A DNA stretch of 64,000 bases from an uncultured virus (IMG/VR IMGVR_UViG_3300047320_000091) (IMGVR_UViG_3300047320_000091); one strand, 5' to 3'; positions 1 to 64,000 are shown, counted from the stretch's first letter. Notes: generated by a model not told the origin, from the sequence alone. Made by a program: numbers and translations.

Positions 1-176
1 ATTTACGACCTCCAGTCCACATTGCTTTGCCGTATCGGTCCTTTCATCGATCGTTCGGCCGAATGCGTTGTGCAGTTCTGCGTTATTGAAATCCCAAACT
101 GACAGCAGCATCGTGGCATCGCGATGAAGGCCTCGCATCAGGTATTTGTCGTTGAATTGTATCAATTTCGGCCGCA

Positions 177-395
177 TCATTTATCCCTATCTGAACCTGT
201 GCGCTTGCTAAACTCGGCTTCGAATGCAGCAATCAGATTGATATCTCGGCGCCCAGCCTCGGTCAGGTCGGACGCCAACTTGTGCATTGGCTCTCTGGAC
301 GGGAGCTGCACGAAGTCAGGCGGCGTGTAGACCGCCTGATCCGTTTCCTTGTCGATGATCCAGAGGCGCTTGTTCCTCTTGACCGCCGCGAACAT
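177..395 (-). CDS. hypothetical protein
   Basis: 72-aa ORF whose start overlaps the RNA ligase stop (TGATG coupling). Confidence 0.6.
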   Translation of the reverse strand: MFAAVKRNKRLWIIDKETDQAVYTPPDFVQLPSREPMHKLASDLTEAGRRDINLIAAFEAEFSKRTGSDRDK

Positions 396-1621
396 CAGCC
401 AGCTTCTGCCAGCAGGTAGTTGTCGTTGATCGCCTTGAAGGTCGGGCCGCCTTCGACCATCGACTTGTAGACGACGCCCTCGGCGATCTTGTGCGAGATC
501 GAGGGGCGGTTGGCCGCGGCGAGGAAGTCCTTCACGCTCGGATAATCCGAGAGCGACACGACGCCCAGGTTCGGCACCCGGTTGAAGTGTTGCAGGTCGA
601 TGAGTCCCTCGTTGGCCAACTTCACCAAAAACTCGAGACGTTCGGCCGGCGCCAGGTAGACCTGACGATCGATGTCGAACACGTCGAAGATGAAGAACGT
701 ATGGACGGCCAGGTTCTCGCGGTTGCCCTGGATGTTCGGACCCATCAGCTCGCCCTGGACCGCGACGTTGTAGCCACCGTGGACCAGCGCCGGCAGGATG
801 CGAGTGTTGATCGCGGTCTTCCAGAACGTGTTTTCAGCATCGCGCTTCAGTTCGAGATTGCGCGAGCAGACGCCGTACTGGCCATCGTAGTTGTAGATGG
901 TCATCGACGAGCCATCGAGCTTCAGGGTGGCCTCAAACTGACCGCGCTCCAGCAGCTCGTTGTCGTTCAGCGCCACGACCGTCTTCCGGACGTAGCGGCC
1001 ATCGGCCATCTTGTAGACGCCATCGGGGATGGCAGCGTCTTCCGGCAGCTCCAGGATTTCGTTCTGGATCGAGACGGTCGCCCAGCTCTTGACCTTGCCG
1101 TAGCAGTTCTGGACACGGTCCTGATCGGTCTTGCGCAGGAACGACGGGAAGGTGCCGCGGGCCTTGGTCGGGCCGAAGCTGTTGCCCTCGCGCTCCGGGG
1201 CGGCTTCCCACTTCTTGACGCCGATGTAGTCGGTAACGTCGTCGCCTTCTTGCAGGCAAACCCCGTTCGGCGTGTACCAGTTGTTGTCCTGCTCATTGAG
1301 TTCGAAGAACTCGCCGAGCGGCATTGCCAGGCCCTGCGAGATCTGACCGCGGAGCTTGATGGTCTTCAGTCGGAAGCCTTCACCCAGATGGGCGGTCGAC
1401 TTGTAGCAGCGCGAGCGCAGGAACTCGAATGCAGGGATGACCGGGAGGAACGAGTCGATCTCGAAGTAAACGATCAGGTCGCCGATCTGAAAGCCGTTGT
1501 CCTTGGCGGACACCAGCTCCCAGCCATCCACCGTCAGGCGGATGATGGCGTCAGCGCCGGGGATCGGATTGATGTCAGCGATCCGTCTGATGGTCGCGAG
1601 TTTTCTTTCGCCGTCGATCAT
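395..1621 (-). CDS. ATP-dependent RNA ligase, Rnl2/DRB0094 family, with N-terminal OB-like domain
   Basis: N-terminus KLATIRRIADINPIPGADAI...VYFEIDSFLP; nucleotidyltransferase motifs TLKLDGSS, QGELMG, FFIFDVF, EGVVYK, FKAIND; ATG at 1621 follows GGAG. Confidence 0.9.
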   Translation of the reverse strand: MIDGERKLATIRRIADINPIPGADAIIRLTVDGWELVSAKDNGFQIGDLIVYFEIDSFLPVIPAFEFLRSRCYKSTAHLGEGFRLKTIKLRGQISQGLAMPLGEFFELNEQDNNWYTPNGVCLQEGDDVTDYIGVKKWEAAPEREGNSFGPTKARGTFPSFLRKTDQDRVQNCYGKVKSWATVSIQNEILELPEDAAIPDGVYKMADGRYVRKTVVALNDNELLERGQFEATLKLDGSSMTIYNYDGQYGVCSRNLELKRDAENTFWKTAINTRILPALVHGGYNVAVQGELMGPNIQGNRENLAVHTFFIFDVFDIDRQVYLAPAERLEFLVKLANEGLIDLQHFNRVPNLGVVSLSDYPSVKDFLAAANRPSISHKIAEGVVYKSMVEGGPTFKAINDNYLLAEAG

Positions 1622-1650
1622 GCGTAGGTCTCCAGTGATGTTCAGGGAAG

Positions 1651-1675
1651 GTGGCCGGGGCCGAAGCCCCAGCCG
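1651..1675 (-). other. intergenic hairpin with cUUCGg tetraloop
   Basis: minus strand GGCTGGGG-CTTCGG-CCCCGGCC followed by a C/U-rich tract. Confidence 0.6.
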
Positions 1676-1765
1676 TGTCGTCAGTGCCCGACGATGCAGC
1701 GGGCGATGCCGTAGGCGCAGAGGATCCACACCACCGCTACAGCGCCGAGCTTCAGATCGAAGGCG

Positions 1766-2434
1766 TCAGGCAGTCGCATCGGCGACCGAGGAGTCTGCAC
1801 GCAGCCGCCAGACCCAGCCGACCAGCAGCACCAGCACGGTGCCGGCGGCCGAGGCCAGGTAGTGGTTGGCGTACGGAGTTGCCCACGGGTCAGCAGCGAT
1901 GATGCCGCCAGCCACCCAGCCCAGCAGAGCCGCGCCAGCCCAGGTGAGGATCGGGAAGCGTCCGATCACCGCCGAGATGATTGCGCTGCCGGCGATCACG
2001 AGCGGGATCGACAGGACGACGCCGAGCGCCATCAGCAAGGTTGAGCCGTGCGAGAGAGCGGCGATGGCCATGACGTTGTCGAGGCTCATGCTGGCGTCGG
2101 CGACTGAGATGGTCCAGATCGCGGCACCCAGGCTGATGACCTTCTTGGTCGGGCCGGCTTCATCGTCTTCGCCCATGAGCAGCTTGGCTGCGACCCAGAG
2201 CAGGAAGAGTCCGCCGATGATGCTCAGTGCAGGGACGCCGAGGAGGAACGCGGCGAAGAACGACATGACGACCCGGAGGCCGACCGCAGCAGCGGTGCCG
2301 CCGATGATGCCCCACTTCCGTTGGTTCTCCGGAAGCTGGTTGCTGACGAGGGCGATGACGACTGCGTTGTCGCCAGAGAGGAGAAGGTCGATCCACACGA
2401 TGCCGAGCAGAGCGGCCCAGAAGAGGCTGTCCAT
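1766..2434 (-). CDS. terC: TerC/YjbE-family integral membrane protein
   Basis: DLLLSGDNAVVIAL and DASMSLDNVMAIAA motifs; about 7 hydrophobic segments. Confidence 0.9.
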   Translation of the reverse strand: MDSLFWAALLGIVWIDLLLSGDNAVVIALVSNQLPENQRKWGIIGGTAAAVGLRVVMSFFAAFLLGVPALSIIGGLFLLWVAAKLLMGEDDEAGPTKKVISLGAAIWTISVADASMSLDNVMAIAALSHGSTLLMALGVVLSIPLVIAGSAIISAVIGRFPILTWAGAALLGWVAGGIIAADPWATPYANHYLASAAGTVLVLLVGWVWRLRADSSVADATA

Positions 2435-2495
2435 TGAAAACTCCAAATTGGGAAAGGGGCGGGCGGCCCGAAGACCGCCCGTGTTGGTGTGACGA

Positions 2496-2933
2496 TCAGG
2501 CCGCGAGCAGCTTGTCGGCGTCGACGTTGATCAGCTTGCCGATCTCGACGAGGACCACCTTCTCCTCGGCGCCGATGCCGCCCTGGTCGGCGGTGTCAGC
2601 AGCGATCAGGAAGACGTCCTGGCGCACTGCGATGTCGCGGGTCTGGAGGGCCTCGATGGCGCGCTTGTTCTCCATGCGGCCGGCGCGGGACTTGGCGCGG
2701 GTCAAGGCGACGTTGAGCGCCTCCTCGATCTGCGGGCCGGTGTAGGAGGCGGAGACGATCGGGTTCGCCTGCATGCCGGAGATGGCAGCATCGATCTCCT
2801 TGTCGTCGATCGAACCGTCAGCCGCGGTCACGTTGGCAGCAGCTGCTGCGACACCCGCGAGGAACACCTTGTCGCCCGTGTAGGTGACGAGGGTCTTCTC
2901 GGCCTTGGCGAGAAAGTTCTTGAGGAAGCTCAT
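2496..2933 (-). CDS. terB: TerB-family tellurite-resistance protein
   Basis: AADGSIDDKE and ADQGGIGAEEK metal-binding motifs; adjacent to terC. Confidence 0.8.
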   Translation of the reverse strand: MSFLKNFLAKAEKTLVTYTGDKVFLAGVAAAAANVTAADGSIDDKEIDAAISGMQANPIVSASYTGPQIEEALNVALTRAKSRAGRMENKRAIEALQTRDIAVRQDVFLIAADTADQGGIGAEEKVVLVEIGKLINVDADKLLAA

Positions 2934-3041
2934 TCTGGTTCTCCTTTGTTTGCTGGCTGCCGGCCAGCACGGTTTGCATTCATGCGCATGGTCACGCATG
3001 AAGGTTCGTTGGACGGGGCCGAAGCCCCGCCCGTGATCTCG

Positions 3042-6000
3042 TTAGCTGCAGCCCGTGGTCTCGCCGCAGGTCTCGCACTTCAAGCAGGTGCCGTTCCGCA
3101 CCATCGTGAAGCTGTGGCAGGCGCTGCACTCGTCTCCGGTGAAGCCGGACATCTTGGCGACAGCCCGCTTGTCGGGGGCTGCATCCGCGATTTCCTTCGT
3201 CTGCACCTCGACCTTGGTCTCGGTACCGACACCGCCGCTGGTGACCACCACGTTGTTGATCACCGTCGCCGGCTGCCCGACTCCCGTGCCCATCGCCGTG
3301 TGGTTGCTCTCCTCGGGCGTGACATGGGCCAGGTCTTCGCGATCGAGATAGCTGATCGCGATGTCCCGGAAGACGAAGTCGATGATCGACGTCACCTGCC
3401 GGATGCGGTCGTGCTCCTGGACGAACCCGGAGGGCTCGAACCGGAAGAACGTGAAGGCGTCGACGAACTCGTCGAGCGGCACGCCGTACTGCAAGCCGAG
3501 GCTCACAGCGATGGCGAAGGCATTCATCATCGACCGGAAGGACGCGCCTTCCTTGTGCATGTCGATGAAGATTTCACCCAGCCGACCGTCCGGATATTCG
3601 CCGGTTCGCAGGTAGACCTTGTGGCCACCAACGATTGCCTTCTGCGTGTAGCCGCCGCGCTTCGACGGGAGCTTCTCCCGCTTGCGCACCAGCTTCTCGA
3701 CCACCTGGACCACCGTCTTCGGCGTCTCGACCGGTTCATCACCAGCCGGTTCGTCGTCGACGAGGGCAGAGTTGAGCGGCTGCGACAGCTTCGAACCATC
3801 GCGATAGATCGCGTTGGCCTTCAGCCCGAGCTTCCAGGACATCATGTATGCCTTGGACACGTCCTCAACGGTCGCGCTGTTCGGCATGTTGATGGTCTTG
3901 GAGATCGCACCAGAGATGAACGGCTGCACTGCCGCCATCATCAAGATGTGACCCTCGGTCGCGATGTACCGCTTGCCGAGCTTGCCGCACGGGTTTGCGC
4001 AGTCGAAGATGGCCTGGTGCTCCGGCTTGAGACCGGGAGCGCCTTCCAGCGTCATCGTTCCGCACACCTCCGTGTTGGCCTTCTCCAACTCAGCGTCGGT
4101 GAACCCGAGATCCTTCCACTTCGTGAGGAAGCGGATGTCGAAGGTCGACTTGACCTCGGCTTCATTGATGATGATCGACGCAGCCCGGAGGGCCAGATCG
4201 AACTTTGGCGGCAGCACGCCTGTGCCGATGGCGTACTTTGAGATCGAGTCGATCTGCGCCTCGGTGTAGCCGAACTTGCGGAGCGCCGCCGGGACCTGCT
4301 GGTTGATGATCTTGAAGTAGCCGCCGCCGGCCAACCTCTTGAACTTCACCAGAGCGAAGTCAGGCTCGATGCCCGTGGTGTCGCAATCCATCAGCAGTCC
4401 GATCGTGCCAGTCGGGGCGACGACCGTCGTCTGCGCATTGCGGTACCCATAGGCCATGCCCATGTCGAGCACGTCAGCCCAGATCGCGGTTGCCGAGCCA
4501 GCCAAGTCGCTCTGAGGCAGAGCATCCCAGTCCAGCCGCGGAGGCTCGATGCTGAGCCCCTCGAACTGCGTCGAGCCCGCTTCTGCCGCGGCGTAATGGT
4601 TCGCCATCACGCGCAGCATCGCCTCCTTGTTCTCCTCGAACTTGACGAACGGACCCAGCTCCCGCGCCATCTCGGCGGAGGTGCGGTAGGCCACGCCCGT
4701 CATGATCGCGGAGATGGCGGCAGCCATCGCCCGACCTTCGCGGGAGTCGTACGGCAGACCCATCGCCATCAGCAGGCCGCCGAGGTTGGCGAAGCCGAGG
4801 CCGAGGGTGCGGTACTCGTAGGAGAGCAGCGCGATTTCCTTGGACGGGAACTGCGCCATCGCCACCGAGATTTCGAGCATGATGGTGATCAGCCGGCAGG
4901 CGTGGACGTAAGCCTGACCGTCGAACTCCATCGGGCCACCGTTCTTCAGGACGTTCCGGCCGAAGAACTTCAGTAGGTTGGTCGAAGCCAGGTTGCACGC
5001 CGTGTCGTCCAGGAACATGTACTCCGAGCACGGGTTGGAGGCGCGGATGCGACCACCAGCCGGGCAGGTGTGCCATTCGTTCATGGTCGTGTTGAAGTGC
5101 AGGCCCGGATCAGCCGACTCCCACGCGGCGCGGCAGATCTGATCCCAGAGCGCCTTCGCCTCGACCGTCTTCACGATGGTCGGGGACGTCCGAGCCTTCA
5201 GGCCCCACAGGCCATCTGTCTCGACGCGCTTCAGGAACTCGTCGGTCACCGACACCGTGTTGTTCGAGTTCTGGCCTGACACCGTCTCGTAAGCCGGGGA
5301 CTGCCAATCGACATCGAACTCCGGGAAGTCGAAGTCCTGACCTTCTTCAGCGAGCTGCAGGACGCGCTGGATGTAGCTGTCCGGCAGGAAGGCAGAGCGA
5401 GCCTCTCGGATCGCCTTCTTCACGCTGTCGCTCTGACGGCTCTCGCCGTCGCCCCAGGCCTCGTGGATCGCCTTCAGGTGCTTCTTGGCAGCCTTCGAAC
5501 CAGCCACCAGCGCTGCAACCTTCTTCTCCTCCTCGACCTTCCAGCCGATGTACTCCTGGATATCCGGATGATCGACGTCGAGCACCACCATCTTGGCGGC
5601 GCGGCGCGTCGTGCCACCCGACTTGATGGCGCCGGCCGCCCGGTCACCGATCTTGAGGAACGACATCACGCCGGACGACTGGCCGCCGCCGGACAGCTTC
5701 TCGCCCTTGCCACGCAGGCTGGAGAAGTTGGAGCCGGTGCCTGAGCCGTACTTGAACAGGCGGGCCTCTCGGGTCCACAGGTCCATGATGCCGCCATCAC
5801 CGACGAGATCATCCTGGATACCCTGGATGAAGCAGGCGTGCGGCTGCGGGCGCTCGTAGGCGCTCATCGACTTCACCACCGCCATGACGTTGGGGTAGCG
5901 GTCGTCGTTCCGGTGCGCCTGGTAGAGCGCGTCGTCGACGTAGGAGTGACCCTGAGCCGGGCCGTCGATGCCGTAGGCCCAATGCAGACCGGTGTTGAAC

Positions 6001-6509
6001 CACTGCGGCGAGTTGGGCGCGAACATCTGCTGCGCCAGCATGAAGCGCATCTCGTCGAAGAACGCGAGAGCGTTGGCCTCCGCATCGCGCAGCTTGAAGA
6101 CGTCGCCCTTCTTGGTGCCCTCGGGAGCGAAGTAGCCGCCCTTCCAGCCCCAATAGGTCCAGCAACCGGCAAGGCGGTCGAACACCTGCTTGGCTGAGGT
6201 CTCAGAGCCCATGAACGCAGAGCGCGTGTCCGGGTCGCCGTTGCCGGCATACGGCACCGAGCGTTGGAGCCAATGCGGCACGCCGGATTCGATTACCTTG
6301 CTGACCTGGTCGGGGACGCCGGCCTTGCGGAAGTACTTCTGCGCGAGCACGTCGATGGCAACCTGCGACCAATGCGCCGGCACCTCGATGTTCTCCATGC
6401 GGAAAACAACCGAGCCGTCCGGGTTCTTGATCTCGCTGGTGGCCTTCTTGAACTTGATGTTGTCGTAGGGCGAGTTGATGCCAGCTGTGAAAAGTCGGTC
6501 GATTCTCAT
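3042..6509 (-). CDS. nrdJ: class II (adenosylcobalamin-dependent) ribonucleotide reductase
   Basis: [51 protein letters not shown]-terminal TSCPD-like domain and CxxC...CxxC zinc ribbon. Confidence 0.97.
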
Positions 6510-6534
6510 AAGCTACTGTTTCTCGTTCTCGTGC

Positions 6535-6870
6535 TCAGGCGCCGCGCTTGGTGGAGCGGTACGGGTAGACCTTGGCGGTCTGGATGCGGGTCTCGCGCTT
6601 GATCGGGACGAACTTCACCGGCAGCTTGCCGAGCGCGTTGATCGTCTCCTTGATCTTCGCGTCGTGGTCCGTGTTGTTCGGATCGAGGATCGCCAGGTCG
6701 GAGACGAGCTGGTTGACAGCGACGTTCTCGGACGGGCGCAGGCGGCGACGGGCATGCACAGCCGTGCCGGCGGTGCGGTAGGTGAACTTGACCTTGGGAC
6801 CAGGCTTCGGTCTGGCCAGGAAGGCGAAGGCCTTCATCAGGCCGCTCAAGATGGCGTCGGAAGTGAACAT
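6535..6870 (-). CDS. hypothetical protein
   Basis: ATG preceded by AAGGAG and by the dispersed TTTGCATTCAA motif. Confidence 0.6.
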   Translation of the reverse strand: MFTSDAILSGLMKAFAFLARPKPGPKVKFTYRTAGTAVHARRRLRPSENVAVNQLVSDLAILDPNNTDHDAKIKETINALGKLPVKFVPIKRETRIQTAKVYPYRSTKRGA

Positions 6871-6880
6871 CGGTGCTCCT

Positions 6881-6897
6881 TTTGCATTCAAACAAAC
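6881..6897. promoter_or_regulatory. dispersed motif TTTGCATTCAARCAAAC (candidate phage operator or promoter)
   Basis: TTTGCATTCAAACAAAC directly upstream of an RBS; one of more than 12 co-oriented copies. Confidence 0.65.
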
Positions 6898-6898
6898 G

Positions 6899-7120
6899 TC
6901 ACGGCAGAGAACGAATGCGGCGTCGGATCTGCTGTCGGGTGAAGTTGGAAACGTACGGGGTGCGCGGTGATGATGCGAAAGGCACCTGGGCCCACGATGT
7001 CCGGACTCGGAAGTGGACCACGTAGTGTCTTCTGTTTTGGTCGAGGTAGAACTCGTCTATCTCGCCATCATCCTTCAGCTGCTGCGCCTCCTTCTTGATC
7101 TCTCGAACGTGTGCCTTCAT
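6899..7120 (-). CDS. hypothetical protein
   Basis: 73-aa ORF MKAHVREIKK..., co-directional with neighbours. Confidence 0.55.
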   Translation of the reverse strand: MKAHVREIKKEAQQLKDDGEIDEFYLDQNRRHYVVHFRVRTSWAQVPFASSPRTPYVSNFTRQQIRRRIRSLP

Positions 7121-7574
7121 GTTTTTCCCTCTTCGAGAATGACCTCTTCGGCCACGCCCGCTTGGGCCGCATGCTGGGAGGTTCGACCACCGCATCGGGG
7201 TCGCCCTTCGCCAGCATGCGGCGTCTGAACTCTTCGGTGTCCTTGGCTATGCGCTTTGTCCGCGCGATCTCCGTCACGTCGGCACCTCGCTTCGATGCCT
7301 TCGACCCGAAGGTCTTGGCTGCGTGGCAGTCGACGTGCTTGGCGAAGATGTGCTCCTCGTCGTTGGACGGCGGCACAGTGTCCTTCGCCTCTGGATCCCA
7401 GCAGCGCAGCTGCACTGCGGGGATATGATCGAACTCGGCGTCTTCGAGCTTGCCCAGGCGTTCACCGCAGGTCGCGCATTTGCTGTCCTGCCGGATAACC
7501 ACCTTGAGCTTCACCAAGACCGGGATCGCTTTTCTGAACCCGGTCGGAGGTGCGAGAGGGAGGGTGGCATCCAT
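7068..7574 (-). CDS. HNH-like (zinc-binding) endonuclease
   Basis: CATC...EFDHIP...HVDCHAAKT pattern. Confidence 0.7.
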   Translation of the reverse strand: MDATLPLAPPTGFRKAIPVLVKLKVVIRQDSKCATCGERLGKLEDAEFDHIPAVQLRCWDPEAKDTVPPSNDEEHIFAKHVDCHAAKTFGSKASKRGADVTEIARTKRIAKDTEEFRRRMLAKGDPDAVVEPPSMRPKRAWPKRSFSKREKHEGTRSRDQEGGAAAEG

Positions 7575-7586
7575 TTGCTTTTGGTA

Positions 7587-7603
7587 TTTGCATTCAAGCA
7601 AAC
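7587..7603. promoter_or_regulatory. dispersed motif TTTGCATTCAAGCAAAC
   Basis: consensus copy 12 nt upstream of the HNH start codon. Confidence 0.65.
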
Positions 7604-7605
7604 AG

Positions 7606-7839
7606 TCAAGCACGAAGACGAGAAATTTTCCTCTCGTAGGCTGCCAGGCCTTCCTTGGTAAACTCGCCGTCCCAGCTGATGAAACCCTTGCGGTTCAGTG
7701 CGTCGAGGCTGCGCTGCTCGCGCTTGGTAGTCGCGGTGACGCCGATGAACCAGCCGGCCTTCTCCATCCAATGCTTCTGGGTCGGAACCCATGCGTCCAT
7801 CAGGCGGAGCTGGGCTCTCGACAAACGAGGGGTGCGCAT
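7606..7839 (-). CDS. hypothetical protein
   Basis: translationally coupled to the upstream MazG-like gene. Confidence 0.5.
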   Translation of the reverse strand: MRTPRLSRAQLRLMDAWVPTQKHWMEKAGWFIGVTATTKREQRSLDALNRKGFISWDGEFTKEGLAAYERKISRLRA

Positions 7840-8282
7840 CAGTCCAGCTCTGGGTCGACGTAAAAGCGCCACTCCAGCCCCTCGCGGTGCCACTGGCCGG
7901 CGCAGACCGGGATGCAGGTGTGGGCGTCGTTGAAGTCGTCGTCGTTGTCGTAGTCCTCGTCGCCGACCAGCTCGCGCAGCTCCTTGGTGGTGATCAGCGT
8001 GTCGGTCCAGACGAAGTCGTGGCGGTAGACGCCGTCGCTCAGCACCACGGCCTTCGCGTGATCGGTCAGCAGCGATTCGGTGACAGAGATGGCGTGGCGT
8101 AGGTCGGCCAGCTCGCTCAGCATGTGCGCGGCGTTGTTCAGCCCGCCCTTGCGAGGGTGGTAGCTGTCGAGACCAAATCTCTCGATCTTGCCGATCGCCT
8201 GGAGAACCTCACCGGACTCCTCGACGATTCTGGAAATGTTGCCGCCGAGGTCATCTGCGGCGGGTAGCAGCTTCGGGTTCAT
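7839..8282 (-). CDS. MazG-like nucleotide pyrophosphohydrolase
   Basis: IVEESGEVLQAIGK...SELADL (EExxE...ExxD). Confidence 0.7.
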   Translation of the reverse strand: MNPKLLPAADDLGGNISRIVEESGEVLQAIGKIERFGLDSYHPRKGGLNNAAHMLSELADLRHAISVTESLLTDHAKAVVLSDGVYRHDFVWTDTLITTKELRELVGDEDYDNDDDFNDAHTCIPVCAGQWHREGLEWRFYVDPELD

Positions 8283-8284
8283 TG

Positions 8285-8563
8285 TCAGTTTTTCCCAATC
8301 ATTTTCGGTGGTGCCTTCATCTCGATCTTGAGGGTGGTGAGTTTGTTGCCGACCAGGTAGGCCAGCAGCCGCATTGCGTTGAAGTGCCAGACCCTGGTGC
8401 CGTCTTCCTTGACGATGTTGAGCCTTCCCCGCGGAAACCGCGGAGGAGCCTTCCAGCCCTTGGGCGTGGTGAGCAGGATGCCGGCTTCGTCAGCTGGCAT
8501 CTTGTTGAGCGTGTAGAAGTTGATGTTCTCTACGCACTGCTTCGCGAGGACGTCAGCGTTCAT
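8285..8563 (-). CDS. hypothetical protein
   Basis: 92-aa ORF, ATGA-coupled. Confidence 0.6.
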   Translation of the reverse strand: MNADVLAKQCVENINFYTLNKMPADEAGILLTTPKGWKAPPRFPRGRLNIVKEDGTRVWHFNAMRLLAYLVGNKLTTLKIEMKAPPKMIGKN

Positions 8564-8994
8564 GCCACGATGAACTCCGGGAAGAGCCGAGCCAGCTCAG
8601 CCTTAGCCCGCTCGACGACGCGCTGGGAGAAGTTGTCCGGGTGGCGCGGATCGGTGACGATGCCGTCCGTGACCTCGTACTCGCCGACCCCGGTGTGCGG
8701 ATTGTCCGCGTGCCAGAGACCGTAGAAGTTGCGGATGCCGCGGCCCGCGTGGATCAGGCAGCCGGCATGCTCCGGCGGGTTGAGCACGCCAGGCTTCAGG
8801 GTGTACGGGAACTTCCAGCTCCACGGATCGAGCCAGCGGTTCAGCGCGATCTGGTCATCGCTCACGCGCCTGACCACGTCGGCGACCATCCCGTCCTCGT
8901 CGAGGTAGGAGCCGAACCACTCCGGCATTTGCGGTTTCTCGTTCTTGCCGAGGCCGCTGATCAGGTTCGAAAGCTTCTTCAACAGTTCCATCAC
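8560..8994 (-). CDS. hypothetical protein (DUF6794-like)
   Basis: GRGIRNFYGLW...HPDNFS motif. Confidence 0.55.
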   Translation of the reverse strand: MMELLKKLSNLISGLGKNEKPQMPEWFGSYLDEDGMVADVVRRVSDDQIALNRWLDPWSWKFPYTLKPGVLNPPEHAGCLIHAGRGIRNFYGLWHADNPHTGVGEYEVTDGIVTDPRHPDNFSQRVVERAKAELARLFPEFIVA

Positions 8995-9488
8995 GCCACC
9001 TCTTCTTTCGGCCGCTCGTCGTTGTCGTTGGCGGCGTCCTTGTAATTCGATTGTTGCCGGGCTTCCTTCAGCAGCGCATCCAGATCGATACCCGGGATGA
9101 TGTGCGTCTGGATCGTTTCGAGCGCGGCGTCGAAGTAGGCTTTGAACTCGTCCTCGCCCATCGCGTCGTACGCGGTGGAGGAGGGCATCATGATGATCTC
9201 GCCAGCGGTGGTCATGACCGGGCGCACCACGCCATTGGCGAGCAGCAGCGTGTCGTGCAGTGCATCTTCGTGCGCGAACAGATCGGTGTTGTTGGCGACG
9301 ATGCGGATCAGCACCCGATAGAGGCGGTGCCTGGGGCCGCTACGAGGCTGTGCGAACTGAGCCCGCACAGGAACGTTCTCCGGGATCGCTTCAAGCATCT
9401 CCGCATCGTATCGAGCATGCGGGACCATGCGACCTTCGACCTTGCGGAGCATGATCCACTTGTTCTTCGATTTGTTGCTCGCGCTCAT
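8991..9488 (-). CDS. DUF1367/NinB-like recombination accessory protein
   Basis: PRSGPRHRLY...PSSTAYDAMGEDEFKAYFD; in recombination module. Confidence 0.65.
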   Translation of the reverse strand: MSASNKSKNKWIMLRKVEGRMVPHARYDAEMLEAIPENVPVRAQFAQPRSGPRHRLYRVLIRIVANNTDLFAHEDALHDTLLLANGVVRPVMTTAGEIIMMPSSTAYDAMGEDEFKAYFDAALETIQTHIIPGIDLDALLKEARQQSNYKDAANDNDERPKEEVA

Positions 9489-9511
9489 GTATCAGTTCTC
9501 TTCATGACGCC

Positions 9512-9772
9512 TCAGATCAGCGATCCCTGACGGGCACGCTGGTTGGTTGATCTCGGTTTGGGTTCTGATCTCGGTCTCTCCTCGCTGCCCCAGGACTTGA
9601 CCTTCACCCGGCAGGCCTCGACGAGCGTGTCGATCTGATCCTGGCTGAGGCCGTAGTCCTCGCGGTGGGCGCGTTCGTCCGCCCACCACTGCCGCAGGGA
9701 GGAGGCTGGCCCCTCGGCGATCGAAATCGCAAAGGTAGCCAGCTCCATGTAGGCCGCAGCCCTATCCGGCAT
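9512..9772 (-). CDS. hypothetical protein
   Basis: 86-aa ORF overlapping the end of the upstream gene. Confidence 0.55.
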   Translation of the reverse strand: MPDRAAAYMELATFAISIAEGPASSLRQWWADERAHREDYGLSQDQIDTLVEACRVKVKSWGSEERPRSEPKPRSTNQRARQGSLI

Positions 9773-10493
9773 GGGCCGCCTTCTTCAGCTCCTGCGACTT
9801 GTCGCTGAGCTTGCCCATCACATAGGCCTCGCCGTTCGAGGACAGGACTTTCATGTCCTTGATGAAGTCCTGGCTCGACGCGATTTCCATCGCTTCCTTG
9901 GTGCGGGTGATCTTCGCGATCTTGTCCGACCAGAAGGTCACGATCTTCTGACCTTCCTCCTTGGAAACGGTGGCCTCGCGAGCCGGAGCCTTGTCGTCGT
10001 TCGCCGGACGGCTATCCTGACGGATGTCGCGACGGTCATCGCGGCGGTCGTCGTTGCGGCTGTTACCCGACTCTTCCTTGAAATCGTCGGCTTCCTCGGA
10101 CGAGTAGGCGTCACCATGCAGATCGGCGATCTTCAGGATCACGCGATCCTTCGCCCGCTTCTCCGCCATGGCGTACGGATACGCCGCCATCTTGCCCTTG
10201 ACCTTGTAGTTGCCGCCGGGCTTGCCTTCGAGCGAGATCAACGCCTCGCCGATCGACCATTCGGTCTTGCCGTTGGCTTCACCCATGACGAGGATGACCG
10301 CCTCGTCACGCTCGGCGCGCAGGATCTCGGGCTTCGTCCACTTGATGCCGATCGCGGCACCGAGACGCTCGACGTCCTTGTGCTTGACGACAGGCGTACC
10401 CTGGACTTCCCAGATCGCGTCGCGGTCGATGTCGACCTTGTGCTTCTCGAAAACGTCGTAGATCTTGTCGAGCCTGGGATTGCTTCGTGCCAT
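9762..10493 (-). CDS. putative single-strand annealing protein
   Basis: YPYAMAEKRAKDRVILK...YSSEEADDF; directly downstream of the YqaJ exonuclease (Red-like pairing). Confidence 0.55.
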   Translation of the reverse strand: MARSNPRLDKIYDVFEKHKVDIDRDAIWEVQGTPVVKHKDVERLGAAIGIKWTKPEILRAERDEAVILVMGEANGKTEWSIGEALISLEGKPGGNYKVKGKMAAYPYAMAEKRAKDRVILKIADLHGDAYSSEEADDFKEESGNSRNDDRRDDRRDIRQDSRPANDDKAPAREATVSKEEGQKIVTFWSDKIAKITRTKEAMEIASSQDFIKDMKVLSSNGEAYVMGKLSDKSQELKKAAHAG

Positions 10494-10508
10494 GGTTCTC
10501 TCCTGTGA

Positions 10509-11468
10509 TTAAGCGGCGTCTGCCGCGGGTTCTGCGGGTTTCTCGTTGCTGTTCGCCGCCTTCCGGGAGCGTGTCGCTTTGGGTTTGGGCTCGGGCAACG
10601 GGCGGCCGGAGTCCTTGTCGGCCTGCTTGACGGCCTCCTTGTCGATGTTGATGAGCTTCTTCCCATCCTTCGAGTAGGAGATCGTCACGCCCTTGCCGGA
10701 GGCGATCTTGGCGTCGCCAGGCATCAGCGCCTTGATCGCCTTCTTCGCCTTCTCGTGCTCTTCAGCGACGGTCTTGGTCTCGACCATCTTCTGGGCGAGG
10801 TCGCACCAGGCGTTGTCCTGGCTCATGTCGGCGACGCGGATCTTCTCCAGCAGCGGGACCTCCGCCACAGGATTTCCGGGCGTGCGGCCCGTCTGGACGC
10901 AGTCCCAGAAGTCCTGCTCGGCCTGGAGCATCTTGGCCTGGTAGAAGATGTCGGCCGTGACCTCCATCGACACCCACTGGCCAGCGCCCGTGATGATCGA
11001 CAGGTACGAGACCGGCAGATCCATCACCATCATGTTGTGCTGGCACTGCGGGTAGTACTTGTCGAAGGCGGCTTGCTTGTCGAAGCCGAACGGGAACATG
11101 AACTTGAACTCGACCATCGCCTTGACGGGGCCTTCGAGCGTCTGACGCACGAGTCCATCGAGGGTGGCGTGAGCCTTGTCCCAATCCTTGTAGAAGACCT
11201 TGTCCTGCTCGTTGGTCACGACCATGCCGGTCTGGAACTCGAACCAGTCAGCGTTCAGGTGTTCGGTCACGTTGCCGAGCTGGACCAGCAGGATCTCGGA
11301 CATATCCTCCTGCTCCTGCTCGCCGCGCTTCTCGCGCCAGAGCTGCTCGATCGCTTGCTGGTTGCCGGACATGATGATCCGCGCGTCCGAACCGCCAAGA
11401 GACGTCATGCGGGCGGCACGGGCTTCATCGCTCATTCCGAGGTGGCGGGTACGTCGTAGAAACTGCAT
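10509..11468 (-). CDS. YqaJ/lambda-exonuclease family protein
   Basis: LGGSDA, LWREKRG, ATLDG...VEFK, YYPQCQHNM. Confidence 0.88.
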   Translation of the reverse strand: MQFLRRTRHLGMSDEARAARMTSLGGSDARIIMSGNQQAIEQLWREKRGEQEQEDMSEILLVQLGNVTEHLNADWFEFQTGMVVTNEQDKVFYKDWDKAHATLDGLVRQTLEGPVKAMVEFKFMFPFGFDKQAAFDKYYPQCQHNMMVMDLPVSYLSIITGAGQWVSMEVTADIFYQAKMLQAEQDFWDCVQTGRTPGNPVAEVPLLEKIRVADMSQDNAWCDLAQKMVETKTVAEEHEKAKKAIKALMPGDAKIASGKGVTISYSKDGKKLINIDKEAVKQADKDSGRPLPEPKPKATRSRKAANSNEKPAEPAADAA

Positions 11469-11479
11469 CTCAGTTCTCC

Positions 11480-12163
11480 TCAGCGGTATTCGTTCCAGAT
11501 GATTTCTCCGCCCAGGGTCTGGACGAAGACGGCGTGTGCGGCTCGCTCCTCATCGGTGAGCCGCGGCGGCAGTGGCACCGGTCGCTGTCTCGCAGCCGGC
11601 AGGTTGTCGATGGTGTGGGCGGGGTTACCGTCCTCGCCGAGCAGCGAGAGGCCGTACTGTCGGCCGCCGCGCAGTTCGACGTAGACTTCGCTCAGCAGCT
11701 GCGCGTCGAGCAGGGCGCCGTGCAGGTCTCGCTTGCTGGTGTCGACGTTGAAGGCGGAGCACAGAGCATCGAGCGTTGCTCGCTTGCCCGGACGCTTCGT
11801 CTTCGCCATCTCCAGCGTGTCGACGATTTCGTTCTGGAGCGGCTGCATATCGAGCCGATCCAGTTCGTCGTTGATCATCCCGAGATCGAAGGGTGCGTTG
11901 TGCGCCACCAACCGCGCATCACCGATGAAGGTGAGGAACTGGTTGACGACCCGTCTGAACGTCGGCTTCGTCTTCAGGAACTCATTGCTGAGCCCGTGGA
12001 CGGCGAACGCATCCCTGTGAACCGGGTGCAACGGGTTGACGTATTTGTGGAACGTCTTGCCCGTTGGCAGCAGGTTGTTGATCTCGACGCAGCCGATTTC
12101 CACGATGCGATCGAGCTTGCGCTCAAGGCCCGTGGTTTCGGTGTCGATGATGATCTCTCTCAC
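11480..12163 (-). CDS. dnaQ: DNA polymerase III epsilon-like 3'-5' exonuclease
   Basis: DTETTG, HNAPFD, HGALLDA DEDDh motifs; GGRQ clamp-binding-like motif. Confidence 0.93.
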   Translation of the reverse strand: MREIIIDTETTGLERKLDRIVEIGCVEINNLLPTGKTFHKYVNPLHPVHRDAFAVHGLSNEFLKTKPTFRRVVNQFLTFIGDARLVAHNAPFDLGMINDELDRLDMQPLQNEIVDTLEMAKTKRPGKRATLDALCSAFNVDTSKRDLHGALLDAQLLSEVYVELRGGRQYGLSLLGEDGNPAHTIDNLPAARQRPVPLPPRLTDEERAAHAVFVQTLGGEIIWNEYR

Positions 12164-12399
12164 ATTGGCCTCCGGGTGATCGGATCGATCCCCTCGTCAC
12201 GGAGCTGGGCGAACACCTGGTCTCGCAGCCGATCGGCAAGCGTCTGCGACGAGTCCAGGAGTGCGGAGATCGACAGCTCCACTTGTTCAGCGGAGCCGAC
12301 GATGAAGGACGCCTCCAGCCGGCAGAGACATGCCTCGTGGACCCGTCTCGCCGCCTGGAATTTGAGGTAGGCGTCGGTGAGGTCCGAGCTACGCGGCAT
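12160..12399 (-). CDS. hypothetical protein
   Basis: 79-aa ORF MPRSSDLTDAY..., coupled to dnaQ. Confidence 0.5.
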   Translation of the reverse strand: MPRSSDLTDAYLKFQAARRVHEACLCRLEASFIVGSAEQVELSISALLDSSQTLADRLRDQVFAQLRDEGIDPITRRPM

Positions 12400-13339
12400 G
12401 CGCAGTCGGAGCGTGGACAACTGGCAGGCCACGACCGATGCTCGGGTGAGCGAGATCGGGGTGGTCCTGCATCCATTTCTGAACGAACCAGAGTTGACCG
12501 CAGCCGCCGCCGATCGTGTCCTGGCCGGCCGGATCGAACACGCGGACATCGAAGCCGCGCTCGACCATCTTGATGCTGAAGTCCGAAGCCAGCGAACGCT
12601 GGTGCTCGTTGGTCGCCGGCATGCCTTCGGAGCGCTCGCAGACCACGGAGATGGTCGCGTTCCAGACATGCGGATCGAACAGGGCGCGCAGCCGATCGGC
12701 ATCCTCGACCGAGGAGTTGCCGTCGTGGGCGCAGTAGTTGAAGAACGGGTTGCGGCCGGTGACCTCGTGCCAGATGTGACCTTCGCGGGCGATCTGCTGC
12801 AGCGTCAGTTTCTTCTTGAATGGCACCAGGAAGTCACGCGCGGCGTCCGTCGTCTCGTGGACCGAGAACTGGAGACCGATCGTCGGGATCTCCATCGAGA
12901 TTTCCCGCACGGGTTCGTAGTTGACGTTCGGCGCAGATGTGGAGATCAGCAGCGCGGCGTTCGGATACAGCCGATAGAGCTCCCGCAGCGCCGGGATCAG
13001 ACCCTTCAGGTTCAGGAGCGGCTCGCCCATGGACATGAACATGATCTGCAGGCGCTTCATCTCTGAGGCCTGGATGCCGGTCTGCTCGATCGAGTGCTCG
13101 ACCTGGGCGATGATCTCGTCGGCGGTCAGCGACCGGACGAAGTTGTCGCCAGCGCCACAGAAGCGGCAGCCAACCGGGCAGCCGGACTGCGTCGAGCAGC
13201 AGATGACGGCGCGAGTGGCGTAGTCCGGGTACTTGTAGAGCACCGACTCCGCGACCGCGGTGCCGTTGTCGAACACGAACTTGGCGACGTTTTGTGCGGC
13301 GTCGTCGATCCGCTTGATGTCATTCCAGGCAGGTCTCAC
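12389..13339 (-). CDS. RlmN/Cfr-like radical SAM RNA methyltransferase
   Basis: ICCSTQSGCPVGCRFC (CxxxCxxC plus resolving Cys), MSMGEP, QFSVH, C-terminal GGCGQL; GTG start overlaps the upstream stop (GTGA). Confidence 0.85.
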   Translation of the reverse strand: MRPAWNDIKRIDDAAQNVAKFVFDNGTAVAESVLYKYPDYATRAVICCSTQSGCPVGCRFCGAGDNFVRSLTADEIIAQVEHSIEQTGIQASEMKRLQIMFMSMGEPLLNLKGLIPALRELYRLYPNAALLISTSAPNVNYEPVREISMEIPTIGLQFSVHETTDAARDFLVPFKKKLTLQQIAREGHIWHEVTGRNPFFNYCAHDGNSSVEDADRLRALFDPHVWNATISVVCERSEGMPATNEHQRSLASDFSIKMVERGFDVRVFDPAGQDTIGGGCGQLWFVQKWMQDHPDLAHPSIGRGLPVVHAPTAHAA

Positions 13340-13920
13340 GAGAGCATATCCTTGAAGCTGATGCCGTCTGCCGGCACGATGCCGATGTCTTTCTTCAAGC
13401 CGGTCAGGATGAACCCGACCGTCCTCGTCTTGATCTCGGCGGTGTTCTGCCGATTGGGTTTGCGGGTCGGGCAGTAAAGCCGGTGGACCAGCTCCTGATC
13501 TCCGCCGCGGGCGAGGGCGATGGCCGCCTTGGTGAGACGCTCGGGGAGGCGAGCGACGTTGCACCAGCGCATCCACTCCAGGACGCCGAGAGCACGATCC
13601 ACGTCGTTCCGCTGGGGAGCGGTCTTCGTGCTGCCGTCGAAGGGCTTCATCGAGCTGAAGAGACGAAGGCGTTCGATCTCGATCAGTTCGGCCCGCGACA
13701 TGCCGATCATGTTCCAGCCGCCTGAGCGGGAGCCGGACGTGAGCCAGCGCCGCTCCTGGTCAGGTGTCTTGTCGATGACCTCGACGGACTCGACGAGAAG
13801 CTGCCAGATGACGTCGCTGTGCTTTGCCCGTTCACCCTTCAGAGCGAACGCCAGCTCTCCGCCATGGGAGAGCCAGCTGAGCGCCTGGGTGCGAGCCTCA
13901 AGCGGGGACGAGCTGGTCAT
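13336..13920 (-). CDS. hypothetical protein (DUF6362-like, possible regulator)
   Basis: APQRNDVDRALGVLEWMRW segment. Confidence 0.5.
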   Translation of the reverse strand: MTSSSPLEARTQALSWLSHGGELAFALKGERAKHSDVIWQLLVESVEVIDKTPDQERRWLTSGSRSGGWNMIGMSRAELIEIERLRLFSSMKPFDGSTKTAPQRNDVDRALGVLEWMRWCNVARLPERLTKAAIALARGGDQELVHRLYCPTRKPNRQNTAEIKTRTVGFILTGLKKDIGIVPADGISFKDMLS

Positions 13921-14251
13921 TCGCCACCGCTGCGTTGCCGTACATCTGACGGCGGCGCGTTGCCCGGTACTCGTACTCGCCATAGCCGAGGCGCTTCTGC
14001 GTGAGCAGGATCTGGCCTTCGTCCGCGTCCTTGCGGATGCGGTCAGCGATCACGTTGAGCTGGGCGATGTTCATGCGCTCGATGGCGCGCAGGACATCGT
14101 GCTCCGGGATCTCCTTCTGGCGATCACGCTGAAGGTGACCGGTCCAGTAGACCAGCACGTCGCCGGCAGCCGCCTGCTTGAGCCAGTCGTAATAGTCGGA
14201 CAGAGCGCCCGGGGAGATGTCGAGGATGGTGGTCTCGGACGACGACATCAC
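13898..14251 (-). CDS. hypothetical protein
   Basis: 117-aa coupled ORF. Confidence 0.6.
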   Translation of the reverse strand: MMSSSETTILDISPGALSDYYDWLKQAAAGDVLVYWTGHLQRDRQKEIPEHDVLRAIERMNIAQLNVIADRIRKDADEGQILLTQKRLGYGEYEYRATRRRQMYGNAAVANDQLVPA

Positions 14252-14646
14252 GCCCCCACCTTGTTCTGGACGAGGGCCGAGTACATCCCGACGACGTAGA
14301 CCATGTTGTCCACGATCTTGCCGAGGTGCGAGACGTCCTGACGGTCCTGCTCGCGTTCGATCTCGGCCATGCCTTCCGGCGTCAGCTCGAACTCGAAGTT
14401 GTCGTCCTCGTCGTTGTCGAGGTCGTCATCAAGATCCTCGGGATCGTCGAGCAGGCCAGATGGGCCGCCCTCGTTGTCATCTTCATCGCTGTCGGCGGTG
14501 AAGATCAGGATGGTGGCAACAGGCTCATCCTCGAGACCGAGGCAGGGGCCGCCGGCCGGGCAGGTGCAGGGGATGATCTCGATGCCAGCCTTCGCGGCCA
14601 GTTCGTCGGCCAGGAAAGGGAGCACGGTGGTGAACTGATGTCTCAT
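14248..14646 (-). CDS. acidic hypothetical protein
   Basis: long D/E-rich tract; dispersed motif at 14657 directly upstream. Confidence 0.55.
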   Translation of the reverse strand: MRHQFTTVLPFLADELAAKAGIEIIPCTCPAGGPCLGLEDEPVATILIFTADSDEDDNEGGPSGLLDDPEDLDDDLDNDEDDNFEFELTPEGMAEIEREQDRQDVSHLGKIVDNMVYVVGMYSALVQNKVGA

Positions 14647-14686
14647 AAGCCCTCGGTTTGCATTCAAGCAAATGTCTGTGATGCGA

Positions 14687-14729
14687 AAAGGGGCGCCCTG
14701 GCACGCACAACCAGATCAGGGCGCCCCTC
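14687..14729 (-). terminator. intrinsic terminator
   Basis: minus strand GAGGGGCGCCCTG...CCAGGGCGCCCC followed by TTTT. Confidence 0.65.
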
Positions 14730-14767
14730 GATATTCCCCGCTCAACGGGGAAGCTCAGTTGCTGTCG

Positions 14768-15181
14768 TTAAGCCGCCGCTCGACGATCCTCCCACAGTGC
14801 CAAGCTCAGCTCCGACCGGAGCTGCTTGTAGCCAGGGAAGTTCATGTTCTGCTTTTGAGTGCCCCATTCGAGGTTGCTCGACTTGTTGTTCGAGCCGACC
14901 TCATCCATGTGCAACACAACAGCTTCAGGGAAAGGCTTGGGACCGTGGAAGGCCTCACAGACCAGGACGTGAACCCGATGGGTTTTGCCCTTGTACTGGA
15001 GGATGAACTTCTCCTTCTCCGGATCCCACACACCGAGCGTTGGCTCGCCTCCGTAGAAGCGAGTCCCCCCGTTCGGCATGGTCGCCACGTATGGCAACCG
15101 CATCACCCTTCCGAGCGACGACACGAGATATTCTGGAAGCCGAAGGCTCGGCCTCCAGATCTCTCCGTCGTTGTCATTCAT
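14768..15181 (-). CDS. NUMOD4-HNH homing endonuclease
   Basis: EIWRP...YLVSSLGRV (NUMOD4); VHVLVCEAFHG...VLHMDEVGSNNKSSNLEWGTQKQN. Confidence 0.88.
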   Translation of the reverse strand: MNDNDGEIWRPSLRLPEYLVSSLGRVMRLPYVATMPNGGTRFYGGEPTLGVWDPEKEKFILQYKGKTHRVHVLVCEAFHGPKPFPEAVVLHMDEVGSNNKSSNLEWGTQKQNMNFPGYKQLRSELSLALWEDRRAAA

Positions 15182-15190
15182 GACTCGACT

Positions 15191-15805
15191 CTAAAATGGG
15201 ATGTCATCATCCATGTCATTGCGACCACCGCCGCCGCGGTTGTTGCTGCCGCCGCGGTCATCGTTGCGGCTGCTGCCACGGTCGTCGCGATCGTTGCGGC
15301 TCGACGAGCCACGGCTGTTGCCACCGCGATCATCACGGTCATCGCGACCGCCACGATCGTCACGATCACGGCTCGACGAGCGGCTGCCACGGTCGTCACG
15401 ATCATCGCGACCACCGCGGTCATCACGACCGTTGCCGCTGCGCTCGTTGTCGTTCTTCTCCCAGATCTTCTGCACGGTGCCGTTGAAGGCGCCGACCTTG
15501 ATCTCGGTCGAGAACTTCTCGACGTCCTGCTGGTCCTTCCACTTGCGGGTCTCGATCGAGCCTTCGAGGTAGACCTGATCGCCCTTGCGGAGATTGTCCT
15601 CGATGAACTTGAGGGTGCCCTTGCCCTTCTCGCCCCACACGTTGACGCGGTGCCACTCGGTCTTCTCTTCCCACTCGCCCGTCTGCTTGCTCTTCCAGCG
15701 CTCGCTGGTAGCAACCGACAGGTTCGCGACGTCGGCATTGCCGACAGCGCGGATCTCGGGATCCTTGCCGAGGCGGCCCATGATGATCGCTTTGTTAACT
15801 GACAT
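15191..15805 (-). CDS. ssb: single-stranded DNA-binding protein
   Basis: MSVNKAIIMGRLGKDPE...TEWHRV...ETRKW; acidic tip DDDIPF; repetitive RDDRGG linker. Confidence 0.96.
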   Translation of the reverse strand: MSVNKAIIMGRLGKDPEIRAVGNADVANLSVATSERWKSKQTGEWEEKTEWHRVNVWGEKGKGTLKFIEDNLRKGDQVYLEGSIETRKWKDQQDVEKFSTEIKVGAFNGTVQKIWEKNDNERSGNGRDDRGGRDDRDDRGSRSSSRDRDDRGGRDDRDDRGGNSRGSSSRNDRDDRGSSRNDDRGGSNNRGGGGRNDMDDDIPF

Positions 15806-15863
15806 GTCGTCTCCTTTTCTCCGTTTGCATTACCATCCCGTTTGCATTCATGCAAGCGGGAAA

Positions 15864-17432
15864 TCAAAAATCTAGCTTGGTGAAGAGGCCGGTCTTCTCG
15901 TTGAAGCCGACGTCGACCGAGCCCGTGTTGCCGGCGATGCGCTTGAGGCGCACCTTCGGGATGAAGATGGTTCGTTCGTTCGGCGCCTCGTCCGGTCGGC
16001 ATGCATGCACGACCACGCCGAGGTCCGGCTTGTTCGCCCAGTGTGCCGAGTCCGAGATGTTGTAGAGCCCCGGGATCATCTTGCCCTCCAGCTTGGTCGG
16101 GTGCGCTACAACGCAGGTCGCGCAACCGAACCGGTTGCCGAACCGCTTCATCTTCTTGATCGCCTTGCCGACATACTCAGTCAGCGACATGGCGTTGGGC
16201 CGGTTGTGCTCCAGCTCGTTCCACGGGTCGATCATCAGCATCTTTACGCCGTAGCGGAAGACAGCTGCTGCAGCCCGGTCGAGCACGAAGTCCAGGTCGA
16301 CCTCGATGTCGTCGTTATCGTCGTCGTAGTCGATGAAGTAGAAGTAGCGCTCGACGAATGCCTCGGCTCTCTTCCGGTCTTCAGGCGTCCACGCAGCGCG
16401 CTCCTTCTCCAGGAACGCGGTCATCAGCTCATAGGCCAGGAACGGCTTCACCGACTTCTCGCCTGAGAACATCGCGATCGGCCACTTGTGTCTCATCGCC
16501 AGCTTGACGGCGACCTGGTTCATGAAGGTCGACTTGCCGACGTTGGGGATGCCGGTGCAGACGATGAACTGTCCCTGGTAGAACTTCATCTTCTCGTCCA
16601 GCTCCTTCGAGATGCCAGCCTCGACCATCTCGGGGATCGCGATCTCCGGATAGTCTGACAGCTTGAAGAGGCCCTTGACGGGCCACTCCTTGGCATTCTC
16701 GATGACCTCGCGGACCTTCTCCGCACCCAGGTACTTCTTGACCTCGTTCAGATCCTTGCAGCGTCTCAGCTCGCCGGTCTTCTTGTCGGGAACCACCTCG
16801 TCTTCCGGATACTGGATCCAGAAGCATTTCGCGGGGCCGATGCGTCTGACCAACTCCTTCGCCAGCCGGCGACCGGGCTCGTCGCCATCAGTCGCGATGA
16901 TGTGGTACTTCACCGCCATGATCGGCTGCAGGAGCCGAACCATGAACGAGAACTTGTCGTCGTCCTCGGGGTCGATGTCCTTGGCGTCATCCCGCACGGG
17001 GATGAGGTTGCCGTGCTTGTCGCGGGCAGGCGGCGCTCCATCCGGGACCGAGATGATCGTCTCATAGCCGGACTCCTTGCCGGCCTGGACGTCGAACTCG
17101 CCCTCGGTCCAGATCAGGGAATCCGTGCCGGCTTCCAGACGCGCCATCGTGTCCTCGTTGAAGAGGACGTCGGCGTTGTAGACCGTCTTCACGGCGCCCT
17201 TCTTCTGCATGAACCGGCGCTCGCCATCCTGCGCCCACCGGTACTTGGCGTTCACTTCAACGCCGTGCTCGAAGTAGGGAAAGCACAGGACGTTGCCGCG
17301 TTCATCCGGCAGAACGACGAGGTTGTCCTGCGAATCTCGCGAGAGACGCCCGCTGTACATCCCCATATCCGCCGACATTTCCACGCTGAGGCCGCGGTCC
17401 TCGATCCCCCTTGCGTGCTTCTCGCTTAGCAT
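15864..17432 (-). CDS. Twinkle/T7 gp4-like primase (TOPRIM)-helicase lacking the N-terminal Zn domain
   Basis: WTEGEFD, ATDGDEPG, KDLNE (TOPRIM); TGIPNVGKST, MIDPWN, VAHPTK (SF4 helicase); ATG at 17432 follows GGAG. Confidence 0.92.
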   Translation of the reverse strand: MLSEKHARGIEDRGLSVEMSADMGMYSGRLSRDSQDNLVVLPDERGNVLCFPYFEHGVEVNAKYRWAQDGERRFMQKKGAVKTVYNADVLFNEDTMARLEAGTDSLIWTEGEFDVQAGKESGYETIISVPDGAPPARDKHGNLIPVRDDAKDIDPEDDDKFSFMVRLLQPIMAVKYHIIATDGDEPGRRLAKELVRRIGPAKCFWIQYPEDEVVPDKKTGELRRCKDLNEVKKYLGAEKVREVIENAKEWPVKGLFKLSDYPEIAIPEMVEAGISKELDEKMKFYQGQFIVCTGIPNVGKSTFMNQVAVKLAMRHKWPIAMFSGEKSVKPFLAYELMTAFLEKERAAWTPEDRKRAEAFVERYFYFIDYDDDNDDIEVDLDFVLDRAAAAVFRYGVKMLMIDPWNELEHNRPNAMSLTEYVGKAIKKMKRFGNRFGCATCVVAHPTKLEGKMIPGLYNISDSAHWANKPDLGVVVHACRPDEAPNERTIFIPKVRLKRIAGNTGSVDVGFNEKTGLFTKLDF

Positions 17433-17637
17433 TCTCGTATTCACTCCAGGTGCAGTGGTGGCAGTTCCAGACGACACCTGAGGCGTCGATCTTGACGCTC
17501 AGGCATTTGAGTTTCTTGTGGGCGCCCTTCCGCTTGTGAGAGCAGTTCGGGCAGATCGCGTACGACGTGCCCATCTTGATGGACTTCAGCTTGATGCCGG
17601 CCTTGCTGAGGACTTTCTCAACGTCGACGCTGGCCAT
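17302..17637 (-). CDS. stand-alone primase zinc-binding domain
   Basis: CPNCSHKRK...CLSV...WNCHHC; in a different frame from, and overlapping, the primase-helicase start. Confidence 0.75.
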   Translation of the reverse strand: MASVDVEKVLSKAGIKLKSIKMGTSYAICPNCSHKRKGAHKKLKCLSVKIDASGVVWNCHHCTWSEYENAKREARKGDRGPRPQRGNVGGYGDVQRASLARFAGQPRRSAG

Positions 17638-18443
17638 CAGATCGCCATCCCGGGGCGACCCGGTCTCGTGCGCTCCGGAGCACGCTCGGTTTCCCAACGC
17701 TCCTGATTGACCCAGACGGCGCCGGCCGCGATGTACTTCTCGTTCTTCGCGTCCTCCTTGACCGCAGCATTCATGCGGTCGGCGTAGAAGCGGAGACCGG
17801 CCATCAGGTCGATGAACTCGACCTCATCGTCGTCGTGGACCTTGTCCAGCTTGGTCAGCGCAGCCTTTTTGCTGTCGCCTCGCTTCTTCGGGTAGAGATC
17901 CCAGAACTGCTTCCGGTAGTCCTCAGGCCACGGAGCGGTCTTCCGCTTCCGGTTAGCTTTGGGTTCTCTTGATGGGTTCAGTGTGGGTTCATCTGATAGG
18001 TTAGGCGGCACGTCTTGCCGCTGGTCACCGGCACCAGTTGCCTCACCCCCCGGCATCTCTTGCCGCTGGTCACCGGCATCCTGTGCCGCACCCTCCGGCA
18101 TCTCTTGCCGCGGCACGTCTTGCCGCTGGTTGTCGTTGGCGGCCTTGCCCTTCGCGCGGGCCTTCGGCGGCACGACGTCGCCGGGGTCTTCCATGTTCAG
18201 GAAGATCAGGTCGGTGGTGTCGCGGCGCTTCTGGCGGCGGATCAGGCCCATCTCTTCCAGATCGGCCAGTGCGTATCGGACGGAGCGCGGGCACGCCTCG
18301 ACCTCGTCGGCGATCCGCTGCTGCGATGGCCAGCATGCGCCATCAGCATCGTTGGCCCGGTTGGCGATCGACATCAGCACTGCCTTGCGGAGCGTGCTGC
18401 CAGTCTTGATCTTTCTCGCCCAGGCTTGTGCGTCGAAGCTCAT
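17637..18443 (-). CDS. phage replication initiator (N-terminal winged HTH)
   Basis: KAVLMSIANRAND...CWPSQQRIADE...RSVRYALADLEEMGLI; C-terminal FWDLYPKK; internal iterons. Confidence 0.85.
   Translation of the reverse strand: MSFDAQAWARKIKTGSTLRKAVLMSIANRANDADGACWPSQQRIADEVEACPRSVRYALADLEEMGLIRRQKRRDTTDLIFLNMEDPGDVVPPKARAKGKAANDNQRQDVPRQEMPEGAAQDAGDQRQEMPGGEATGAGDQRQDVPPNLSDEPTLNPSREPKANRKRKTAPWPEDYRKQFWDLYPKKRGDSKKAALTKLDKVHDDDEVEFIDLMAGLRFYADRMNAAVKEDAKNEKYIAAGAVWVNQERWETERAPERTRPGRPGMAI
17957..18125. repeat. iteron array/replication origin inside the initiator gene
   Basis: six CGGCA-N5-TGCC(G/T) palindromes at 18006, 18029, 18051, 18074, 18096 and 18111, followed on the minus strand by a GAACC-repeat element. 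Confidence 0.8.
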
Positions 18444-18555
18444 CTCGTAGTTCCCTTGGATTTGACCCGCGTGGCGGGTTCGTGTATTTGCAGGAAAGCA
18501 AATGCAAATGCAAGCCACGAAATGTCGTGGCTGCACAACTCGAGTCACACCAAAA

Positions 18556-19164
18556 ATGGGTTCCATCCTCGTGGCCGGTCTCGACCCGGCCTTCGCCAAC
18601 TTCGGCATCGCCAGAATGCGTCTCGACCTCGACAGCCTGGAGCTGTCCTTGGAGGCCGTGCGGACGCTCGTGACGCGCCCCATCGACAAGAAGGCCCGCA
18701 AGGTCGTCCGGAAGAACAGCGACGATCTGCGCCGCGCCAAGGAGCTGCACGACGGCTTCCACGAGGCTATCGCCGGGTGCGTTGTCGCCTTCGGTGAAAT
18801 CCCTACCGGAACGCAGGGGCAGCGCGCTGCACTGGGCTTCGGCGTCGCGCTGGGCGTCCTGGCTTCATGCCCGATCCCTATCATCCAGGTGATGCCGGCC
18901 GAGACCAAAGCCGCGATCGGGAACCCAAAGGCGGAGAAGCCCGAGATCATCGCCTGGGCCGGCGCCCGTTATCCACAGATCGACTGGCTCAGATATCACG
19001 AAGACGTGATCTACCGCGGCGAGAAGCGGCGGAGCGCCGGGGATTTGCACGAAGACAATGAGCATGTTGCGGACGCCACGGCGGTTTGCCACGCCGGAAT
19101 CAAAACGGAGCAATTCAAGCAACTGATGGCGCTTTGGAAAGCTGCCGGGGTTCCGGTGTTTTAA
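18556..19164 (+). CDS. RuvC-like Holliday junction resolvase
   Basis: VAGLDPAFANFG, FGEIP, ETKAAIG...AEKPEII, EHVADATAV. Confidence 0.85.
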   Translation: MGSILVAGLDPAFANFGIARMRLDLDSLELSLEAVRTLVTRPIDKKARKVVRKNSDDLRRAKELHDGFHEAIAGCVVAFGEIPTGTQGQRAALGFGVALGVLASCPIPIIQVMPAETKAAIGNPKAEKPEIIAWAGARYPQIDWLRYHEDVIYRGEKRRSAGDLHEDNEHVADATAVCHAGIKTEQFKQLMALWKAAGVPVF

Positions 19165-19433
19165 CGGAACCTCAACCTTCATCTGTTGTTTCGCTTGCTT
19201 CGCGCTATTTTCGGGTCTTCGAACAGACCCGGAACAAAAAATCGTTTGCAATCAAGCGAAACCAGCCTTACTGAGTCGCGTTAGCATCCGTGCAAACGGA
19301 GGAACGCGGAACAATGTTGACAAGTTGCATTTTGAGTTTGCTTAGAGCCCGTGCTGCCGCTGATGTTAGTCAGCGCTGACTTTTCATTGTTACCAGTTTG
19401 CACTGCGCATTTATGCTATTGGAGGACCGCCAA

Positions 19434-20153
19434 GTGTCTGAAGCGGTATTAGAAATGAAATCCCCGAAGAAGATTGTGATCGAGTGGATCGATCACATCC
19501 TCGACCGGAAGAAGTGGGATGGGACTCGGCTCGCGCGAGAAGCAAAGCTCGCACCGTCGACAATCCTACGCCTCATCAACGATCCGGAACATCCCTTTAT
19601 CCCGACCCTCAAAACTCTGCAGAAGATTGCGGATGCCTCCGGGTATCCGATCCCACGCAAGGTGACTGAGGCTCTCGGCGCTCCGAAGATGGAGCCGCTG
19701 GCAGAGGGTGAAGTCGAAGAGAATGGTGACGGCAGTGCCCGGCGGGACCGTAACGGCCGTATGCGGGCCACGACGGTCGAGCTGAAGCACGTCTCGTCTC
19801 TACCTGCCTCGCTGCAGGCTGCGTCATCAGCACGACGCGAGGCGTTCGTGCCGGCGCCGCCCCAGCTGGCTGACGACGAGTCGGCGTTCGCATTCTACAT
19901 GCCGGACGATACCTTCGAGCCGTGGCTCAAGTCGGGCACGCTCATGTTTGCGACCAAGCGTCGTGATCCTGTGCGGAACGACATGGTCGTCGTGACCGAC
20001 AAGAACGACCGCACGCGGGTGCGACTGCTCTGCGGTATCGATGAAGGTGGTCTGCGGCTACTGAAGCAGATGGGCAGCCAGGAAGAAGAGCGGATCGAGT
20101 TCGACGACGTCAAGGATCTCGCGATACTCGTCGGCCTGTTCAAGGCCATATGA
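19434..20153 (+). CDS. CI-like repressor (HTH plus S24-like C-terminal domain)
   Basis: TRLAREAKLAPSTILRL HTH; AFAFYMPDDTFEPWLKSG resembles S24 (catalytic Ser apparently replaced); GTG follows GGAGG. Confidence 0.75.
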   Translation: MSEAVLEMKSPKKIVIEWIDHILDRKKWDGTRLAREAKLAPSTILRLINDPEHPFIPTLKTLQKIADASGYPIPRKVTEALGAPKMEPLAEGEVEENGDGSARRDRNGRMRATTVELKHVSSLPASLQAASSARREAFVPAPPQLADDESAFAFYMPDDTFEPWLKSGTLMFATKRRDPVRNDMVVVTDKNDRTRVRLLCGIDEGGLRLLKQMGSQEEERIEFDDVKDLAILVGLFKAI

Positions 20154-20166
20154 TAGCGGCAGGGGC

Positions 20167-20559
20167 TCAGCCCCCGCCGTTCTCAACCTCGAACGTGTTC
20201 TCAACATCGCCGACCAGCTGCTCGATGCGCTGCACCGAAGCCGTCAACTCGTAGATGTCGAGATCTCGCCTCAGGTCCGTCAGTCGCTTGAGCCAGGCCT
20301 CGTCGGTGGCGACCTTCTGAACGTTCACGATGCTCTCCCATTTCTCCTGGTTGAGGGACAGCGTGACCTTCTCGATCTCGAAATCGAGGAAGTCGATGAA
20401 CTCCCTGAGCGGGATTGCGACCTTATCCATCGCCGGCCTGATGATCAGCATCTGCTGACAGATCTCCTCCAACATCGGATGGAGACGGCTTTGGAATCGA
20501 GCGTTGATCGGCTGCGGTCGCACAGCCGGCTCTTCAGTCCTAGTTTGCCTTTTTGCCAT
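20167..20559 (-). CDS. hypothetical protein
   Basis: 130-aa ORF convergent with the repressor. Confidence 0.55.
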   Translation of the reverse strand: MAKRQTRTEEPAVRPQPINARFQSRLHPMLEEICQQMLIIRPAMDKVAIPLREFIDFLDFEIEKVTLSLNQEKWESIVNVQKVATDEAWLKRLTDLRRDLDIYELTASVQRIEQLVGDVENTFEVENGGG

Positions 20560-20854
20560 TCGGCGCGCCTTTCCTCAGGGCCCTCATTCGAACATGCTGT
20601 TCGACAGCCTTGAAGTCTTCCTTGGTCGCTCGCCATGGCTTCAGCCCGCGGTCGATCGCAGACAGAGCCAGGGCGGTCGCCTTGGTGGCACCGCGCTCCT
20701 CGTACTTGGAAACAGCTTGAGGGGTGAGGCCGAGCCAGTCGCCCAGCTCGGCATGAGTCAAGTCCCTGGAGATCCTCCAGGCACGAACCTCTTCACCCGT
20801 CAGGAATTTCGCCGACGCATTTCGGCTGCCTGGCATAACGTTCTTCTCTTGCAC
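20540..20854 (-). CDS. XRE/Cro-like HTH protein
   Basis: LTGEEVRAWR...LTHAELGDWLGLTPQAVSKYE. Confidence 0.8.
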   Translation of the reverse strand: MQEKNVMPGSRNASAKFLTGEEVRAWRISRDLTHAELGDWLGLTPQAVSKYEERGATKATALALSAIDRGLKPWRATKEDFKAVEQHVRMRALRKGAPNGKKAN

Positions 20855-20970
20855 AAAAACAACTGCATTTGCGCAGTGACTGTGCCGGTTAGCGTAACCG
20901 GTACAGAAGAGAAGTCACATATGCTTGAGGTGCTAAACAGCAAGGGCATGGGTGACCCCTGCCATTTGCA

Positions 20971-21162
20971 TTAAGCTTCACTTGCAGGAGCTGGTGTGAT
21001 TCGGGCGGGATTGCCCAGTTGCCACTGATCGCGAACGACAAGCACGGCAGACGCTCGTGTGATCGGTTCGCTGACGGCCTGCCACTTCGGCGGCTTGCCC
21101 TGGCGCATGAACGCCACGACAATCACCATCGGCTCAGCCTTCGGTTGCTTCCTTTGCTTCAT
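20971..21162 (-). CDS. hypothetical protein
   Basis: ATG follows GAGGAG. Confidence 0.5.
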   Translation of the reverse strand: MKQRKQPKAEPMVIVVAFMRQGKPPKWQAVSEPITRASAVLVVRDQWQLGNPARITPAPASEA

Positions 21163-21172
21163 GTCTCCTCTT

Positions 21173-21442
21173 TTACACGGCCTCCACAAATTGCTCAATC
21201 GGGCCGTCCAGCTCGTCGAAGGCATTGACGATTGCACACCCCTGACTGCTGTCCACCCAGATCACCACGGTCACCACGACACCCTGGTCGTTGTCGTACC
21301 GCTCGATGCTGTCGACGAAGGCCTCGGTGCCAGGCGGCATCGTGTGCTCGACGTCTTCGTGGTCTGCCCCCTTCGCCTCGGTGAGGGTCTTGACCTTCTG
21401 GCCCGGCGTAAAGCCTCGCCATTCCTTCAGCCGCTCAGGCAT
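21173..21442 (-). CDS. hypothetical protein
   Basis: coupled ORF MPERLKEW... Confidence 0.55.
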   Translation of the reverse strand: MPERLKEWRGFTPGQKVKTLTEAKGADHEDVEHTMPPGTEAFVDSIERYDNDQGVVVTVVIWVDSSQGCAIVNAFDELDGPIEQFVEAV

Positions 21443-21758
21443 CGACCTTGCCCTCCAGCTCATCGGAGAGTTTGTCAGCGTTCGCCATGATGTGCTCCAG
21501 GCTGATGCTGTAGTCGGCGACCACATCCCACCCGGAGTTGCCGTAGACGAACCAGACCGTTCCCATGCGACGGTCTCCCTCATGGAAGACCAGCAGGTCG
21601 CTATCGGTCGAGAACATCGCACCGACGATCGCCTCCGGATCGATGCTGCGTTTGAGGACGGTCGCCCCGCCATCGTACACGTCGATGGTGTAGCCAGCGG
21701 CGATGCCGTCCTCGATTATCTTCTGAGCAATTTGGCGCTCAGCATCTTGTACTTTCAT
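21435..21758 (-). CDS. hypothetical protein
   Basis: coupled ORF MKVQDAERQIA... Confidence 0.6.
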   Translation of the reverse strand: MKVQDAERQIAQKIIEDGIAAGYTIDVYDGGATVLKRSIDPEAIVGAMFSTDSDLLVFHEGDRRMGTVWFVYGNSGWDVVADYSISLEHIMANADKLSDELEGKVDA

Positions 21759-22003
21759 GTTGCGGTTATCCTCTTGACGTATGCCATGTCGACCTCGCCG
21801 AAGCGGCGGGGCATCCTGGCGCGCACTTCTGCGCACCAGTCCTTCTTCTTGGGAATTTCCTTGACCTTGCGGACGGGAGCGCACTGCTCGCAGACCGCAA
21901 CGTCGGATCTTCTGTGCCAGTGCCGGGTGAGGCCGAAGCAGAAGCAGCAGTTCTCCGCTGGTTCGGGAAAGCTGCTGCCGTCATGCACGATGGTGATCGG
22001 CAT
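21755..22003 (-). CDS. small zinc-finger-like hypothetical protein
   Basis: CCFC...CEQC. Confidence 0.55.
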   Translation of the reverse strand: MPITIVHDGSSFPEPAENCCFCFGLTRHWHRRSDVAVCEQCAPVRKVKEIPKKKDWCAEVRARMPRRFGEVDMAYVKRITAT

Positions 22004-22776
22004 CAGGCCGCTTCCAACGCCTTGGCGAAGTTGTTCTTGCCGGCGCCGTGAACAGCGATGGTGATGTCGGCGTTTGCCTTGGTCCGGTTACCGCCGCACA
22101 GCATGCAGGCTGCGCACTGCACCGCCTTGCCCATCTCCGCAGAGGCGGGGCAGTGACCCTCGCCCGGGAGCTTCGGGTCTTCCTTGCCGCGGACACGGTA
22201 GGTTCGAAAGCCGAGAGCCTTGGCGAGCATGCGGTCGACCTCGCTGTCGCAGGAGGCCATGCAGAACTCCGCCAGCTCGGGGATCTCGCGCCACATGTGG
22301 GTGTAACCGGTGAGGTCAGCGACCTGGCTTAGCGCGGTCTTCCAGACCTTGACCGGCACAGCTCCGGGATCACCATAGGCGCCGACGCGGACGACCTTGC
22401 GGGCGAGAAGCTTGCGGGCCTTGGCGAGCGGCATCTCCGGATACTTGCCGCGGGAGTAGGCGTCCCAGACCACGCGAGGACCGCGCATCAGGGTGACGTA
22501 GCAGGACCGGCCGACATTGGTCAGTAGGCCCGTCTTATGGTCCCGGACGACCTTGCCGCGGTGACGGCAGTTGCCGCAGATCGAGAAGTCGGCACCGGTC
22601 TGCACCGCCTTCATCGGGTTGATCCCATCGGGAAGGATGTAGATCTGGACCATCGGTCCAGTCTTGGAATTGGAGCCACCGTCCTCGAGTCCGGTGGCGA
22701 TGCATATAATGGGCTTGCCGTCGATCACGGACGGGCCTTTGTATAGAACGAAGCCGTTCACGGGTCTCTCCTTCAT
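22003..22776 (-). CDS. Cys-rich conserved phage protein (possible Fe-S/metal protein)
   Basis: NSKTGPM, CGNCRHR...SCYV, RVGAYGDPGAVP, GYTHMW, CPAS...CAACMLC. Confidence 0.6.
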   Translation of the reverse strand: MKERPVNGFVLYKGPSVIDGKPIICIATGLEDGGSNSKTGPMVQIYILPDGINPMKAVQTGADFSICGNCRHRGKVVRDHKTGLLTNVGRSCYVTLMRGPRVVWDAYSRGKYPEMPLAKARKLLARKVVRVGAYGDPGAVPVKVWKTALSQVADLTGYTHMWREIPELAEFCMASCDSEVDRMLAKALGFRTYRVRGKEDPKLPGEGHCPASAEMGKAVQCAACMLCGGNRTKANADITIAVHGAGKNNFAKALEAA

Positions 22777-23135
22777 GCGATCAACATCAGTTCACGGGGT
22801 TTGGTCAGAGCAAGCTCCCGTTCGGCAGCCCGTAGCTGCCGGCAGAGGATTTCGATTTGCTTGGTCTTGCGGGCTTTGAAGTCCCGGATGGCGCCTGCCT
22901 CAGACTCCGAGTACTTCTTCTTGAATGCGGTGAGCAGCTGAAACTCACCGGTACACAGCCATGCGCCCTTGGGCGTCCGGCGCTCGATCTCCCACCACCA
23001 CATCTCAAGACGAGGGTCGGTGACGCCGTACTCATCGCGATCGGCGTCGATGATGTAGGAGTAGCTCTTGGCGTCGCACCGCCAGAGGACGTCTTCCCCC
23101 TCTGGCGGCTTGCCTCGCGGATAGTGCAGCTTCAC
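22773..23135 (-). CDS. hypothetical protein
   Basis: coupled ORF with RRTPKGAWL motif. Confidence 0.55.
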   Translation of the reverse strand: MKLHYPRGKPPEGEDVLWRCDAKSYSYIIDADRDEYGVTDPRLEMWWWEIERRTPKGAWLCTGEFQLLTAFKKKYSESEAGAIRDFKARKTKQIEILCRQLRAAERELALTKPRELMLIA

Positions 23136-24745
23136 GCAACGCCGGGCAGTGCGAGCTGCCCCTTCTTGTTGTCGTTGGCTGCAACGGCCTTCTGGTTGTC
23201 GTTAGCCGGCGGCATCTTCACCTTCGGCAACGGCGGATAGAGATCGATCAACTCCTCCATGGCGCGGGTGGCCGCCACGTATTGCAGATTGAACTCCTGC
23301 TCCTTCTCCCAGGGCATGGTGGCGTACTTCGACGGGCAGGTGTTCAGCCGGTCGAGCCAGTAGACGCGCTTCCACTCGCGGCCCTTCGACCGGTGGATGG
23401 TGCAGAGGGTCAGGATACCCTTCACGTCATCTGCGAAGATGTTGTCGATGTAGGCGGTGACGGATGAGATCGAGTCCTGCTTCTCCTCACGGCACGCATC
23501 CATGATGACCTTCAGGGTCTCGAACTTGTCCTCGGCCTCCTGCACCTTCGACATCTTCTTCTTCGGCAGCCAGCGCTCCTTCTCCTTCTCCAGCCAGTCC
23601 TCCAGCTTCTCCTCCAGCTCTGGGATGGTGCTGATCGACTTCCAGCGGGTAGCCAGCTTCTTGAGGCCGTTGCCGATGTCCCGGCCTTCGATGCGGCAAG
23701 GGATCTTGTCGCGGATCATCGCGAATGCGGCAGTGACCAGCGGGCGGGTGTTGCGGCAAAGGATTGCCGCATCGCCGTTGAGCCGGCTACGATCCTGGAT
23801 CAGGTTCTCGAACGTCTCGGTGCTGATCTTGCCGTCTGGAGCGGTTTCGTGCGCTTCGATGTGGCTGACCCACGTCTTGGCGAACTTCACCACGTTCTTC
23901 GGGCAACGGTACGTGACCGTCAGTGGCATCTCCTTGGCGCCGAACTCCGCCTTGATGATGTCTAGGCTATCGTTATCGGCCCCCGTGAAGCCGAAGATGG
24001 CCTGGTGGGGGTCGCCGACAGCGAACACGCGGCCGGTGTGGGGCTTCATCAGCGCTCGCACCAGCAGCCGGCGCACCGTGTTGGTGTCCTGCGCCTCGTC
24101 GATCCAGACGTTGTCGAACTGCCAGAACCTGATCTTGTAGAGTAGGGGCAGGTAGATCATGTCGTTGAAGTCGATGACCTCCGGGTTCTTGTTCGACTCC
24201 TTCAGCGTCTCGATCGCCAGGTCGATGATGTCCGACGCCTTCTTCTGCAGCGGCTCTTCATCGAAGATGTCGTAGTGCTCGGCGATGTCCTCCCAGATCG
24301 AGTGGTCCTCGATATGGCCCTGTCCCTCGATGCCGAGGCCGCTCTGCTTGGCGAGGCCGACTAGCTGGCAGACGACAGCGACATGCGGTACGAGCGACGG
24401 CTCGATCTTGCTGTCCTCCACCCACTGGGCGGTGATGCGGCCGACCTTCTCGTCGTCGACGCGAACCTTCGGGAACGTCTTGCGGTAGTTTCGCAGAGCG
24501 ATGGCGTGACAGGTCGAGGACTCTGCCTTCTTCCAGTCGATGCCGAGCTTCTCCAGCTTGCCCTTCATTTCCTTGGCGATCTTGGCGCCAAAGGACAGGA
24601 TGATGCTGCTGCCGAGCATCTTCTCGACGGTATGGACTATGGTCGTGGACTTGCCGGCGCCGGCCACCGCGATCACGAGCAGGGAGCTGGAGCCGTTCCA
24701 GGCCTCGTGCTGGACCGCCGCTTGCTGCGGGGAGGGGACGTACAT
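23132..24745 (-). CDS. UvrD/Rep-like superfamily 1 helicase
   Basis: AVAGAGKST, IDEAQD, VGDPHQAIFGF, TYRCP, TIHRSKGREW, YVAATRA. Confidence 0.93.
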   Translation of the reverse strand: MYVPSPQQAAVQHEAWNGSSSLLVIAVAGAGKSTTIVHTVEKMLGSSIILSFGAKIAKEMKGKLEKLGIDWKKAESSTCHAIALRNYRKTFPKVRVDDEKVGRITAQWVEDSKIEPSLVPHVAVVCQLVGLAKQSGLGIEGQGHIEDHSIWEDIAEHYDIFDEEPLQKKASDIIDLAIETLKESNKNPEVIDFNDMIYLPLLYKIRFWQFDNVWIDEAQDTNTVRRLLVRALMKPHTGRVFAVGDPHQAIFGFTGADNDSLDIIKAEFGAKEMPLTVTYRCPKNVVKFAKTWVSHIEAHETAPDGKISTETFENLIQDRSRLNGDAAILCRNTRPLVTAAFAMIRDKIPCRIEGRDIGNGLKKLATRWKSISTIPELEEKLEDWLEKEKERWLPKKKMSKVQEAEDKFETLKVIMDACREEKQDSISSVTAYIDNIFADDVKGILTLCTIHRSKGREWKRVYWLDRLNTCPSKYATMPWEKEQEFNLQYVAATRAMEELIDLYPPLPKVKMPPANDNQKAVAANDNKKGQLALPGVA

Positions 24746-24789
24746 TGGATCACCTTTCCGAATTGGGGTGGGTCAGAGGTAGCAGGCCA

Positions 24790-24806
24790 TTTGCATTCAA
24801 GCAAAC
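24790..24806. promoter_or_regulatory. dispersed motif TTTGCATTCAAGCAAAC
   Basis: consensus copy upstream of the helicase. Confidence 0.65.
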
Positions 24807-24818
24807 AGAAAATGCAAA

Positions 24819-25202
24819 CTATGCGGCCTGGGATTGGGTAGCCTCGGTCCTGGCGAGGAGTTTCAGCGCCTCGACCACGCGCCTGGCGTTCGGCTCCTTG
24901 TAGACCTTGCAGACGTAGCGCTTGGCGTCGAAAATCAGCCAGCCTTCGCCGTGGAAGTTCTGGATCATGAACGTGGGCTCATTCTCAAGGAAGAACACGT
25001 TCTTGACCCGCTCGGTCAGGTGGCGGATCTGCAGACTCCCGTAGGCGTCGCCGACAACGAGCCCCTTGGCCTTCAGATTGTTGAGCGAGTGGACCTCGCC
25101 GTTGTTAACCCAGACGTAGTTTGTGGTGTCGAGCGTCAGCACCTTGGCGATCATGCGCTCTTGCAGGTCGGTCAACGTCTTCGGCATAAGAACCTCCTTC
25201 AC
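24819..25202 (-). CDS. hypothetical protein
   Basis: coupled ORF. Confidence 0.55.
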   Translation of the reverse strand: MKEVLMPKTLTDLQERMIAKVLTLDTTNYVWVNNGEVHSLNNLKAKGLVVGDAYGSLQIRHLTERVKNVFFLENEPTFMIQNFHGEGWLIFDAKRYVCKVYKEPNARRVVEALKLLARTEATQSQAA

Positions 25203-25519
25203 TTCAGGTATGCTGGGCCGTACGGACCCATCTTGGCGAGACCGTTGCTGTCGTCGAAGATGTTGCCGCGAGCGTGCTTCGCCGGCCGCGCCCAGGTCTC
25301 AGCCTTGAGCACGTCGCCGGTCAGCTTGCAGATGAAGCAATGGACGCCGGTCTCTCGGACGATGCGCCAGCGCTTCTGCAGCTCCTGCATTTCGAACGGC
25401 GGTTTGGTGAGGCTCGGATAATTCGCCGTCATGTAGTCGTCGCTGATCTTTTTGACGCCAGCGAAGAAGCGATCAAGCGCCTCGCGAAATTCCTCGGGAG
25501 GACGTGTCGGTTCAGGCAT
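25199..25519 (-). CDS. conserved phage hypothetical protein
   Basis: VHCFI...TGDVLKAETWARPAKHARGNI...GPAYL motif. Confidence 0.65.
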   Translation of the reverse strand: MPEPTRPPEEFREALDRFFAGVKKISDDYMTANYPSLTKPPFEMQELQKRWRIVRETGVHCFICKLTGDVLKAETWARPAKHARGNIFDDSNGLAKMGPYGPAYLK

Positions 25520-25997
25520 CGGATGCCTCCTTGATGATCTCTTTGATTGAGGTGTTGGCGACGAACCCGAAGTAGTCCTCGTCGTTGTCGACCGGCTCGA
25601 CGTAGACGCGCTTGTCGACGTCGGTATTATCGACCTCGCCTACGGTGTAGATGCCGTCAGGCGCATCTTCGTCGCCTTCGACACGGACCCGATCTCCCGG
25701 TGCCACCACCAACACCTTCACGGCGTCGGGCTCGGCGCAGGCTTTGTAGAGCCATGCATCCGAGAGCTGCTCCCCGTTGAGATACAAGCCATCCTCCGTG
25801 AGGGTGGCTGCGCCTTGGGAATGCTCCCCCACTGCGACACGCACGTCGGACAGTCGAACGATCGCGTCAGCGTCGTCGGACCCGGAGGTCAACAGTTCCT
25901 TGACCTTCTCGAAGTGCGTGTGGTCCGCTGCCAGGGTCCACGGACGGCCCCTGGCAATGAACGTGATGGAGGTGTCGGTGATGACACTCGGGATCAT
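25512..25997 (-). CDS. short rIIB-like protein
   Basis: MIPSVITDTSITFIARGRPWTLAADHTHFEKV resembles rIIB N-termini; directly downstream of rIIA. Confidence 0.5.
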   Translation of the reverse strand: MIPSVITDTSITFIARGRPWTLAADHTHFEKVKELLTSGSDDADAIVRLSDVRVAVGEHSQGAATLTEDGLYLNGEQLSDAWLYKACAEPDAVKVLVVAPGDRVRVEGDEDAPDGIYTVGEVDNTDVDKRVYVEPVDNDEDYFGFVANTSIKEIIKEASDA

Positions 25998-26010
25998 TGG
26001 ATCGCTCCGT

Positions 26011-28245
26011 TCAGGCTGCTTCGTCGAGGACGTCAAGGTCTTGATCGACCTCCTCCTCGACGATCTGGTTGTTGTCGTTCAGCCCCAGCTCAACCCGTGC
26101 CGCAGCCGCCCGCTGCTGCAGGAGCTGCTGCTCTGCATGCAGGAGGTCGCAGTAGGTCTTGAGCTGAAGTTCGGTGGTGCGGGCGTCCGTACGGTTGCCA
26201 TAGGAGTAGTACGGGTTGGGCTCGATGATGAGCTTCAACAGCGAGTACTTGGAGCACAGCTCGCGATAGCGGCGCTCCATCGCATGGATCGGACACTGGA
26301 CTTCCGGCGTTTCAACGTGAACACCGAGCTGCGCCAAGGCGGAATGCGCCTTGTCGGTATCGGTCTCGACGTTAGACTGGGCCTTCAGCGTGTTGCCGAG
26401 AGTGGTCAGCTCGGCCTTGAACGACAGAAGGTCTTCCGGAGCGTTCGCGAACGTCGCCGATTGCATGCCAAAGATGCCACGCAAGGCGGTGTCCAGATCG
26501 TTGAAGCTTTTCTTGTGCAGACCGGTGAAGGTGCTGACGTCGATCTTCGCTTGCAGGTCGGTGATCAGGTCGTCGCCGAACAGCGTCCAGTTCTCGCCAA
26601 GGGCGGCGTGATCCTCGTTCTGCACCACGATCATCGTTCCGGCCTCGACCAGGCCCAGGTCGTAGCCGGCCGAGATGGCCTGCTTGAGCGAGCTGGACGA
26701 GACACCGCTGCGATCCTGAGAGACCCGGAAGAAGTCCGAGCCGCCACGCCGCCGGCTGCTGAACCGGTTGTCCTGGCGGATGATGTAGAGCCCGCCCTCG
26801 GCGAGATCGACATCCTCCTGACTCATCGCGATCCCGCCACCCTCCAGAACGAGAAGGGTTTTGCGACGGCGCACGGTCTTGCCCCGCTTGACGCGAGCCG
26901 AGGCCGGCACCTTGAAGGTATCGAGCTCAATGATCTCGGGATTGCCGAGATCGGCCAGAACCTGCTCGCGGAAGGCGCGCTTGCAGCGGACCCACAGCAC
27001 CTTCTCGCCGATCAGCCCCGCCAGCTGGAAGCGGGAGAACGAGTAGCTGGGGTTGTGCTCGATGACGATCTTGGCATCGCGAACCGTGCGGCAACGCACG
27101 GCGCTATCCTCGAATTTGTCGAACTGCGACCAGCCATCGTCCAGCATCATGGTCTTGGCGTTGCGCTTCGGCACGTTGGTGCCGAGGTACAGGCCAGCCC
27201 ACTTCACGACGTTGCGCAGGCTGTCGACGCGGCTGACGCCCAGGTTCTCGGTCGCATCCTCGAACAGCTCGACGGCTTCGAGCAGGTCTTGCGCCTGGTC
27301 GACGATGCCCTGGAGCTGGGTGATGAAGTTGCTCTCGTACTCCTGGACGAGGCGGGTCAGAGTCGCCTTGGTGTTATCGTCGTACGCCAACTCTTCGCGG
27401 GATAGCGTGACCTTCAGCGAGCCGATCGGCGCGTCGAACAGCACGTTGTCATTATAGTCGAGGAAGCCCGACGTTTTGATCTGGCGCAGATCGAACGGAT
27501 ACATCACGCAGCCCATGCGGACGCGCGGGCCAGAGAACGGGATTGTGTTCGGCTTGTAGCGGGTCCAGTTGTCGCCCTGGCTGAGGACGACCGGGTCCTT
27601 CCAGTTCAGCGACGGCGTGACCTTCGGCCGTGGCTCGAACGACCAGAGGATCTGGCGGGCACGGTCATGGAACTCGGCGATGTCCTCGCGGCGCACCGGG
27701 AAGGAAACCTCCAGGCCCGTATCCGCATCGGACGGCGCCTCGATCAGCAGGCGCATGGTCGGCGCACCGCTCTGCGAGAGCGACAAGACGTAGGTCCGCA
27801 TCATGCCGCCGTGGTACGACGTCACGGTGTAGGAGCCCGAGCCATTGTCCGAGATCAGGTAGGCGTACGGACTCTTCGAACCCAAGCCCCAGCCACCAAC
27901 CTGGTTGTTGCTATCCCGCTTCGTCGAAGCGTAGAGGCGGGCGTAGACGTTCTTCATGTCTTCCGGCGACATGCCGGGACCGAAGTCACGGAACGTGATC
28001 GTCGGATTGAGCGGGGTCGGCAGCGTGATCTGCGGGATCTTGTCCTCGGGGATGTTGTCCCCGTACTTGATCCGGGAGCCGTCCCACATGTTCGTGGTCA
28101 GCTCGCGCATCGGGTAGCCGATCTTGTCCTTCGCAAGACCGGAGATCTGGGCGTAGAACGCCACGGCGTTCGCTTCGAACGAAATGGCGACTTCATCCTG
28201 CACTCCCGAGGCGACGTCGACGTGCTCTTGCAATCCGAGTTTCAT
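26011..28245 (-). CDS. rIIA-like protein (N-terminal GHKL/Hsp90-like ATPase)
   Basis: RELTTNMWD, FRDFGPGMS, STKRDSNNQVGGWGLGSKSPYAY, TGLEVSFPV, SREEL. Confidence 0.85.
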   Translation of the reverse strand: MKLGLQEHVDVASGVQDEVAISFEANAVAFYAQISGLAKDKIGYPMRELTTNMWDGSRIKYGDNIPEDKIPQITLPTPLNPTITFRDFGPGMSPEDMKNVYARLYASTKRDSNNQVGGWGLGSKSPYAYLISDNGSGSYTVTSYHGGMMRTYVLSLSQSGAPTMRLLIEAPSDADTGLEVSFPVRREDIAEFHDRARQILWSFEPRPKVTPSLNWKDPVVLSQGDNWTRYKPNTIPFSGPRVRMGCVMYPFDLRQIKTSGFLDYNDNVLFDAPIGSLKVTLSREELAYDDNTKATLTRLVQEYESNFITQLQGIVDQAQDLLEAVELFEDATENLGVSRVDSLRNVVKWAGLYLGTNVPKRNAKTMMLDDGWSQFDKFEDSAVRCRTVRDAKIVIEHNPSYSFSRFQLAGLIGEKVLWVRCKRAFREQVLADLGNPEIIELDTFKVPASARVKRGKTVRRRKTLLVLEGGGIAMSQEDVDLAEGGLYIIRQDNRFSSRRRGGSDFFRVSQDRSGVSSSSLKQAISAGYDLGLVEAGTMIVVQNEDHAALGENWTLFGDDLITDLQAKIDVSTFTGLHKKSFNDLDTALRGIFGMQSATFANAPEDLLSFKAELTTLGNTLKAQSNVETDTDKAHSALAQLGVHVETPEVQCPIHAMERRYRELCSKYSLLKLIIEPNPYYSYGNRTDARTTELQLKTYCDLLHAEQQLLQQRAAAARVELGLNDNNQIVEEEVDQDLDVLDEAA

Positions 28246-28279
28246 TGTTCCGTGTCCTTTCTGATGTCTGCGTTGATGG

Positions 28280-29320
28280 TCAGGCGACGGCGATTTCGTC
28301 GTCGCCCAGGAGATCGAGCAGCGTCCGCTCCGGTTCGTATGCCGGCGGCATGCGGTTGGTGAACTTGATGGCGTCATCCAGCTCATCGACGCCGACGTTC
28401 ATGTCGTTGAGGTACTCGGCGACCTGGCGCGGATATTTCCACACCAGTTCCTCCAGATCGCGCAGCCGCAGCCGACGCAGGGTGCGGAGCTTGCTGATCC
28501 CCAGGCCGGAGGATGAAGAGCTGCTGCCCCACGACGAGCTGCTGTAGCTTCGACGTTGCGAGCGCTGCGGTACCTCTGAGACATTGCCCTTCGGATCGCG
28601 CTCGATGACGAACTTCGAGGCGTCGATCTTGACCATGAGGTCACGCAGCTCGAAGAGATGCTTGACGCACTGGGTCTCGTCGTCGTGATGCTCGTTCTCG
28701 TATCCGACCGAGATGTTCGAGCACTCCGGGACGATGCCCATGTAGATCTTGGTGTCGGTCAGGACGCCGGTCGGATCGGGCTTGAACCCCGGCAGCTGCT
28801 CGCAGACCGATTTGGCGAAGGCATCCGACGCTGTCCTGCCGCGCTGGTGGGTGATCACCGAGTCGAAACCGCGGCGATCGAACGCGACCGCAGCCTTGAT
28901 GCCGTCCAGGAACTCCGGCGTCTCGTTGGCGATGCCTCCGGAGCCCTTGCACCCCACCTCCTCGCCGAAGTGGAAGACGTAGAGGCCTGGCACCTTCGCC
29001 TCGATCATCTTGATCATGATGAAGTTGCCGGCCGCGTCGTCAGCGCCGAGACAGTTCGACTTGGACTTCTTCGGCAGGTGGATCTTGGTGCCGGTCATCT
29101 CGATCTTCTGGAAGCCCTCGTCCCGGTGGACGCTGTCCGTGTGGGAGGACCAGAGGATCGTCGGCTTCTCTTCCCCGACGATGAGGAAGCGGTTGCCGAA
29201 CTTGTCCGTGTTGACGCCGAGCGGGTTGAGGAAGCGCTCGATGTAGGCAGCCTCGGTCTTCGAGCCATAGGGACGGCGATGGCTAAGCATCGCCTTGATC
29301 ATCTCAAGGTCGTTGGACAT
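28280..29320 (-). CDS. M28/M20-like zinc metallopeptidase
   Basis: SHTDSVH, LGADDAAG, GEEVGCKGS, FDRRG, NISVGYENEH. Confidence 0.85.
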   Translation of the reverse strand: MSNDLEMIKAMLSHRRPYGSKTEAAYIERFLNPLGVNTDKFGNRFLIVGEEKPTILWSSHTDSVHRDEGFQKIEMTGTKIHLPKKSKSNCLGADDAAGNFIMIKMIEAKVPGLYVFHFGEEVGCKGSGGIANETPEFLDGIKAAVAFDRRGFDSVITHQRGRTASDAFAKSVCEQLPGFKPDPTGVLTDTKIYMGIVPECSNISVGYENEHHDDETQCVKHLFELRDLMVKIDASKFVIERDPKGNVSEVPQRSQRRSYSSSSWGSSSSSSGLGISKLRTLRRLRLRDLEELVWKYPRQVAEYLNDMNVGVDELDDAIKFTNRMPPAYEPERTLLDLLGDDEIAVA

Positions 29321-29335
29321 TTCAGTTCCTGTTGA

Positions 29336-30994
29336 TTAGCGATTGTTGCTTTGGGCGTAGCGACGGGGGCGATCAGTGCGTCCCATCAGCTGGTCTTCGA
29401 CCATGTCGTTCATCCAGCGCTGCATCTGCTCGTGCTGACGCGGATCGAGCTGTGCAGTCTGGATGTCGTCGACGATCACTTGTCGGGCGGTCAGGCCGGA
29501 GACGCCGAGATTGGCGACATGAGCAGCGTCAGCACCTGGAGCAGCAGGATCGACGCTGAAGAACACCCGATGATCATGGTCGTTCGGGTAGTCGCGGTAC
29601 TGCATGGTGCGGAGCCAGGGGTTGCGGCCTTCGCGGTCTGCTGCCATCAGCTCCTTGCGCAGCATGTCCCTGATGGATGGGCCGTTGGCGTGGTCACCTT
29701 CGAGACGGAGGCGCATGATCTGATCCTGCTCGATCATGCGGATCTGCACGGGCGAAAGTGGGTTTCCCTGTTCGTCAAACCGCCATTCGACACTCTTGTG
29801 GATTCGGCGCTCACCCTTCTGAACCATCTCGTCTTTGGGATGGTTCTTGCCAGTGAATGTGCAGTGCTCGCCGTGAGTCTCGAAGTGCTCCTTGCACCAG
29901 TAGTAGCCGGCACCCATCAGCACCCGGTACTCGTTTGACCAGATCTGCTTGGTGGCGCGACAGGTGAAGGCGTAGCCGTCGATGGCGTCCTTGCACCACT
30001 CCTGCTCGATGCCGCGGACGAGCCGGAACTCCTTCGCAGGCCTGCCAGCACGCATCTTTGGGCACCACTGATACAGATCGGAGTGACCCACGCTGCTGCC
30101 GCAGATGATGTACTTGTGACCGACCGTATCCTTGAGCGGTCCATCGTACGTCTCGAAGTAATCACCCTTCAGGATGACACAGTCGATGTTGTCGAAGTAC
30201 GGCATCACGTAGAACCCAGGCTTCTCCGGATGTTCGATCTTCAGAATCTTGGCGCCTGACGGAAACTTCCCGTCGTTGTAGGCGTCCGCGTAGCCCTCGG
30301 CTTTCATCGCCGCCTGCATGCGCTGGATGTCGCCGTAGCAGCGCCCGAAGAGCTTCTTCTCGGGCCAGCACAGGACGCGGGACTGGATGCGGCCCTCGGC
30401 GTTCTTCGTGTAGGCGACGGCGAGGTCGCCGGCCCCGTAGGGATCGGTCGGCCAGTAGGGGTCCATCGCACTGAAGTTGTGCTTGCCGTCCATGCAGGAC
30501 GAGGGCCCGGTCTTGTAGATCTCGGAGATCTCCTCCGGCTTGAAGACGTAATGAATCTCACCAGCCGGATCGACCGCGGCGATCAGGCGACGACGATGGT
30601 CGTCATCCACCTCCGGGTAGAACTTGGTGAGGTATCGGCCGGGCGTCGTGATCGTCACGCGATCGATCGTCCCCAGCTCCTCGCTCTCGGTGTAGGCGAT
30701 CTTGGAAGGGTCGCGTGCCGAGAGATGGGCGAAGTGATCCGTAATGGGCTGGAGGTCCCACGCCTCCGGCAGCGCCTTGAGTTGGCCGGATGCGAGACGC
30801 TCCTGCTGGCGACCGCGCCAGTCCGGAGCCTGTGCCATGCGCCGCGGCTGCACCTTGTAGCCGAGCTGGTCGGTCAGCTGCTTGGCAGCCTTTGCTGCGT
30901 CGCTGCCCTTCTCATAGGGATCGTGATCGGGAAGGGGCACGTCACGCATGCCACCGTTCCCGTCCGGCTCTAACCGGACGAGGTAGAACGACAT
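29336..30994 (-). CDS. large hypothetical protein
   Basis: 552-aa ORF with GGAGG RBS; contains GPSSCM...RCYGD...MPYFD. Confidence 0.7.
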   Translation of the reverse strand: MSFYLVRLEPDGNGGMRDVPLPDHDPYEKGSDAAKAAKQLTDQLGYKVQPRRMAQAPDWRGRQQERLASGQLKALPEAWDLQPITDHFAHLSARDPSKIAYTESEELGTIDRVTITTPGRYLTKFYPEVDDDHRRRLIAAVDPAGEIHYVFKPEEISEIYKTGPSSCMDGKHNFSAMDPYWPTDPYGAGDLAVAYTKNAEGRIQSRVLCWPEKKLFGRCYGDIQRMQAAMKAEGYADAYNDGKFPSGAKILKIEHPEKPGFYVMPYFDNIDCVILKGDYFETYDGPLKDTVGHKYIICGSSVGHSDLYQWCPKMRAGRPAKEFRLVRGIEQEWCKDAIDGYAFTCRATKQIWSNEYRVLMGAGYYWCKEHFETHGEHCTFTGKNHPKDEMVQKGERRIHKSVEWRFDEQGNPLSPVQIRMIEQDQIMRLRLEGDHANGPSIRDMLRKELMAADREGRNPWLRTMQYRDYPNDHDHRVFFSVDPAAPGADAAHVANLGVSGLTARQVIVDDIQTAQLDPRQHEQMQRWMNDMVEDQLMGRTDRPRRYAQSNNR

Positions 30995-31513
30995 TTCAGT
31001 CCTCCATTTGCTCTTAGTTGCATTCAAACAAACGTGCAGACGCACGTATCCCGTTGATTGCGCTGGGGTTCCTTTGAAATAGGAGGAAGTCCCAGCGGTC
31101 GTTGCTACACCGCGTTATTTGCATTCATGCGCATGAAAGCGCAAGCTAAATTTTCAAACAACCCCGCCCGGGTCTATCGTTTGGATGGCCTGTAGGGATG
31201 GTCTATCCCTCGCATTGTAGAATCGTTTTCGCATTTCCTGGCTCCGTCTCACTGTGAAGGGGGTATGAGAAGAACCCGGAGCAGCGGTCTGTCCCGAGAA
31301 TTGAACATGCGGAACCTCCTGATGATTCCGCAGAGATTGAGGGTGAGCATTGTACGCACTCTTTTTGGTTTGACGCTCCGGTTTCGAGTCGTCTGTTGGT
31401 AGCCAAGTTCCCTGCCTATTGTGATGCTAGTCGTGGTGTTGACGTCGAGGCCAACCGGCACCCCGAACGTCGGCGGTTGAGGGGGACCTCATGAAGCATC
31501 CCCCGAAGCTCGA

Positions 31514-31705
31514 TCACTCCTCCTCGGTGACGTAGTCGATGAGGAAAGACTCGAGCCCATCTGCGTGCGCCGCATCGCATACGGCGTCGATATTCTTGTA
31601 GGCGCCGTGCCAGCGTTTGCCTGGCCACTTGGCGCGAAGCGTGTTGCCGTTCAGCCTGGCGTAGAGCACAGGCTTGCCGGCTTGTTCGTCAGAAACCTCG
31701 GACAT
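31514..31705 (-). CDS. hypothetical protein
   Basis: small co-directional ORF. Confidence 0.45.
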   Translation of the reverse strand: MSEVSDEQAGKPVLYARLNGNTLRAKWPGKRWHGAYKNIDAVCDAAHADGLESFLIDYVTEEE

Positions 31706-31874
31706 GATCGATCCCTTCGAACAGGCGGGTCTGCTCTCGGATGCGAGCGACCTCGATCTCGGCGTCCACGCGCTCGTCCTCAAGGATCGCCAGTGCGGCT
31801 TCCTTGCGACGGCGCATCAGTTCGGCCCATGATCCCCGATATGGAGTGATCGGCCCCTTTCTTGAGAGTCCCAT
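31689..31874 (-). CDS. hypothetical protein
   Basis: small ORF MGLSRKGPI... Confidence 0.45.
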   Translation of the reverse strand: MGLSRKGPITPYRGSWAELMRRRKEAALAILEDERVDAEIEVARIREQTRLFEGIDHVRGF

Positions 31875-31875
31875 G

Positions 31876-32613
31876 TCAGTAGTCCTTCCAGTCGATCGTG
31901 ATGGTCCCATCTGGACCGGTTGCCAGCTCAGCCTCGAAAAACTCAACGGCCTTGCGAATTGCGGGCATGTACGGGCCAGACCCTCGCCTTGCGCGGAGGG
32001 CGGCCACATTCGTGAAGTAGGCTGATGTCCCAAGCTCGCAGTCGAGGCCGCGCATCGACAGGCCATCTTCCCTGGCGCGCTTCCGGATCGCGTCTGCGAG
32101 CGGCTCGCCGATGATGGCGAGTGGCTTGTCCCAAGGGTTGAACAACTCAATGCCGAGCGCCTGAGCACGCTGTTGGATTTCGAATCTGGTGCGGTGTGGA
32201 AGGACGCGACGGACAGCACTCGGACCTCTTGTCGGTGCAAGTCGCCGTAGCTCCTCATCTTCGCCATGCCTCCAGGGCAGACGCTGGAAGCCGAGCCCCG
32301 GCGTTTTGTCTCTCTTTGCCTGGACCGATTGTCTTGATCTGTACGGCGGCAGAAGCTGCAAGAGATCGGACGTCTTCAGGTGCCGATTGCGGCGCATGAT
32401 ATCGATCTCTGCCGTGGTGTATTGCTTGCCGCTAGTGACCCACGGATTCGGATCGTCAGTGGACCTCTCGGCAGACGAATTTCTCTCTGCAGTCCGGGCA
32501 GCTGATGACGTCGCCCGAGCAGTCTCCTTCTTCATCGAACTCAAAGTTGCATTCAGGACAGATGAAGTGGGTGCGTAGCCATCCAAGGCAGCGTTCGAGG
32601 TTCTCATTGTCAT
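31876..32613 (-). CDS. putative DNA-binding protein (Myb/SANT-like repeats and HTH)
   Basis: YTTAEIDIMRR and WRHGEDEELRRL repeats; true start uncertain. Confidence 0.5.
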   Translation of the reverse strand: MTMRTSNAALDGYAPTSSVLNATLSSMKKETARATSSAARTAERNSSAERSTDDPNPWVTSGKQYTTAEIDIMRRNRHLKTSDLLQLLPPYRSRQSVQAKRDKTPGLGFQRLPWRHGEDEELRRLAPTRGPSAVRRVLPHRTRFEIQQRAQALGIELFNPWDKPLAIIGEPLADAIRKRAREDGLSMRGLDCELGTSAYFTNVAALRARRGSGPYMPAIRKAVEFFEAELATGPDGTITIDWKDY

Positions 32614-32800
32614 GGCTCATGCGCGGGCGAACCGCTTGTTGATGTCGACGAAACGCCGCTCTTGTCGGCGTTGCCGTCCTCGATCGGATTTCGAGAACGG
32701 CTCGTAGTGGCGCTTCCAGGTGTGACCTTCGAGAAGAAAGCGGAATGCAGCGCCGATCGAGCGCTGCGCTGGCGTCCCCTTGTCACAGGGATGACGACTC

Positions 32801-33208
32801 CTACGCTGCCGCCAGATCTCCCGCATGCTGCCCATCGTTCCAGCTCCGTTCGTGCCTGTAGTGTTGTGGTTTGCGCGCCTCGTACCAGAAGGCCACGCGC
32901 GGAGGCTCTTCGAAGACGGCGATGACAGTCGGAGCCCGACCCATGCGCTTCGTGTACCAGCTCGCGGATTTGCGCAGCGTCCGGCCGCTCTCGCGGGCGG
33001 TGTCGATCAGCAGCAGATTGAACTTGTCCGGGCACTGGGCGCCGAATGGGATGAACGGGATGCCGAGGATGTGCGAGGCGTAGACGCCAGCGATAGCGCC
33101 CGATCTGCCTGGGCCGGTGACGGCGCCGACGTGACTCAGGTCTCTGCCGAAGAGGATCTCTCTGATCCGATGAGCGAACTCGTTCTCGGTGATGATGCGG
33201 ATGGTCAT
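32801..33208 (-). CDS. phosphoribosyltransferase-like protein
   Basis: GPGRSGAIAG and LLLIDTARESGRTL (degenerate PRPP-binding loop). Confidence 0.6.
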   Translation of the reverse strand: MTIRIITENEFAHRIREILFGRDLSHVGAVTGPGRSGAIAGVYASHILGIPFIPFGAQCPDKFNLLLIDTARESGRTLRKSASWYTKRMGRAPTVIAVFEEPPRVAFWYEARKPQHYRHERSWNDGQHAGDLAAA

Positions 33209-33477
33209 GCCACGGCCTTTCGTTTCACGGTGTCGATGATGCAGTCGTGTTCGATGGGGTTGTGATCGGCGAGGAACTGGAGCGCCTTCTGGTGATAGGC
33301 GCTGCCGGCGCTGGCTTCCTTGGCGACAAGGCGCCACGCCTCGATGTCAGTGAGGAAGCGGTCGCTCTCGTCGAGCTTCTGCAGCTGCCAGGGACCGTTC
33401 TCGCTGCCGAAGCATTCGAAGATGCCCCAGCCCTGGTCGAAGGCGATTGCGTTGTCGAAGGTGGCTCTGTCCGGCAT
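33205..33477 (-). CDS. hypothetical protein
   Basis: 90-aa ORF with RBS. Confidence 0.55.
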   Translation of the reverse strand: MPDRATFDNAIAFDQGWGIFECFGSENGPWQLQKLDESDRFLTDIEAWRLVAKEASAGSAYHQKALQFLADHNPIEHDCIIDTVKRKAVA

Positions 33478-33538
33478 GTGATCCTCGCGGGAATGGGAGA
33501 GGGGTGCCCGTCCCCCGAAGGAGACGGGCGAGGCTGGA

Positions 33539-34534
33539 TCAGCGGAGGTTCTTGTTCAGCGCCCAGTACGGATTGGTCCCGTCCATCGGCTTGACGAACA
33601 GGGTGGCGTAGGCGTGGTCGCGGGTCTTGACGACCTCGACATCGCGGACGCCGGCATACTGCTTGTGGAAGCGGACGACCTGACCGGGAGCGATCAGGCG
33701 ACCGTTGACCCACTTCGCATCCGGATGAGGCGGAGCAGCCGGAGCCTGCTCGACGACAGGCGCTTCGGCCTGAAAGTCGGCATCGCCCTCGTCGTGCTCC
33801 TCCTCCTCGGTGTACTCGTCGTCCGTCAGCTCCTCGTTGAGACCGACGATGTCAGCAGCTGCGACGACCGGCGTCTCGACGACCTCCGGAACGCGCGGCG
33901 GGATCGTGATCGGGAAGATGCCGAACAGGTCACCGTGGTCGTAGACCCGCTTGGCCGAGGCCTCGCTGTCGTAGACGGTCTCGTCGGTCGTCAGGGTCCG
34001 CTCGTCGTCGATGAGCAGGCGGATGTACTTCACCTGCGGCTCGGTCGAGAGGTTCTCCAGCGACCAATCGCCGCTGATGTCGTCGCCTTCCAGGTCGAAC
34101 TGGAGGACGATGTGCTCACCGCCGTCCTGCCCGGCGATCACCACCGGGTGGCTGCCATGCGGCAGCACGGCGATGATCGAAGCGTCATCCAGCTGCTGCT
34201 GGTAGTCGTTGTCCCGGAAGATCTCGAACGGCTTGTTGAAGTCGACCTTGCCGACCGGATACTTCGGCGGCTCGGGCGGCGTATCGGCAGCGGGCAGTGC
34301 CTCGGCGACGACCGGCTGCTCTTCGCCAGTGACGGCGGCGAGCACGGTCTCGGTCGAGACGTCGGCGGCGAATGCCTCGGTGTCAGCCGGGTAGGCGAGG
34401 GTGGAAGCCTGGTCGGCAGCCATGTGGTCGCGGCTGACGTAGCCGGACATGCCGATCACGTTCGACTCCGGGGTGAGCGTATGCTGCTCGTCGGAGATCG
34501 TGGCGATCGGTGCTTGTCCCATGGTCGGGTCCAT
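33539..34534 (-). CDS. acidic hypothetical protein
   Basis: ATG follows AAGGAG; phage-like codon usage. Confidence 0.65.
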   Translation of the reverse strand: MDPTMGQAPIATISDEQHTLTPESNVIGMSGYVSRDHMAADQASTLAYPADTEAFAADVSTETVLAAVTGEEQPVVAEALPAADTPPEPPKYPVGKVDFNKPFEIFRDNDYQQQLDDASIIAVLPHGSHPVVIAGQDGGEHIVLQFDLEGDDISGDWSLENLSTEPQVKYIRLLIDDERTLTTDETVYDSEASAKRVYDHGDLFGIFPITIPPRVPEVVETPVVAAADIVGLNEELTDDEYTEEEEHDEGDADFQAEAPVVEQAPAAPPHPDAKWVNGRLIAPGQVVRFHKQYAGVRDVEVVKTRDHAYATLFVKPMDGTNPYWALNKNLR

Positions 34535-34700
34535 TTGCAGTTCTCCTTTGGATTGCGGCCGACTGGTTGAGGTCACCCCGTCAGTGACGGCGGCCCGCGC
34601 TTGATTTGACGAGGTGTTTCGAACAGGTCCGTAGACCATCGTTTGCATTATGCGCAAGAGCAAATTTGCATTTGAGCAAACGATTTGATATAGAGGGGTC

Positions 34701-35153
34701 ATGCAGAAACCTGATAGCGTGTACGGGCTGCCCTGGCCTTCATCGAAGCCGGAGCGAGCGATCTTTGCGGAACTGAAGCTCGCTTGTGTCTACGCAGCCG
34801 GCCCCGATGGCGGCCGACCGCTACGGATCGGCGCCTCGACGAACCTGCTGAAGCGGATCGAGTGCCTGCAGCCCGGGAGCTGGAAGGAACTCATGGTCCA
34901 CCATGTGATCTGGACCGCGAACGATGTGCTCGCGAGCCGGATCGCAGCAGACACAGCTGCACTTCTCGACAAGTCCAACCGCCGGATGACCGGCGACTGG
35001 TTCGATGTGACGCCCGAGCTGGCCGCGCAGGCCATCCGGATCGTGGCGGAGAAGGCCGGCATCCCGACGCTGTCTCACGGTGAGGCACTGGAGCGGGTGA
35101 GAAACATCCGCCAGCACAGACTCGACAACGGCATCGTCACCAGGAAGCGCTAG
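34701..35153 (+). CDS. GIY-YIG/T5orf172-like protein
   Basis: VYAAG...LRIGASTNLLKRIECLQPGS...GDWF. Confidence 0.65.
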   Translation: MQKPDSVYGLPWPSSKPERAIFAELKLACVYAAGPDGGRPLRIGASTNLLKRIECLQPGSWKELMVHHVIWTANDVLASRIAADTAALLDKSNRRMTGDWFDVTPELAAQAIRIVAEKAGIPTLSHGEALERVRNIRQHRLDNGIVTRKR

Positions 35154-35353
35154 GTCTCCAAGGCTGCCCCGAGAGCGCTGACGTACCGATAGAGGGTGTT
35201 GTAGGTGTCGCCATTAGGAGGCACCTCAGCTTCGTTCAGGCTGCCGTCGAGATACTCCGCGGATCGAACGAGGAAGACGGCCTCCTCTTCGATCCGTATC
35301 AGGTGACGGATACGGAATAGCGACTTGATGATGTCGATCACTTCAGATGCTCC

Positions 35354-35593
35354 TCAGCGCTTGACGTAGGGGTGGCTGCATTCGCTGCCATCCATGAAGC
35401 GGTAGTGGACGAGGCCGCCGCGAACAGCAGTTGCCTCAGCCGGAACGTTGAATGCCGAAACGTTGGCGACCCGCTCCAGATGGAGCGCTGCCATAGTGCG
35501 CCCGGTCTGCGCAGACTCCCGCTGGAGCATGGTTGCGTGCCAGCCGCGGGCCCAGCCGCTGGAATTGATTCGCTCGACCTCTGTCTGCGCCAT
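35354..35593 (-). CDS. hypothetical protein
   Basis: small ORF MAQTEVER... Confidence 0.45.
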   Translation of the reverse strand: MAQTEVERINSSGWARGWHATMLQRESAQTGRTMAALHLERVANVSAFNVPAEATAVRGGLVHYRFMDGSECSHPYVKR

Positions 35594-35601
35594 GTTCTGC
35601 C

Positions 35602-35910
35602 TCAGTTTCCGGTTAGAAAATCCATGAGACGATCCTTCACATCGTGATCGTCGCATTGGATGTTGATCTCGCTGCCGCAGCACGAGACTGTCGCGGCCAG
35701 GAGATCGGGGTGCGGGAGATTGAAATCGTCGCGCCGTCGTATCCCCTGGCGTTCCTTGATGGCGTCGATCTGCTTTTGCGCCTTCTTTAGCGAGGCAGCT
35801 CGGCGGTCATCCATTGCCGCCTTGAAGAAGCGCGGCTTGCCGCTGTAGCTGACCCAGCACGGAGGATCGAGCGTGTAGGCCAGCTCCTTCACGTCTTGGG
35901 AATAAGGCAC
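35602..35910 (-). CDS. hypothetical protein
   Basis: GTG start follows AAGGAG. Confidence 0.5.
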   Translation of the reverse strand: MPYSQDVKELAYTLDPPCWVSYSGKPRFFKAAMDDRRAASLKKAQKQIDAIKERQGIRRRDDFNLPHPDLLAATVSCCGSEINIQCDDHDVKDRLMDFLTGN

Positions 35911-36437
35911 TTTTCGATCTCCTTGATGAAGTCGAGCAGGGCGCCGCAAGTGATGGCGTAGCCGCCCTCATAGGTGGCGGTTTCCCTGTAGAGCTTCTTC
36001 ATCTGCTCCACGATCTTGCGAAGGTCTTTGGACGGGTCGTGTCCGCAGTCCTCGAACGCCACCTCACGGCAACGCCGCATCATGAACTCCAGCGCGCCTT
36101 CGCCGTCGTCCTTCCATCCCTGACCTCGGGCGCAGGCCAGGAGATTTGCTCCTGTGCGCTGCTCCCGGTCGATGCGCTGGACGGCATCTGCGGCTTGCTG
36201 AATGATCGGGTGCGTGGCGTAGAGCGAGCGGAGCGCTGTCACCAGTTCACCCGAAGACTGCAACCGAGGCATTTCGTGATGCCAGGTGAACCATTCCAGG
36301 CGCTCGCCGAGGTGATCGGCCAGCTTCTCGATCTCCTCTTCACTCAGGCCGGGGCATGGCATCTTCCGCCAAATCTCGTCCTTGTGACTGGGGCCGGCGA
36401 TGAAATGGATCGTCGGATAGGTCACTTCTTGCGCCAT
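35889..36437 (-). CDS. hypothetical protein
   Basis: 182-aa ORF overlapping the end of rtcB. Confidence 0.55.
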   Translation of the reverse strand: MAQEVTYPTIHFIAGPSHKDEIWRKMPCPGLSEEEIEKLADHLGERLEWFTWHHEMPRLQSSGELVTALRSLYATHPIIQQAADAVQRIDREQRTGANLLACARGQGWKDDGEGALEFMMRRCREVAFEDCGHDPSKDLRKIVEQMKKLYRETATYEGGYAITCGALLDFIKEIEKCLIPKT

Positions 36438-37765
36438 GGTGCATCCACCTCCCAGTCGCCGGCCATGATCGACCCGTAAGGGATGATCTCGTCGACGACC
36501 TTGCCGATTCCGTACTTGTTGATCTGAGCCCGAACCGAAGCCGCGTTCTTGTAGGCCTGTGGCAACTCGGACAGGTCCGGCTTGCCGCAGTAGAAGCGAG
36601 CGTCGATGCCGATCGGCATCTCGGGCTGGTTCTCACGCAGGAACGCCTTGCGTCCCATGTTGCGGCCGGCGCCGTGGGGAGCGAAGCCGAGCGCATCCTT
36701 GTTGTTGGTGTGCTCCAGGATCAGGATCGGCTCCGCCATGTTCAGCGGCACCAGCGTGCGCCCGTCGTCGTCGGCCGAGAAGCCGGACCAGTTCGGGGTC
36801 GCGCCCTTGCCGTGGTAGAACAGGCCGTCGCTCTTCTGGAAGACGAAGTTGTGCTCGTTCCAGAAGCGATCCAAGACCGTCAGGCCCATCGCATTGCGCA
36901 CCAGGTCGTGGATGATCGTGTGGTTCGACCGGGTCCAGAGACGGACGATCTGCAGCGCCTTCCAGTAGTTCTCGCCGTCCGTGCTCGATGCCTTGAGCCA
37001 GGCATTGTGCGGCGGGACGCGCTGGGCGTGGATCGCGGTGTGCTTCTTCGCCACCGCCATCGCTCGCTTATAGAGCTGGGCGCCAAAGCCGCGGGAGCCG
37101 TGATGCGTGACCAGACACGGCTTTCCGGTCGACTTCTGGATTCCGACATAGGCGAAGTGGTTGCCGTCGCCCTGCGTGCCGAAATGCCGGGTGGCGTAAT
37201 CCTCGAGTCCAGCGGTGAACGGGTTGAGACTGATCTCCTCCATGATCGGCGAGGGGACGCGGATCATCCGATGGCTGCGACCGCCAGGGCCGAAGTGCGT
37301 CACCTGCTGCACGACGTCGAGGATGCGCTTGGGGTCTTCGTTGCGGTTGAACACCGTCACCTGGACTGAGCAGCAGATGTCAGCCGAGTGGAAGCCGGGA
37401 TGAATGGCATCCTCGCAGGCGACCACGCCGCCGACCGGGATGGTGCCGATCGCCGAGCCGGACGGGCAGGCATCGGGCATCACTGCGCCAGCCTTGATCG
37501 TCGGAACGCGCATCAGGGCGTCCATGTGCGTCGTGACGGCCTTGACGTTCTCTCGCTCCAGCTCGTTCTCGGCGTCGATCAGCATGGCGAACGGAATGCC
37601 GTTGGTCCGCATCAATATCTCGGGCGGCTGCATCCTCAACATGGCGTTGTAAATCATCTCGTCGTTCGCACCGCCGTCTCGCATGGCGTTCGCCGCGATC
37701 AGAGCGTCCTTGAACCAGCGACCCGGCTTGAAGCCCCAGGTAATCAGCTGCTTTCCGTCAATCAT
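36422..37765 (-). CDS. rtcB: RtcB-family RNA 3'-phosphate/5'-OH ligase
   Basis: MPDACP, IPVGGV, ADICCS, GDGNHF, HHGSRG, EHNF, HGKGAT, PHGAGR. Confidence 0.92.
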   Translation of the reverse strand: MIDGKQLITWGFKPGRWFKDALIAANAMRDGGANDEMIYNAMLRMQPPEILMRTNGIPFAMLIDAENELERENVKAVTTHMDALMRVPTIKAGAVMPDACPSGSAIGTIPVGGVVACEDAIHPGFHSADICCSVQVTVFNRNEDPKRILDVVQQVTHFGPGGRSHRMIRVPSPIMEEISLNPFTAGLEDYATRHFGTQGDGNHFAYVGIQKSTGKPCLVTHHGSRGFGAQLYKRAMAVAKKHTAIHAQRVPPHNAWLKASSTDGENYWKALQIVRLWTRSNHTIIHDLVRNAMGLTVLDRFWNEHNFVFQKSDGLFYHGKGATPNWSGFSADDDGRTLVPLNMAEPILILEHTNNKDALGFAPHGAGRNMGRKAFLRENQPEMPIGIDARFYCGKPDLSELPQAYKNAASVRAQINKYGIGKVVDEIIPYGSIMAGDWEVDAPWRKK

Positions 37766-37903
37766 TTCTTGTCCTTCACTGCCACCTTCTCAAGGTGCCG
37801 CAGTAGCCAGTTTGGATCGGTGACCGGGACGAGCTTGGTATAGGTCGGTGAGACGACCTCAACGCGAAACTCCGTCCCGGCAAAGGTGATGGTGCTGCCG
37901 TGC

Positions 37904-38479
37904 TCAAGCGGCGGATGATCTGGCATCGATTAGCTGCTGGGCGATGCTGCGCTCGCCGGCTTTGATGACTTCAAAGGCATCAGCCCAGATCGGATAGCAG
38001 GCCTGCCGGATGTTGATCATCGCAATGAGCTGTTCGCGTTTCTCGGCCACGTAGATCTGAGCGAACTTGACGTTGTGCTCGACCATGCTCGGGACGTTGT
38101 CCATGATGTCGGCGCACTTAACCATCTGCCCCTTCCAGGAGGCGCCAGCGATGTACTGCCGATCAAGGCGCTTACGCATCGGGCGCTTTCCGTGCTCCGG
38201 ACGACTGACGTTGGTCACTTCGAGGACGATCTCGGCAGATTCGATGCCAAACTCCTTCACCAGCTCTTCGTACGTGGCGTCGGTGTCTTCGAGTGTGTCG
38301 TGCAGCCATCCGGCCACAACGATCGGGGTGCTGGCGCAGTAGCGGATCAGCCGGTTCGATACCCGACCGCAATGATGCCAGTAGGGCTCGGGGTTGAAAT
38401 CGCGCATTTGGTCGCCATGCTTTCTGATGGCGAACTCCCGCGCCTTTCTGCACTTCTCCAGGTCCAATTCGGGGATCAT
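37904..38479 (-). CDS. HD-domain SpoT/Mesh1-like small alarmone hydrolase
   Basis: HGDQMR...[24 protein letters not shown]. Confidence 0.8.
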
Positions 38480-38480
38480 C

Positions 38481-38678
38481 TCAGGCTGCCTTCTCGTTGT
38501 CGTTGTTCGCCGCCTGGACCGCATCGAGGCGGAAGGCGAGCATGTGGATGTGCAGGGTCATCGGCTCCTTCCAGGCAAAGCCGGCCCGATCCCGATGGGT
38601 GTGGGTGAAGTTGATCTCGTCGACGATCAGCGTTCCGAATGGCAGCTTTTTGCCGGGTGGCAGACCAATTGCGAACAT
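38481..38678 (-). CDS. hypothetical protein
   Basis: GAGG RBS; ends [11 protein letters not shown]. Confidence 0.55.
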
Positions 38679-38834
38679 GGTGTCCTCTCGTTTGCATTAA
38701 GAAAGCACAGCATTTGCATTCAAGCAAGCGCTATTTCACGAGGCCGCCCAGGACGACGGCAAACGCCACGGCCAGGCAGAGTGCGAGCCCCAGGTTACGA
38801 AGCCTGAGGAACTCGCGTGGGGGCGCCTGCAGCA

Positions 38835-39452
38835 TCAGATGCCGCCCTTGTCTTTCTGCTTAGCGACCGGGGCGGTCGGAGCAGCGAGGTTCGGCGGCTT
38901 GTCCATCGGGCCAAACTTCTTGATGCACTCGGCCAGAGCGTTGATGACATCGTGTGACCGGCCGATGTAGATGGCGGCGTTGCTCGTGTTGCCAGGCATG
39001 ATGAGCCGGATGGTGTCGGACTTCCAGAGTCCGTCCATGAACTCCTTGATGCCGATGTCCCCCATGATGATGGTGGTCTTGTCGACGATAGCCCAATCGA
39101 GGGTGCCGCCATTCACGACTGCATTGCCCCTGTGCATGTTGAGGCGGAGCTTCATCTTGTCGTCGACGCCAGCCTCAAGGTTCCAGCTCATATTCTGGAC
39201 ACGCAGGTACAGCTCGCCGTCAACCAGGTCGCGGATGATCTCGGCGTTAGAGCCATCCTTGAACTCGACATGAGCGAAGCAGGCCGAGTTGCGGGTGGTG
39301 TTCAGGTTGCCGCCGACGTACCAGAAGTCGTCGATCTTCTTCTCGTAGAAGCGCTTGGACTCTTCGCTGGCTGCGGCAGCATGGTTCGGAATGAGGCAGG
39401 TGAAGGCAAGCGTCAGCGCGACCGCCGACGCACAGAGTGCGTGCAGTTTCAT
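38835..39452 (-). CDS. secreted/periplasmic hypothetical protein
   Basis: N-terminal signal peptide MKLHALCASAVALTLAF...HAAAA. Confidence 0.65.
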   Translation of the reverse strand: MKLHALCASAVALTLAFTCLIPNHAAAASEESKRFYEKKIDDFWYVGGNLNTTRNSACFAHVEFKDGSNAEIIRDLVDGELYLRVQNMSWNLEAGVDDKMKLRLNMHRGNAVVNGGTLDWAIVDKTTIIMGDIGIKEFMDGLWKSDTIRLIMPGNTSNAAIYIGRSHDVINALAECIKKFGPMDKPPNLAAPTAPVAKQKDKGGI

Positions 39453-39649
39453 TGTCGTAGTTCCTTGGATTGTTAGGGTTTACTTGGTCGGAAGGCCGAG
39501 GGCGGCCCGCCTGTCGCGTTCGGACAAGAACTTATTGACCTCGTCCATTTCGAGATATGCTTCGCGCGGCACCGATGCGGTCCACTGCAATCCGTAGCGA
39601 GCCACCAGAACCTTGAACCGCTCGATCGCTTCGTCCTTTGAGCTGATTG

Positions 39650-39913
39650 TCATGACCCGATCACCTCGTGCTCGCTGATCTCGACACGGGGCATGGAGTT
39701 GAAATGGTCCGCATAAGCCACCTTCATTCGCTCCAGCTCGTCTTCCCAGTTATCGACCGTGGCATTGACCGCCTCCTCCTCGTCGACGATGTCGTTGAGG
39801 ATGATCTTGACCAGTTCGAGCGCCTCAAGGTCTGCCAGCGTCTTGGAGGCGCAGACCTTGACGACGATCCCGGGCACGTAGTGGTGCTCGCCTTCGACGA
39901 TCCAGACCTTCAC
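39650..39913 (-). CDS. hypothetical protein
   Basis: coupled ORF. Confidence 0.5.
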   Translation of the reverse strand: MKVWIVEGEHHYVPGIVVKVCASKTLADLEALELVKIILNDIVDEEEAVNATVDNWEDELERMKVAYADHFNSMPRVEISEHEVIGS

Positions 39914-40287
39914 AGCTCGTAGCTCCTCTGTCCTGCGATGTCGCGGGCGACGGCGATGTGCAGCCTGTCGATCGACTCGGCGGAGTAGGTCTTGGTCATC
40001 CAGGCCGAGGCCTCGTCGAACGTCTTCGCTTCGAAGACATCCTTCTCGCCTTCATAGCCGGCATTCTCGACGACGACGTAGACAGGGGTGCGAGCCCTGG
40101 CGTCGCCGATCTTGAGCAGCGCGATGTCCAGATTGTCCCGCAGGTTGCGAGCCTGAAGGGCGGACAGCGGCTCCGCAATCTTGGTGCCGCCGCGGGGACC
40201 GCTGATGAACAGCATGACGACGTCGTTCTCGCCGTTGTCGTAGGCGTGGCCGGCCGAGTAGGCGTTCACAAATTCACGGGTCGCCAT
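39910..40287 (-). CDS. hypothetical protein
   Basis: coupled ORF. Confidence 0.55.
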   Translation of the reverse strand: MATREFVNAYSAGHAYDNGENDVVMLFISGPRGGTKIAEPLSALQARNLRDNLDIALLKIGDARARTPVYVVVENAGYEGEKDVFEAKTFDEASAWMTKTYSAESIDRLHIAVARDIAGQRSYEL

Positions 40288-40770
40288 TTAACCCTCCGAC
40301 GAAGTCAGTAAGGTGGTGAAGGTCTCGCCGTGCGCCGTCTCAACCTCGGACCAGTCCTCGATCAGCATGTTGAGCAGGTTCACCAGCTCCAGCGGGACCG
40401 GGTAGTAGAACGGATAGTCGTCCGACTCGATCTCCTCGCGGATCTTCACGAGCCAGGTTTCTAGGCGGGCCTTGGTCGTGATCGGGATGCCTTCCTCGTC
40501 CATCTCCTCTTCGGACGGGTGGTCCGCGATCCAGTCGATCAGGTCAGACAGCTCACTCTCGCTGCCGATGACCAGCATCCACGCCTTGTCGAGCTGGGCC
40601 TCTGGCAGGCCGTCGAGCAGATCAGGCTCACCGTACACGTCGCTCAGATCGCGAAGGCGATAGCCGGCCTGGTTCAGGATGTCGGCGATCACCGACGTGG
40701 TGTTGCTGTTCCACTCGGTGCCATCCATCTCTCTGTGGATGGCTCTCATTGCTTGATGATCGTTCATCAC
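40288..40770 (-). CDS. acidic hypothetical protein
   Basis: coupled ORF. Confidence 0.55.
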   Translation of the reverse strand: MMNDHQAMRAIHREMDGTEWNSNTTSVIADILNQAGYRLRDLSDVYGEPDLLDGLPEAQLDKAWMLVIGSESELSDLIDWIADHPSEEEMDEEGIPITTKARLETWLVKIREEIESDDYPFYYPVPLELVNLLNMLIEDWSEVETAHGETFTTLLTSSEG

Positions 40771-41369
40771 GGCCTCTCGGGTTTGGTGATTTCAGTGTCG
40801 CGGGTGAAGTCGATGACGAACCCGAAGCCGGTTCGCTGCTTGTAGAGCGGCTCGTCGACGATGAACCATTTCTCGGCGCCGTCGCTCTCGCGGCGGGCAA
40901 CCACGCCGACCTTGCCGTGCGGCACCCAGTGAGCCCAATCGCCCCAGGCAGCGGACACGACGAAGTTGACGACGTTCTCGGATTTCCAGCGGGCTTCATC
41001 CCGTGTGCGTGACTCGCCGGGCTTCAGCGTGACGCCGAAGAACTGCTCGTACTGGTCGGGGTACCAGCCGCGGAAGGAGTCGAGCGCATACTCGTACTCG
41101 GTCTTGTCCGGCCGGCCCTCGATCGTGACGACACGCTGGAACGCTTCCTTGTGGACCATGGCCGCGATCGACCACTGGCAGTCTTCCTCGTACCAGCCGC
41201 CCTCGGCTCGCATGTAGGCCGGCACCGCGGCATTGCGCTCACGGGACAGTTTGATACCGCCGTGACCAGCCGTCGACACGGACCAAATGCCCGGCGCCAG
41301 CTCGCGCTTGGTCTGGATTGCGCCCCATGGCGAGGTCTTGGGGCATTCGCTTCGCTGATACTCAGTCAT
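40767..41369 (-). CDS. DUF7007-like protein
   Basis: SPWGAIQ...GIWSVSTAGHGGIKLS...WYEEDCQW. Confidence 0.65.
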   Translation of the reverse strand: MTEYQRSECPKTSPWGAIQTKRELAPGIWSVSTAGHGGIKLSRERNAAVPAYMRAEGGWYEEDCQWSIAAMVHKEAFQRVVTIEGRPDKTEYEYALDSFRGWYPDQYEQFFGVTLKPGESRTRDEARWKSENVVNFVVSAAWGDWAHWVPHGKVGVVARRESDGAEKWFIVDEPLYKQRTGFGFVIDFTRDTEITKPERP

Positions 41370-41836
41370 CAGACCTTGCTCCTGTTGAAGGCGAGATGGG
41401 ATTTCGCCGATGGGATGATCTCGCCGCGGTCGTAGGCGAGGGCGTAGGTCGGGCAGCGAACGAACACGCTGTTGGGTTCGCTCGGGTGATCCTCGGTGAA
41501 GCCGAAGTGGCACTCGTCGAAGTGCTTGTCGCCTTCCTTCATCGGGCGCCACCACCAGCTGTCTTCGTCGAGCTGCCAGCCGGCATCGAGCGCCGCCGTG
41601 TAGATGCGGTGCGCCTTCTCGATGATGTCGAGGCCGCGAAGCGCAGACTCGCGCTGCCGCTTCTGGAATCCCCAGATCGACTGGATGATGTGCCTGATGG
41701 GGAAGTTCATCAGCGGCGGTTCAACGGGTGCTGATCGCTCGTCTGCCCATCTGCGGCAGGAGCAAAACTCCGGATCGGCGCAGCGATGATCGCCGCACTT
41801 GTCGGTGGCGCGCTCTTCGAACATCGTGTCAGGCAT
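41369..41836 (-). CDS. hypothetical protein
   Basis: coupled ORF. Confidence 0.5.
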   Translation of the reverse strand: MPDTMFEERATDKCGDHRCADPEFCSCRRWADERSAPVEPPLMNFPIRHIIQSIWGFQKRQRESALRGLDIIEKAHRIYTAALDAGWQLDEDSWWWRPMKEGDKHFDECHFGFTEDHPSEPNSVFVRCPTYALAYDRGEIIPSAKSHLAFNRSKV

Positions 41837-42011
41837 GGTCAATCCTGCGGGAAGAGGAGGGAGATAGCCTCCAGCTGCGTGCAGAGGGTGTGATGGCCGA
41901 CAGCATTGCCGGCGTGCCACCACAGCCAGGGGAAGGTGAAGGGGAGATGCGGGCATGCATCGTCCCCCTCGATGCCGGCGGAGTAACCGGCGTCGTAGAA
42001 GTCGAACGGGT

Positions 42012-42629
42012 TCATTTGAAGTCGATCAGGTCCAGCTCTTCACCGAGTTGCTTGATGATGGCCTTCGGTTCCTCGCCGTCCTCGAACGCGCTGCGGACAG
42101 TGTCCTCGTGATCTTCGACCAGCTGGCGATACTTCCACTGCTTGTCAGACTCGCTCTCGCAATCGTCCTTGAACTTGCGCCAACAGAACTCCTGCGCCAC
42201 GAGCTGGGCGGCGCTGTGCGGATCGATCAGGCCGCCTCCGGTGTAGATGTAGTCGCCGCGGTACATCGACGCCTTGCCGTCCTTGCAGACAGCGTGCTGA
42301 AGCATGGCCGGGATCACTTCCCAGTCGTACGAGTACCAGCTGAAAAACTCCCGATCGTTGGCGGTCAGTAGGTCGTAGATCTCCAGGCACCACAGTCCGA
42401 GCACGATCGACTGCGACCGCATCTCGGCCGATCCGCAGCCCTCACGCATCTCGATCCATTCGAGGCGGATGGCAGCAGTGCCATGCGGGTCATCCTTCGC
42501 TGCTTCCTTGAGCGTCTCGATCTCGGCATCGGTACCGAGCGTCCACTCGTTGAGCTGCTCCCAGACGCAGAGCGCGGCCTCGACTTGGAGGGCGGTGTAG
42601 GTGAGGTCCGGCTTCTTTCTCTTCGGCAT
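42012..42629 (-). CDS. hypothetical protein
   Basis: AAGGAG RBS directly downstream of the dispersed motif at 42640. Confidence 0.65.
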   Translation of the reverse strand: MPKRKKPDLTYTALQVEAALCVWEQLNEWTLGTDAEIETLKEAAKDDPHGTAAIRLEWIEMREGCGSAEMRSQSIVLGLWCLEIYDLLTANDREFFSWYSYDWEVIPAMLQHAVCKDGKASMYRGDYIYTGGGLIDPHSAAQLVAQEFCWRKFKDDCESESDKQWKYRQLVEDHEDTVRSAFEDGEEPKAIIKQLGEELDLIDFK

Positions 42630-42712
42630 TGTCGTCTCCTTTGCATTCAAACAAGCGAGCGGACATAGCTCCGCCCCAGCTGGCTTCGAGTTTTCCCGAG
42701 GCTCGGGAAAAC

Positions 42713-43201
42713 TTACTCGGCGCAGCTGAACGGCTGCAGGTGGGTGCGCTCTTCGCTGACGTTGTAGATGTGCTCGCGGTGTGTGTACCCGCTGAGGAAG
42801 ACGCAGTCGGACAGCTCACCCGAATAGCATCCGGACCCACCGCCGTCGTTCGCCATTCGGACGTGGTAGGTGCCGGCTGTGGTGTCGATGTTGAAGCCGT
42901 AGGTGTACTTAGTGCCACGCATTTCGGCTGGCTCGATCTTGCGGTAGCCCGTGATCAGCGCGCCTTCGATGCCTGCCGGCTTGTCGATGTCGCTCAACAC
43001 GAACCACGACGTGTCGCAGCACTGCGACATGGCATCGAACCGAAGCACGATGTCGCCTTCGACGTAGATCATGATCGTGCCCTCGGTCTCATAGAGAGAG
43101 CGGATGGGCTTCAGCAGAAGCGACGATCGGATCAGCTGCAGTTCCCTGCGCTCGTCCTCGTCCAGCTGCTTTCGGTATGCCGCCCAGTCAAAGTCCGCCA
43201 T
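42713..43201 (-). CDS. hypothetical protein
   Basis: GGAG RBS; CCDTSW...GCYSG. Confidence 0.6.
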   Translation of the reverse strand: MADFDWAAYRKQLDEDERRELQLIRSSLLLKPIRSLYETEGTIMIYVEGDIVLRFDAMSQCCDTSWFVLSDIDKPAGIEGALITGYRKIEPAEMRGTKYTYGFNIDTTAGTYHVRMANDGGGSGCYSGELSDCVFLSGYTHREHIYNVSEERTHLQPFSCAE

Positions 43202-43336
43202 CTCTCGTCTCCAGAATTGCACCAGCGGGTTGGGTTTGCCTGCCGCTGGTCAGGCTGTGCGTCCGGTCGCTCGCGGCTTCACCGGTCCAAAAACTCAGTC
43301 ACTCTCGTCGGGGGTTAACAGTGCAGGCTGCTTACT

Positions 43337-43477
43337 TCATGACCGTTCTCCATCGTCGTTGCGATAGCTCGGGACCTTCGCGGTGCGCTTCTTGTTCGGC
43401 ACGACGCGAGGCTTGTACTTGGGCGTCCGCAGATCGCGGGCGATCGGCGAGCGCCGGGATGACTTGCGCTTCTTCAT
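43337..43477 (-). CDS. small basic protein, ArfA-like
   Basis: SPIARDLRTPKYKPRVVPNKK...SY pattern. Confidence 0.45.
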   Translation of the reverse strand: MKKRKSSRRSPIARDLRTPKYKPRVVPNKKRTAKVPSYRNDDGERS

Positions 43478-43479
43478 GG

Positions 43480-43746
43480 CTACCAGTTGATGTCGGACGA
43501 CAGCAGCTCGCGCTTCGTCTCCCGCCATCGGTCGTGGATCTGTTTTGCCTGGATGGCGATGTCCTTGGCCTCGAACCGGTTCACGAAGCGGCCGGTCGAG
43601 GTGAGGAAGCCGTCCACATCGCCCCGGGTGGAGCGTTGCGGATCGGGATCGGAGAGCCAGCAGCGCAGCTGATAGTGCGACTTGAAGTTCTGGCTGAAGG
43701 TTTCGCCATTGCGCTGGATGGCGACTGCGGTCAGGCGCTCAGTCAT
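43480..43746 (-). CDS. hypothetical protein
   Basis: GFLTSTGRFVNRFEAKDIA...ELLSSDINW phage motif. Confidence 0.6.
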   Translation of the reverse strand: MTERLTAVAIQRNGETFSQNFKSHYQLRCWLSDPDPQRSTRGDVDGFLTSTGRFVNRFEAKDIAIQAKQIHDRWRETKRELLSSDINW

Positions 43747-43940
43747 CGGCCGATCCTCTGGTAGGTGCTGCGGCCAACGTTCTCGCCATGGGCGATAACT
43801 TCGATCGGGCCGATCGTCACCGAGATGTCCCGGCCGTCCTCGGCCCAGCGGTTGGCCCGCCAGTAGAGGTCGGACTCGCACCACAGGCGTTCGCTAACCC
43901 GAACGCCGGCAAGGAGCTGCGCATGTGCGTCGGACATCAC
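43743..43940 (-). CDS. hypothetical protein
   Basis: coupled ORF. Confidence 0.45.
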   Translation of the reverse strand: MMSDAHAQLLAGVRVSERLWCESDLYWRANRWAEDGRDISVTIGPIEVIAHGENVGRSTYQRIGR

Positions 43941-44176
43941 AGCCTCCAGTGCTGCATGCGGGCGCGGTTATCCAGCGCCTGCTCGTTGTCGTTGGCCGCC
44001 TTCGGCTTGGCCGGGGACAGCTCGTCCTCCTTGCGCAGCCAGAGGCGCCGCTCGGCATCGCGGACCACGTATTCGCCGCCGTCGAGGACTTCGATGACCT
44101 GCCCGGCGAAGGCCGGCTGATGCTTGACCCGGGTAGATTGAACCCAGTCGCCCTTGCTGAACTTCGGCTTAGCCAT
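43937..44176 (-). CDS. small SH3-like hypothetical protein
   Basis: KFSKGDWVQ...AGQVIEV; contains KAANDN. Confidence 0.5.
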   Translation of the reverse strand: MAKPKFSKGDWVQSTRVKHQPAFAGQVIEVLDGGEYVVRDAERRLWLRKEDELSPAKPKAANDNEQALDNRARMQHWRL

Positions 44177-44357
44177 TGGGGTGCCCCGTGAACTTGCAGA
44201 TACCGGCGCGCAGCGCCGCGTCGTCGGCACCGGCAGCGATCAGACCCTCGGCGTGCTTGTAGATACGCGGGATCTCCATCATGGGGATCAGGATGCCGGT
44301 GACGGCACGCTGAATGCGTGCGGCGTCGATAGCCTGCTGCTTTTTGGTCCGTTTCAT
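44169..44357 (-). CDS. hypothetical protein
   Basis: coupled ORF. Confidence 0.45.
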   Translation of the reverse strand: MKRTKKQQAIDAARIQRAVTGILIPMMEIPRIYKHAEGLIAAGADDAALRAGICKFTGHPNG

Positions 44358-44722
44358 GTCAGCTCCTTGAAGGTCTTCAGCTGTTCGATCAGCTCGACGG
44401 ACAGACGTGCCTCGTCGGCGTGCCCCAGGTCCGCGTCGCTGTCCTGCATCGCCGTCAGGGCGGAGATGATGCGGTCCAGATTGGCCCGCAGGACCATGTC
44501 GCGATCGGCCGCTGTGACGAACGTCGGGCGGATCCAATACTTGGTGTCATCCCAGCCGTAGGGCTTCTCGATGATCTCGTTGACCACCACCTCGGGCTTG
44601 TAGTGGCTGTTCCGGGACAGCTCGCTCTGCACAAGGTTGGACCAGTCGGAAGGCTGGTGTCCCCACCCGGGCACTCGGTCAAGGTCCGCAGTGAAGGTGA
44701 AGTTGATGGCTACTCGCTTCAT
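44354..44722 (-). CDS. hypothetical protein
   Basis: coupled ORF. Confidence 0.5.
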   Translation of the reverse strand: MKRVAINFTFTADLDRVPGWGHQPSDWSNLVQSELSRNSHYKPEVVVNEIIEKPYGWDDTKYWIRPTFVTAADRDMVLRANLDRIISALTAMQDSDADLGHADEARLSVELIEQLKTFKELT

Positions 44723-45000
44723 GGCGTGGCCCTCCAATGGCCGTTGAACATGTCGGGCGGGTCCTCGCCGCGGCAGCGCGGCTGGTCGATCTTGCCGGCG
44801 TCCCACAGGTCCATTGCGATCTTGTGGGCTCGCTCCGGATCAGCTCGCCAATAGGTGCGGCAGTAGCTGTGCTTTAAGCCGGTGTGGAACATGTCGCGAT
44901 CGGTGAAGAACGTGCCGGTGATGATCTTCTCGACCTTCTCCAGCTCGACGCGGCCTTCGATGACGTCCTTGACGCAGAAGGACAGACTCAGTCCGATCAC
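44719..45000 (-). CDS. hypothetical protein
   Basis: IGLSLSFCVKDVIEG...GKIDQPR. Confidence 0.55.
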   Translation of the reverse strand: MIGLSLSFCVKDVIEGRVELEKVEKIITGTFFTDRDMFHTGLKHSYCRTYWRADPERAHKIAMDLWDAGKIDQPRCRGEDPPDMFNGHWRATP

Positions 45001-45338
45001 AGGACCCTCCACATCGCGAATGCGGCACGGTTCGCGCCGGGGTGCTTGTTGAAGTCGCGGGCGGCAGCGCGGGCGATCCGAAGGGAGCGCATGCGGAATG
45101 TCTCGATGACGCCGTCACGAGTGACGACGAACAGGGTGGGGATGCGACGGGGAACGCAGCGCATCAGTGCCTCACTTCCGGCTGCATGCTGGCGGCGAGC
45201 GTCAGCAGATCTGCGATCAGGTCGTGAAGCTGATCTCGCGAGAGGCTGGAGGTCGGGCGGAAGGTGATGCCGACCGTGGAGTCGCCGTACCCGGGGGTGG
45301 TCCGGTGGACGGTCGCGTCGAAGAACTTGGTCTGCATC

Positions 45339-45803
45339 TCAGACCTCCACCACATCCCAGCCGGACGGGGCGGTGCCGGTCATGTCGAGGCCATCGATCT
45401 GCTCGACCGCCTTGTCGTCCAGGAGGAATGACTCTGCGATATCCCGCAGGCCCCGAGCGACGTTCGGGTAGTTCCAGTCCTTCTGGAGGATGCGGCGGCT
45501 GTCGTAGCTGTCGTGGACACCTTGAAGCCGAGCCAGCAGCCTCTCATGCTCGCCGAACCATCCCGGCAGGACATCGCCGTAGATTCTAACGATGTTCCAG
45601 ACAGCGTTGCCGCCCGACATGTTGTCCATGCCCGGATGATACTTGTCGTCGGGGATGAAGTAGCCGGCAGCGCAACAGCGGTCGCCCGCTCTGTAGCGGC
45701 AGGCCGAGCGGTCGATCGCCGGGCCGGACTGGGTGGCGAAGAACGTGCAGGAAGCGTCGAACACTTCCTGAGCGGTGGGTCTATGGTCGAAAACGTGGGG
45801 CAT
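45339..45803 (-). CDS. hypothetical protein
   Basis: CRYR...CCAAGYFIPD...LQGVHD phage motif. Confidence 0.6.
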   Translation of the reverse strand: MPHVFDHRPTAQEVFDASCTFFATQSGPAIDRSACRYRAGDRCCAAGYFIPDDKYHPGMDNMSGGNAVWNIVRIYGDVLPGWFGEHERLLARLQGVHDSYDSRRILQKDWNYPNVARGLRDIAESFLLDDKAVEQIDGLDMTGTAPSGWDVVEV

Positions 45804-45806
45804 GGG

Positions 45807-46148
45807 TCAGTTCCTTGGCAGGGCGGTGGTGACGTCGAAGATTTGGTCGAGGTAGGCGGCGTCGCGATCGAACAGGACTTGCCGCCGACCCTTGCGCACC
45901 TCAGCGGCGTGGAAGGACATCAGGACGAAGCCGCGGTCCTTCAGCTCTTGCCGCTCATCGGGGTTGAACCACTGCTGGAAGTGACGCACGGACTCGAAGC
46001 CGCAATTCCAGCCGCCGACGCGGCCGATGCCGTCGTCGATCGGGGGCGGATGGTCAGGATCGCAATGACGAAAGCCGAGGTCGCCAATTGCGTGCTCGCC
46101 GATGTAGGGGCCGCCGCCTTCCGGGTGTTCAACTCTGTAGACCAGCAT
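45807..46148 (-). CDS. hypothetical protein
   Basis: MLVYRVEH...GPY...CGFES...WF...RQVLF; GGAG RBS. Confidence 0.6.
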   Translation of the reverse strand: MLVYRVEHPEGGGPYIGEHAIGDLGFRHCDPDHPPPIDDGIGRVGGWNCGFESVRHFQQWFNPDERQELKDRGFVLMSFHAAEVRKGRRQVLFDRDAAYLDQIFDVTTALPRN

Positions 46149-46232
46149 GGTCGCTCCGTTTGCGCTGGGGTGTTTGCATTCAAACAAACGGGAAAGCAAG
46201 TGCAAATTTGCTATCCCGACTACGGGGTCGTC

Positions 46233-46472
46233 TCAGCCCTTGAGGCGGACGGCGTATTCCTGGTGTGTGAAGCCCTTGCGGTGGGCCAGGCGGAGGATCT
46301 CGTTCATGATGCGCCGGACGGACTTTTCGTCTCCGCCGTCCACCGTCTCCATGATGTCGATCACCTCGACCCCGTCATGGACGACCAGCCGGACATTGCC
46401 GGCGGGCATCTTGATCAGCTTCAGGTCCAGCGTTTCGAACATTTCCGTAGGCGCGTCAGTGGGTTGCGTCAT
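46233..46472 (-). CDS. hypothetical protein
   Basis: 79-aa ORF. Confidence 0.5.
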   Translation of the reverse strand: MTQPTDAPTEMFETLDLKLIKMPAGNVRLVVHDGVEVIDIMETVDGGDEKSVRRIMNEILRLAHRKGFTHQEYAVRLKG

Positions 46473-47083
46473 AATTGAGCCACCATTCCATGGGATAAGG
46501 GATGCTGTTCCGAGGTGCAGATTCAGCGCCTTGGAAATTCGAAAATATTCCCACCGAAAATGGGCCGCGGCGGAATTAATGGCCGCCCCGGGGTATTTTC
46601 GAAGGCCGCCTCCAGCTCCTCGATCGTGGCCGCCACGGTAGGGGCAGCGACGTCTCTCTGAGAGAGAACACAGGCCGCCTCAGCCAGTATTGCCGACTGG
46701 ACGAGGGTGATGCCGGACCTGCCCGAATAGGCACGGTACAGGGTGGCGAGACGAGCACGCATCGGTTTCTCCGGTGAAGTGAGAAGGGGCGGAAAGCCCT
46801 GCAGAACAGGCACAATCCAGACGACGACGAACGAGAACGGGGCCGCCAATCGCGGGCCGCCGGCACACACCAATCCCAAGCCAGTCAAGACCTGACAGGG
46901 AGAGCATAGGGAGAGGGGACAGGTCTCAGGGGAGAGACGACAGGGAGCGGACTAGACGCTACCGGTGACCTCGGGAGAGGGGCTACAGGCCGAATTAGAG
47001 CCAAAGGCCAGCAGGTCCGTCGCGTCGACCTTACCCTCGCCATAAAAGCGCATTTGCATTTGCGCCTGTTTTGAGCTCTCGCA

Positions 47084-47173
47084 ACACTACATGTAGTGCT
47101 CTGAGAGGCCAAAATGACCCCAAACAGGGGGTGGAGACCCCGATTTTGAGCCTCCACCCACTAGATCTTGTAA
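47084..47173. promoter_or_regulatory. two NrdR-box-like palindromes
   Basis: ACACTACATGTAGTGC (47084-47099) and CCACTAGATCTTGTAA (47158-47173) fit the core of acaCwAtATaTwGtgt. Confidence 0.5.
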
Positions 47174-47174
47174 A

Positions 47175-47393
47175 TCATGTCGCTGCGATCTGTCGCCAGA
47201 GCGGTGCGAGGACGATATCGGTGTCCTCGAACAACCGGTCGACTTGGATCTTGAGTGCTTGGCCCCGCCAGACCGTCTTCTCGATCCGGTTGATGTCGAT
47301 CGTGACCCATGTCCGGTGGGAGTGGGCATGGAGGGAGGCGACTTCGGCAGCGTCGCGGATCATGTCCATGCCGGTACGTCTGCCATCAGCCAT
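47175..47393 (-). CDS. hypothetical protein
   Basis: GGAGG RBS. Confidence 0.5.
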   Translation of the reverse strand: MADGRRTGMDMIRDAAEVASLHAHSHRTWVTIDINRIEKTVWRGQALKIQVDRLFEDTDIVLAPLWRQIAAT

Positions 47394-47489
47394 GGAAGCC
47401 TCCTGCTACCCAGCCGACGTGGGCCAGGATGATGAAGATGCAGATGCACACGGGCATCGGGACGGTTCGGTTGAGGAAGTTCATGGCAC

Positions 47490-47834
47490 TCACGCATACT
47501 GGGCTACGGGGCGGAGCCCCTTGGGGGTGGAGACGACACCGTCCTTGATGGTCACCTCGTGGGCGTTCCAGACGTAGGACGGTGCGTTGAGGGAGGCGTG
47601 GCGCTCAGCGAACAGCCGATCGCCGAATGGCTCGCAGGTGGGGCGACCGGTGCGGAACGACTGGACGATGAACCGCGGAATGGCCGGATCGCGGGGCTTG
47701 GGCGCTGTGACCGTGGGTCTGGACGCCGGCTTTTCCCGAGGGTCGGGAAAAACTCGAGACGATGTCGCGTCCGCCTTCTGGACTGCAGCGGTGAGACACG
47801 AGCGCAGGAAGTCGTTCTGACGAATGGTCAGCAT
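47490..47834 (-). CDS. hypothetical protein
   Basis: ORF MLTIRQNDF... Confidence 0.45.
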   Translation of the reverse strand: MLTIRQNDFLRSCLTAAVQKADATSSRVFPDPREKPASRPTVTAPKPRDPAIPRFIVQSFRTGRPTCEPFGDRLFAERHASLNAPSYVWNAHEVTIKDGVVSTPKGLRPVAQYA

Positions 47835-47868
47835 GTGGCTACCCGGTGAATGAGGGGTGGGGGTGCGT

Positions 47869-48228
47869 TCAGCGCTGCGAGAAGAGCCGCTTGCGCCGGG
47901 CGTAGCTGGGCACCTTGGGCTCGAAGCGAGGCCCGAGGAACGGGAGCGTCCGCAGGTGGGGCTCCTTCTTCTCCCAGACGACATCAGCCCATGTCTGCCG
48001 GGCCAGTTCGATGCGATGCATGCCGGCCATATCAGCTGGGCTAAGCTCGCTCTCGCCAACCATCAGCCGGGTCTGTGCCAAGGTCATCTTGGCGTCATCG
48101 GGATCAACCGGGGGCGGGGGGATCACGTCTTTCCCGACACTCAGGAAATTCTGAGCCAGCCACTCGCTGTCAGACAGGGGGCGGGGGGTCGCAACCGTGT
48201 TGGCGTATCGCCGAATTTTCCGCTTCAT
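47869..48228 (-). CDS. hypothetical protein
   Basis: GGAG RBS, MKRKIRRY... Confidence 0.5.
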   Translation of the reverse strand: MKRKIRRYANTVATPRPLSDSEWLAQNFLSVGKDVIPPPPVDPDDAKMTLAQTRLMVGESELSPADMAGMHRIELARQTWADVVWEKKEPHLRTLPFLGPRFEPKVPSYARRKRLFSQR

Positions 48229-48250
48229 GCTCGCAGCTCCGATGGGGCAC

Positions 48251-48282
48251 AAAAAAAGGCCCCCGGCGGGGAGCCGGGAACC
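48251..48282 (-). terminator. intrinsic terminator
   Basis: minus strand GGTTCCCGGC-TCCCC-GCCGGGGGCC followed by T7. Confidence 0.8.
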
Positions 48283-48311
48283 TCGTTTTCGATGGGGGAA
48301 GTGGGGCGGGG

Positions 48312-49340
48312 TTAAGCCGCCTTGCGCTTCCGGGACTTCCGCGCGGGGGCGGGGGCGGCTTCCGTGGTTTCCTCCGCCTTCTCCGGAGCGGGGGGCGGGA
48401 GAAGCAGGACAACGTTCCCCGTGGTTTCGGTCGCGGGGGCGGTTGCCATGGTCGCGCCAACCTTGCCGTTGATGTAGGCTTGCAAGGTCATGAGAGCGTC
48501 GACCGAAAGCGTGTCAACGGCTGCCATGATCGCCGCCAGCTTCTCCGTTTCCGTCAATTCGGAAGCCGGTTCCGCGCTACCGGCGGACTCGGGGGCGGTT
48601 GCGGTTTCGGGCTTCTCCGCTCCGGCCTTCTCCGCCTTGGCGGACTTCTCCGAGTCGCGTGCCATGTCATGCCATTCGGCAAGGCGGGATTGCATGACGC
48701 CCCATTGGGCCGAAAGCGCCTCGCCCACCTTGGCGTTCCACATGACTTCCGCCGAGTCGATGGAAGCCGCCCGGGCGCATTCCACAATGACGGAACCGTG
48801 GTTAATCCGCATGAACGAGGCGAGTCGCGTGCCATACGTCTTGAGCGTCGAAAGCGAGTCAATGAGCTTGACGTTGACCGGCTTGCCGTTGCGTACCTCT
48901 CCGGTATGCTTCAGCTTGACGTATTCCGCCGCAAGCTTGTTCCGCTCCGACTCGGCCGCCTTCAGCGCGTCACCGGAAAGCCGGTCAAGCTTGCCGTTGA
49001 GCGCGGCAATCGCTCCGGCCTTCTCTTCCGTTCCCCGATAGATCATGCGACCGGCTTTCGCGATCGGAACCAAAATGTCCCGGGTAAAAATCCAGCCATC
49101 CTTTTGCGGATCATAATTCTGATCCGTCAACAGCGCGCGGATTTGTTCGCCGCAAAGGTTCAGCGCCAGCATGGTGACGGCGGAGTGAGTCGACGTTTCA
49201 GCCGCGCCAAGGGATGCAATCGCCCGGTCCGCGCTACGGGACTGGATCGTATCCGCAAACTTTTCGGTCGCGGACTGCAACACGTTGGTTTCGGCAATCT
49301 CCGCCGCGTTGGGCTGGCGGGTATCGGTCGCGGTAGCCAT
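48312..49340 (-). CDS. first gene of the leftward arm, Ala/Glu/Thr-rich hypothetical protein
   Basis: 342-aa ORF with its own terminator; codon choice looks atypical (GAA, GCG, ACG, CAA); ends RKRKAA. Confidence 0.7.
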   Translation of the reverse strand: MATATDTRQPNAAEIAETNVLQSATEKFADTIQSRSADRAIASLGAAETSTHSAVTMLALNLCGEQIRALLTDQNYDPQKDGWIFTRDILVPIAKAGRMIYRGTEEKAGAIAALNGKLDRLSGDALKAAESERNKLAAEYVKLKHTGEVRNGKPVNVKLIDSLSTLKTYGTRLASFMRINHGSVIVECARAASIDSAEVMWNAKVGEALSAQWGVMQSRLAEWHDMARDSEKSAKAEKAGAEKPETATAPESAGSAEPASELTETEKLAAIMAAVDTLSVDALMTLQAYINGKVGATMATAPATETTGNVVLLLPPPAPEKAEETTEAAPAPARKSRKRKAA

Positions 49341-50289
49341 TTGGTTTCGCCTTTCTCTCTTGCCCCCCGTCTTTTCCAGACCATCCGGAAAAATCCGGGG
49401 TTTTGGCATGGCTCTCCCGTGCCTCGCGAAGGTCATTCGCTGGATGGAAAAGCCCGCGGCGAGTCGCCTCGCCTTGCCTCTCCCGCTATATGCGGGCACA
49501 AAATCAACTTAGAGACTGTGACTTGAGTTTACAATCGAGAAAAAAACCCTGCAATCTCAATAGGTTACAAGCATGAAAATGGAGCTTTTGCATTCAAGCA
49601 AACGAATCGACGATTGATGCAGCTAAGTCATTGAGAAATAACAACAATCTCTGTTTTCGAAAATCAGAAGAGCTTCTGATAAACCTAAGACTTCTGAAAA
49701 AGCGTAGAGAAAACATAGCATAAGATTTTCATTTTGGCAGGGTGAGGAGAATAATTTTTTATTTTGATACCCCCCTCGGTTGGCTGACCACCTCATACTT
49801 CGCACCGCTAAAAGGCCATTTTCCCCAGAGGGTTGGGGGACTGGCATAGATCAGGGACAGGGCTCGCAGCGCGGGGCCGTGGTGTGCAGGGCGGCCCTCG
49901 GACGGGGGTTGGGAGGTCCGTTTCGGGCGGCCTCTCCTGGGGCTTCTCAGGGCTTTTGGGGATGCGTTTGCATTACCACAAATCGCTGGCCGCGGGAAGG
50001 GGGGGTGGCCTTCCAAAAGACCCCCCTCATTCGGGAGGTTCAGCGCCGCGCCGCGGCGTACAAAAGGCCCATTTTCGGGTCGCTCACGACGAGGATCACG
50101 GCGGTGGCCACGAGCAGCAGTAGGCCTGAGGCGATGATGGCGAGGAAGACACGGTCCATGGTCGACAAGCAGGAGGGACTGCTGTCGTTCCTGCCGATCC
50201 GATTGCCGCATGGGCGGCGAGGGCTTCGCCCTATTGAAACAGACCAGTCCCCGCCGTGGTGCCGCCGGCTCTGCCGGTTCTTTTGCCGG

Positions 50290-50481
50290 TTAGTGGCCCT
50301 GCCGCCTCGGGAAGAAGGGAATGACGTCGCCATCGGCCGCCCGGATGACGGCCCTGGCCATCGCCATCACGTCGAAGCCCAGGTCGCTGAGCGTCAGCGC
50401 CACTCCCTGGCGGTCCAGCTCGGCGACGATAGCGTCGGTCACCTTCATGAGCCGGGCGGTGTCTGCGGTGCTATCGGTCAT
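50290..50481 (-). CDS. hypothetical protein (host-like cargo)
   Basis: 63-aa ORF. Confidence 0.5.
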   Translation of the reverse strand: MTDSTADTARLMKVTDAIVAELDRQGVALTLSDLGFDVMAMARAVIRAADGDVIPFFPRRQGH

Positions 50482-50526
50482 GCCGAGACCATATCCCGGT
50501 CGGCCGAGTGTAGCGAGCGCTTCGCG

Positions 50527-50835
50527 CTAGTCTTGCATCAGGTGTGCTGCCGGCCGCTTGCGGCTGCGCCGCCCCTTCGACCCGCGCTGCCGCTGCCGGT
50601 CACCTGGAAACTCGCCGGGGCCCATCGTCGGGCGGCCTGCCAGGATGTCGTCGAGCACGAAGGAGATCACCTCGACCAGCTCGACCTGGCTCATCAGCTC
50701 GATCTCGGCGTCGGCCTCATCGTCGTTGTGGATCCGGTCGTCCTTCAGGTGGGTACGGATGCGTCTGATCAGCTCGGTCACGGAACTCTCCTCGTTGGGA
50801 GGGCGGACCAAAGCACGGCCGACTTGTTCACGCAA
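50527..50835 (-). CDS. hypothetical protein
   Basis: ORF; true start probably GTG near 50781 after GAGGAG. Confidence 0.4.
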   Translation of the reverse strand: MREQVGRALVRPPNEESSVTELIRRIRTHLKDDRIHNDDEADAEIELMSQVELVEVISFVLDDILAGRPTMGPGEFPGDRQRQRGSKGRRSRKRPAAHLMQD

Positions 50836-50878
50836 TGTTCTCGTGCGGTGATGCCCGGCTCTGACCCGGGCGTGACAC

Positions 50879-51061
50879 CTACCGCTGATGGCCGAGCCCG
50901 ATGCCGAGCTGGTGCGCCTTGGCCCGCAGCGCCGGCACGGTGCGCTTCATCTGCTTCGAGATCTTGGCGATCGGCGTCTTGGACTTCGAGTGTGCCTTGA
51001 GTGTCTTCAGGTCGTCCTTGCTGTAGGGCACCCGCTTCGTCTTCTTCGTCGCCTTCGCCAT
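50879..51061 (-). CDS. small basic HTH-like protein (rhizobial type)
   Basis: YSKDDLKTLKAHSKSKTPIAKISKQMKRTVPALRAKA. Confidence 0.65.
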   Translation of the reverse strand: MAKATKKTKRVPYSKDDLKTLKAHSKSKTPIAKISKQMKRTVPALRAKAHQLGIGLGHQR

Positions 51062-51630
51062 GTGATGGAACCTCTTTCCGCGCCGCACATTTTCTCGGCG
51101 CTGTGTGTTGAAAAACAGCATTGGCGGCCCTGACCCCAAGTGTCTGAAGCCTGGACCAGGACCGCCGCTGCAGCACCCTCCGCTCTCGCGCGAGGGATCG
51201 GTTGCATTTAGACTTCCCGGGGGGCTCCGCTACGCCATTTTGGTTGTGGCATACCAGCCCCTCGGGAATGTCTTGCATTCGGCAACCTGATACCTCTGCA
51301 AACGTTCCCCTCTCTTATGCAAACCCAACCTGCAAATGTCTGGCTTGACTCGGGAAGATTCGGTAGCCTGTGCAAATGCGGCGAGCGCTTCGCGCTAATC
51401 AGTAGGAGTTGCGTCCCGTGGAGATACTGGGCTTCGAGCCGGCCGAGCTGCGCCAGTTGCTCGCGTTGAGGGACGAGATCGAGGAGCTGCGCAAGAACCG
51501 GCGCTCGGCGTTCGAGGTGCTGACCGTGCTGAGGCTGCGACGCATTTCCCGTGACATGGCACGTTCACGGACCACGACGCCCTCAAATGATCCGTAGACG
51601 GACCACGCGGGCCGCTGGTATCCGACCGGC

Positions 51631-52023
51631 ATGTGCGTGAAGAACTGCGAGCATTGCCAGCGCGAGTATCGAAGGTCCGGTCGCCCGGAGCAGCGCTTCT
51701 GCTCGCACGAATGCTTCCGCGCCTTCCGCTACAAGGATCGGCAGACGAGCCGCCGCTGCGAGAACTGCCCGACAGTCTTCGAGCTGGGTCGCCGCAAGGC
51801 TAAGCGCTTCTGCACGGCGAGATGCGTGGCGATCTGGCGCGAGCGAGAGAAGCGACTGAACCGGCCGCCCGCGCCGCCGCGCGTCCGCCGCAAGCCCGGC
51901 CGTATCGAGTGGTCGATCGGTGGCATGCACCGCAGCCGCGGCATGGCGCCGACACCGCGCTCGCCGTGGTACGAGCTGCTGCGCCGGGTCGGCTTCAGCC
52001 GAACTGGTCGGACACGCGAGTGA
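51631..52023 (+). CDS. zinc-finger repeat protein
   Basis: two CxxC...FCSxxC-type repeats. Confidence 0.45.
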   Translation: MCVKNCEHCQREYRRSGRPEQRFCSHECFRAFRYKDRQTSRRCENCPTVFELGRRKAKRFCTARCVAIWREREKRLNRPPAPPRVRRKPGRIEWSIGGMHRSRGMAPTPRSPWYELLRRVGFSRTGRTRE

Positions 52024-52603
52024 ACGCCGGGTGCGCTCTGTTCTTGACCTTGATCCAGTCGCAGACCCTGGGCCTGTACCCGCGCTCGCGGTGCTTGGAG
52101 ACGATCCCCTCGAGTCCCATGTCGCACGCGGCCTCGAATAGCCGCGGTCCCAGGTCTCCGATCTCAAACGGCGCCACGAAGATGCCCTCCGGCCGCCGCT
52201 CCAGGATTTTGGCGAGCTTCGCCTTGCGCTCGTCGAGCTTCAGGGCGCGCAGGTCGTCACCGTCCATTGCCACGATGTCGAAGGCGTAGAGCTGGGCGTC
52301 GTCGTTGTACTGGCCTGAGTGCAGCCAGTCGAACTGCGAGATGCCGCGGAGATCGAGCACGCATATCTCGCCGTCGATGACGAACTGCTTCTGCTTCATC
52401 TTCCGCGCCGCCTCGACGATCATCGGATAGCGCCAGGTCCAGTCGAGACCTGCTTTTGAGAGCAGCTTAACGTCCTTGTCCTGCCTGATAAGGCGCCCGC
52501 GGTAGCCGTCGTATTTGACCTCGTGGATCCAATCGGGACCATGGGGCACGACCTTCCGGGCCGCGGGCCTGCAAAATTCAAATGGTCTGGGCATGACCGG
52601 CAT
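51995..52603 (-). CDS. ATP-dependent DNA ligase (adenylation domain only, LigD/LigC-like)
   Basis: HEVKYDGYR, IDGEI, YAFDI, LEGIVSK, WIKVK; no OB domain. Confidence 0.85.
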   Translation of the reverse strand: MPVMPRPFEFCRPAARKVVPHGPDWIHEVKYDGYRGRLIRQDKDVKLLSKAGLDWTWRYPMIVEAARKMKQKQFVIDGEICVLDLRGISQFDWLHSGQYNDDAQLYAFDIVAMDGDDLRALKLDERKAKLAKILERRPEGIFVAPFEIGDLGPRLFEAACDMGLEGIVSKHRERGYRPRVCDWIKVKNRAHPAFTRVSDQFG

Positions 52604-52632
52604 CTATGCATCGACGGTCGGAATGCGAGTCC

Positions 52633-52983
52633 TCAGAAGTCCCGCAGTGGCAGCAGCAGCTGCACGCCTATCGGCCGCCCGGTGAAGCGCTCGATGAACT
52701 CCCGCACCGGCTCGGTGACCTCGAACCCCTCGGCGACGCGCCGCTCAAGTTCCGCGGCCACATCCTCGGAGGCGTCTCTCGACCAGCCCTCCAGCGGGTT
52801 CAGCGCGACGATGCGAATTGGGTGAGCATACTGGCCGCTGAGCAGGTCGCTGATCAGGGTCCGAAAGTCAGTCTGATCCTCATCGGTCTCCCGCCACGCG
52901 GGGCCGCTGCTGAAATCCTCAAGAACGAAATGCATATCCCGGTCGAGGCGATCGGCGGGGACGATCGATGGCGATTTACGCAT
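52633..52983 (-). CDS. hypothetical protein (rhizobial type)
   Basis: SPSIVP...WRETDE...LLSGQY...EGWSRDAS. Confidence 0.6.
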   Translation of the reverse strand: MRKSPSIVPADRLDRDMHFVLEDFSSGPAWRETDEDQTDFRTLISDLLSGQYAHPIRIVALNPLEGWSRDASEDVAAELERRVAEGFEVTEPVREFIERFTGRPIGVQLLLPLRDF

Positions 52984-53017
52984 ACGCAACTCCGGACTGA
53001 TCGGAGTCAAAGGTAGG

Positions 53018-53509
53018 TCACGACCGGTCGGATTGCGAGTCGCCGATGCCCCGGTGCGCCGTGTGGATGTGCTTCTCCATGCCGCCGGCCGTGGTGAGTA
53101 GTTCCCCGCAGAAACATCTCGACTGGCCGTTGGTTCGCTGCGTCGGCAGCGGCAGCCGCTCGTCATGCATCCGGTCCTTCCAGGCGTGCCAGTCGCGGTT
53201 GCGGCGCCAGAGCTCAAAGTGGGCTTCGGTGCGGGTGGCCGACAGCTTGGTCCAGTCCCGCTCGAAGCCGGCACGCGCCTCCTCGAACGTCTCGGCCACG
53301 CCGTTTGTGGACTGGCCTGGATCACACCCGGGGTAGAAGCCGCAGGTCCAGCCCCACTGCGGCGCATGGGTGGGGACGCCGGCACGTTTGCCGATGTGCC
53401 CTACCCGGACATCGCCCCAGTAGACGAACCATCCACCGGCTTGTTGCGGATCTTTGTCGGGCTTGCGGTGCAGGTGGCTCAATTGTGACGAACCTGTGGT
53501 TTCTGACAC
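53018..53509 (-). CDS. hypothetical protein
   Basis: RVGHIG...WGWTCGFYPG...GVAETFEEARAGFE. Confidence 0.55.
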   Translation of the reverse strand: MSETTGSSQLSHLHRKPDKDPQQAGGWFVYWGDVRVGHIGKRAGVPTHAPQWGWTCGFYPGCDPGQSTNGVAETFEEARAGFERDWTKLSATRTEAHFELWRRNRDWHAWKDRMHDERLPLPTQRTNGQSRCFCGELLTTAGGMEKHIHTAHRGIGDSQSDRS

Positions 53510-53592
53510 TCAGGCAGGGGACGGAGCGCTTCGCGCTCTCAGTGATACCGTAACAGGGCGGCTGTCCAGCATGGGATCGCAAAGGGTACCAC

Positions 53593-53734
53593 CGGCATCT
53601 GGTGCCGCGGCATCTGTTGCCGGTACCACCGGCATCTGGTGCCGGTACCAGCGGCATCTCTTGCCGGTACCCCCGGCACCAGTTGCCTACTAACCTATCA
53701 ATGAACCCACATTGAACCGATCAAGAACCCAAAG
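53593..53734 (+). repeat. second, non-coding iteron array (origin-like copy)
   Basis: five CGGCA-N5-TGCC(G/T) units at 53593, 53608, 53630, 53652 and 53674, followed by CTAACCTATCAATGAACCCACATTGAACCGATCAAGAACCCAAAG. Confidence 0.8.
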
Positions 53735-54105
53735 GCGAGGGCCGGCTCGCGCTTGGCGGGTTCCAGCGTTTGCATTCCATTTGCAGCAGGGGTTGACGGA
53801 TCGGCCATATGCGGGTATCTCTTTCGCTACGTTAGCATTCGTGCAAATGAAGCCATCAAGCCCCCAACCCAGCCAGCCGGTTCCCCCGGTCTGGCCGGCG
53901 CGGGCGGAGGAACCAATGACTTTCACCGACCTGCAGTTCGTGGCGGCGCTCGGCGTGCTCACCATCAAGCTGCTCGTCCTGATCCTGGGGGCGATGTCTG
54001 TGATGACGACAGCCCTGCTGATCACCGCCCTCTGCAAACGCTGAACCTTTTACCCAGAGCCCGGTACTGCCCCACGGCAGACCGGGGCACCCTTTCAGGA
54101 CGCCT

Positions 54106-54507
54106 ATGCCCCGCAGAAGCAAACGCCGTGAAGAAGATCTGGTCTACGCCGCCGTCCAGGCGCTGGAAGACGAGATCCGGTGTTGGAGCGAGGGCCCGTC
54201 GCGTCCCTACTACGGCGCCCGTGAGGACATGGTCCTCCTGACCCGATATCCGATCATGCGGATGGGTCCGATCGGCCCGGCCGAGGTCCCCGAAGAGGCG
54301 ATCACGGTTCAGCACCTCGACATCCCGCGGAAGGAAGTCCCGTACTTCCTGCGCTGGAAGGGCATGGAGGCGGCCATCAAAAAGATCCGCGAGCTGGAGC
54401 GCCAGCCCGAGCATGCGCCGACCCCAGAGACCCTCGACCGAATGGACGAGATGGCCCGGATCGAAATGACCGGCGTTGATGCGCCGGGGTTCACGGTGAT
54501 GCGATGA
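54106..54507 (+). CDS. hypothetical protein
   Basis: 133-aa ORF near the start of the rightward operon. Confidence 0.6.
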   Translation: MPRRSKRREEDLVYAAVQALEDEIRCWSEGPSRPYYGAREDMVLLTRYPIMRMGPIGPAEVPEEAITVQHLDIPRKEVPYFLRWKGMEAAIKKIRELERQPEHAPTPETLDRMDEMARIEMTGVDAPGFTVMR

Positions 54508-54752
54508 TCGAGTTCGCCGCAGCCATGATGATTGCCGGCGCAACGCTCTACGCCATCGGCTCGGCCGGTGCGTGGTGGAGCCGCCGCCGCGAGCGCGTCA
54601 CCGGGTTTTCGACCGAGGACACCGAGCTGCTGACGATGCCGGCGCACGAGCGCCTGGCCCGCCAGCTGGCCATCCGGGCCGGCGCACCAGAGTTCATGTG
54701 GCGGCGATACACGCCGCTCGCCGTCTCGATCATCTTGCAGAGGAAGTCATGA
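54504..54752 (+). CDS. membrane-anchored hypothetical protein
   Basis: ATGA-coupled; hydrophobic N-terminus. Confidence 0.5.
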   Translation: MIEFAAAMMIAGATLYAIGSAGAWWSRRRERVTGFSTEDTELLTMPAHERLARQLAIRAGAPEFMWRRYTPLAVSIILQRKS

Positions 54753-54949
54753 GCCGTCGCCAGAAGTTGCAGTTCATCCGTGCCCAGATCCACGCCGAGA
54801 TGCAGGACAAGCTGACCCGCACCGTGTTGATCGCCTTCTCGATCTGCGCTGCGATCGACGTCGCATTCCGTGGCATCCACTGATCACAAGTTTAACAGAG
54901 CCCGTTGTCTGCCCCGAGCAGCACGGGTCCACCCTTACCGAGAGAGACC

Positions 54950-55129
54950 ATGCCCGCCAAGTCCGCCGAGAAGTCCGCCGCCGTGATCACGATCAAGGAA
55001 GCGTCGGAGATGTCTAAGCGCGGTCGGCGCGAGGTCGCCGCCTGGATGCGCAAGCAGGCCGACTTCCTGGAGAGCGACGGCAAGGCGTTCTCGAAGCGCT
55101 TCACCGCGCGCTACCTCTACCGCGACTGA
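54950..55129 (+). CDS. hypothetical protein
   Basis: small basic ORF. Confidence 0.5.
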   Translation: MPAKSAEKSAAVITIKEASEMSKRGRREVAAWMRKQADFLESDGKAFSKRFTARYLYRD

Positions 55130-55335
55130 TGGCCGGCGACACCTGCGACTTCTGCAGCACCAGGGACAAATGCGATGGCTGCGGCAAGGAAGAGCCGGGG
55201 ATCGACTGGTTCGCGAAAGCGTTCCGCCGAGTACGGCTTAAAAAAGGTTTCCCTGATCCCGGACATCTCTGCGGATCATGTGCCGGACGCATCACCGGAA
55301 AAGAAATCGGCCGAGCCATCGCCGGCAAAGATTGA
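55129..55335 (+). CDS. small Cys-rich protein
   Basis: CDFC...CDGC...CGSC. Confidence 0.45.
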   Translation: MAGDTCDFCSTRDKCDGCGKEEPGIDWFAKAFRRVRLKKGFPDPGHLCGSCAGRITGKEIGRAIAGKD

Positions 55336-55561
55336 TCCGATCTCGACCAGCCCACTGGCCGTGCAGGCCTTCGAGCTGATGCAGATCCTCGACCCGCTGA
55401 TCGGCGTGGCCGAGACCGCGTTCTTCATGAACCGAAGCAACGAGTTGCTCGGCGGCATCACGCCAGTGACCGCCATCAAGGAGGGCCGGCTCGACGACGT
55501 CAAGCGCGCCATTCGCGCCGTCGCCGCCGAAAAGGGCGTCTTCACGACATCGCTGGGGTAG
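55331..55561 (+). CDS. MbcA/ParS/Xre antitoxin C-terminal-like protein
   Basis: FMNRSNELLGGITPVTAIKEGRLDDV; start codon uncertain. Confidence 0.5.
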   Translation: MDPISTSPLAVQAFELMQILDPLIGVAETAFFMNRSNELLGGITPVTAIKEGRLDDVKRAIRAVAAEKGVFTTSLG

Positions 55562-55589
55562 CTCAACGGTAGAGCGCCTGGCTTACCAA
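55552..55589 (+). pseudogene. tRNA 5' half (acceptor 5' strand, D arm, partial anticodon arm)
   Basis: GCTGGGG-TA-GCTC-AACGGTA-GAGC-G-CCTGG-CTTACCAA, then breaks off before the nuclease ORF. Confidence 0.7.
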
Positions 55590-55600
55590 ACGGGATAGCT

Positions 55601-55993
55601 ATGGCACTCCATCCGACGTCGGTTGGCGACATCACTGTCGCCATGCTGACAGCCCATTTCCTGAAGCTCGGCTTCGCGGTGCTCAAGCCCGTGACCGAGT
55701 TGTCGCGGTACGACCTGGTCATCGACCGGGGCAACGGCTTCGAGACCGTCCAGTGCAAGACCGGCAGGCTGAAAGACGGCTGCGTCCGGTTCTTCTCTGC
55801 GTCGAGCGCGAACAACAAGCGGCACTCGTACAAGGGGCAGGTCGACCTGTTCGGCGTGTACTGCCCTGAGACGGATCGCTGCTACCTGGTGCCGGTCGAC
55901 GAGGCCGGCTCTGCGGAGTGCTACCTCCGCGTCGAGCCAGCCAAGAACAATCAGGTCGCGAAGACCAGGTTGGCAGAAGCCTACATGATCTAA
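55601..55993 (+). CDS. PD-(D/E)XK homing endonuclease (I-Ssp6803I/PDDEXK_5-like)
   Basis: SRYDLVID...VQCKTGR...Y...VDLFGVYCP...YLVP. Confidence 0.85.
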   Translation: MALHPTSVGDITVAMLTAHFLKLGFAVLKPVTELSRYDLVIDRGNGFETVQCKTGRLKDGCVRFFSASSANNKRHSYKGQVDLFGVYCPETDRCYLVPVDEAGSAECYLRVEPAKNNQVAKTRLAEAYMI

Positions 55994-55996
55994 AAG

Positions 55997-56071
55997 GCCG
56001 GGGTAGCTCAATGGTAGAGCACCGGATTTCCACTCCGGTGGTTGTGGGTTCGAACCCCACCCCTCGCTCCA
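55997..56071 (+). tRNA. tRNA-Gly(TCC)
   Basis: full cloverleaf; CCGGA-TTTCCAC-TCCGG anticodon arm; GTGGG-TTCGAAC-CCCAC T arm; U73 and CCA; C3:C70 mismatch. Confidence 0.88.
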
Positions 56072-56083
56072 AAGGAAACTCAG

Positions 56084-56338
56084 ATGACCGAACCGTGGTG
56101 CGCGGTGATCGCCGCGACGCAGGATATCGCACGCCAGTACATGGACGCCTTCGGCCTGTCGCCGGAGATCTGGCGGCCGATAGCGCACGGTGACGCGCTG
56201 CTGGCACACGTCTTCGATCGCATCGTGGTGATCCGGCCGCACTGGCGGTTGTCGCCGATCGAGATCGAGGACTTCGAAGAGAACATCCACCGCATCCGCT
56301 GCCGCGTCGCGCAGGGCGGACAATTCAAGGTCATCTGA
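56084..56338 (+). CDS. hypothetical protein
   Basis: AAGGA RBS; resembles 57885-58157. Confidence 0.55.
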   Translation: MTEPWCAVIAATQDIARQYMDAFGLSPEIWRPIAHGDALLAHVFDRIVVIRPHWRLSPIEIEDFEENIHRIRCRVAQGGQFKVI

Positions 56339-56687
56339 CATGACGGGCCACGCCCCCTTCGCCATCCTCGGTTACGCCTGTCTCGGCGCCATCCTTGGCT
56401 CGATCGGCCTCATCATCGCCGGCTTCGGCGCTCTGCTCGGAGTGTGGTGATGGGCATCATCGAAGCAATCATCATCGGGTTCGCGCTGTACATCGGCCTG
56501 ATCTCAATCGCGGGCGCTCTGAACGTCGTCGCCATCGGCATCGAAGAGGGCAGCAAGGCCATCGCCGACGCCCTCTACGAGGAGATCGACTGATGCCGTT
56601 TCCGTTCTCAGTTTTCCTTTTCAGCTACGTGATCTGGCAGGCCTCGATCCAGCGCGCCTTCACGTTCAACCCCGTCGAGGTGCGCCA

Positions 56688-56888
56688 GTGACGATCACGT
56701 TCGGCTCCTGGGCTATCCCGGCATTTCTGACGGCGGTCATCTGGCTGCTCGTCATGGCCCGGCCGCCGGAAGGCGGTAGTGGCTACTACGACTTCGACAT
56801 CAAGGGCATGCTCATCGGCATCGTGGCCATCATCGCCACGCTCCTGGTGTGGCTCTTGTATTTCGCCCTGCGCTTCGCACTCGGATGA
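56688..56888 (+). CDS. small two-TM membrane protein
   Basis: two hydrophobic segments; in a cluster of tiny membrane ORFs at 56340-57000. Confidence 0.5.
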   Translation: MTITFGSWAIPAFLTAVIWLLVMARPPEGGSGYYDFDIKGMLIGIVAIIATLLVWLLYFALRFALG

Positions 56889-57031
56889 GGCGCGCATGCG
56901 TGGCGCCAAGACTTTTGACCGCATCATCCTCCTCGTGCCGCTCCTGCTCGTCATTTCCGCAGTTACGGCTGCGCATCTGATCTGCCTTTTGCTCGGCTGA
57001 GAGCCGGCGGCACCGACCTAAAGCCACGCCA

Positions 57032-57538
57032 ATGAAGTTTCTCCAACGCGCCCTCGCGGGCGTGCTGATGCTGTGCGCCCTGTCGCCAGCCTCAGCCAAG
57101 ACTGTGCCGGTCCAGTTTGTGTCCGGCAACGAGGCGACGTTCATCACAGAAGACCCCGGTGGGGTCATCGTCAAATACGTCGAGAAATACTCCGACATGC
57201 GCGACGCAGGCACCAAGGTGGTGATCTCCGGCATGTGTGTGTCAGCCTGCACCTTACTCCTCGGCGTCGTCCGCCCGGAGAACGTTTGCGTCATGCCGGA
57301 AGCCTATCTCGGCTTCCACTCGGCATCGACCATCACTCGTGAGAAGGGCAAGCCGGACATCATCGAGCACGCTCCGGAGTTCTCGCTCCTTGAGTTCAAC
57401 ATGTACCCGGCCACAGTGCGCTCGTACCTCGCGAAGCAGGGCTGGTCCGGCGCCAACGCGCACCCCGAGATCATCTGGGTCCGTGGCGCGCAGCTGCGGA
57501 AGTTCATCCGCGCTTGCAGCAAGGCTGACCTCTCGTGA
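57032..57538 (+). CDS. secreted protein, ClpP/crotonase-like fold
   Basis: signal peptide; EDPGG...GMCVSACT...LGFHSA. Confidence 0.6.
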   Translation: MKFLQRALAGVLMLCALSPASAKTVPVQFVSGNEATFITEDPGGVIVKYVEKYSDMRDAGTKVVISGMCVSACTLLLGVVRPENVCVMPEAYLGFHSASTITREKGKPDIIEHAPEFSLLEFNMYPATVRSYLAKQGWSGANAHPEIIWVRGAQLRKFIRACSKADLS

Positions 57539-57888
57539 CCCGGCGTCGTCTGCCGGATCGGCGCAAGCTTCCGTCGACGATCAAGATCGGCATCTTCGCC
57601 TACACGCTTGTGCATTGGGCTGCCGAAGAGGCTGAGGAGAAAGAATGCCTCGGGCTCTGTGATCGTTTCAACTTCATCATCTACGTGCGGGAGGACTTGC
57701 CCGACAGCGGCTTCGCTGAAGTCCTGGAGCACGAGATCAACCACGCCTGTTGGCACTCCGCAGCTCTGAAGAGCCGGGCCAACGAGGAGACGGTCGTGAA
57801 CCGGTTGACGCCGGTCATGATCATGGCTCGCCGCGACAACCCAGAGATCTATGCCTGGATCGATCGCGCGGTCGCCCAGAAAGAATGA
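57535..57888 (+). CDS. HExxH metallopeptidase-like phage protein
   Basis: LGLCD...EVLEHEINHA...EETVV. Confidence 0.65.
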   Translation: MTRRRLPDRRKLPSTIKIGIFAYTLVHWAAEEAEEKECLGLCDRFNFIIYVREDLPDSGFAEVLEHEINHACWHSAALKSRANEETVVNRLTPVMIMARRDNPEIYAWIDRAVAQKE

Positions 57889-58157
57889 CCATGTTCAAAA
57901 ACGTGATGGTCGCCTCTTCCAAGAGGCAGGCCGCAGCGATGGTCGCCTGGCTGAAGCTGGACCCGGACGCCTGGGTGCCGCTCGCTTACGGCGACCCAGT
58001 CACGCAGGTCTACGCACACGCCAAGCTGGTGCGACCGAGCGAAGGCGTCGACCAGGCGCACGCCGACTGGGTCCTCGAAAAACTCGTACCCAACCTTCGA
58101 CTGACGGCGACCACGGTTCCTCCGAACTGGAAGATCCCGCAGGAGCATGTCGACTAA
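57885..58157 (+). CDS. hypothetical protein
   Basis: ATGA-coupled. Confidence 0.55.
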   Translation: MTMFKNVMVASSKRQAAAMVAWLKLDPDAWVPLAYGDPVTQVYAHAKLVRPSEGVDQAHADWVLEKLVPNLRLTATTVPPNWKIPQEHVD

Positions 58158-58171
58158 CAAGAAAGAAAAAA

Positions 58172-59464
58172 ATGACGAGCAAAGCTCGCGACCTTGCGAG
58201 GCGCCTCAAGCGCTTCAACGTCCCCACGAACCTTCGCCGCCATCCGAACACCGTGGTCGCACTCGGCGATAGCCGCGTCGCTCAGATCCATGCGGACGGC
58301 ATCTTCAAGAACAAGGCCGGCTACAACCACTTCAGTGTCGGCAACGCGCTCGCCGGCAACCGTGCGATTCTGCTGAAGAACTTCGGCGTGAGCGGTGAGC
58401 GAAGCGACCAGAATCTTCCCCGTCTCAAGGCGGCGATCGATACCGGCGCCTACGTCCTCTACATCCACACGGGTGTGAACGACATCGCCCAGGCCTATCC
58501 CACGGCCACGACGTCCGGCATCACCGCCTTCAACAACATCCGCATCATGATCGATGCGGCGATCGACAACGGCATGCTGCCTCTGGTCGTTCTCGAACCC
58601 GGCGCGAACAACTTCACGCCTGCGATGAACGCTCAGCTCTACATCTTGCAGCAGATGCTGCGGGAGTATGCTGAGGCCTGCCCGCACATGGTCCTCTTCG
58701 ACCTGCCGGCGGCTCTGTACAATCCGGCCGCTGCGTCCTCCACGACCCTCGCGCTGCTCGGCACGATCGACGGAGTTCACGAGGGCGCCCTCGGCGGCTA
58801 CCTCGGCGGCAAGGCGTTCGCCCAGGTGCTGACAGCGATCATGCCTCCGCGCCCGCACGGCTTCCGCAGCGCGGTCGAGAACCCGACCACTTCGCTGGTG
58901 AACCTGCTCGCCAACCCGATGTTCACGGGCGGCACCGCGGGCACGGTCGGAGCCGGTTTCACCGGCCAGATCGCATCGAGCTGGGTCGGCTCTCGCTCTG
59001 GCGGCGGGACGGCTGTCGCATCGGTCGCGCTGTCGAGCGACAACTCCGGTCTCTGGGAGCAGGTGCTGCAGTGTACGTTCGCGGCGGCGGGTGACGAAGT
59101 CAACGTCCACCAGGATATCCCGACCACCCTCTGGAACAACGGTGACGTCCTTCAGGCTCACGCCGAGGTCGTCGTTGACGCCGGCAGCGTGAACATGTGT
59201 GGCGCGTACCTCTATCTGCAGGCCAACGGCACGATCGGGGGTAACGGTGTGGCTACGACCGCGATGGACGGTTACGTCAACGGCACGCAGCACGGAGTCA
59301 ACACCACCGAAGGCTACAAGCTCAACTACTCGACCGAGAAGTTGATCGTGCCGAACTACGACGTGAAGAGCTGGGTCACCGCCCACGTCAAGGTCGTCGG
59401 TGCTGGCGCCGGCTCGGCCACGGTTCGCGTCCGGCGCTTCGGTGTCCGCAAGCGCTTCAGCTAA
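58172..59464 (+). CDS. SGNH/GDSL esterase with C-terminal beta-sandwich domain
   Basis: LGDS, GVSG, GVND and DGVH catalytic blocks. Confidence 0.85.
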   Translation: MTSKARDLARRLKRFNVPTNLRRHPNTVVALGDSRVAQIHADGIFKNKAGYNHFSVGNALAGNRAILLKNFGVSGERSDQNLPRLKAAIDTGAYVLYIHTGVNDIAQAYPTATTSGITAFNNIRIMIDAAIDNGMLPLVVLEPGANNFTPAMNAQLYILQQMLREYAEACPHMVLFDLPAALYNPAAASSTTLALLGTIDGVHEGALGGYLGGKAFAQVLTAIMPPRPHGFRSAVENPTTSLVNLLANPMFTGGTAGTVGAGFTGQIASSWVGSRSGGGTAVASVALSSDNSGLWEQVLQCTFAAAGDEVNVHQDIPTTLWNNGDVLQAHAEVVVDAGSVNMCGAYLYLQANGTIGGNGVATTAMDGYVNGTQHGVNTTEGYKLNYSTEKLIVPNYDVKSWVTAHVKVVGAGAGSATVRVRRFGVRKRFS

Positions 59465-59473
59465 CGATTTGTG

Positions 59474-59497
59474 AGCAGCCGCCTTCGGGCGGCTGTT
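59474..59497 (+). terminator. hairpin with UUCG loop (terminator or processing site)
   Basis: AGCAGCCGCC-TTCG-GGCGGCTGTT. Confidence 0.6.
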
Positions 59498-59515
59498 CCG
59501 TTTGGGAAACCAGGC

Positions 59516-59626
59516 ATGGCGAAGAAGAACCTCAAACACGTCAAGCCGGTGTCCAAGGGCACCAGGCTGAACGAACTGCGCCTTGAGCGCAAGCGTCGCC
59601 GCAAGCGCAAAGCTGCTGCTGGCTAA
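59516..59626 (+). CDS. 36-aa very basic peptide
   Basis: MAKKNLKHVKPVSKGTRLNELRLERKRRRKRKAAAG. Confidence 0.4.
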   Translation: MAKKNLKHVKPVSKGTRLNELRLERKRRRKRKAAAG

Positions 59627-59642
59627 CGACACGGAGATCAAT

Positions 59643-61070
59643 TTGTATCGCGAACACCGAGGATTGAAAAAGATCCTCGCAGAACTTGGCATCTATTCCG
59701 ATGCTGGCGGGCCCGTTCGGTCCTGCGAAATCCCAGCGGAATTTGGGCTCAGCTCCAGATATTCCTTCTTTCCCTCCTACACGGACAACGGCGGCGGCAA
59801 TCGTGTCGCGTCGCTCGGCTGGTCGCCCTTCGATCAGCCGGCTTACGCGGCCTGTCGCGCCGGCCCGCAGATCTACGTGGCGTCGAACGGAAACGACACG
59901 ACCGGCACCGGCACCGCGGGTGCGCCGTTCCTGACCCTCGACAAGGCCCAGACCACGCTCAACACGGGCGGGGTGCCGGGCACCATCGTCGGCAACGTTC
60001 TCTCTGTGGTGGAAGAGCATCGCCGCGTCTTCGGCGGACAGATCACGGTCAAGCCGACCGTCGATACCGCCTACCTCGCCAAGGGCGGCATCTATCGCGG
60101 CGGCATCTACGATCCGATGACCTGGTCGCAGAACACGGGCACGTTCGCGGCTCTGACCGGCAATCCGAATGTCTGGGCTGTGGCCCGGTCGGCGTTCGCG
60201 TCTGCCTGGAACCCGCAGATGTTCGACGGCATGGGGTACGCCCTCCGGTACACTCCGGTCGGGTCCGTCGCGGCCGTCAACCGCATCCCTGGTTCGGCCT
60301 ACTCGGACGGCACCAACGTCTACATCTCGACGTTCGACGGCTCCAATCCGACCGACAGCAACGTCCGCCTCAATCTCGCTTTGAGCGCCATCGCCTGGAC
60401 CAGCTTCAACACGCCTGTCAACGTCTACTTCGACGGCGAGACGGCTGGTGATGGTTGGGCCTTCGACGGTGCCTGTCAGATCGCTGCTACGGCGCTGTGG
60501 GGCTCGCTCAAGACGGTTGCCTTGCGACGCTGCTCGTTCAGCCGCAACACGGGCAATGCGTTCTCGTTCGACGGAATCAACGGTCTCGTCTGGGTGGAAG
60601 GCTGCTCCGGAATCCAATCCGGGGTCGACATCTACAACTTCCACAATGGTCCTGGCGCTGACATGACGGCGGTCGTTCTGAACTCCACCGCGGTCGGTGC
60701 GGGACGGACGGCCGGATCGCAGAGCAACAACTGCATCACCGGGCACGAGAACTGCAAGGTCATCTCCGGTGGAAACCGGTTCGAGGACAGCTCTGGTGGC
60801 AACATCCGCTTCATCGACGCTTCCATGTTGTTTTCCTTCGCCGACTACGTCTCTGGCGACAAGGGCGACATCTGGCAGGGCGGCACGATGCCGGCGACCG
60901 AGGTCCGAACCGACAACACGGCGAAGATCTGGATGTTCGATCCGATCATCGAACCTCGCAGGTCCAACAGCTACGCGATCTTCGCGACCGCTGGCTCGAA
61001 GATCCTGACGCGAGGAGTCTCGCTGATCCGCGGCCTCATCGGCGGCGCAGGCATCTTCGGCAAGTGGTGA
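59643..61070 (+). CDS. parallel beta-helix (pectin-lyase-like) putative depolymerase
   Basis: IYVASNGNDTTGTGTAGAPFLTLDKA motif; G/N/S/T-rich repeats; TTG start follows GGAG. Confidence 0.7.
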   Translation: MYREHRGLKKILAELGIYSDAGGPVRSCEIPAEFGLSSRYSFFPSYTDNGGGNRVASLGWSPFDQPAYAACRAGPQIYVASNGNDTTGTGTAGAPFLTLDKAQTTLNTGGVPGTIVGNVLSVVEEHRRVFGGQITVKPTVDTAYLAKGGIYRGGIYDPMTWSQNTGTFAALTGNPNVWAVARSAFASAWNPQMFDGMGYALRYTPVGSVAAVNRIPGSAYSDGTNVYISTFDGSNPTDSNVRLNLALSAIAWTSFNTPVNVYFDGETAGDGWAFDGACQIAATALWGSLKTVALRRCSFSRNTGNAFSFDGINGLVWVEGCSGIQSGVDIYNFHNGPGADMTAVVLNSTAVGAGRTAGSQSNNCITGHENCKVISGGNRFEDSSGGNIRFIDASMLFSFADYVSGDKGDIWQGGTMPATEVRTDNTAKIWMFDPIIEPRRSNSYAIFATAGSKILTRGVSLIRGLIGGAGIFGKW

Positions 61071-61243
61071 TCCAATAACTCGGAGTACAGAACAGGGAGC
61101 GGCGACATCGAGCGCCGACCGACTGCTAAGGCCCGACTGCGGCGGGGGTTTGCTCCTCCTTTACCCCGCCGCGCCCGATGACAAATCAGCTCAGCTGCAA
61201 AACATCGGGCACCTATTTTTCTCTCGCGCACCAAGGAACTAGA

Positions 61244-62539
61244 ATGCAACTCGGCGTCAACGGCCACTCCATGTTCGCCTCCGGCGCCTACCGCCAGGTC
61301 AGCGACGAGGACGTCTTCAAGACGCTCGCCTCGCACAAACTCAAGCGGTATCGCCTGACCATTCCGCTGGCGGCGGACACCGACCCGTGGGTCGCGACGC
61401 GCTTCGCATCGCTCGTCAGCCTTGCCGCGAAGTATGGCGTTACGCTTGAACCGGTTCTGGCGCTTCCGCTTACCTGGGGTGACAAGACCGACGCCGGAAA
61501 GTATCCTGCCGGCGACGCTGCTGCGATCTACTCTCAGGGCTACAATCGGACCCTGGCCTTCGTTCGGCAGTTCGCCTCCGCAGTGGGAGACTGGGAACTC
61601 GGCAACGAGATCAATCTGACCGTCCACGACGCAAGCGGCTCGCCGCTGTTCGGAAAGGGATGGACCGCGTCTGAGTTCGCTGCATATCCCTCGATGGTCG
61701 AGTACGCCAATCTCCTGAGGGGGATGTCGGACGCGATCGAGCAGGTCCGTCGTGAGACCGGTCGAAACCTTCGGCGCATCGTCGGCACCACTTCGACGAT
61801 GTTCGGCTTCATCGACTTCGTGAAGTCGAGCGGCGTCAAGGTTGATGTGCTCGGCTATCACTATTACGAGCATGCCGGCGTCGACCCGACGAACTACTGG
61901 GGCGGCGTTCGTCCCAACTTCAACCTGTTCACCAAGCTGTCAAGCTACGGCATTCCCGTCGTCATCAACGAGATCAACGGCGCTGAGATCTACGACGCAT
62001 CGTTCGTGAACACCTCGACGTCTGCAACGATGGCGACCTGCAACTCGAACCTGGACGCGATGCTGGCGAAGTTTTCGCAGTACTCGTTCATCGAATGGAT
62101 CGACCTCTACGCGCTGATCGACGAGCCTGACAAGGCCGGCGCCGAAGGACGGTTCGGCCTGATGTTCAATCTGTCATCCACCAAGCCCCTCATGGCTACG
62201 GTCGACAAGTACACAGGTGGAGCCCAGCAGGCTGCTCCTGCACCAGCTCCAACTCCCGCACCTGCGCCAGCTCCTGCGCCGACGACGTCTGTGTCGTATC
62301 CTGCAACGGTCGAGATCGCGAACAAGGTCTCGATGCGTCTGGCGCCGACTGTTGTCGGTGATGCAACGAATCTGGGCTGCCAAGGCATCCTGCTGCCGAC
62401 CGGCCTGTCGATCGACCCGAGCACAGGTGTGATCTCCGGGACGCCGAACTATCCGGCCGGCTCCGTCAACTGGGTCACAACGACGATCATTGTTCAGAAA
62501 ACCGGCCAGGTCTTCATCATGACCTGGAAGGTCTCATAA
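61244..62539 (+). CDS. clan GH-A glycoside hydrolase with Pro/Ala linker and Ig-like (He_PIG) domain
   Basis: WELGNE (acid/base), INEING (nucleophile), APAPAP linker, LPTGLSIDPSTGVISGTP. Confidence 0.8.
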   Translation: MQLGVNGHSMFASGAYRQVSDEDVFKTLASHKLKRYRLTIPLAADTDPWVATRFASLVSLAAKYGVTLEPVLALPLTWGDKTDAGKYPAGDAAAIYSQGYNRTLAFVRQFASAVGDWELGNEINLTVHDASGSPLFGKGWTASEFAAYPSMVEYANLLRGMSDAIEQVRRETGRNLRRIVGTTSTMFGFIDFVKSSGVKVDVLGYHYYEHAGVDPTNYWGGVRPNFNLFTKLSSYGIPVVINEINGAEIYDASFVNTSTSATMATCNSNLDAMLAKFSQYSFIEWIDLYALIDEPDKAGAEGRFGLMFNLSSTKPLMATVDKYTGGAQQAAPAPAPTPAPAPAPAPTTSVSYPATVEIANKVSMRLAPTVVGDATNLGCQGILLPTGLSIDPSTGVISGTPNYPAGSVNWVTTTIIVQKTGQVFIMTWKVS

Positions 62540-63390
62540 GGTGGCGCACCGCCCCGGTAACGGGTGTCGGCTCTAACGGGTAAGCCAGTAGCCCCGTAGT
62601 CCTCGTAATTCCGCACCAGCGCAAACCCGACTGATCCTCGGAACGCATGCGGTTGAGGCACAGGTCGATCGACTTCTGGATTGGATCGACCCCACCTTAT
62701 GGCTCGTGATGACACGCGGCGGCGGTTAACAGCGCACAGCCTATCGGCGAAGAGGTCCATGGTAAGTCGCCGACGACCGTTTGAGGTCCGCGTGATGCGG
62801 ATCGAGGTCGAAAGGATCGGAGTCGTTCGTCCTGCGGGATGACGACGGTCACGAGCCAACTGTTACGCCCCCAAGAGCGGTGATGCGACATGCATCCAGC
62901 GCAGGAACTGCGCGATGGCGATGGCGCCCCACGAGCCCTGAGATCCGACACGAGGCGCTCCGCTCTTGCTATCCGAAGGTTGCTGGCAACCTCCTACCCC
63001 GAAAGGGGAGGTGGCCCGAAGTGCGGGTCAAACAAAGCCAGAGCTTTTCCTCGGTCCAGCCGACGTCACCTGAAGACATAGGGGTGGCTGGTAAATTGGA
63101 GCCATGCGTCCAGCCGAGCGCTCACTCTGTGAGCACGCCCGCCGCCAACATGCTGCGGCGGGCACTATTCTGATGCGCCCCGTTTTCGCCTCTGACATCA
63201 AGTGCCCTGCGTCGACCACGCGGCTGCCGTCATTGCGTACGGGCCTCCGGGTCGTCCTGGTCAGGCGACTTCGCGGAGGGCGCTGCCGGGGAGCAGCAGG
63301 CAAGGCGCTGACCGCCATCCCCACTCATTCGCGGCTCCCCGCTAGGCAATGCCTGGGGGATAGTCAAAGGCGCACCGTATGGGCGCCGGC
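62535..63390 (+). ncRNA. candidate large structured non-coding RNA
   Basis: no convincing ORF; nested helices 62535-44/62692-701, 62701-09/62849-57, 62872-80/62960-68 and 63137-45/63155-63; GAAA tetraloop hairpin; directly upstream of tRNAs. Confidence 0.65.
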
Positions 63391-63394
63391 CGTC

Positions 63395-63469
63395 GCCAGG
63401 ATAGCTCAGTTGGTAGAGCTACGGTTTGAAACACCGTGCGCCGAGGTTCGAAGCCTCGTCCTGGCACCA
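63395..63469 (+). tRNA. tRNA-Phe(GAA)
   Basis: GCCAGGA/TCCTGGC acceptor; ACGGT-TTGAAAC-ACCGT; TTCGAAG T loop; ACCA end. Confidence 0.92.
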
Positions 63470-63473
63470 TCTT

Positions 63474-63589
63474 TCGGTCGAGGACGGAACGGCCTCCCGT
63501 CGCGCCACTGAGCGACCATCCATAGCAGGTGGCAAAGTACTCCTTCGAGGAAGAGATGCGGGCACATGGGCAACCCGCCGACCGAACCA
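63474..63589 (+). ncRNA. tRNA-like enlarged cloverleaf ending in ACCA
   Basis: TCGGTCG/CGACCGA 7-bp stem plus A-CCA, four internal arms, no TTCG T loop. Confidence 0.55.
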
Positions 63590-63679
63590 TAAGCCGCAAG
63601 GCGCACGCACCCCTGCGTACCGACGACTGGTCTGACCGTCGCTTGAAGAAATCGGAGATGGGCGAGTTTCAACACATGC

Positions 63680-63752
63680 GTCGGTGAGCCCGTGGGGGTG
63701 GCCTGGTCTCCAAAACCAAGGTCCGAGGGTTCGACTCCCTACACCGGCGCCA
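63680..63752 (+). tRNA. tRNA-Trp(CCA), atypical D arm
   Basis: GTCGGTG/CACCGGC acceptor, G73 and CCA; TGGT-CTCCAAA-ACCA; AGGG-TTCGACT-CCCT. Confidence 0.7.
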
Positions 63753-63768
63753 AAGAAAAAGAAGAACA

Positions 63769-64000
63769 ATGAGCACCAAACGTTACAAGGTCATCGCCTT
63801 GAACGGCATCACGATCGGTGATGCCACCTATGCCAAGGACTCCATCGTCCCGCTCACTGATCTCGGAGCGAAGTACTTCCTGCTCAACAAACAGATCGCT
63901 CTCGCCGATGAGCAGGCGCCTGTCGGCACTCCCGGTGGTCCGAGCGAGGACGACGTCACCATCGACGTCAAGATCAACAACTTCGGCAAGACGGTCTCGC
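63769..64000 (+). CDS. hypothetical protein (partial, runs off the window)
   Basis: open frame MSTKRYKVIALNGITIGD... to the window end. Confidence 0.55.
   Translation, partial: MSTKRYKVIALNGITIGDATYAKDSIVPLTDLGAKYFLLNKQIALADEQAPVGTPGGPSEDDVTIDVKINNFGKTVS

Follow-up and report, generated by a model that had tools for sequence, protein, structure and literature searches.

What purpose might be served when several unrelated proteins of one phage end in a short peptide resembling the tag that bacteria add to proteins during ribosome rescue? The SspB adaptor reads the start of this ssrA (tmRNA) tag, and ClpX reads its C-terminal Ala-Ala. A preliminary description of 64,000 nucleotides of DNA from an uncultured virus (IMG/VR IMGVR_UViG_3300047320_000091), here called the window, had listed AANDN-like motifs near the C-termini of several proteins, further motif copies inside others, and many plain Ala-Ala or Val-Ala ends, and had proposed that they represent degrons encoded by the phage itself. 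Our own gene calls over the window gave 105 genes and 17,631 amino acids in total, with 104 genes having a stop codon inside it, and every listed C-terminus and internal motif copy is present as quoted. A 660-kb chromosome sample from Bradyrhizobium, the host genus, provided a background of 576 genes, and two relatives, BDU-MI-1 and G003:C21, were used for comparison.

Enrichment of the NDN motif in phage proteins

NDN occurs 11 times in the 105 window proteins, whereas 1.48 occurrences are expected from composition, and in an unbiased ranking it is first of the 5,774 tripeptides observed. The longer ANDN, seen 5 times versus 0.15 expected (Poisson p = 6e-7), ranks second of 15,432 tetrapeptides. 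Exact AANDN is found in four window proteins, and others carry xANDN, AANSN, or AANNDN. The host sample contains ANDN once, where 1.03 occurrences are expected.

The same bias is evident at C-termini. An N[DS]N sequence in the last 25 residues combined with an Ala end is found in 5 of 104 window proteins, all five terminating in AA or VA, versus 0 of 576 host-sample genes (p = 8e-5). When the two relatives are included (5/197 and 4/187), p falls to 1.6e-5. An unrelated Brevundimonas phage (62% GC) has no such tails among 108 proteins, and NDN is seen there twice with 2.2 expected. The enrichment over host genes that the preliminary description anticipated is therefore evident, and these comparisons support the view that the ANDN/NDN motif is a real, selected feature at the protein level.

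Proteins that carry the motif

The proteins concerned are collected in Table 1. Three unrelated families are represented by many homologues, and the counts for the first two are among the matches listed. The RecE/YqaJ-type exonuclease, whose gene our own call starts at 11372, ends in KAANSNEKPAEPAADAA. N[DSEQT]N is present in the last 30 residues of 64 of its 120 listed homologues, and 63 of those 64 end in Ala. The motif is found in 61 of the 66 first-listed homologues versus 3 of the 54 last-listed, and its distance to the end is 10-13 residues in 58 of 64. The exonuclease tail P0334 has the length of the complete tag, 13 residues, and agrees with it at 8 of 13 positions when compared by eye.

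The UvrD-type helicase, which ends in PPANDNQKAVAANDNKKGQLALPGVA, exhibits a similar pattern. N[DSEQ]N together with an AA or VA end is present in 39 of its 41 closest homologues (at least 62% identity), whereas all 72 of the more distant ones listed after them lack the motif. The motif is 10-14 residues from the end in 41 of 43 cases, and all 43 motif-bearing tails end in Ala. Several helicases have two motif copies (that of the window, P0080, P0089, P0100, and P0105).

The third family is that of a NinB/Orf-like recombination mediator (PHROG 319, E = 2.5e-19), whose window member ends in KDAANDNDERPKEEVA. Of 63 family members, 26 contain NDN; in each of these it lies 11-13 residues from the end, and the last residue is Ala. 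Relative to the short form, which ends in SNWKEAA, NDN is an insertion. In the predicted structure of this one protein, residues 153-165 have pLDDT values below 50 and follow a confidently folded domain, and the tail is thus predicted to be disordered.

Table 1. Positions of candidate tag-like tails and internal motif copies in the window
Feature	Gene	Position	Strand	Basis
C-terminal tail AINDNYLLAEAG, RNA ligase	395-1621	398..430	-	Pfam RNA_ligase, PHA02142 OB domain
C-terminal tail AANDNDERPKEEVA, NinB/Orf-like (DUF1367-like) recombination mediator	8991-9488	8994..9035	-	
Internal ANDD (RPANDDK), single-strand annealing protein candidate, residue 164 of 243	9762-10493	9993..10004	-	
C-terminal tail AANSNEKPAEPAADAA, RecE/YqaJ-type exonuclease	10509-11468	10512..10559	-	Pfam YqaJ, PHROG 434
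C-terminal tail AAVANDQLVPA (doubtful member)	13898-14248	13901..13933	-	Gene call
Internal KAANDNQ, O-like replication initiator, residue 102 of 268	17637-18443	18129..18140	-	PHROG 270/391
C-terminal tail PANDNQKAVAANDNKKGQLALPGVA, UvrD-type helicase, two motif copies	23132-24745	23135..23209	-	Pfam UvrD
C-terminal tail LNDNNQIVEEEVDQDLDVLDEAA, rIIA	26011-28245	26014..26082	-	PHROG 612 RIIA
C-terminal tail, 65-aa protein	38481-38678	38484..38513	-	Gene call
KAANDNE, 79-aa protein, residue 61, 19 residues before the end (WRL)	43937-44176	43985..43996	-	

Two other tails depart from this spacing. In rIIA the NDN-to-end distances are longer (22 and 17 residues), and the motif is kept in BDU-MI-1 (AVANDNEEDVEDTELLDEAA) and absent from the G003:C21 relative. 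In the family of the 65-aa protein, the stretch from NDN to the C-terminus spans only 7 residues; the orthologues end in RVANDNQKAA (BDU-MI-1) and PADNDNERVA (G003:C21).

An additional case, located outside the region that the preliminary description covered, is an RNA ligase whose tail ends in Ala-Gly. Neither of the two relatives yielded an orthologue. This protein is probably a carrier as well.

The internal copies fared unevenly. All are present in the window, but those of the replication initiator and the 79-aa protein are absent from both compared relatives: the initiator orthologues of BDU-MI-1 and G003:C21 lack KAANDNQ, and KAANDNE is missing from both relatives, including the G003:C21 orthologue of the 79-aa protein. 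In the candidate annealing protein, the corresponding site reads GANDNQ in G003:C21 (residue 163 of 261) and PSNDNQ in BDU-MI-1 (residue 184 of 258), and the protein ends in Ala/Asn-Gly rather than AA in the window and in both relatives. The small protein with the tail AAVANDQLVPA, previously counted as a tag mimic, is probably not a true member. Its orthologues end in RPNEQLVPA and TPHDLVLA and keep only the terminal L-V-x-A, and VANDQ is not conserved.

Resemblance to the host tag and proposed function

The tmRNA tag of the host genus is ANDNFAPVAQAA, as identified by ARAGORN in two Bradyrhizobium genomes in which relatives of the phage reside; counted from NDN to the C-terminus, it is 11 residues long. 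A host SspB (PF04386, E = 3.6e-48; solved relatives 2QAS, 2QAZ, and 2NYS) is encoded about 300 bp from ssrA. In most tails of the three unrelated families, x-[A/V]-N-[D/S]-N is positioned 10-14 residues before an AA or VA end, and this pattern in the helicase, exonuclease, and NinB-like proteins holds across dozens of Bradyrhizobium-phage relatives. The likeness to the host tag that had been proposed is thus borne out for these families in the NDN core, the Ala-Ala or Val-Ala end, and the similar NDN-to-end length.

Several features count against the tag reading. Besides the deviating spacing in rIIA and the 65-aa family and the lack of an AA end on the proteins with internal copies, the spacers of the tails are charged or polar (e.g., DERPKEE, QKAAAEK) versus FAPVAQ in the tag; the middle residue of the motif can be D, S, T, E, or Q; and the residue before NDN can be A, V, L, I, P, or D. 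DNA identity of the tails to the tmRNA tag frame ends after GCCAACGACAAC. The codon for the motif Asp is GAT in 2 of 13 cases, and the motif Ser of the exonuclease is encoded by AGC in the window and TCC in BDU-MI-1. Because the motif codons vary, selection acts on the protein. All of the tails lie in frame inside phage ORFs and terminate at TGA or TAA.

We judge it somewhat better than an even chance that the tails, as written in the phage genes, imitate the ssrA tag in two parts and are read by SspB and ClpXP. The carriers would be the UvrD-type helicase, the RecE/YqaJ exonuclease, the NinB-like mediator, the 65-aa protein, rIIA, and probably the RNA ligase. The first part, x-[A/V]-N-[D/S]-N, would be a copy of the tag start that is read by SspB, and the second, a free Ala-Ala or Val-Ala C-terminus some 11-12 residues farther on, would be read by ClpX. 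Host SspB might then tether tailed proteins to ClpXP, leading to their degradation. In this manner, a temperate phage could keep potentially harmful recombination and replication enzymes short-lived, and the level of the tailed enzymes would depend on host protease capacity. The tails probably serve to let the host protease machinery limit the lifetime of the proteins that carry them.

A broader proposal, to which we give slightly less than even odds, is that a temperate Bradyrhizobium-phage lineage has independently equipped many unrelated early proteins with a two-part imitation of the host tag that has both the adaptor site and the protease site at their native spacing, and has thereby wired the replication and recombination module to SspB-ClpXP. 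If true, the levels of these enzymes would follow how many products of stalled ribosomes the cell contains, and the choice between lysis and lysogeny might do so too. Such tagging would also constitute a recurrent viral strategy in alpha-proteobacteria, for which we found no published account.

Comparison with known systems

One close parallel is the native alpha-proteobacterial tmRNA tag, of which the Caulobacter version is AANDNFAEEFAVAA (PMC9393093). That report describes very rapid proteolysis after genetic fusion of the ssrA tag in Caulobacter, which is slowed by deletion of sspB; for degradation of the tailed phage proteins this is support by analogy. The phage tails share with the native tag the (A)ANDN start (5 window sites), the Ala-Ala end, and an NDN-to-end length of mostly 10-13 residues versus 11. 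Unlike the native tag, they are encoded in genes with ordinary stops rather than added in ribosome rescue, their spacers are charged rather than hydrophobic, Ser, Thr, or Glu can replace their middle Asp, and some copies are internal or duplicated. We rejected the possibility that they are products of trans-translation, as the tails are in frame in phage ORFs and no tmRNA gene was found in the window.

Phage proteins bearing ssrA-like tags are already known from actinobacteriophages. In mycobacteriophage BPs and its relatives, genome-encoded ssrA-like C-terminal degrons on the integrase and repressor set the stability of these proteins (PMC4557955, PMC9635641). Those tags reside on Int and Rep and occupy only the extreme C-terminus, and integration, which takes place inside the repressor gene, removes them; no adaptor-binding element is described in these papers. 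In contrast, the tails in the window are on replication and recombination enzymes, and the adaptor-binding start is also copied at a tag-like spacing. What is new is the mimicry of the adaptor site over many proteins. Tags of the integration-dependent immunity type, for which attP lies inside the repressor gene, were considered and set aside: the carriers are a helicase, an exonuclease, a NinB-like protein, rIIA, and small proteins, and the Pfam scan of the window yielded no integrase.

Two other classes of ClpX substrate were compared. Lambda O and MuA, which appear in Table 1 of PMC8138137, are natural ClpXP substrates, phage proteins of replication or transposition with a level or activity under the control of host ClpX. 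However, the N-terminal signal of lambda O and the C-terminal RRKKAI of MuA neither resemble the ssrA tag nor use its adaptor site. The C-motif-1 substrates of ClpX, a class named in PMC12723719, are cellular proteins with ssrA-like Ala-Ala ends; as would hold for the phage tails, ClpX recognizes them by an exposed nonpolar C-terminus, Ala-Ala or Val-Ala. These proteins have only their last residues in common, and a fixed-distance NDN element falls outside that class.

Alternative explanations

It is conceivable, but in our view unlikely, that the tail is a short linear motif for a different partner and that its likeness to ssrA is coincidental. This partner might be a phage or host hub with a pocket for C-terminal peptides that gathers replication and recombination enzymes at one place. 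Wherever the function of a carrier is known (helicase, exonuclease, NinB-like protein, annealing protein, initiator, and RNA ligase), its substrate is DNA or RNA, as would be fitting for such a hub. Furthermore, C-terminal recruitment tails are well known, the phage's own SSB ends in DDDIPF, and the spacer differs from that of the tag. Relatives also differ in their carriers; for example, Bradyrhizobium sp. SZCCHNS3053 has both a short-form NinB (P0037) and an NDN-tailed helicase (P0076). However, the agreement with the host tag in core, end, and length would have to be accidental on all three counts, and the search for a reader gave no candidate: none of 100 scanned window proteins matches SspB or a known peptide-binding adaptor by Pfam.

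We consider it decidedly unlikely that the tails serve as decoys that bind SspB, ClpX, or both for the purpose of competition, slowing ClpXP action on ssrA-tagged and other substrates, including phage proteins. Tailed proteins expressed together early would occupy the adaptor, and the lifetimes of the carriers themselves would not be the aim. The sequence evidence for this arrangement equals that for degradation. Charged or polar spacers and internal copies without an AA end would suit binding without efficient engagement of ClpX, and several helicases have two motif copies. Yet a decoy does not need the free Ala-Ala at a fixed distance, which is nonetheless conserved. Moreover, it is not obvious that enzymes of replication and recombination reach amounts sufficient to titrate the adaptor, and a dedicated small inhibitor would be simpler.

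Alanine ends without the motif

A third alternative is that the tails have no dedicated function and simply arise from sequence composition, from C-termini that are Ala-rich as in the host, and from overlap with the ribosome-binding site and start of the next gene. For most AA or VA ends that lack NDN, this explanation is probably right. Such ends (LLAA, AHAA, RAAA, LEAA, SQAA, IAVA, LAAA, SSAA, and RKAA) are all as earlier listed. Ala is the last residue of 25 of 104 window proteins (AA in 11, VA in 5), and of 117 of 576 in the host sample (20%; AA in 45, or 7.8%, and VA in 9, or 1.6%), such that the excess over the whole window is not significant. Because 20% of host genes have Ala ends, and because EAA tops the ranking of enriched tail tripeptides in the host sample, the list of AA and VA ends without the motif is weak evidence for degrons and lies near the host background. 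Likewise, with AA at the end of 7.8% of host genes, Ala-Ala alone cannot mark a protein for destruction.

The excess of Ala ends over the host is confined to the replication/recombination module. In region 1-38700, whose boundary was picked after the data were seen, 23 of 52 proteins end in Ala and 15 of 52 in AA or VA (p = 2e-4 versus host). Only 2 of 34 end in Ala at 38701-53400, and 0 of 18 in the plus-strand arm. The expectation of surplus AA and VA ends was therefore realized in this module and not across the window.

Gene coupling had been offered as one source of these ends. A 4-nt ATGA/GTGA overlap occurs at only 3 of the 25 Ala ends, and with coupling defined more widely (next start within -30 to +15 nt) Ala ends are found in 13 of 49 coupled versus 12 of 55 uncoupled window genes. 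Among coupled host genes, Ala ends reach 28%. A point against the tag reading is that in the NinB-like family the codons of the terminal E-V-A or E-A-A are shared with the downstream gene's Shine-Dalgarno sequence (GAAGAGGTGGCGTGATG), the E-V-A codons being GAAGAGGTGGCG directly before TGATG, and that this end is found even in family members without NDN.

As an account of the NDN tails themselves, a by-product is highly improbable and largely refuted. NDN sits at least 8 codons upstream of the stop and is hence unexplained by such overlap, no NDN tails occur in the 576 host genes or the Brevundimonas phage, and the distance to the end is fixed in three families. Ala ends are also kept between orthologues whose tails otherwise differ: among 51 window/BDU-MI-1 orthologue pairs, with 13 Ala ends in the window and 15 in BDU-MI-1, both members end in Ala in 11 pairs (p = 2e-6).

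Finally, it is scarcely credible that AACGACAAC is a DNA or RNA signal (a promoter element, operator, or translational control site) that is incidentally read as Asn-Asp-Asn: although 10 of 10 copies are on the coding (minus) strand and several lie 20-40 nt upstream of the next start, the peptide is kept where the DNA is not (AACGATAAC and AATTCCAAC versus AACAGCAAC, and NEN/NTN forms), the DNA on either side of the copies shows no relationship, no start lies near the internal copies, and AAC and GAC are the preferred codons (87% and 73%).

The phage and its relatives

The window is phage sequence with a GC content of 62%, in which a codon-usage gene caller identifies 105 genes. Genes on the minus strand extend from 395 to about 53300, and the plus-strand arm begins at 53900. 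Functions were assigned with Pfam and PHROGs (the Pfam scan covered 100 window proteins), which name a class II ribonucleotide reductase, TerC, a TerB-like protein, an RNA ligase, RtcB, and an HD hydrolase. Also named are factors for replication and recombination and several other proteins: SSB, a DnaB-type helicase, an O-like replication initiator, a UvrD-type helicase, a RecE/YqaJ exonuclease, a NinB/Orf-like mediator, rIIA, a peptidase family, and an HNH endonuclease. The presence of the RNA ligase, RtcB, and the HD hydrolase suggests a tRNA-repair set. No tmRNA gene was found in the window. For the exonuclease, the ATG at 11468 (giving 319 aa) is probably the true start, rather than that chosen by the caller, because homologues are 316-320 aa long.

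Features of the window, with positions in nucleotides
Feature	Position	Remarks
RNA ligase	395-1621	PHA02142 OB domain and RNA_ligase; C-terminus AINDNYLLAEAG
Annealing-protein candidate	9762-10493	Ala-x-Ala/Asn-Gly end
RecE/YqaJ exonuclease	10509-11468	caller's start 11372
SSB	15191-15805	canonical DDDIPF end; RDDRG-type repeat region
RtcB	36422-37765	
HD hydrolase	37904-38479	
tRNA Gly-TCC	55997-56071	plus-strand arm
tRNA Phe-GAA	63395-63469	plus-strand arm
tRNA Trp-CCA	63680-63752	plus-strand arm

Among named phages, Bradyrhizobium phage BDU-MI-1 (KY940711, 121 kb) is the closest relative; it is syntenic with the window, encodes an integrase, and has a helicase 62% identical to that of the window phage. 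Closer relatives, with helicases 78-80% identical, are located in the bacterial assemblies of two Bradyrhizobium genomes. One of these fills the whole of contig G003:C21, whose 124,582 bases are near the length of BDU-MI-1, and this contig may be a complete phage genome that is excised or extrachromosomal.

The NDN motif is enriched in proteins of this phage lineage

All the tag-like tails quoted in the preliminary description are present in our gene calls for the window. Among the 17,631 residues of window proteins, ANDN occurs five times where 0.15 occurrences are expected, and NDN occurs 11 times where 1.48 are expected. When all k-mers are ranked against composition, NDN comes first of 5,774 tripeptides, and among 15,432 tetrapeptides ANDN is second, behind RDDR, which owes its rank to the repeat region of SSB. 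As host stand-ins we used the two Bradyrhizobium genomes in which relatives of the window phage reside, and 660 kb of one chromosome (G003:C2:1-660000, loci L015-L047), processed with the same caller, provided a host sample of 576 genes. ANDN appears once in this sample, with 1.03 expected.

When only the final 20 residues of each protein are counted, NDN ranks first in the window, fourth in BDU-MI-1, and third in G003:C21, and it is unremarkable in the host. Tails that end in Ala and carry N[DS]N in their last 25 residues are found on 5 of 104 proteins in the window, 5 of 197 in BDU-MI-1, and 4 of 187 in G003:C21 (p = 1.6e-5 versus host); N[DS]N occurs in the last 25 residues of none of the 576 host-sample genes. 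The unrelated Brevundimonas phage Delta (vB_BsubS-Delta; 62% GC), which infects another alpha-proteobacterium, has NDN twice where 2.2 are expected and no NDN tail, and its proteins have 20 Ala ends among 108, four of which are AA. Because this phage lacks the pattern, the gene caller is not its source. For the same reason we reject the proposition that NDN tails are general to alpha-proteobacterial phages and regard them as specific to this Bradyrhizobium phage lineage.

Conservation across protein families

The NinB-like protein, the exonuclease, the helicase, and a 65-aa protein each keep an NDN or NSN core and an AA or VA end in the window, BDU-MI-1, and G003:C21, and rIIA has both elements in two of these three genomes. 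The residues between core and end differ among the three. A tail at 13898-14248 that had been listed as a further member is not conserved in orthologues and is dropped from the set.

Of the 63 matches in the NinB-like family, 26 carry NDN, all with an Ala end and with a distance (counted from the first N of the core to the C-terminus) of 11-13 residues. This tail is predicted to be disordered. Because a short form without the NDN cassette exists (e.g., ...SNWKEAA), the cassette represents an insertion or deletion. Among the best 120 of 2,761 helicase matches, N[DSEQ]N with an AA or VA end is present in 39 of the 41 closest and in 0 of the 72 most distant listed, and 41 of 43 tails have a distance of 10-14. 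Likewise, among the best 120 of 268 exonuclease matches, N[DSEQT]N is found in 64, with an Ala end in 63 of these and a distance of 10-13 in 58.

Ala ends and gene coupling

In the host sample, 117 of 576 proteins (20%) end in Ala, including 45 (7.8%) in Ala-Ala and 9 in Val-Ala, and these values are stable over gene-score thresholds. The corresponding counts among 104 window proteins are 25, 11, and 5, and over the whole window the excess of Ala ends relative to the host does not reach significance. That excess is sharply localized: Ala ends make up 23 of 52 C-termini in 1-38700 and 2 of 34 in 38701-53400, and the plus arm has 0 among 18; the region boundaries were set after the data had been seen. 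In BDU-MI-1, the late block has 8 Ala ends among 71 proteins, and the remainder has 40 among 126. Among 51 orthologue pairs between the window and BDU-MI-1, 13 of the window members and 15 of the BDU-MI-1 members end in Ala, and in 11 pairs both partners do (p = 2e-6). The Ala end is conserved even between orthologues whose tails are otherwise different.

The preliminary description cautioned that ATGA coupling between genes can itself create EAA or EVA ends. Such coupling is retained as a partial cause of the E-V-A/E-A-A end of the NinB-like protein, but we reject it as a general source, given that only 3 of the 25 window Ala ends lie in a 4-nt overlap with the next gene and that coupled (13 of 49) and uncoupled (12 of 55) genes have Ala ends at similar rates.

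Likeness to the host tmRNA tag

The tmRNA tag identified by ARAGORN in both Bradyrhizobium genomes is ANDNFAPVAQAA, which spans 11 residues from NDN to its end. In trans-translation, the Ala carried by tmRNA precedes the encoded tag, and the full tag here is 13 residues long. As judged from their sequences, the phage tails and the host tag have core, end, and length in common. By our own comparison, the 13-residue tail of one exonuclease homologue (P0334) is identical to the full tag at 8 positions. DNA identity between tail and tag frame covers only 12 nt (GCCAACGACAAC) and then stops. The likeness therefore arose at the protein level, and we reject phage capture of tmRNA DNA.

In the chromosome sampled as host, sspB (L048:1468-2010; 180 aa, ending ...VVRLDRFRKK) lies ~300 bp downstream of a two-piece alpha-type tmRNA gene (L048, G003:C2:643924-647406), and the arrangement is the same in the second Bradyrhizobium genome (L049). 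The encoded SspB has relatives of solved structure in Caulobacter and Agrobacterium, and each of the two Bradyrhizobium genomes has a single SspB match, which is chromosomal and not on the phage contig. In the Pfam scan of 100 window proteins, no phage-encoded SspB, ClpX, or ClpP was detected. Genetic fusion of the tag in Caulobacter is described as causing very rapid proteolysis that sspB deletion slows (PMC9393093).

Possible functions of the tails

We infer that the tails probably recruit SspB and ClpXP and make the proteins that carry them short-lived. A short life would suit a temperate phage, for which lingering recombination and replication enzymes could be harmful. Several observations run counter to a degron function. 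The spacers of the tails are charged, unlike that of the tag, and both the middle residue of the core and the residue before NDN are variable. Furthermore, the stretch from NDN to the end is 7 residues in the 65-aa family and 17-22 in rIIA, internal copies of the motif occur without an AA end, and AA ends by themselves are frequent in the host. As to which residues of the tag SspB needs, our statements are what we infer.

Perhaps the tails instead act as a decoy that saturates SspB, or provide a motif for another reader of C-terminal peptides that gathers DNA enzymes. A by-product of composition or of Shine-Dalgarno sequences is a likely explanation for tails with only an AA end, but not for NDN. 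The Ala and Ala-Ala ends of host proteins could be due to termination context, overlapping ribosome-binding sites, or another cause; over the last 20 residues of proteins in the host sample, no tripeptide is more enriched than EAA. Because a fifth of ordinary Bradyrhizobium proteins end in Ala, an Ala-Ala terminus does not by itself justify calling a degron. Finally, the NDN-coding stretch might be a DNA or RNA signal, but the codons of the motif vary (GAT encodes Asp at 2 of 13 positions, and the Ser codon is AGC in the window versus TCC in BDU-MI-1), and we reject a DNA-level motif on this basis. Such variation is as expected if the tail is selected at the peptide level.

Degradation tags on phage proteins have precedents. 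SsrA-like C-terminal tags are established on the integrase and repressor of mycobacteriophage BPs and its relatives (PMC4557955, PMC9635641), and Lambda O and MuA are listed as classic ClpX substrates (PMC8138137 Table 1). The known phage ssrA-like ends concern the stability of a few regulators, whereas the window phage lineage carries a copy of the whole tag, including the adaptor site, on replication and recombination enzymes, and keeps it across dozens of relatives. In our literature search for a prior description, only the tags on actinobacteriophage Int/Rep and engineered tags came up; we found no publication in which phage proteins mimic the part of the tag bound by the adaptor, with its native spacing, or in which such tails recur throughout a module for replication and recombination. 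Should SspB and ClpXP indeed recognize the tails, the tails would be a natural case of viral adaptor-site mimicry, and their variants would reveal which positions alpha-type SspB really needs. The rule of N-D/S-N, 7-9 residues, and a terminal Ala-Ala would then predict unstable phage proteins in alpha-proteobacteria, and the tails would suggest a possible route for host translation stress to enter phage development.

Related motifs outside the conserved set

Some phage proteins carry related motifs in other arrangements. Two BDU-MI-1 proteins (32785-33198 and 37099-37308) have the motif at the N-terminus instead (MTDVANDNF... and MSAAANDNE...), and no counterpart of either was seen in the window. 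The tail of the window RNA ligase, which is absent from the preliminary list, is tag-like and ends in Ala-Gly. An internal N-D-[DN] lies within a matching low-complexity stretch of the annealing-protein candidate and of its two orthologues, and these three proteins end in AHAG, ANAG, and AANG.
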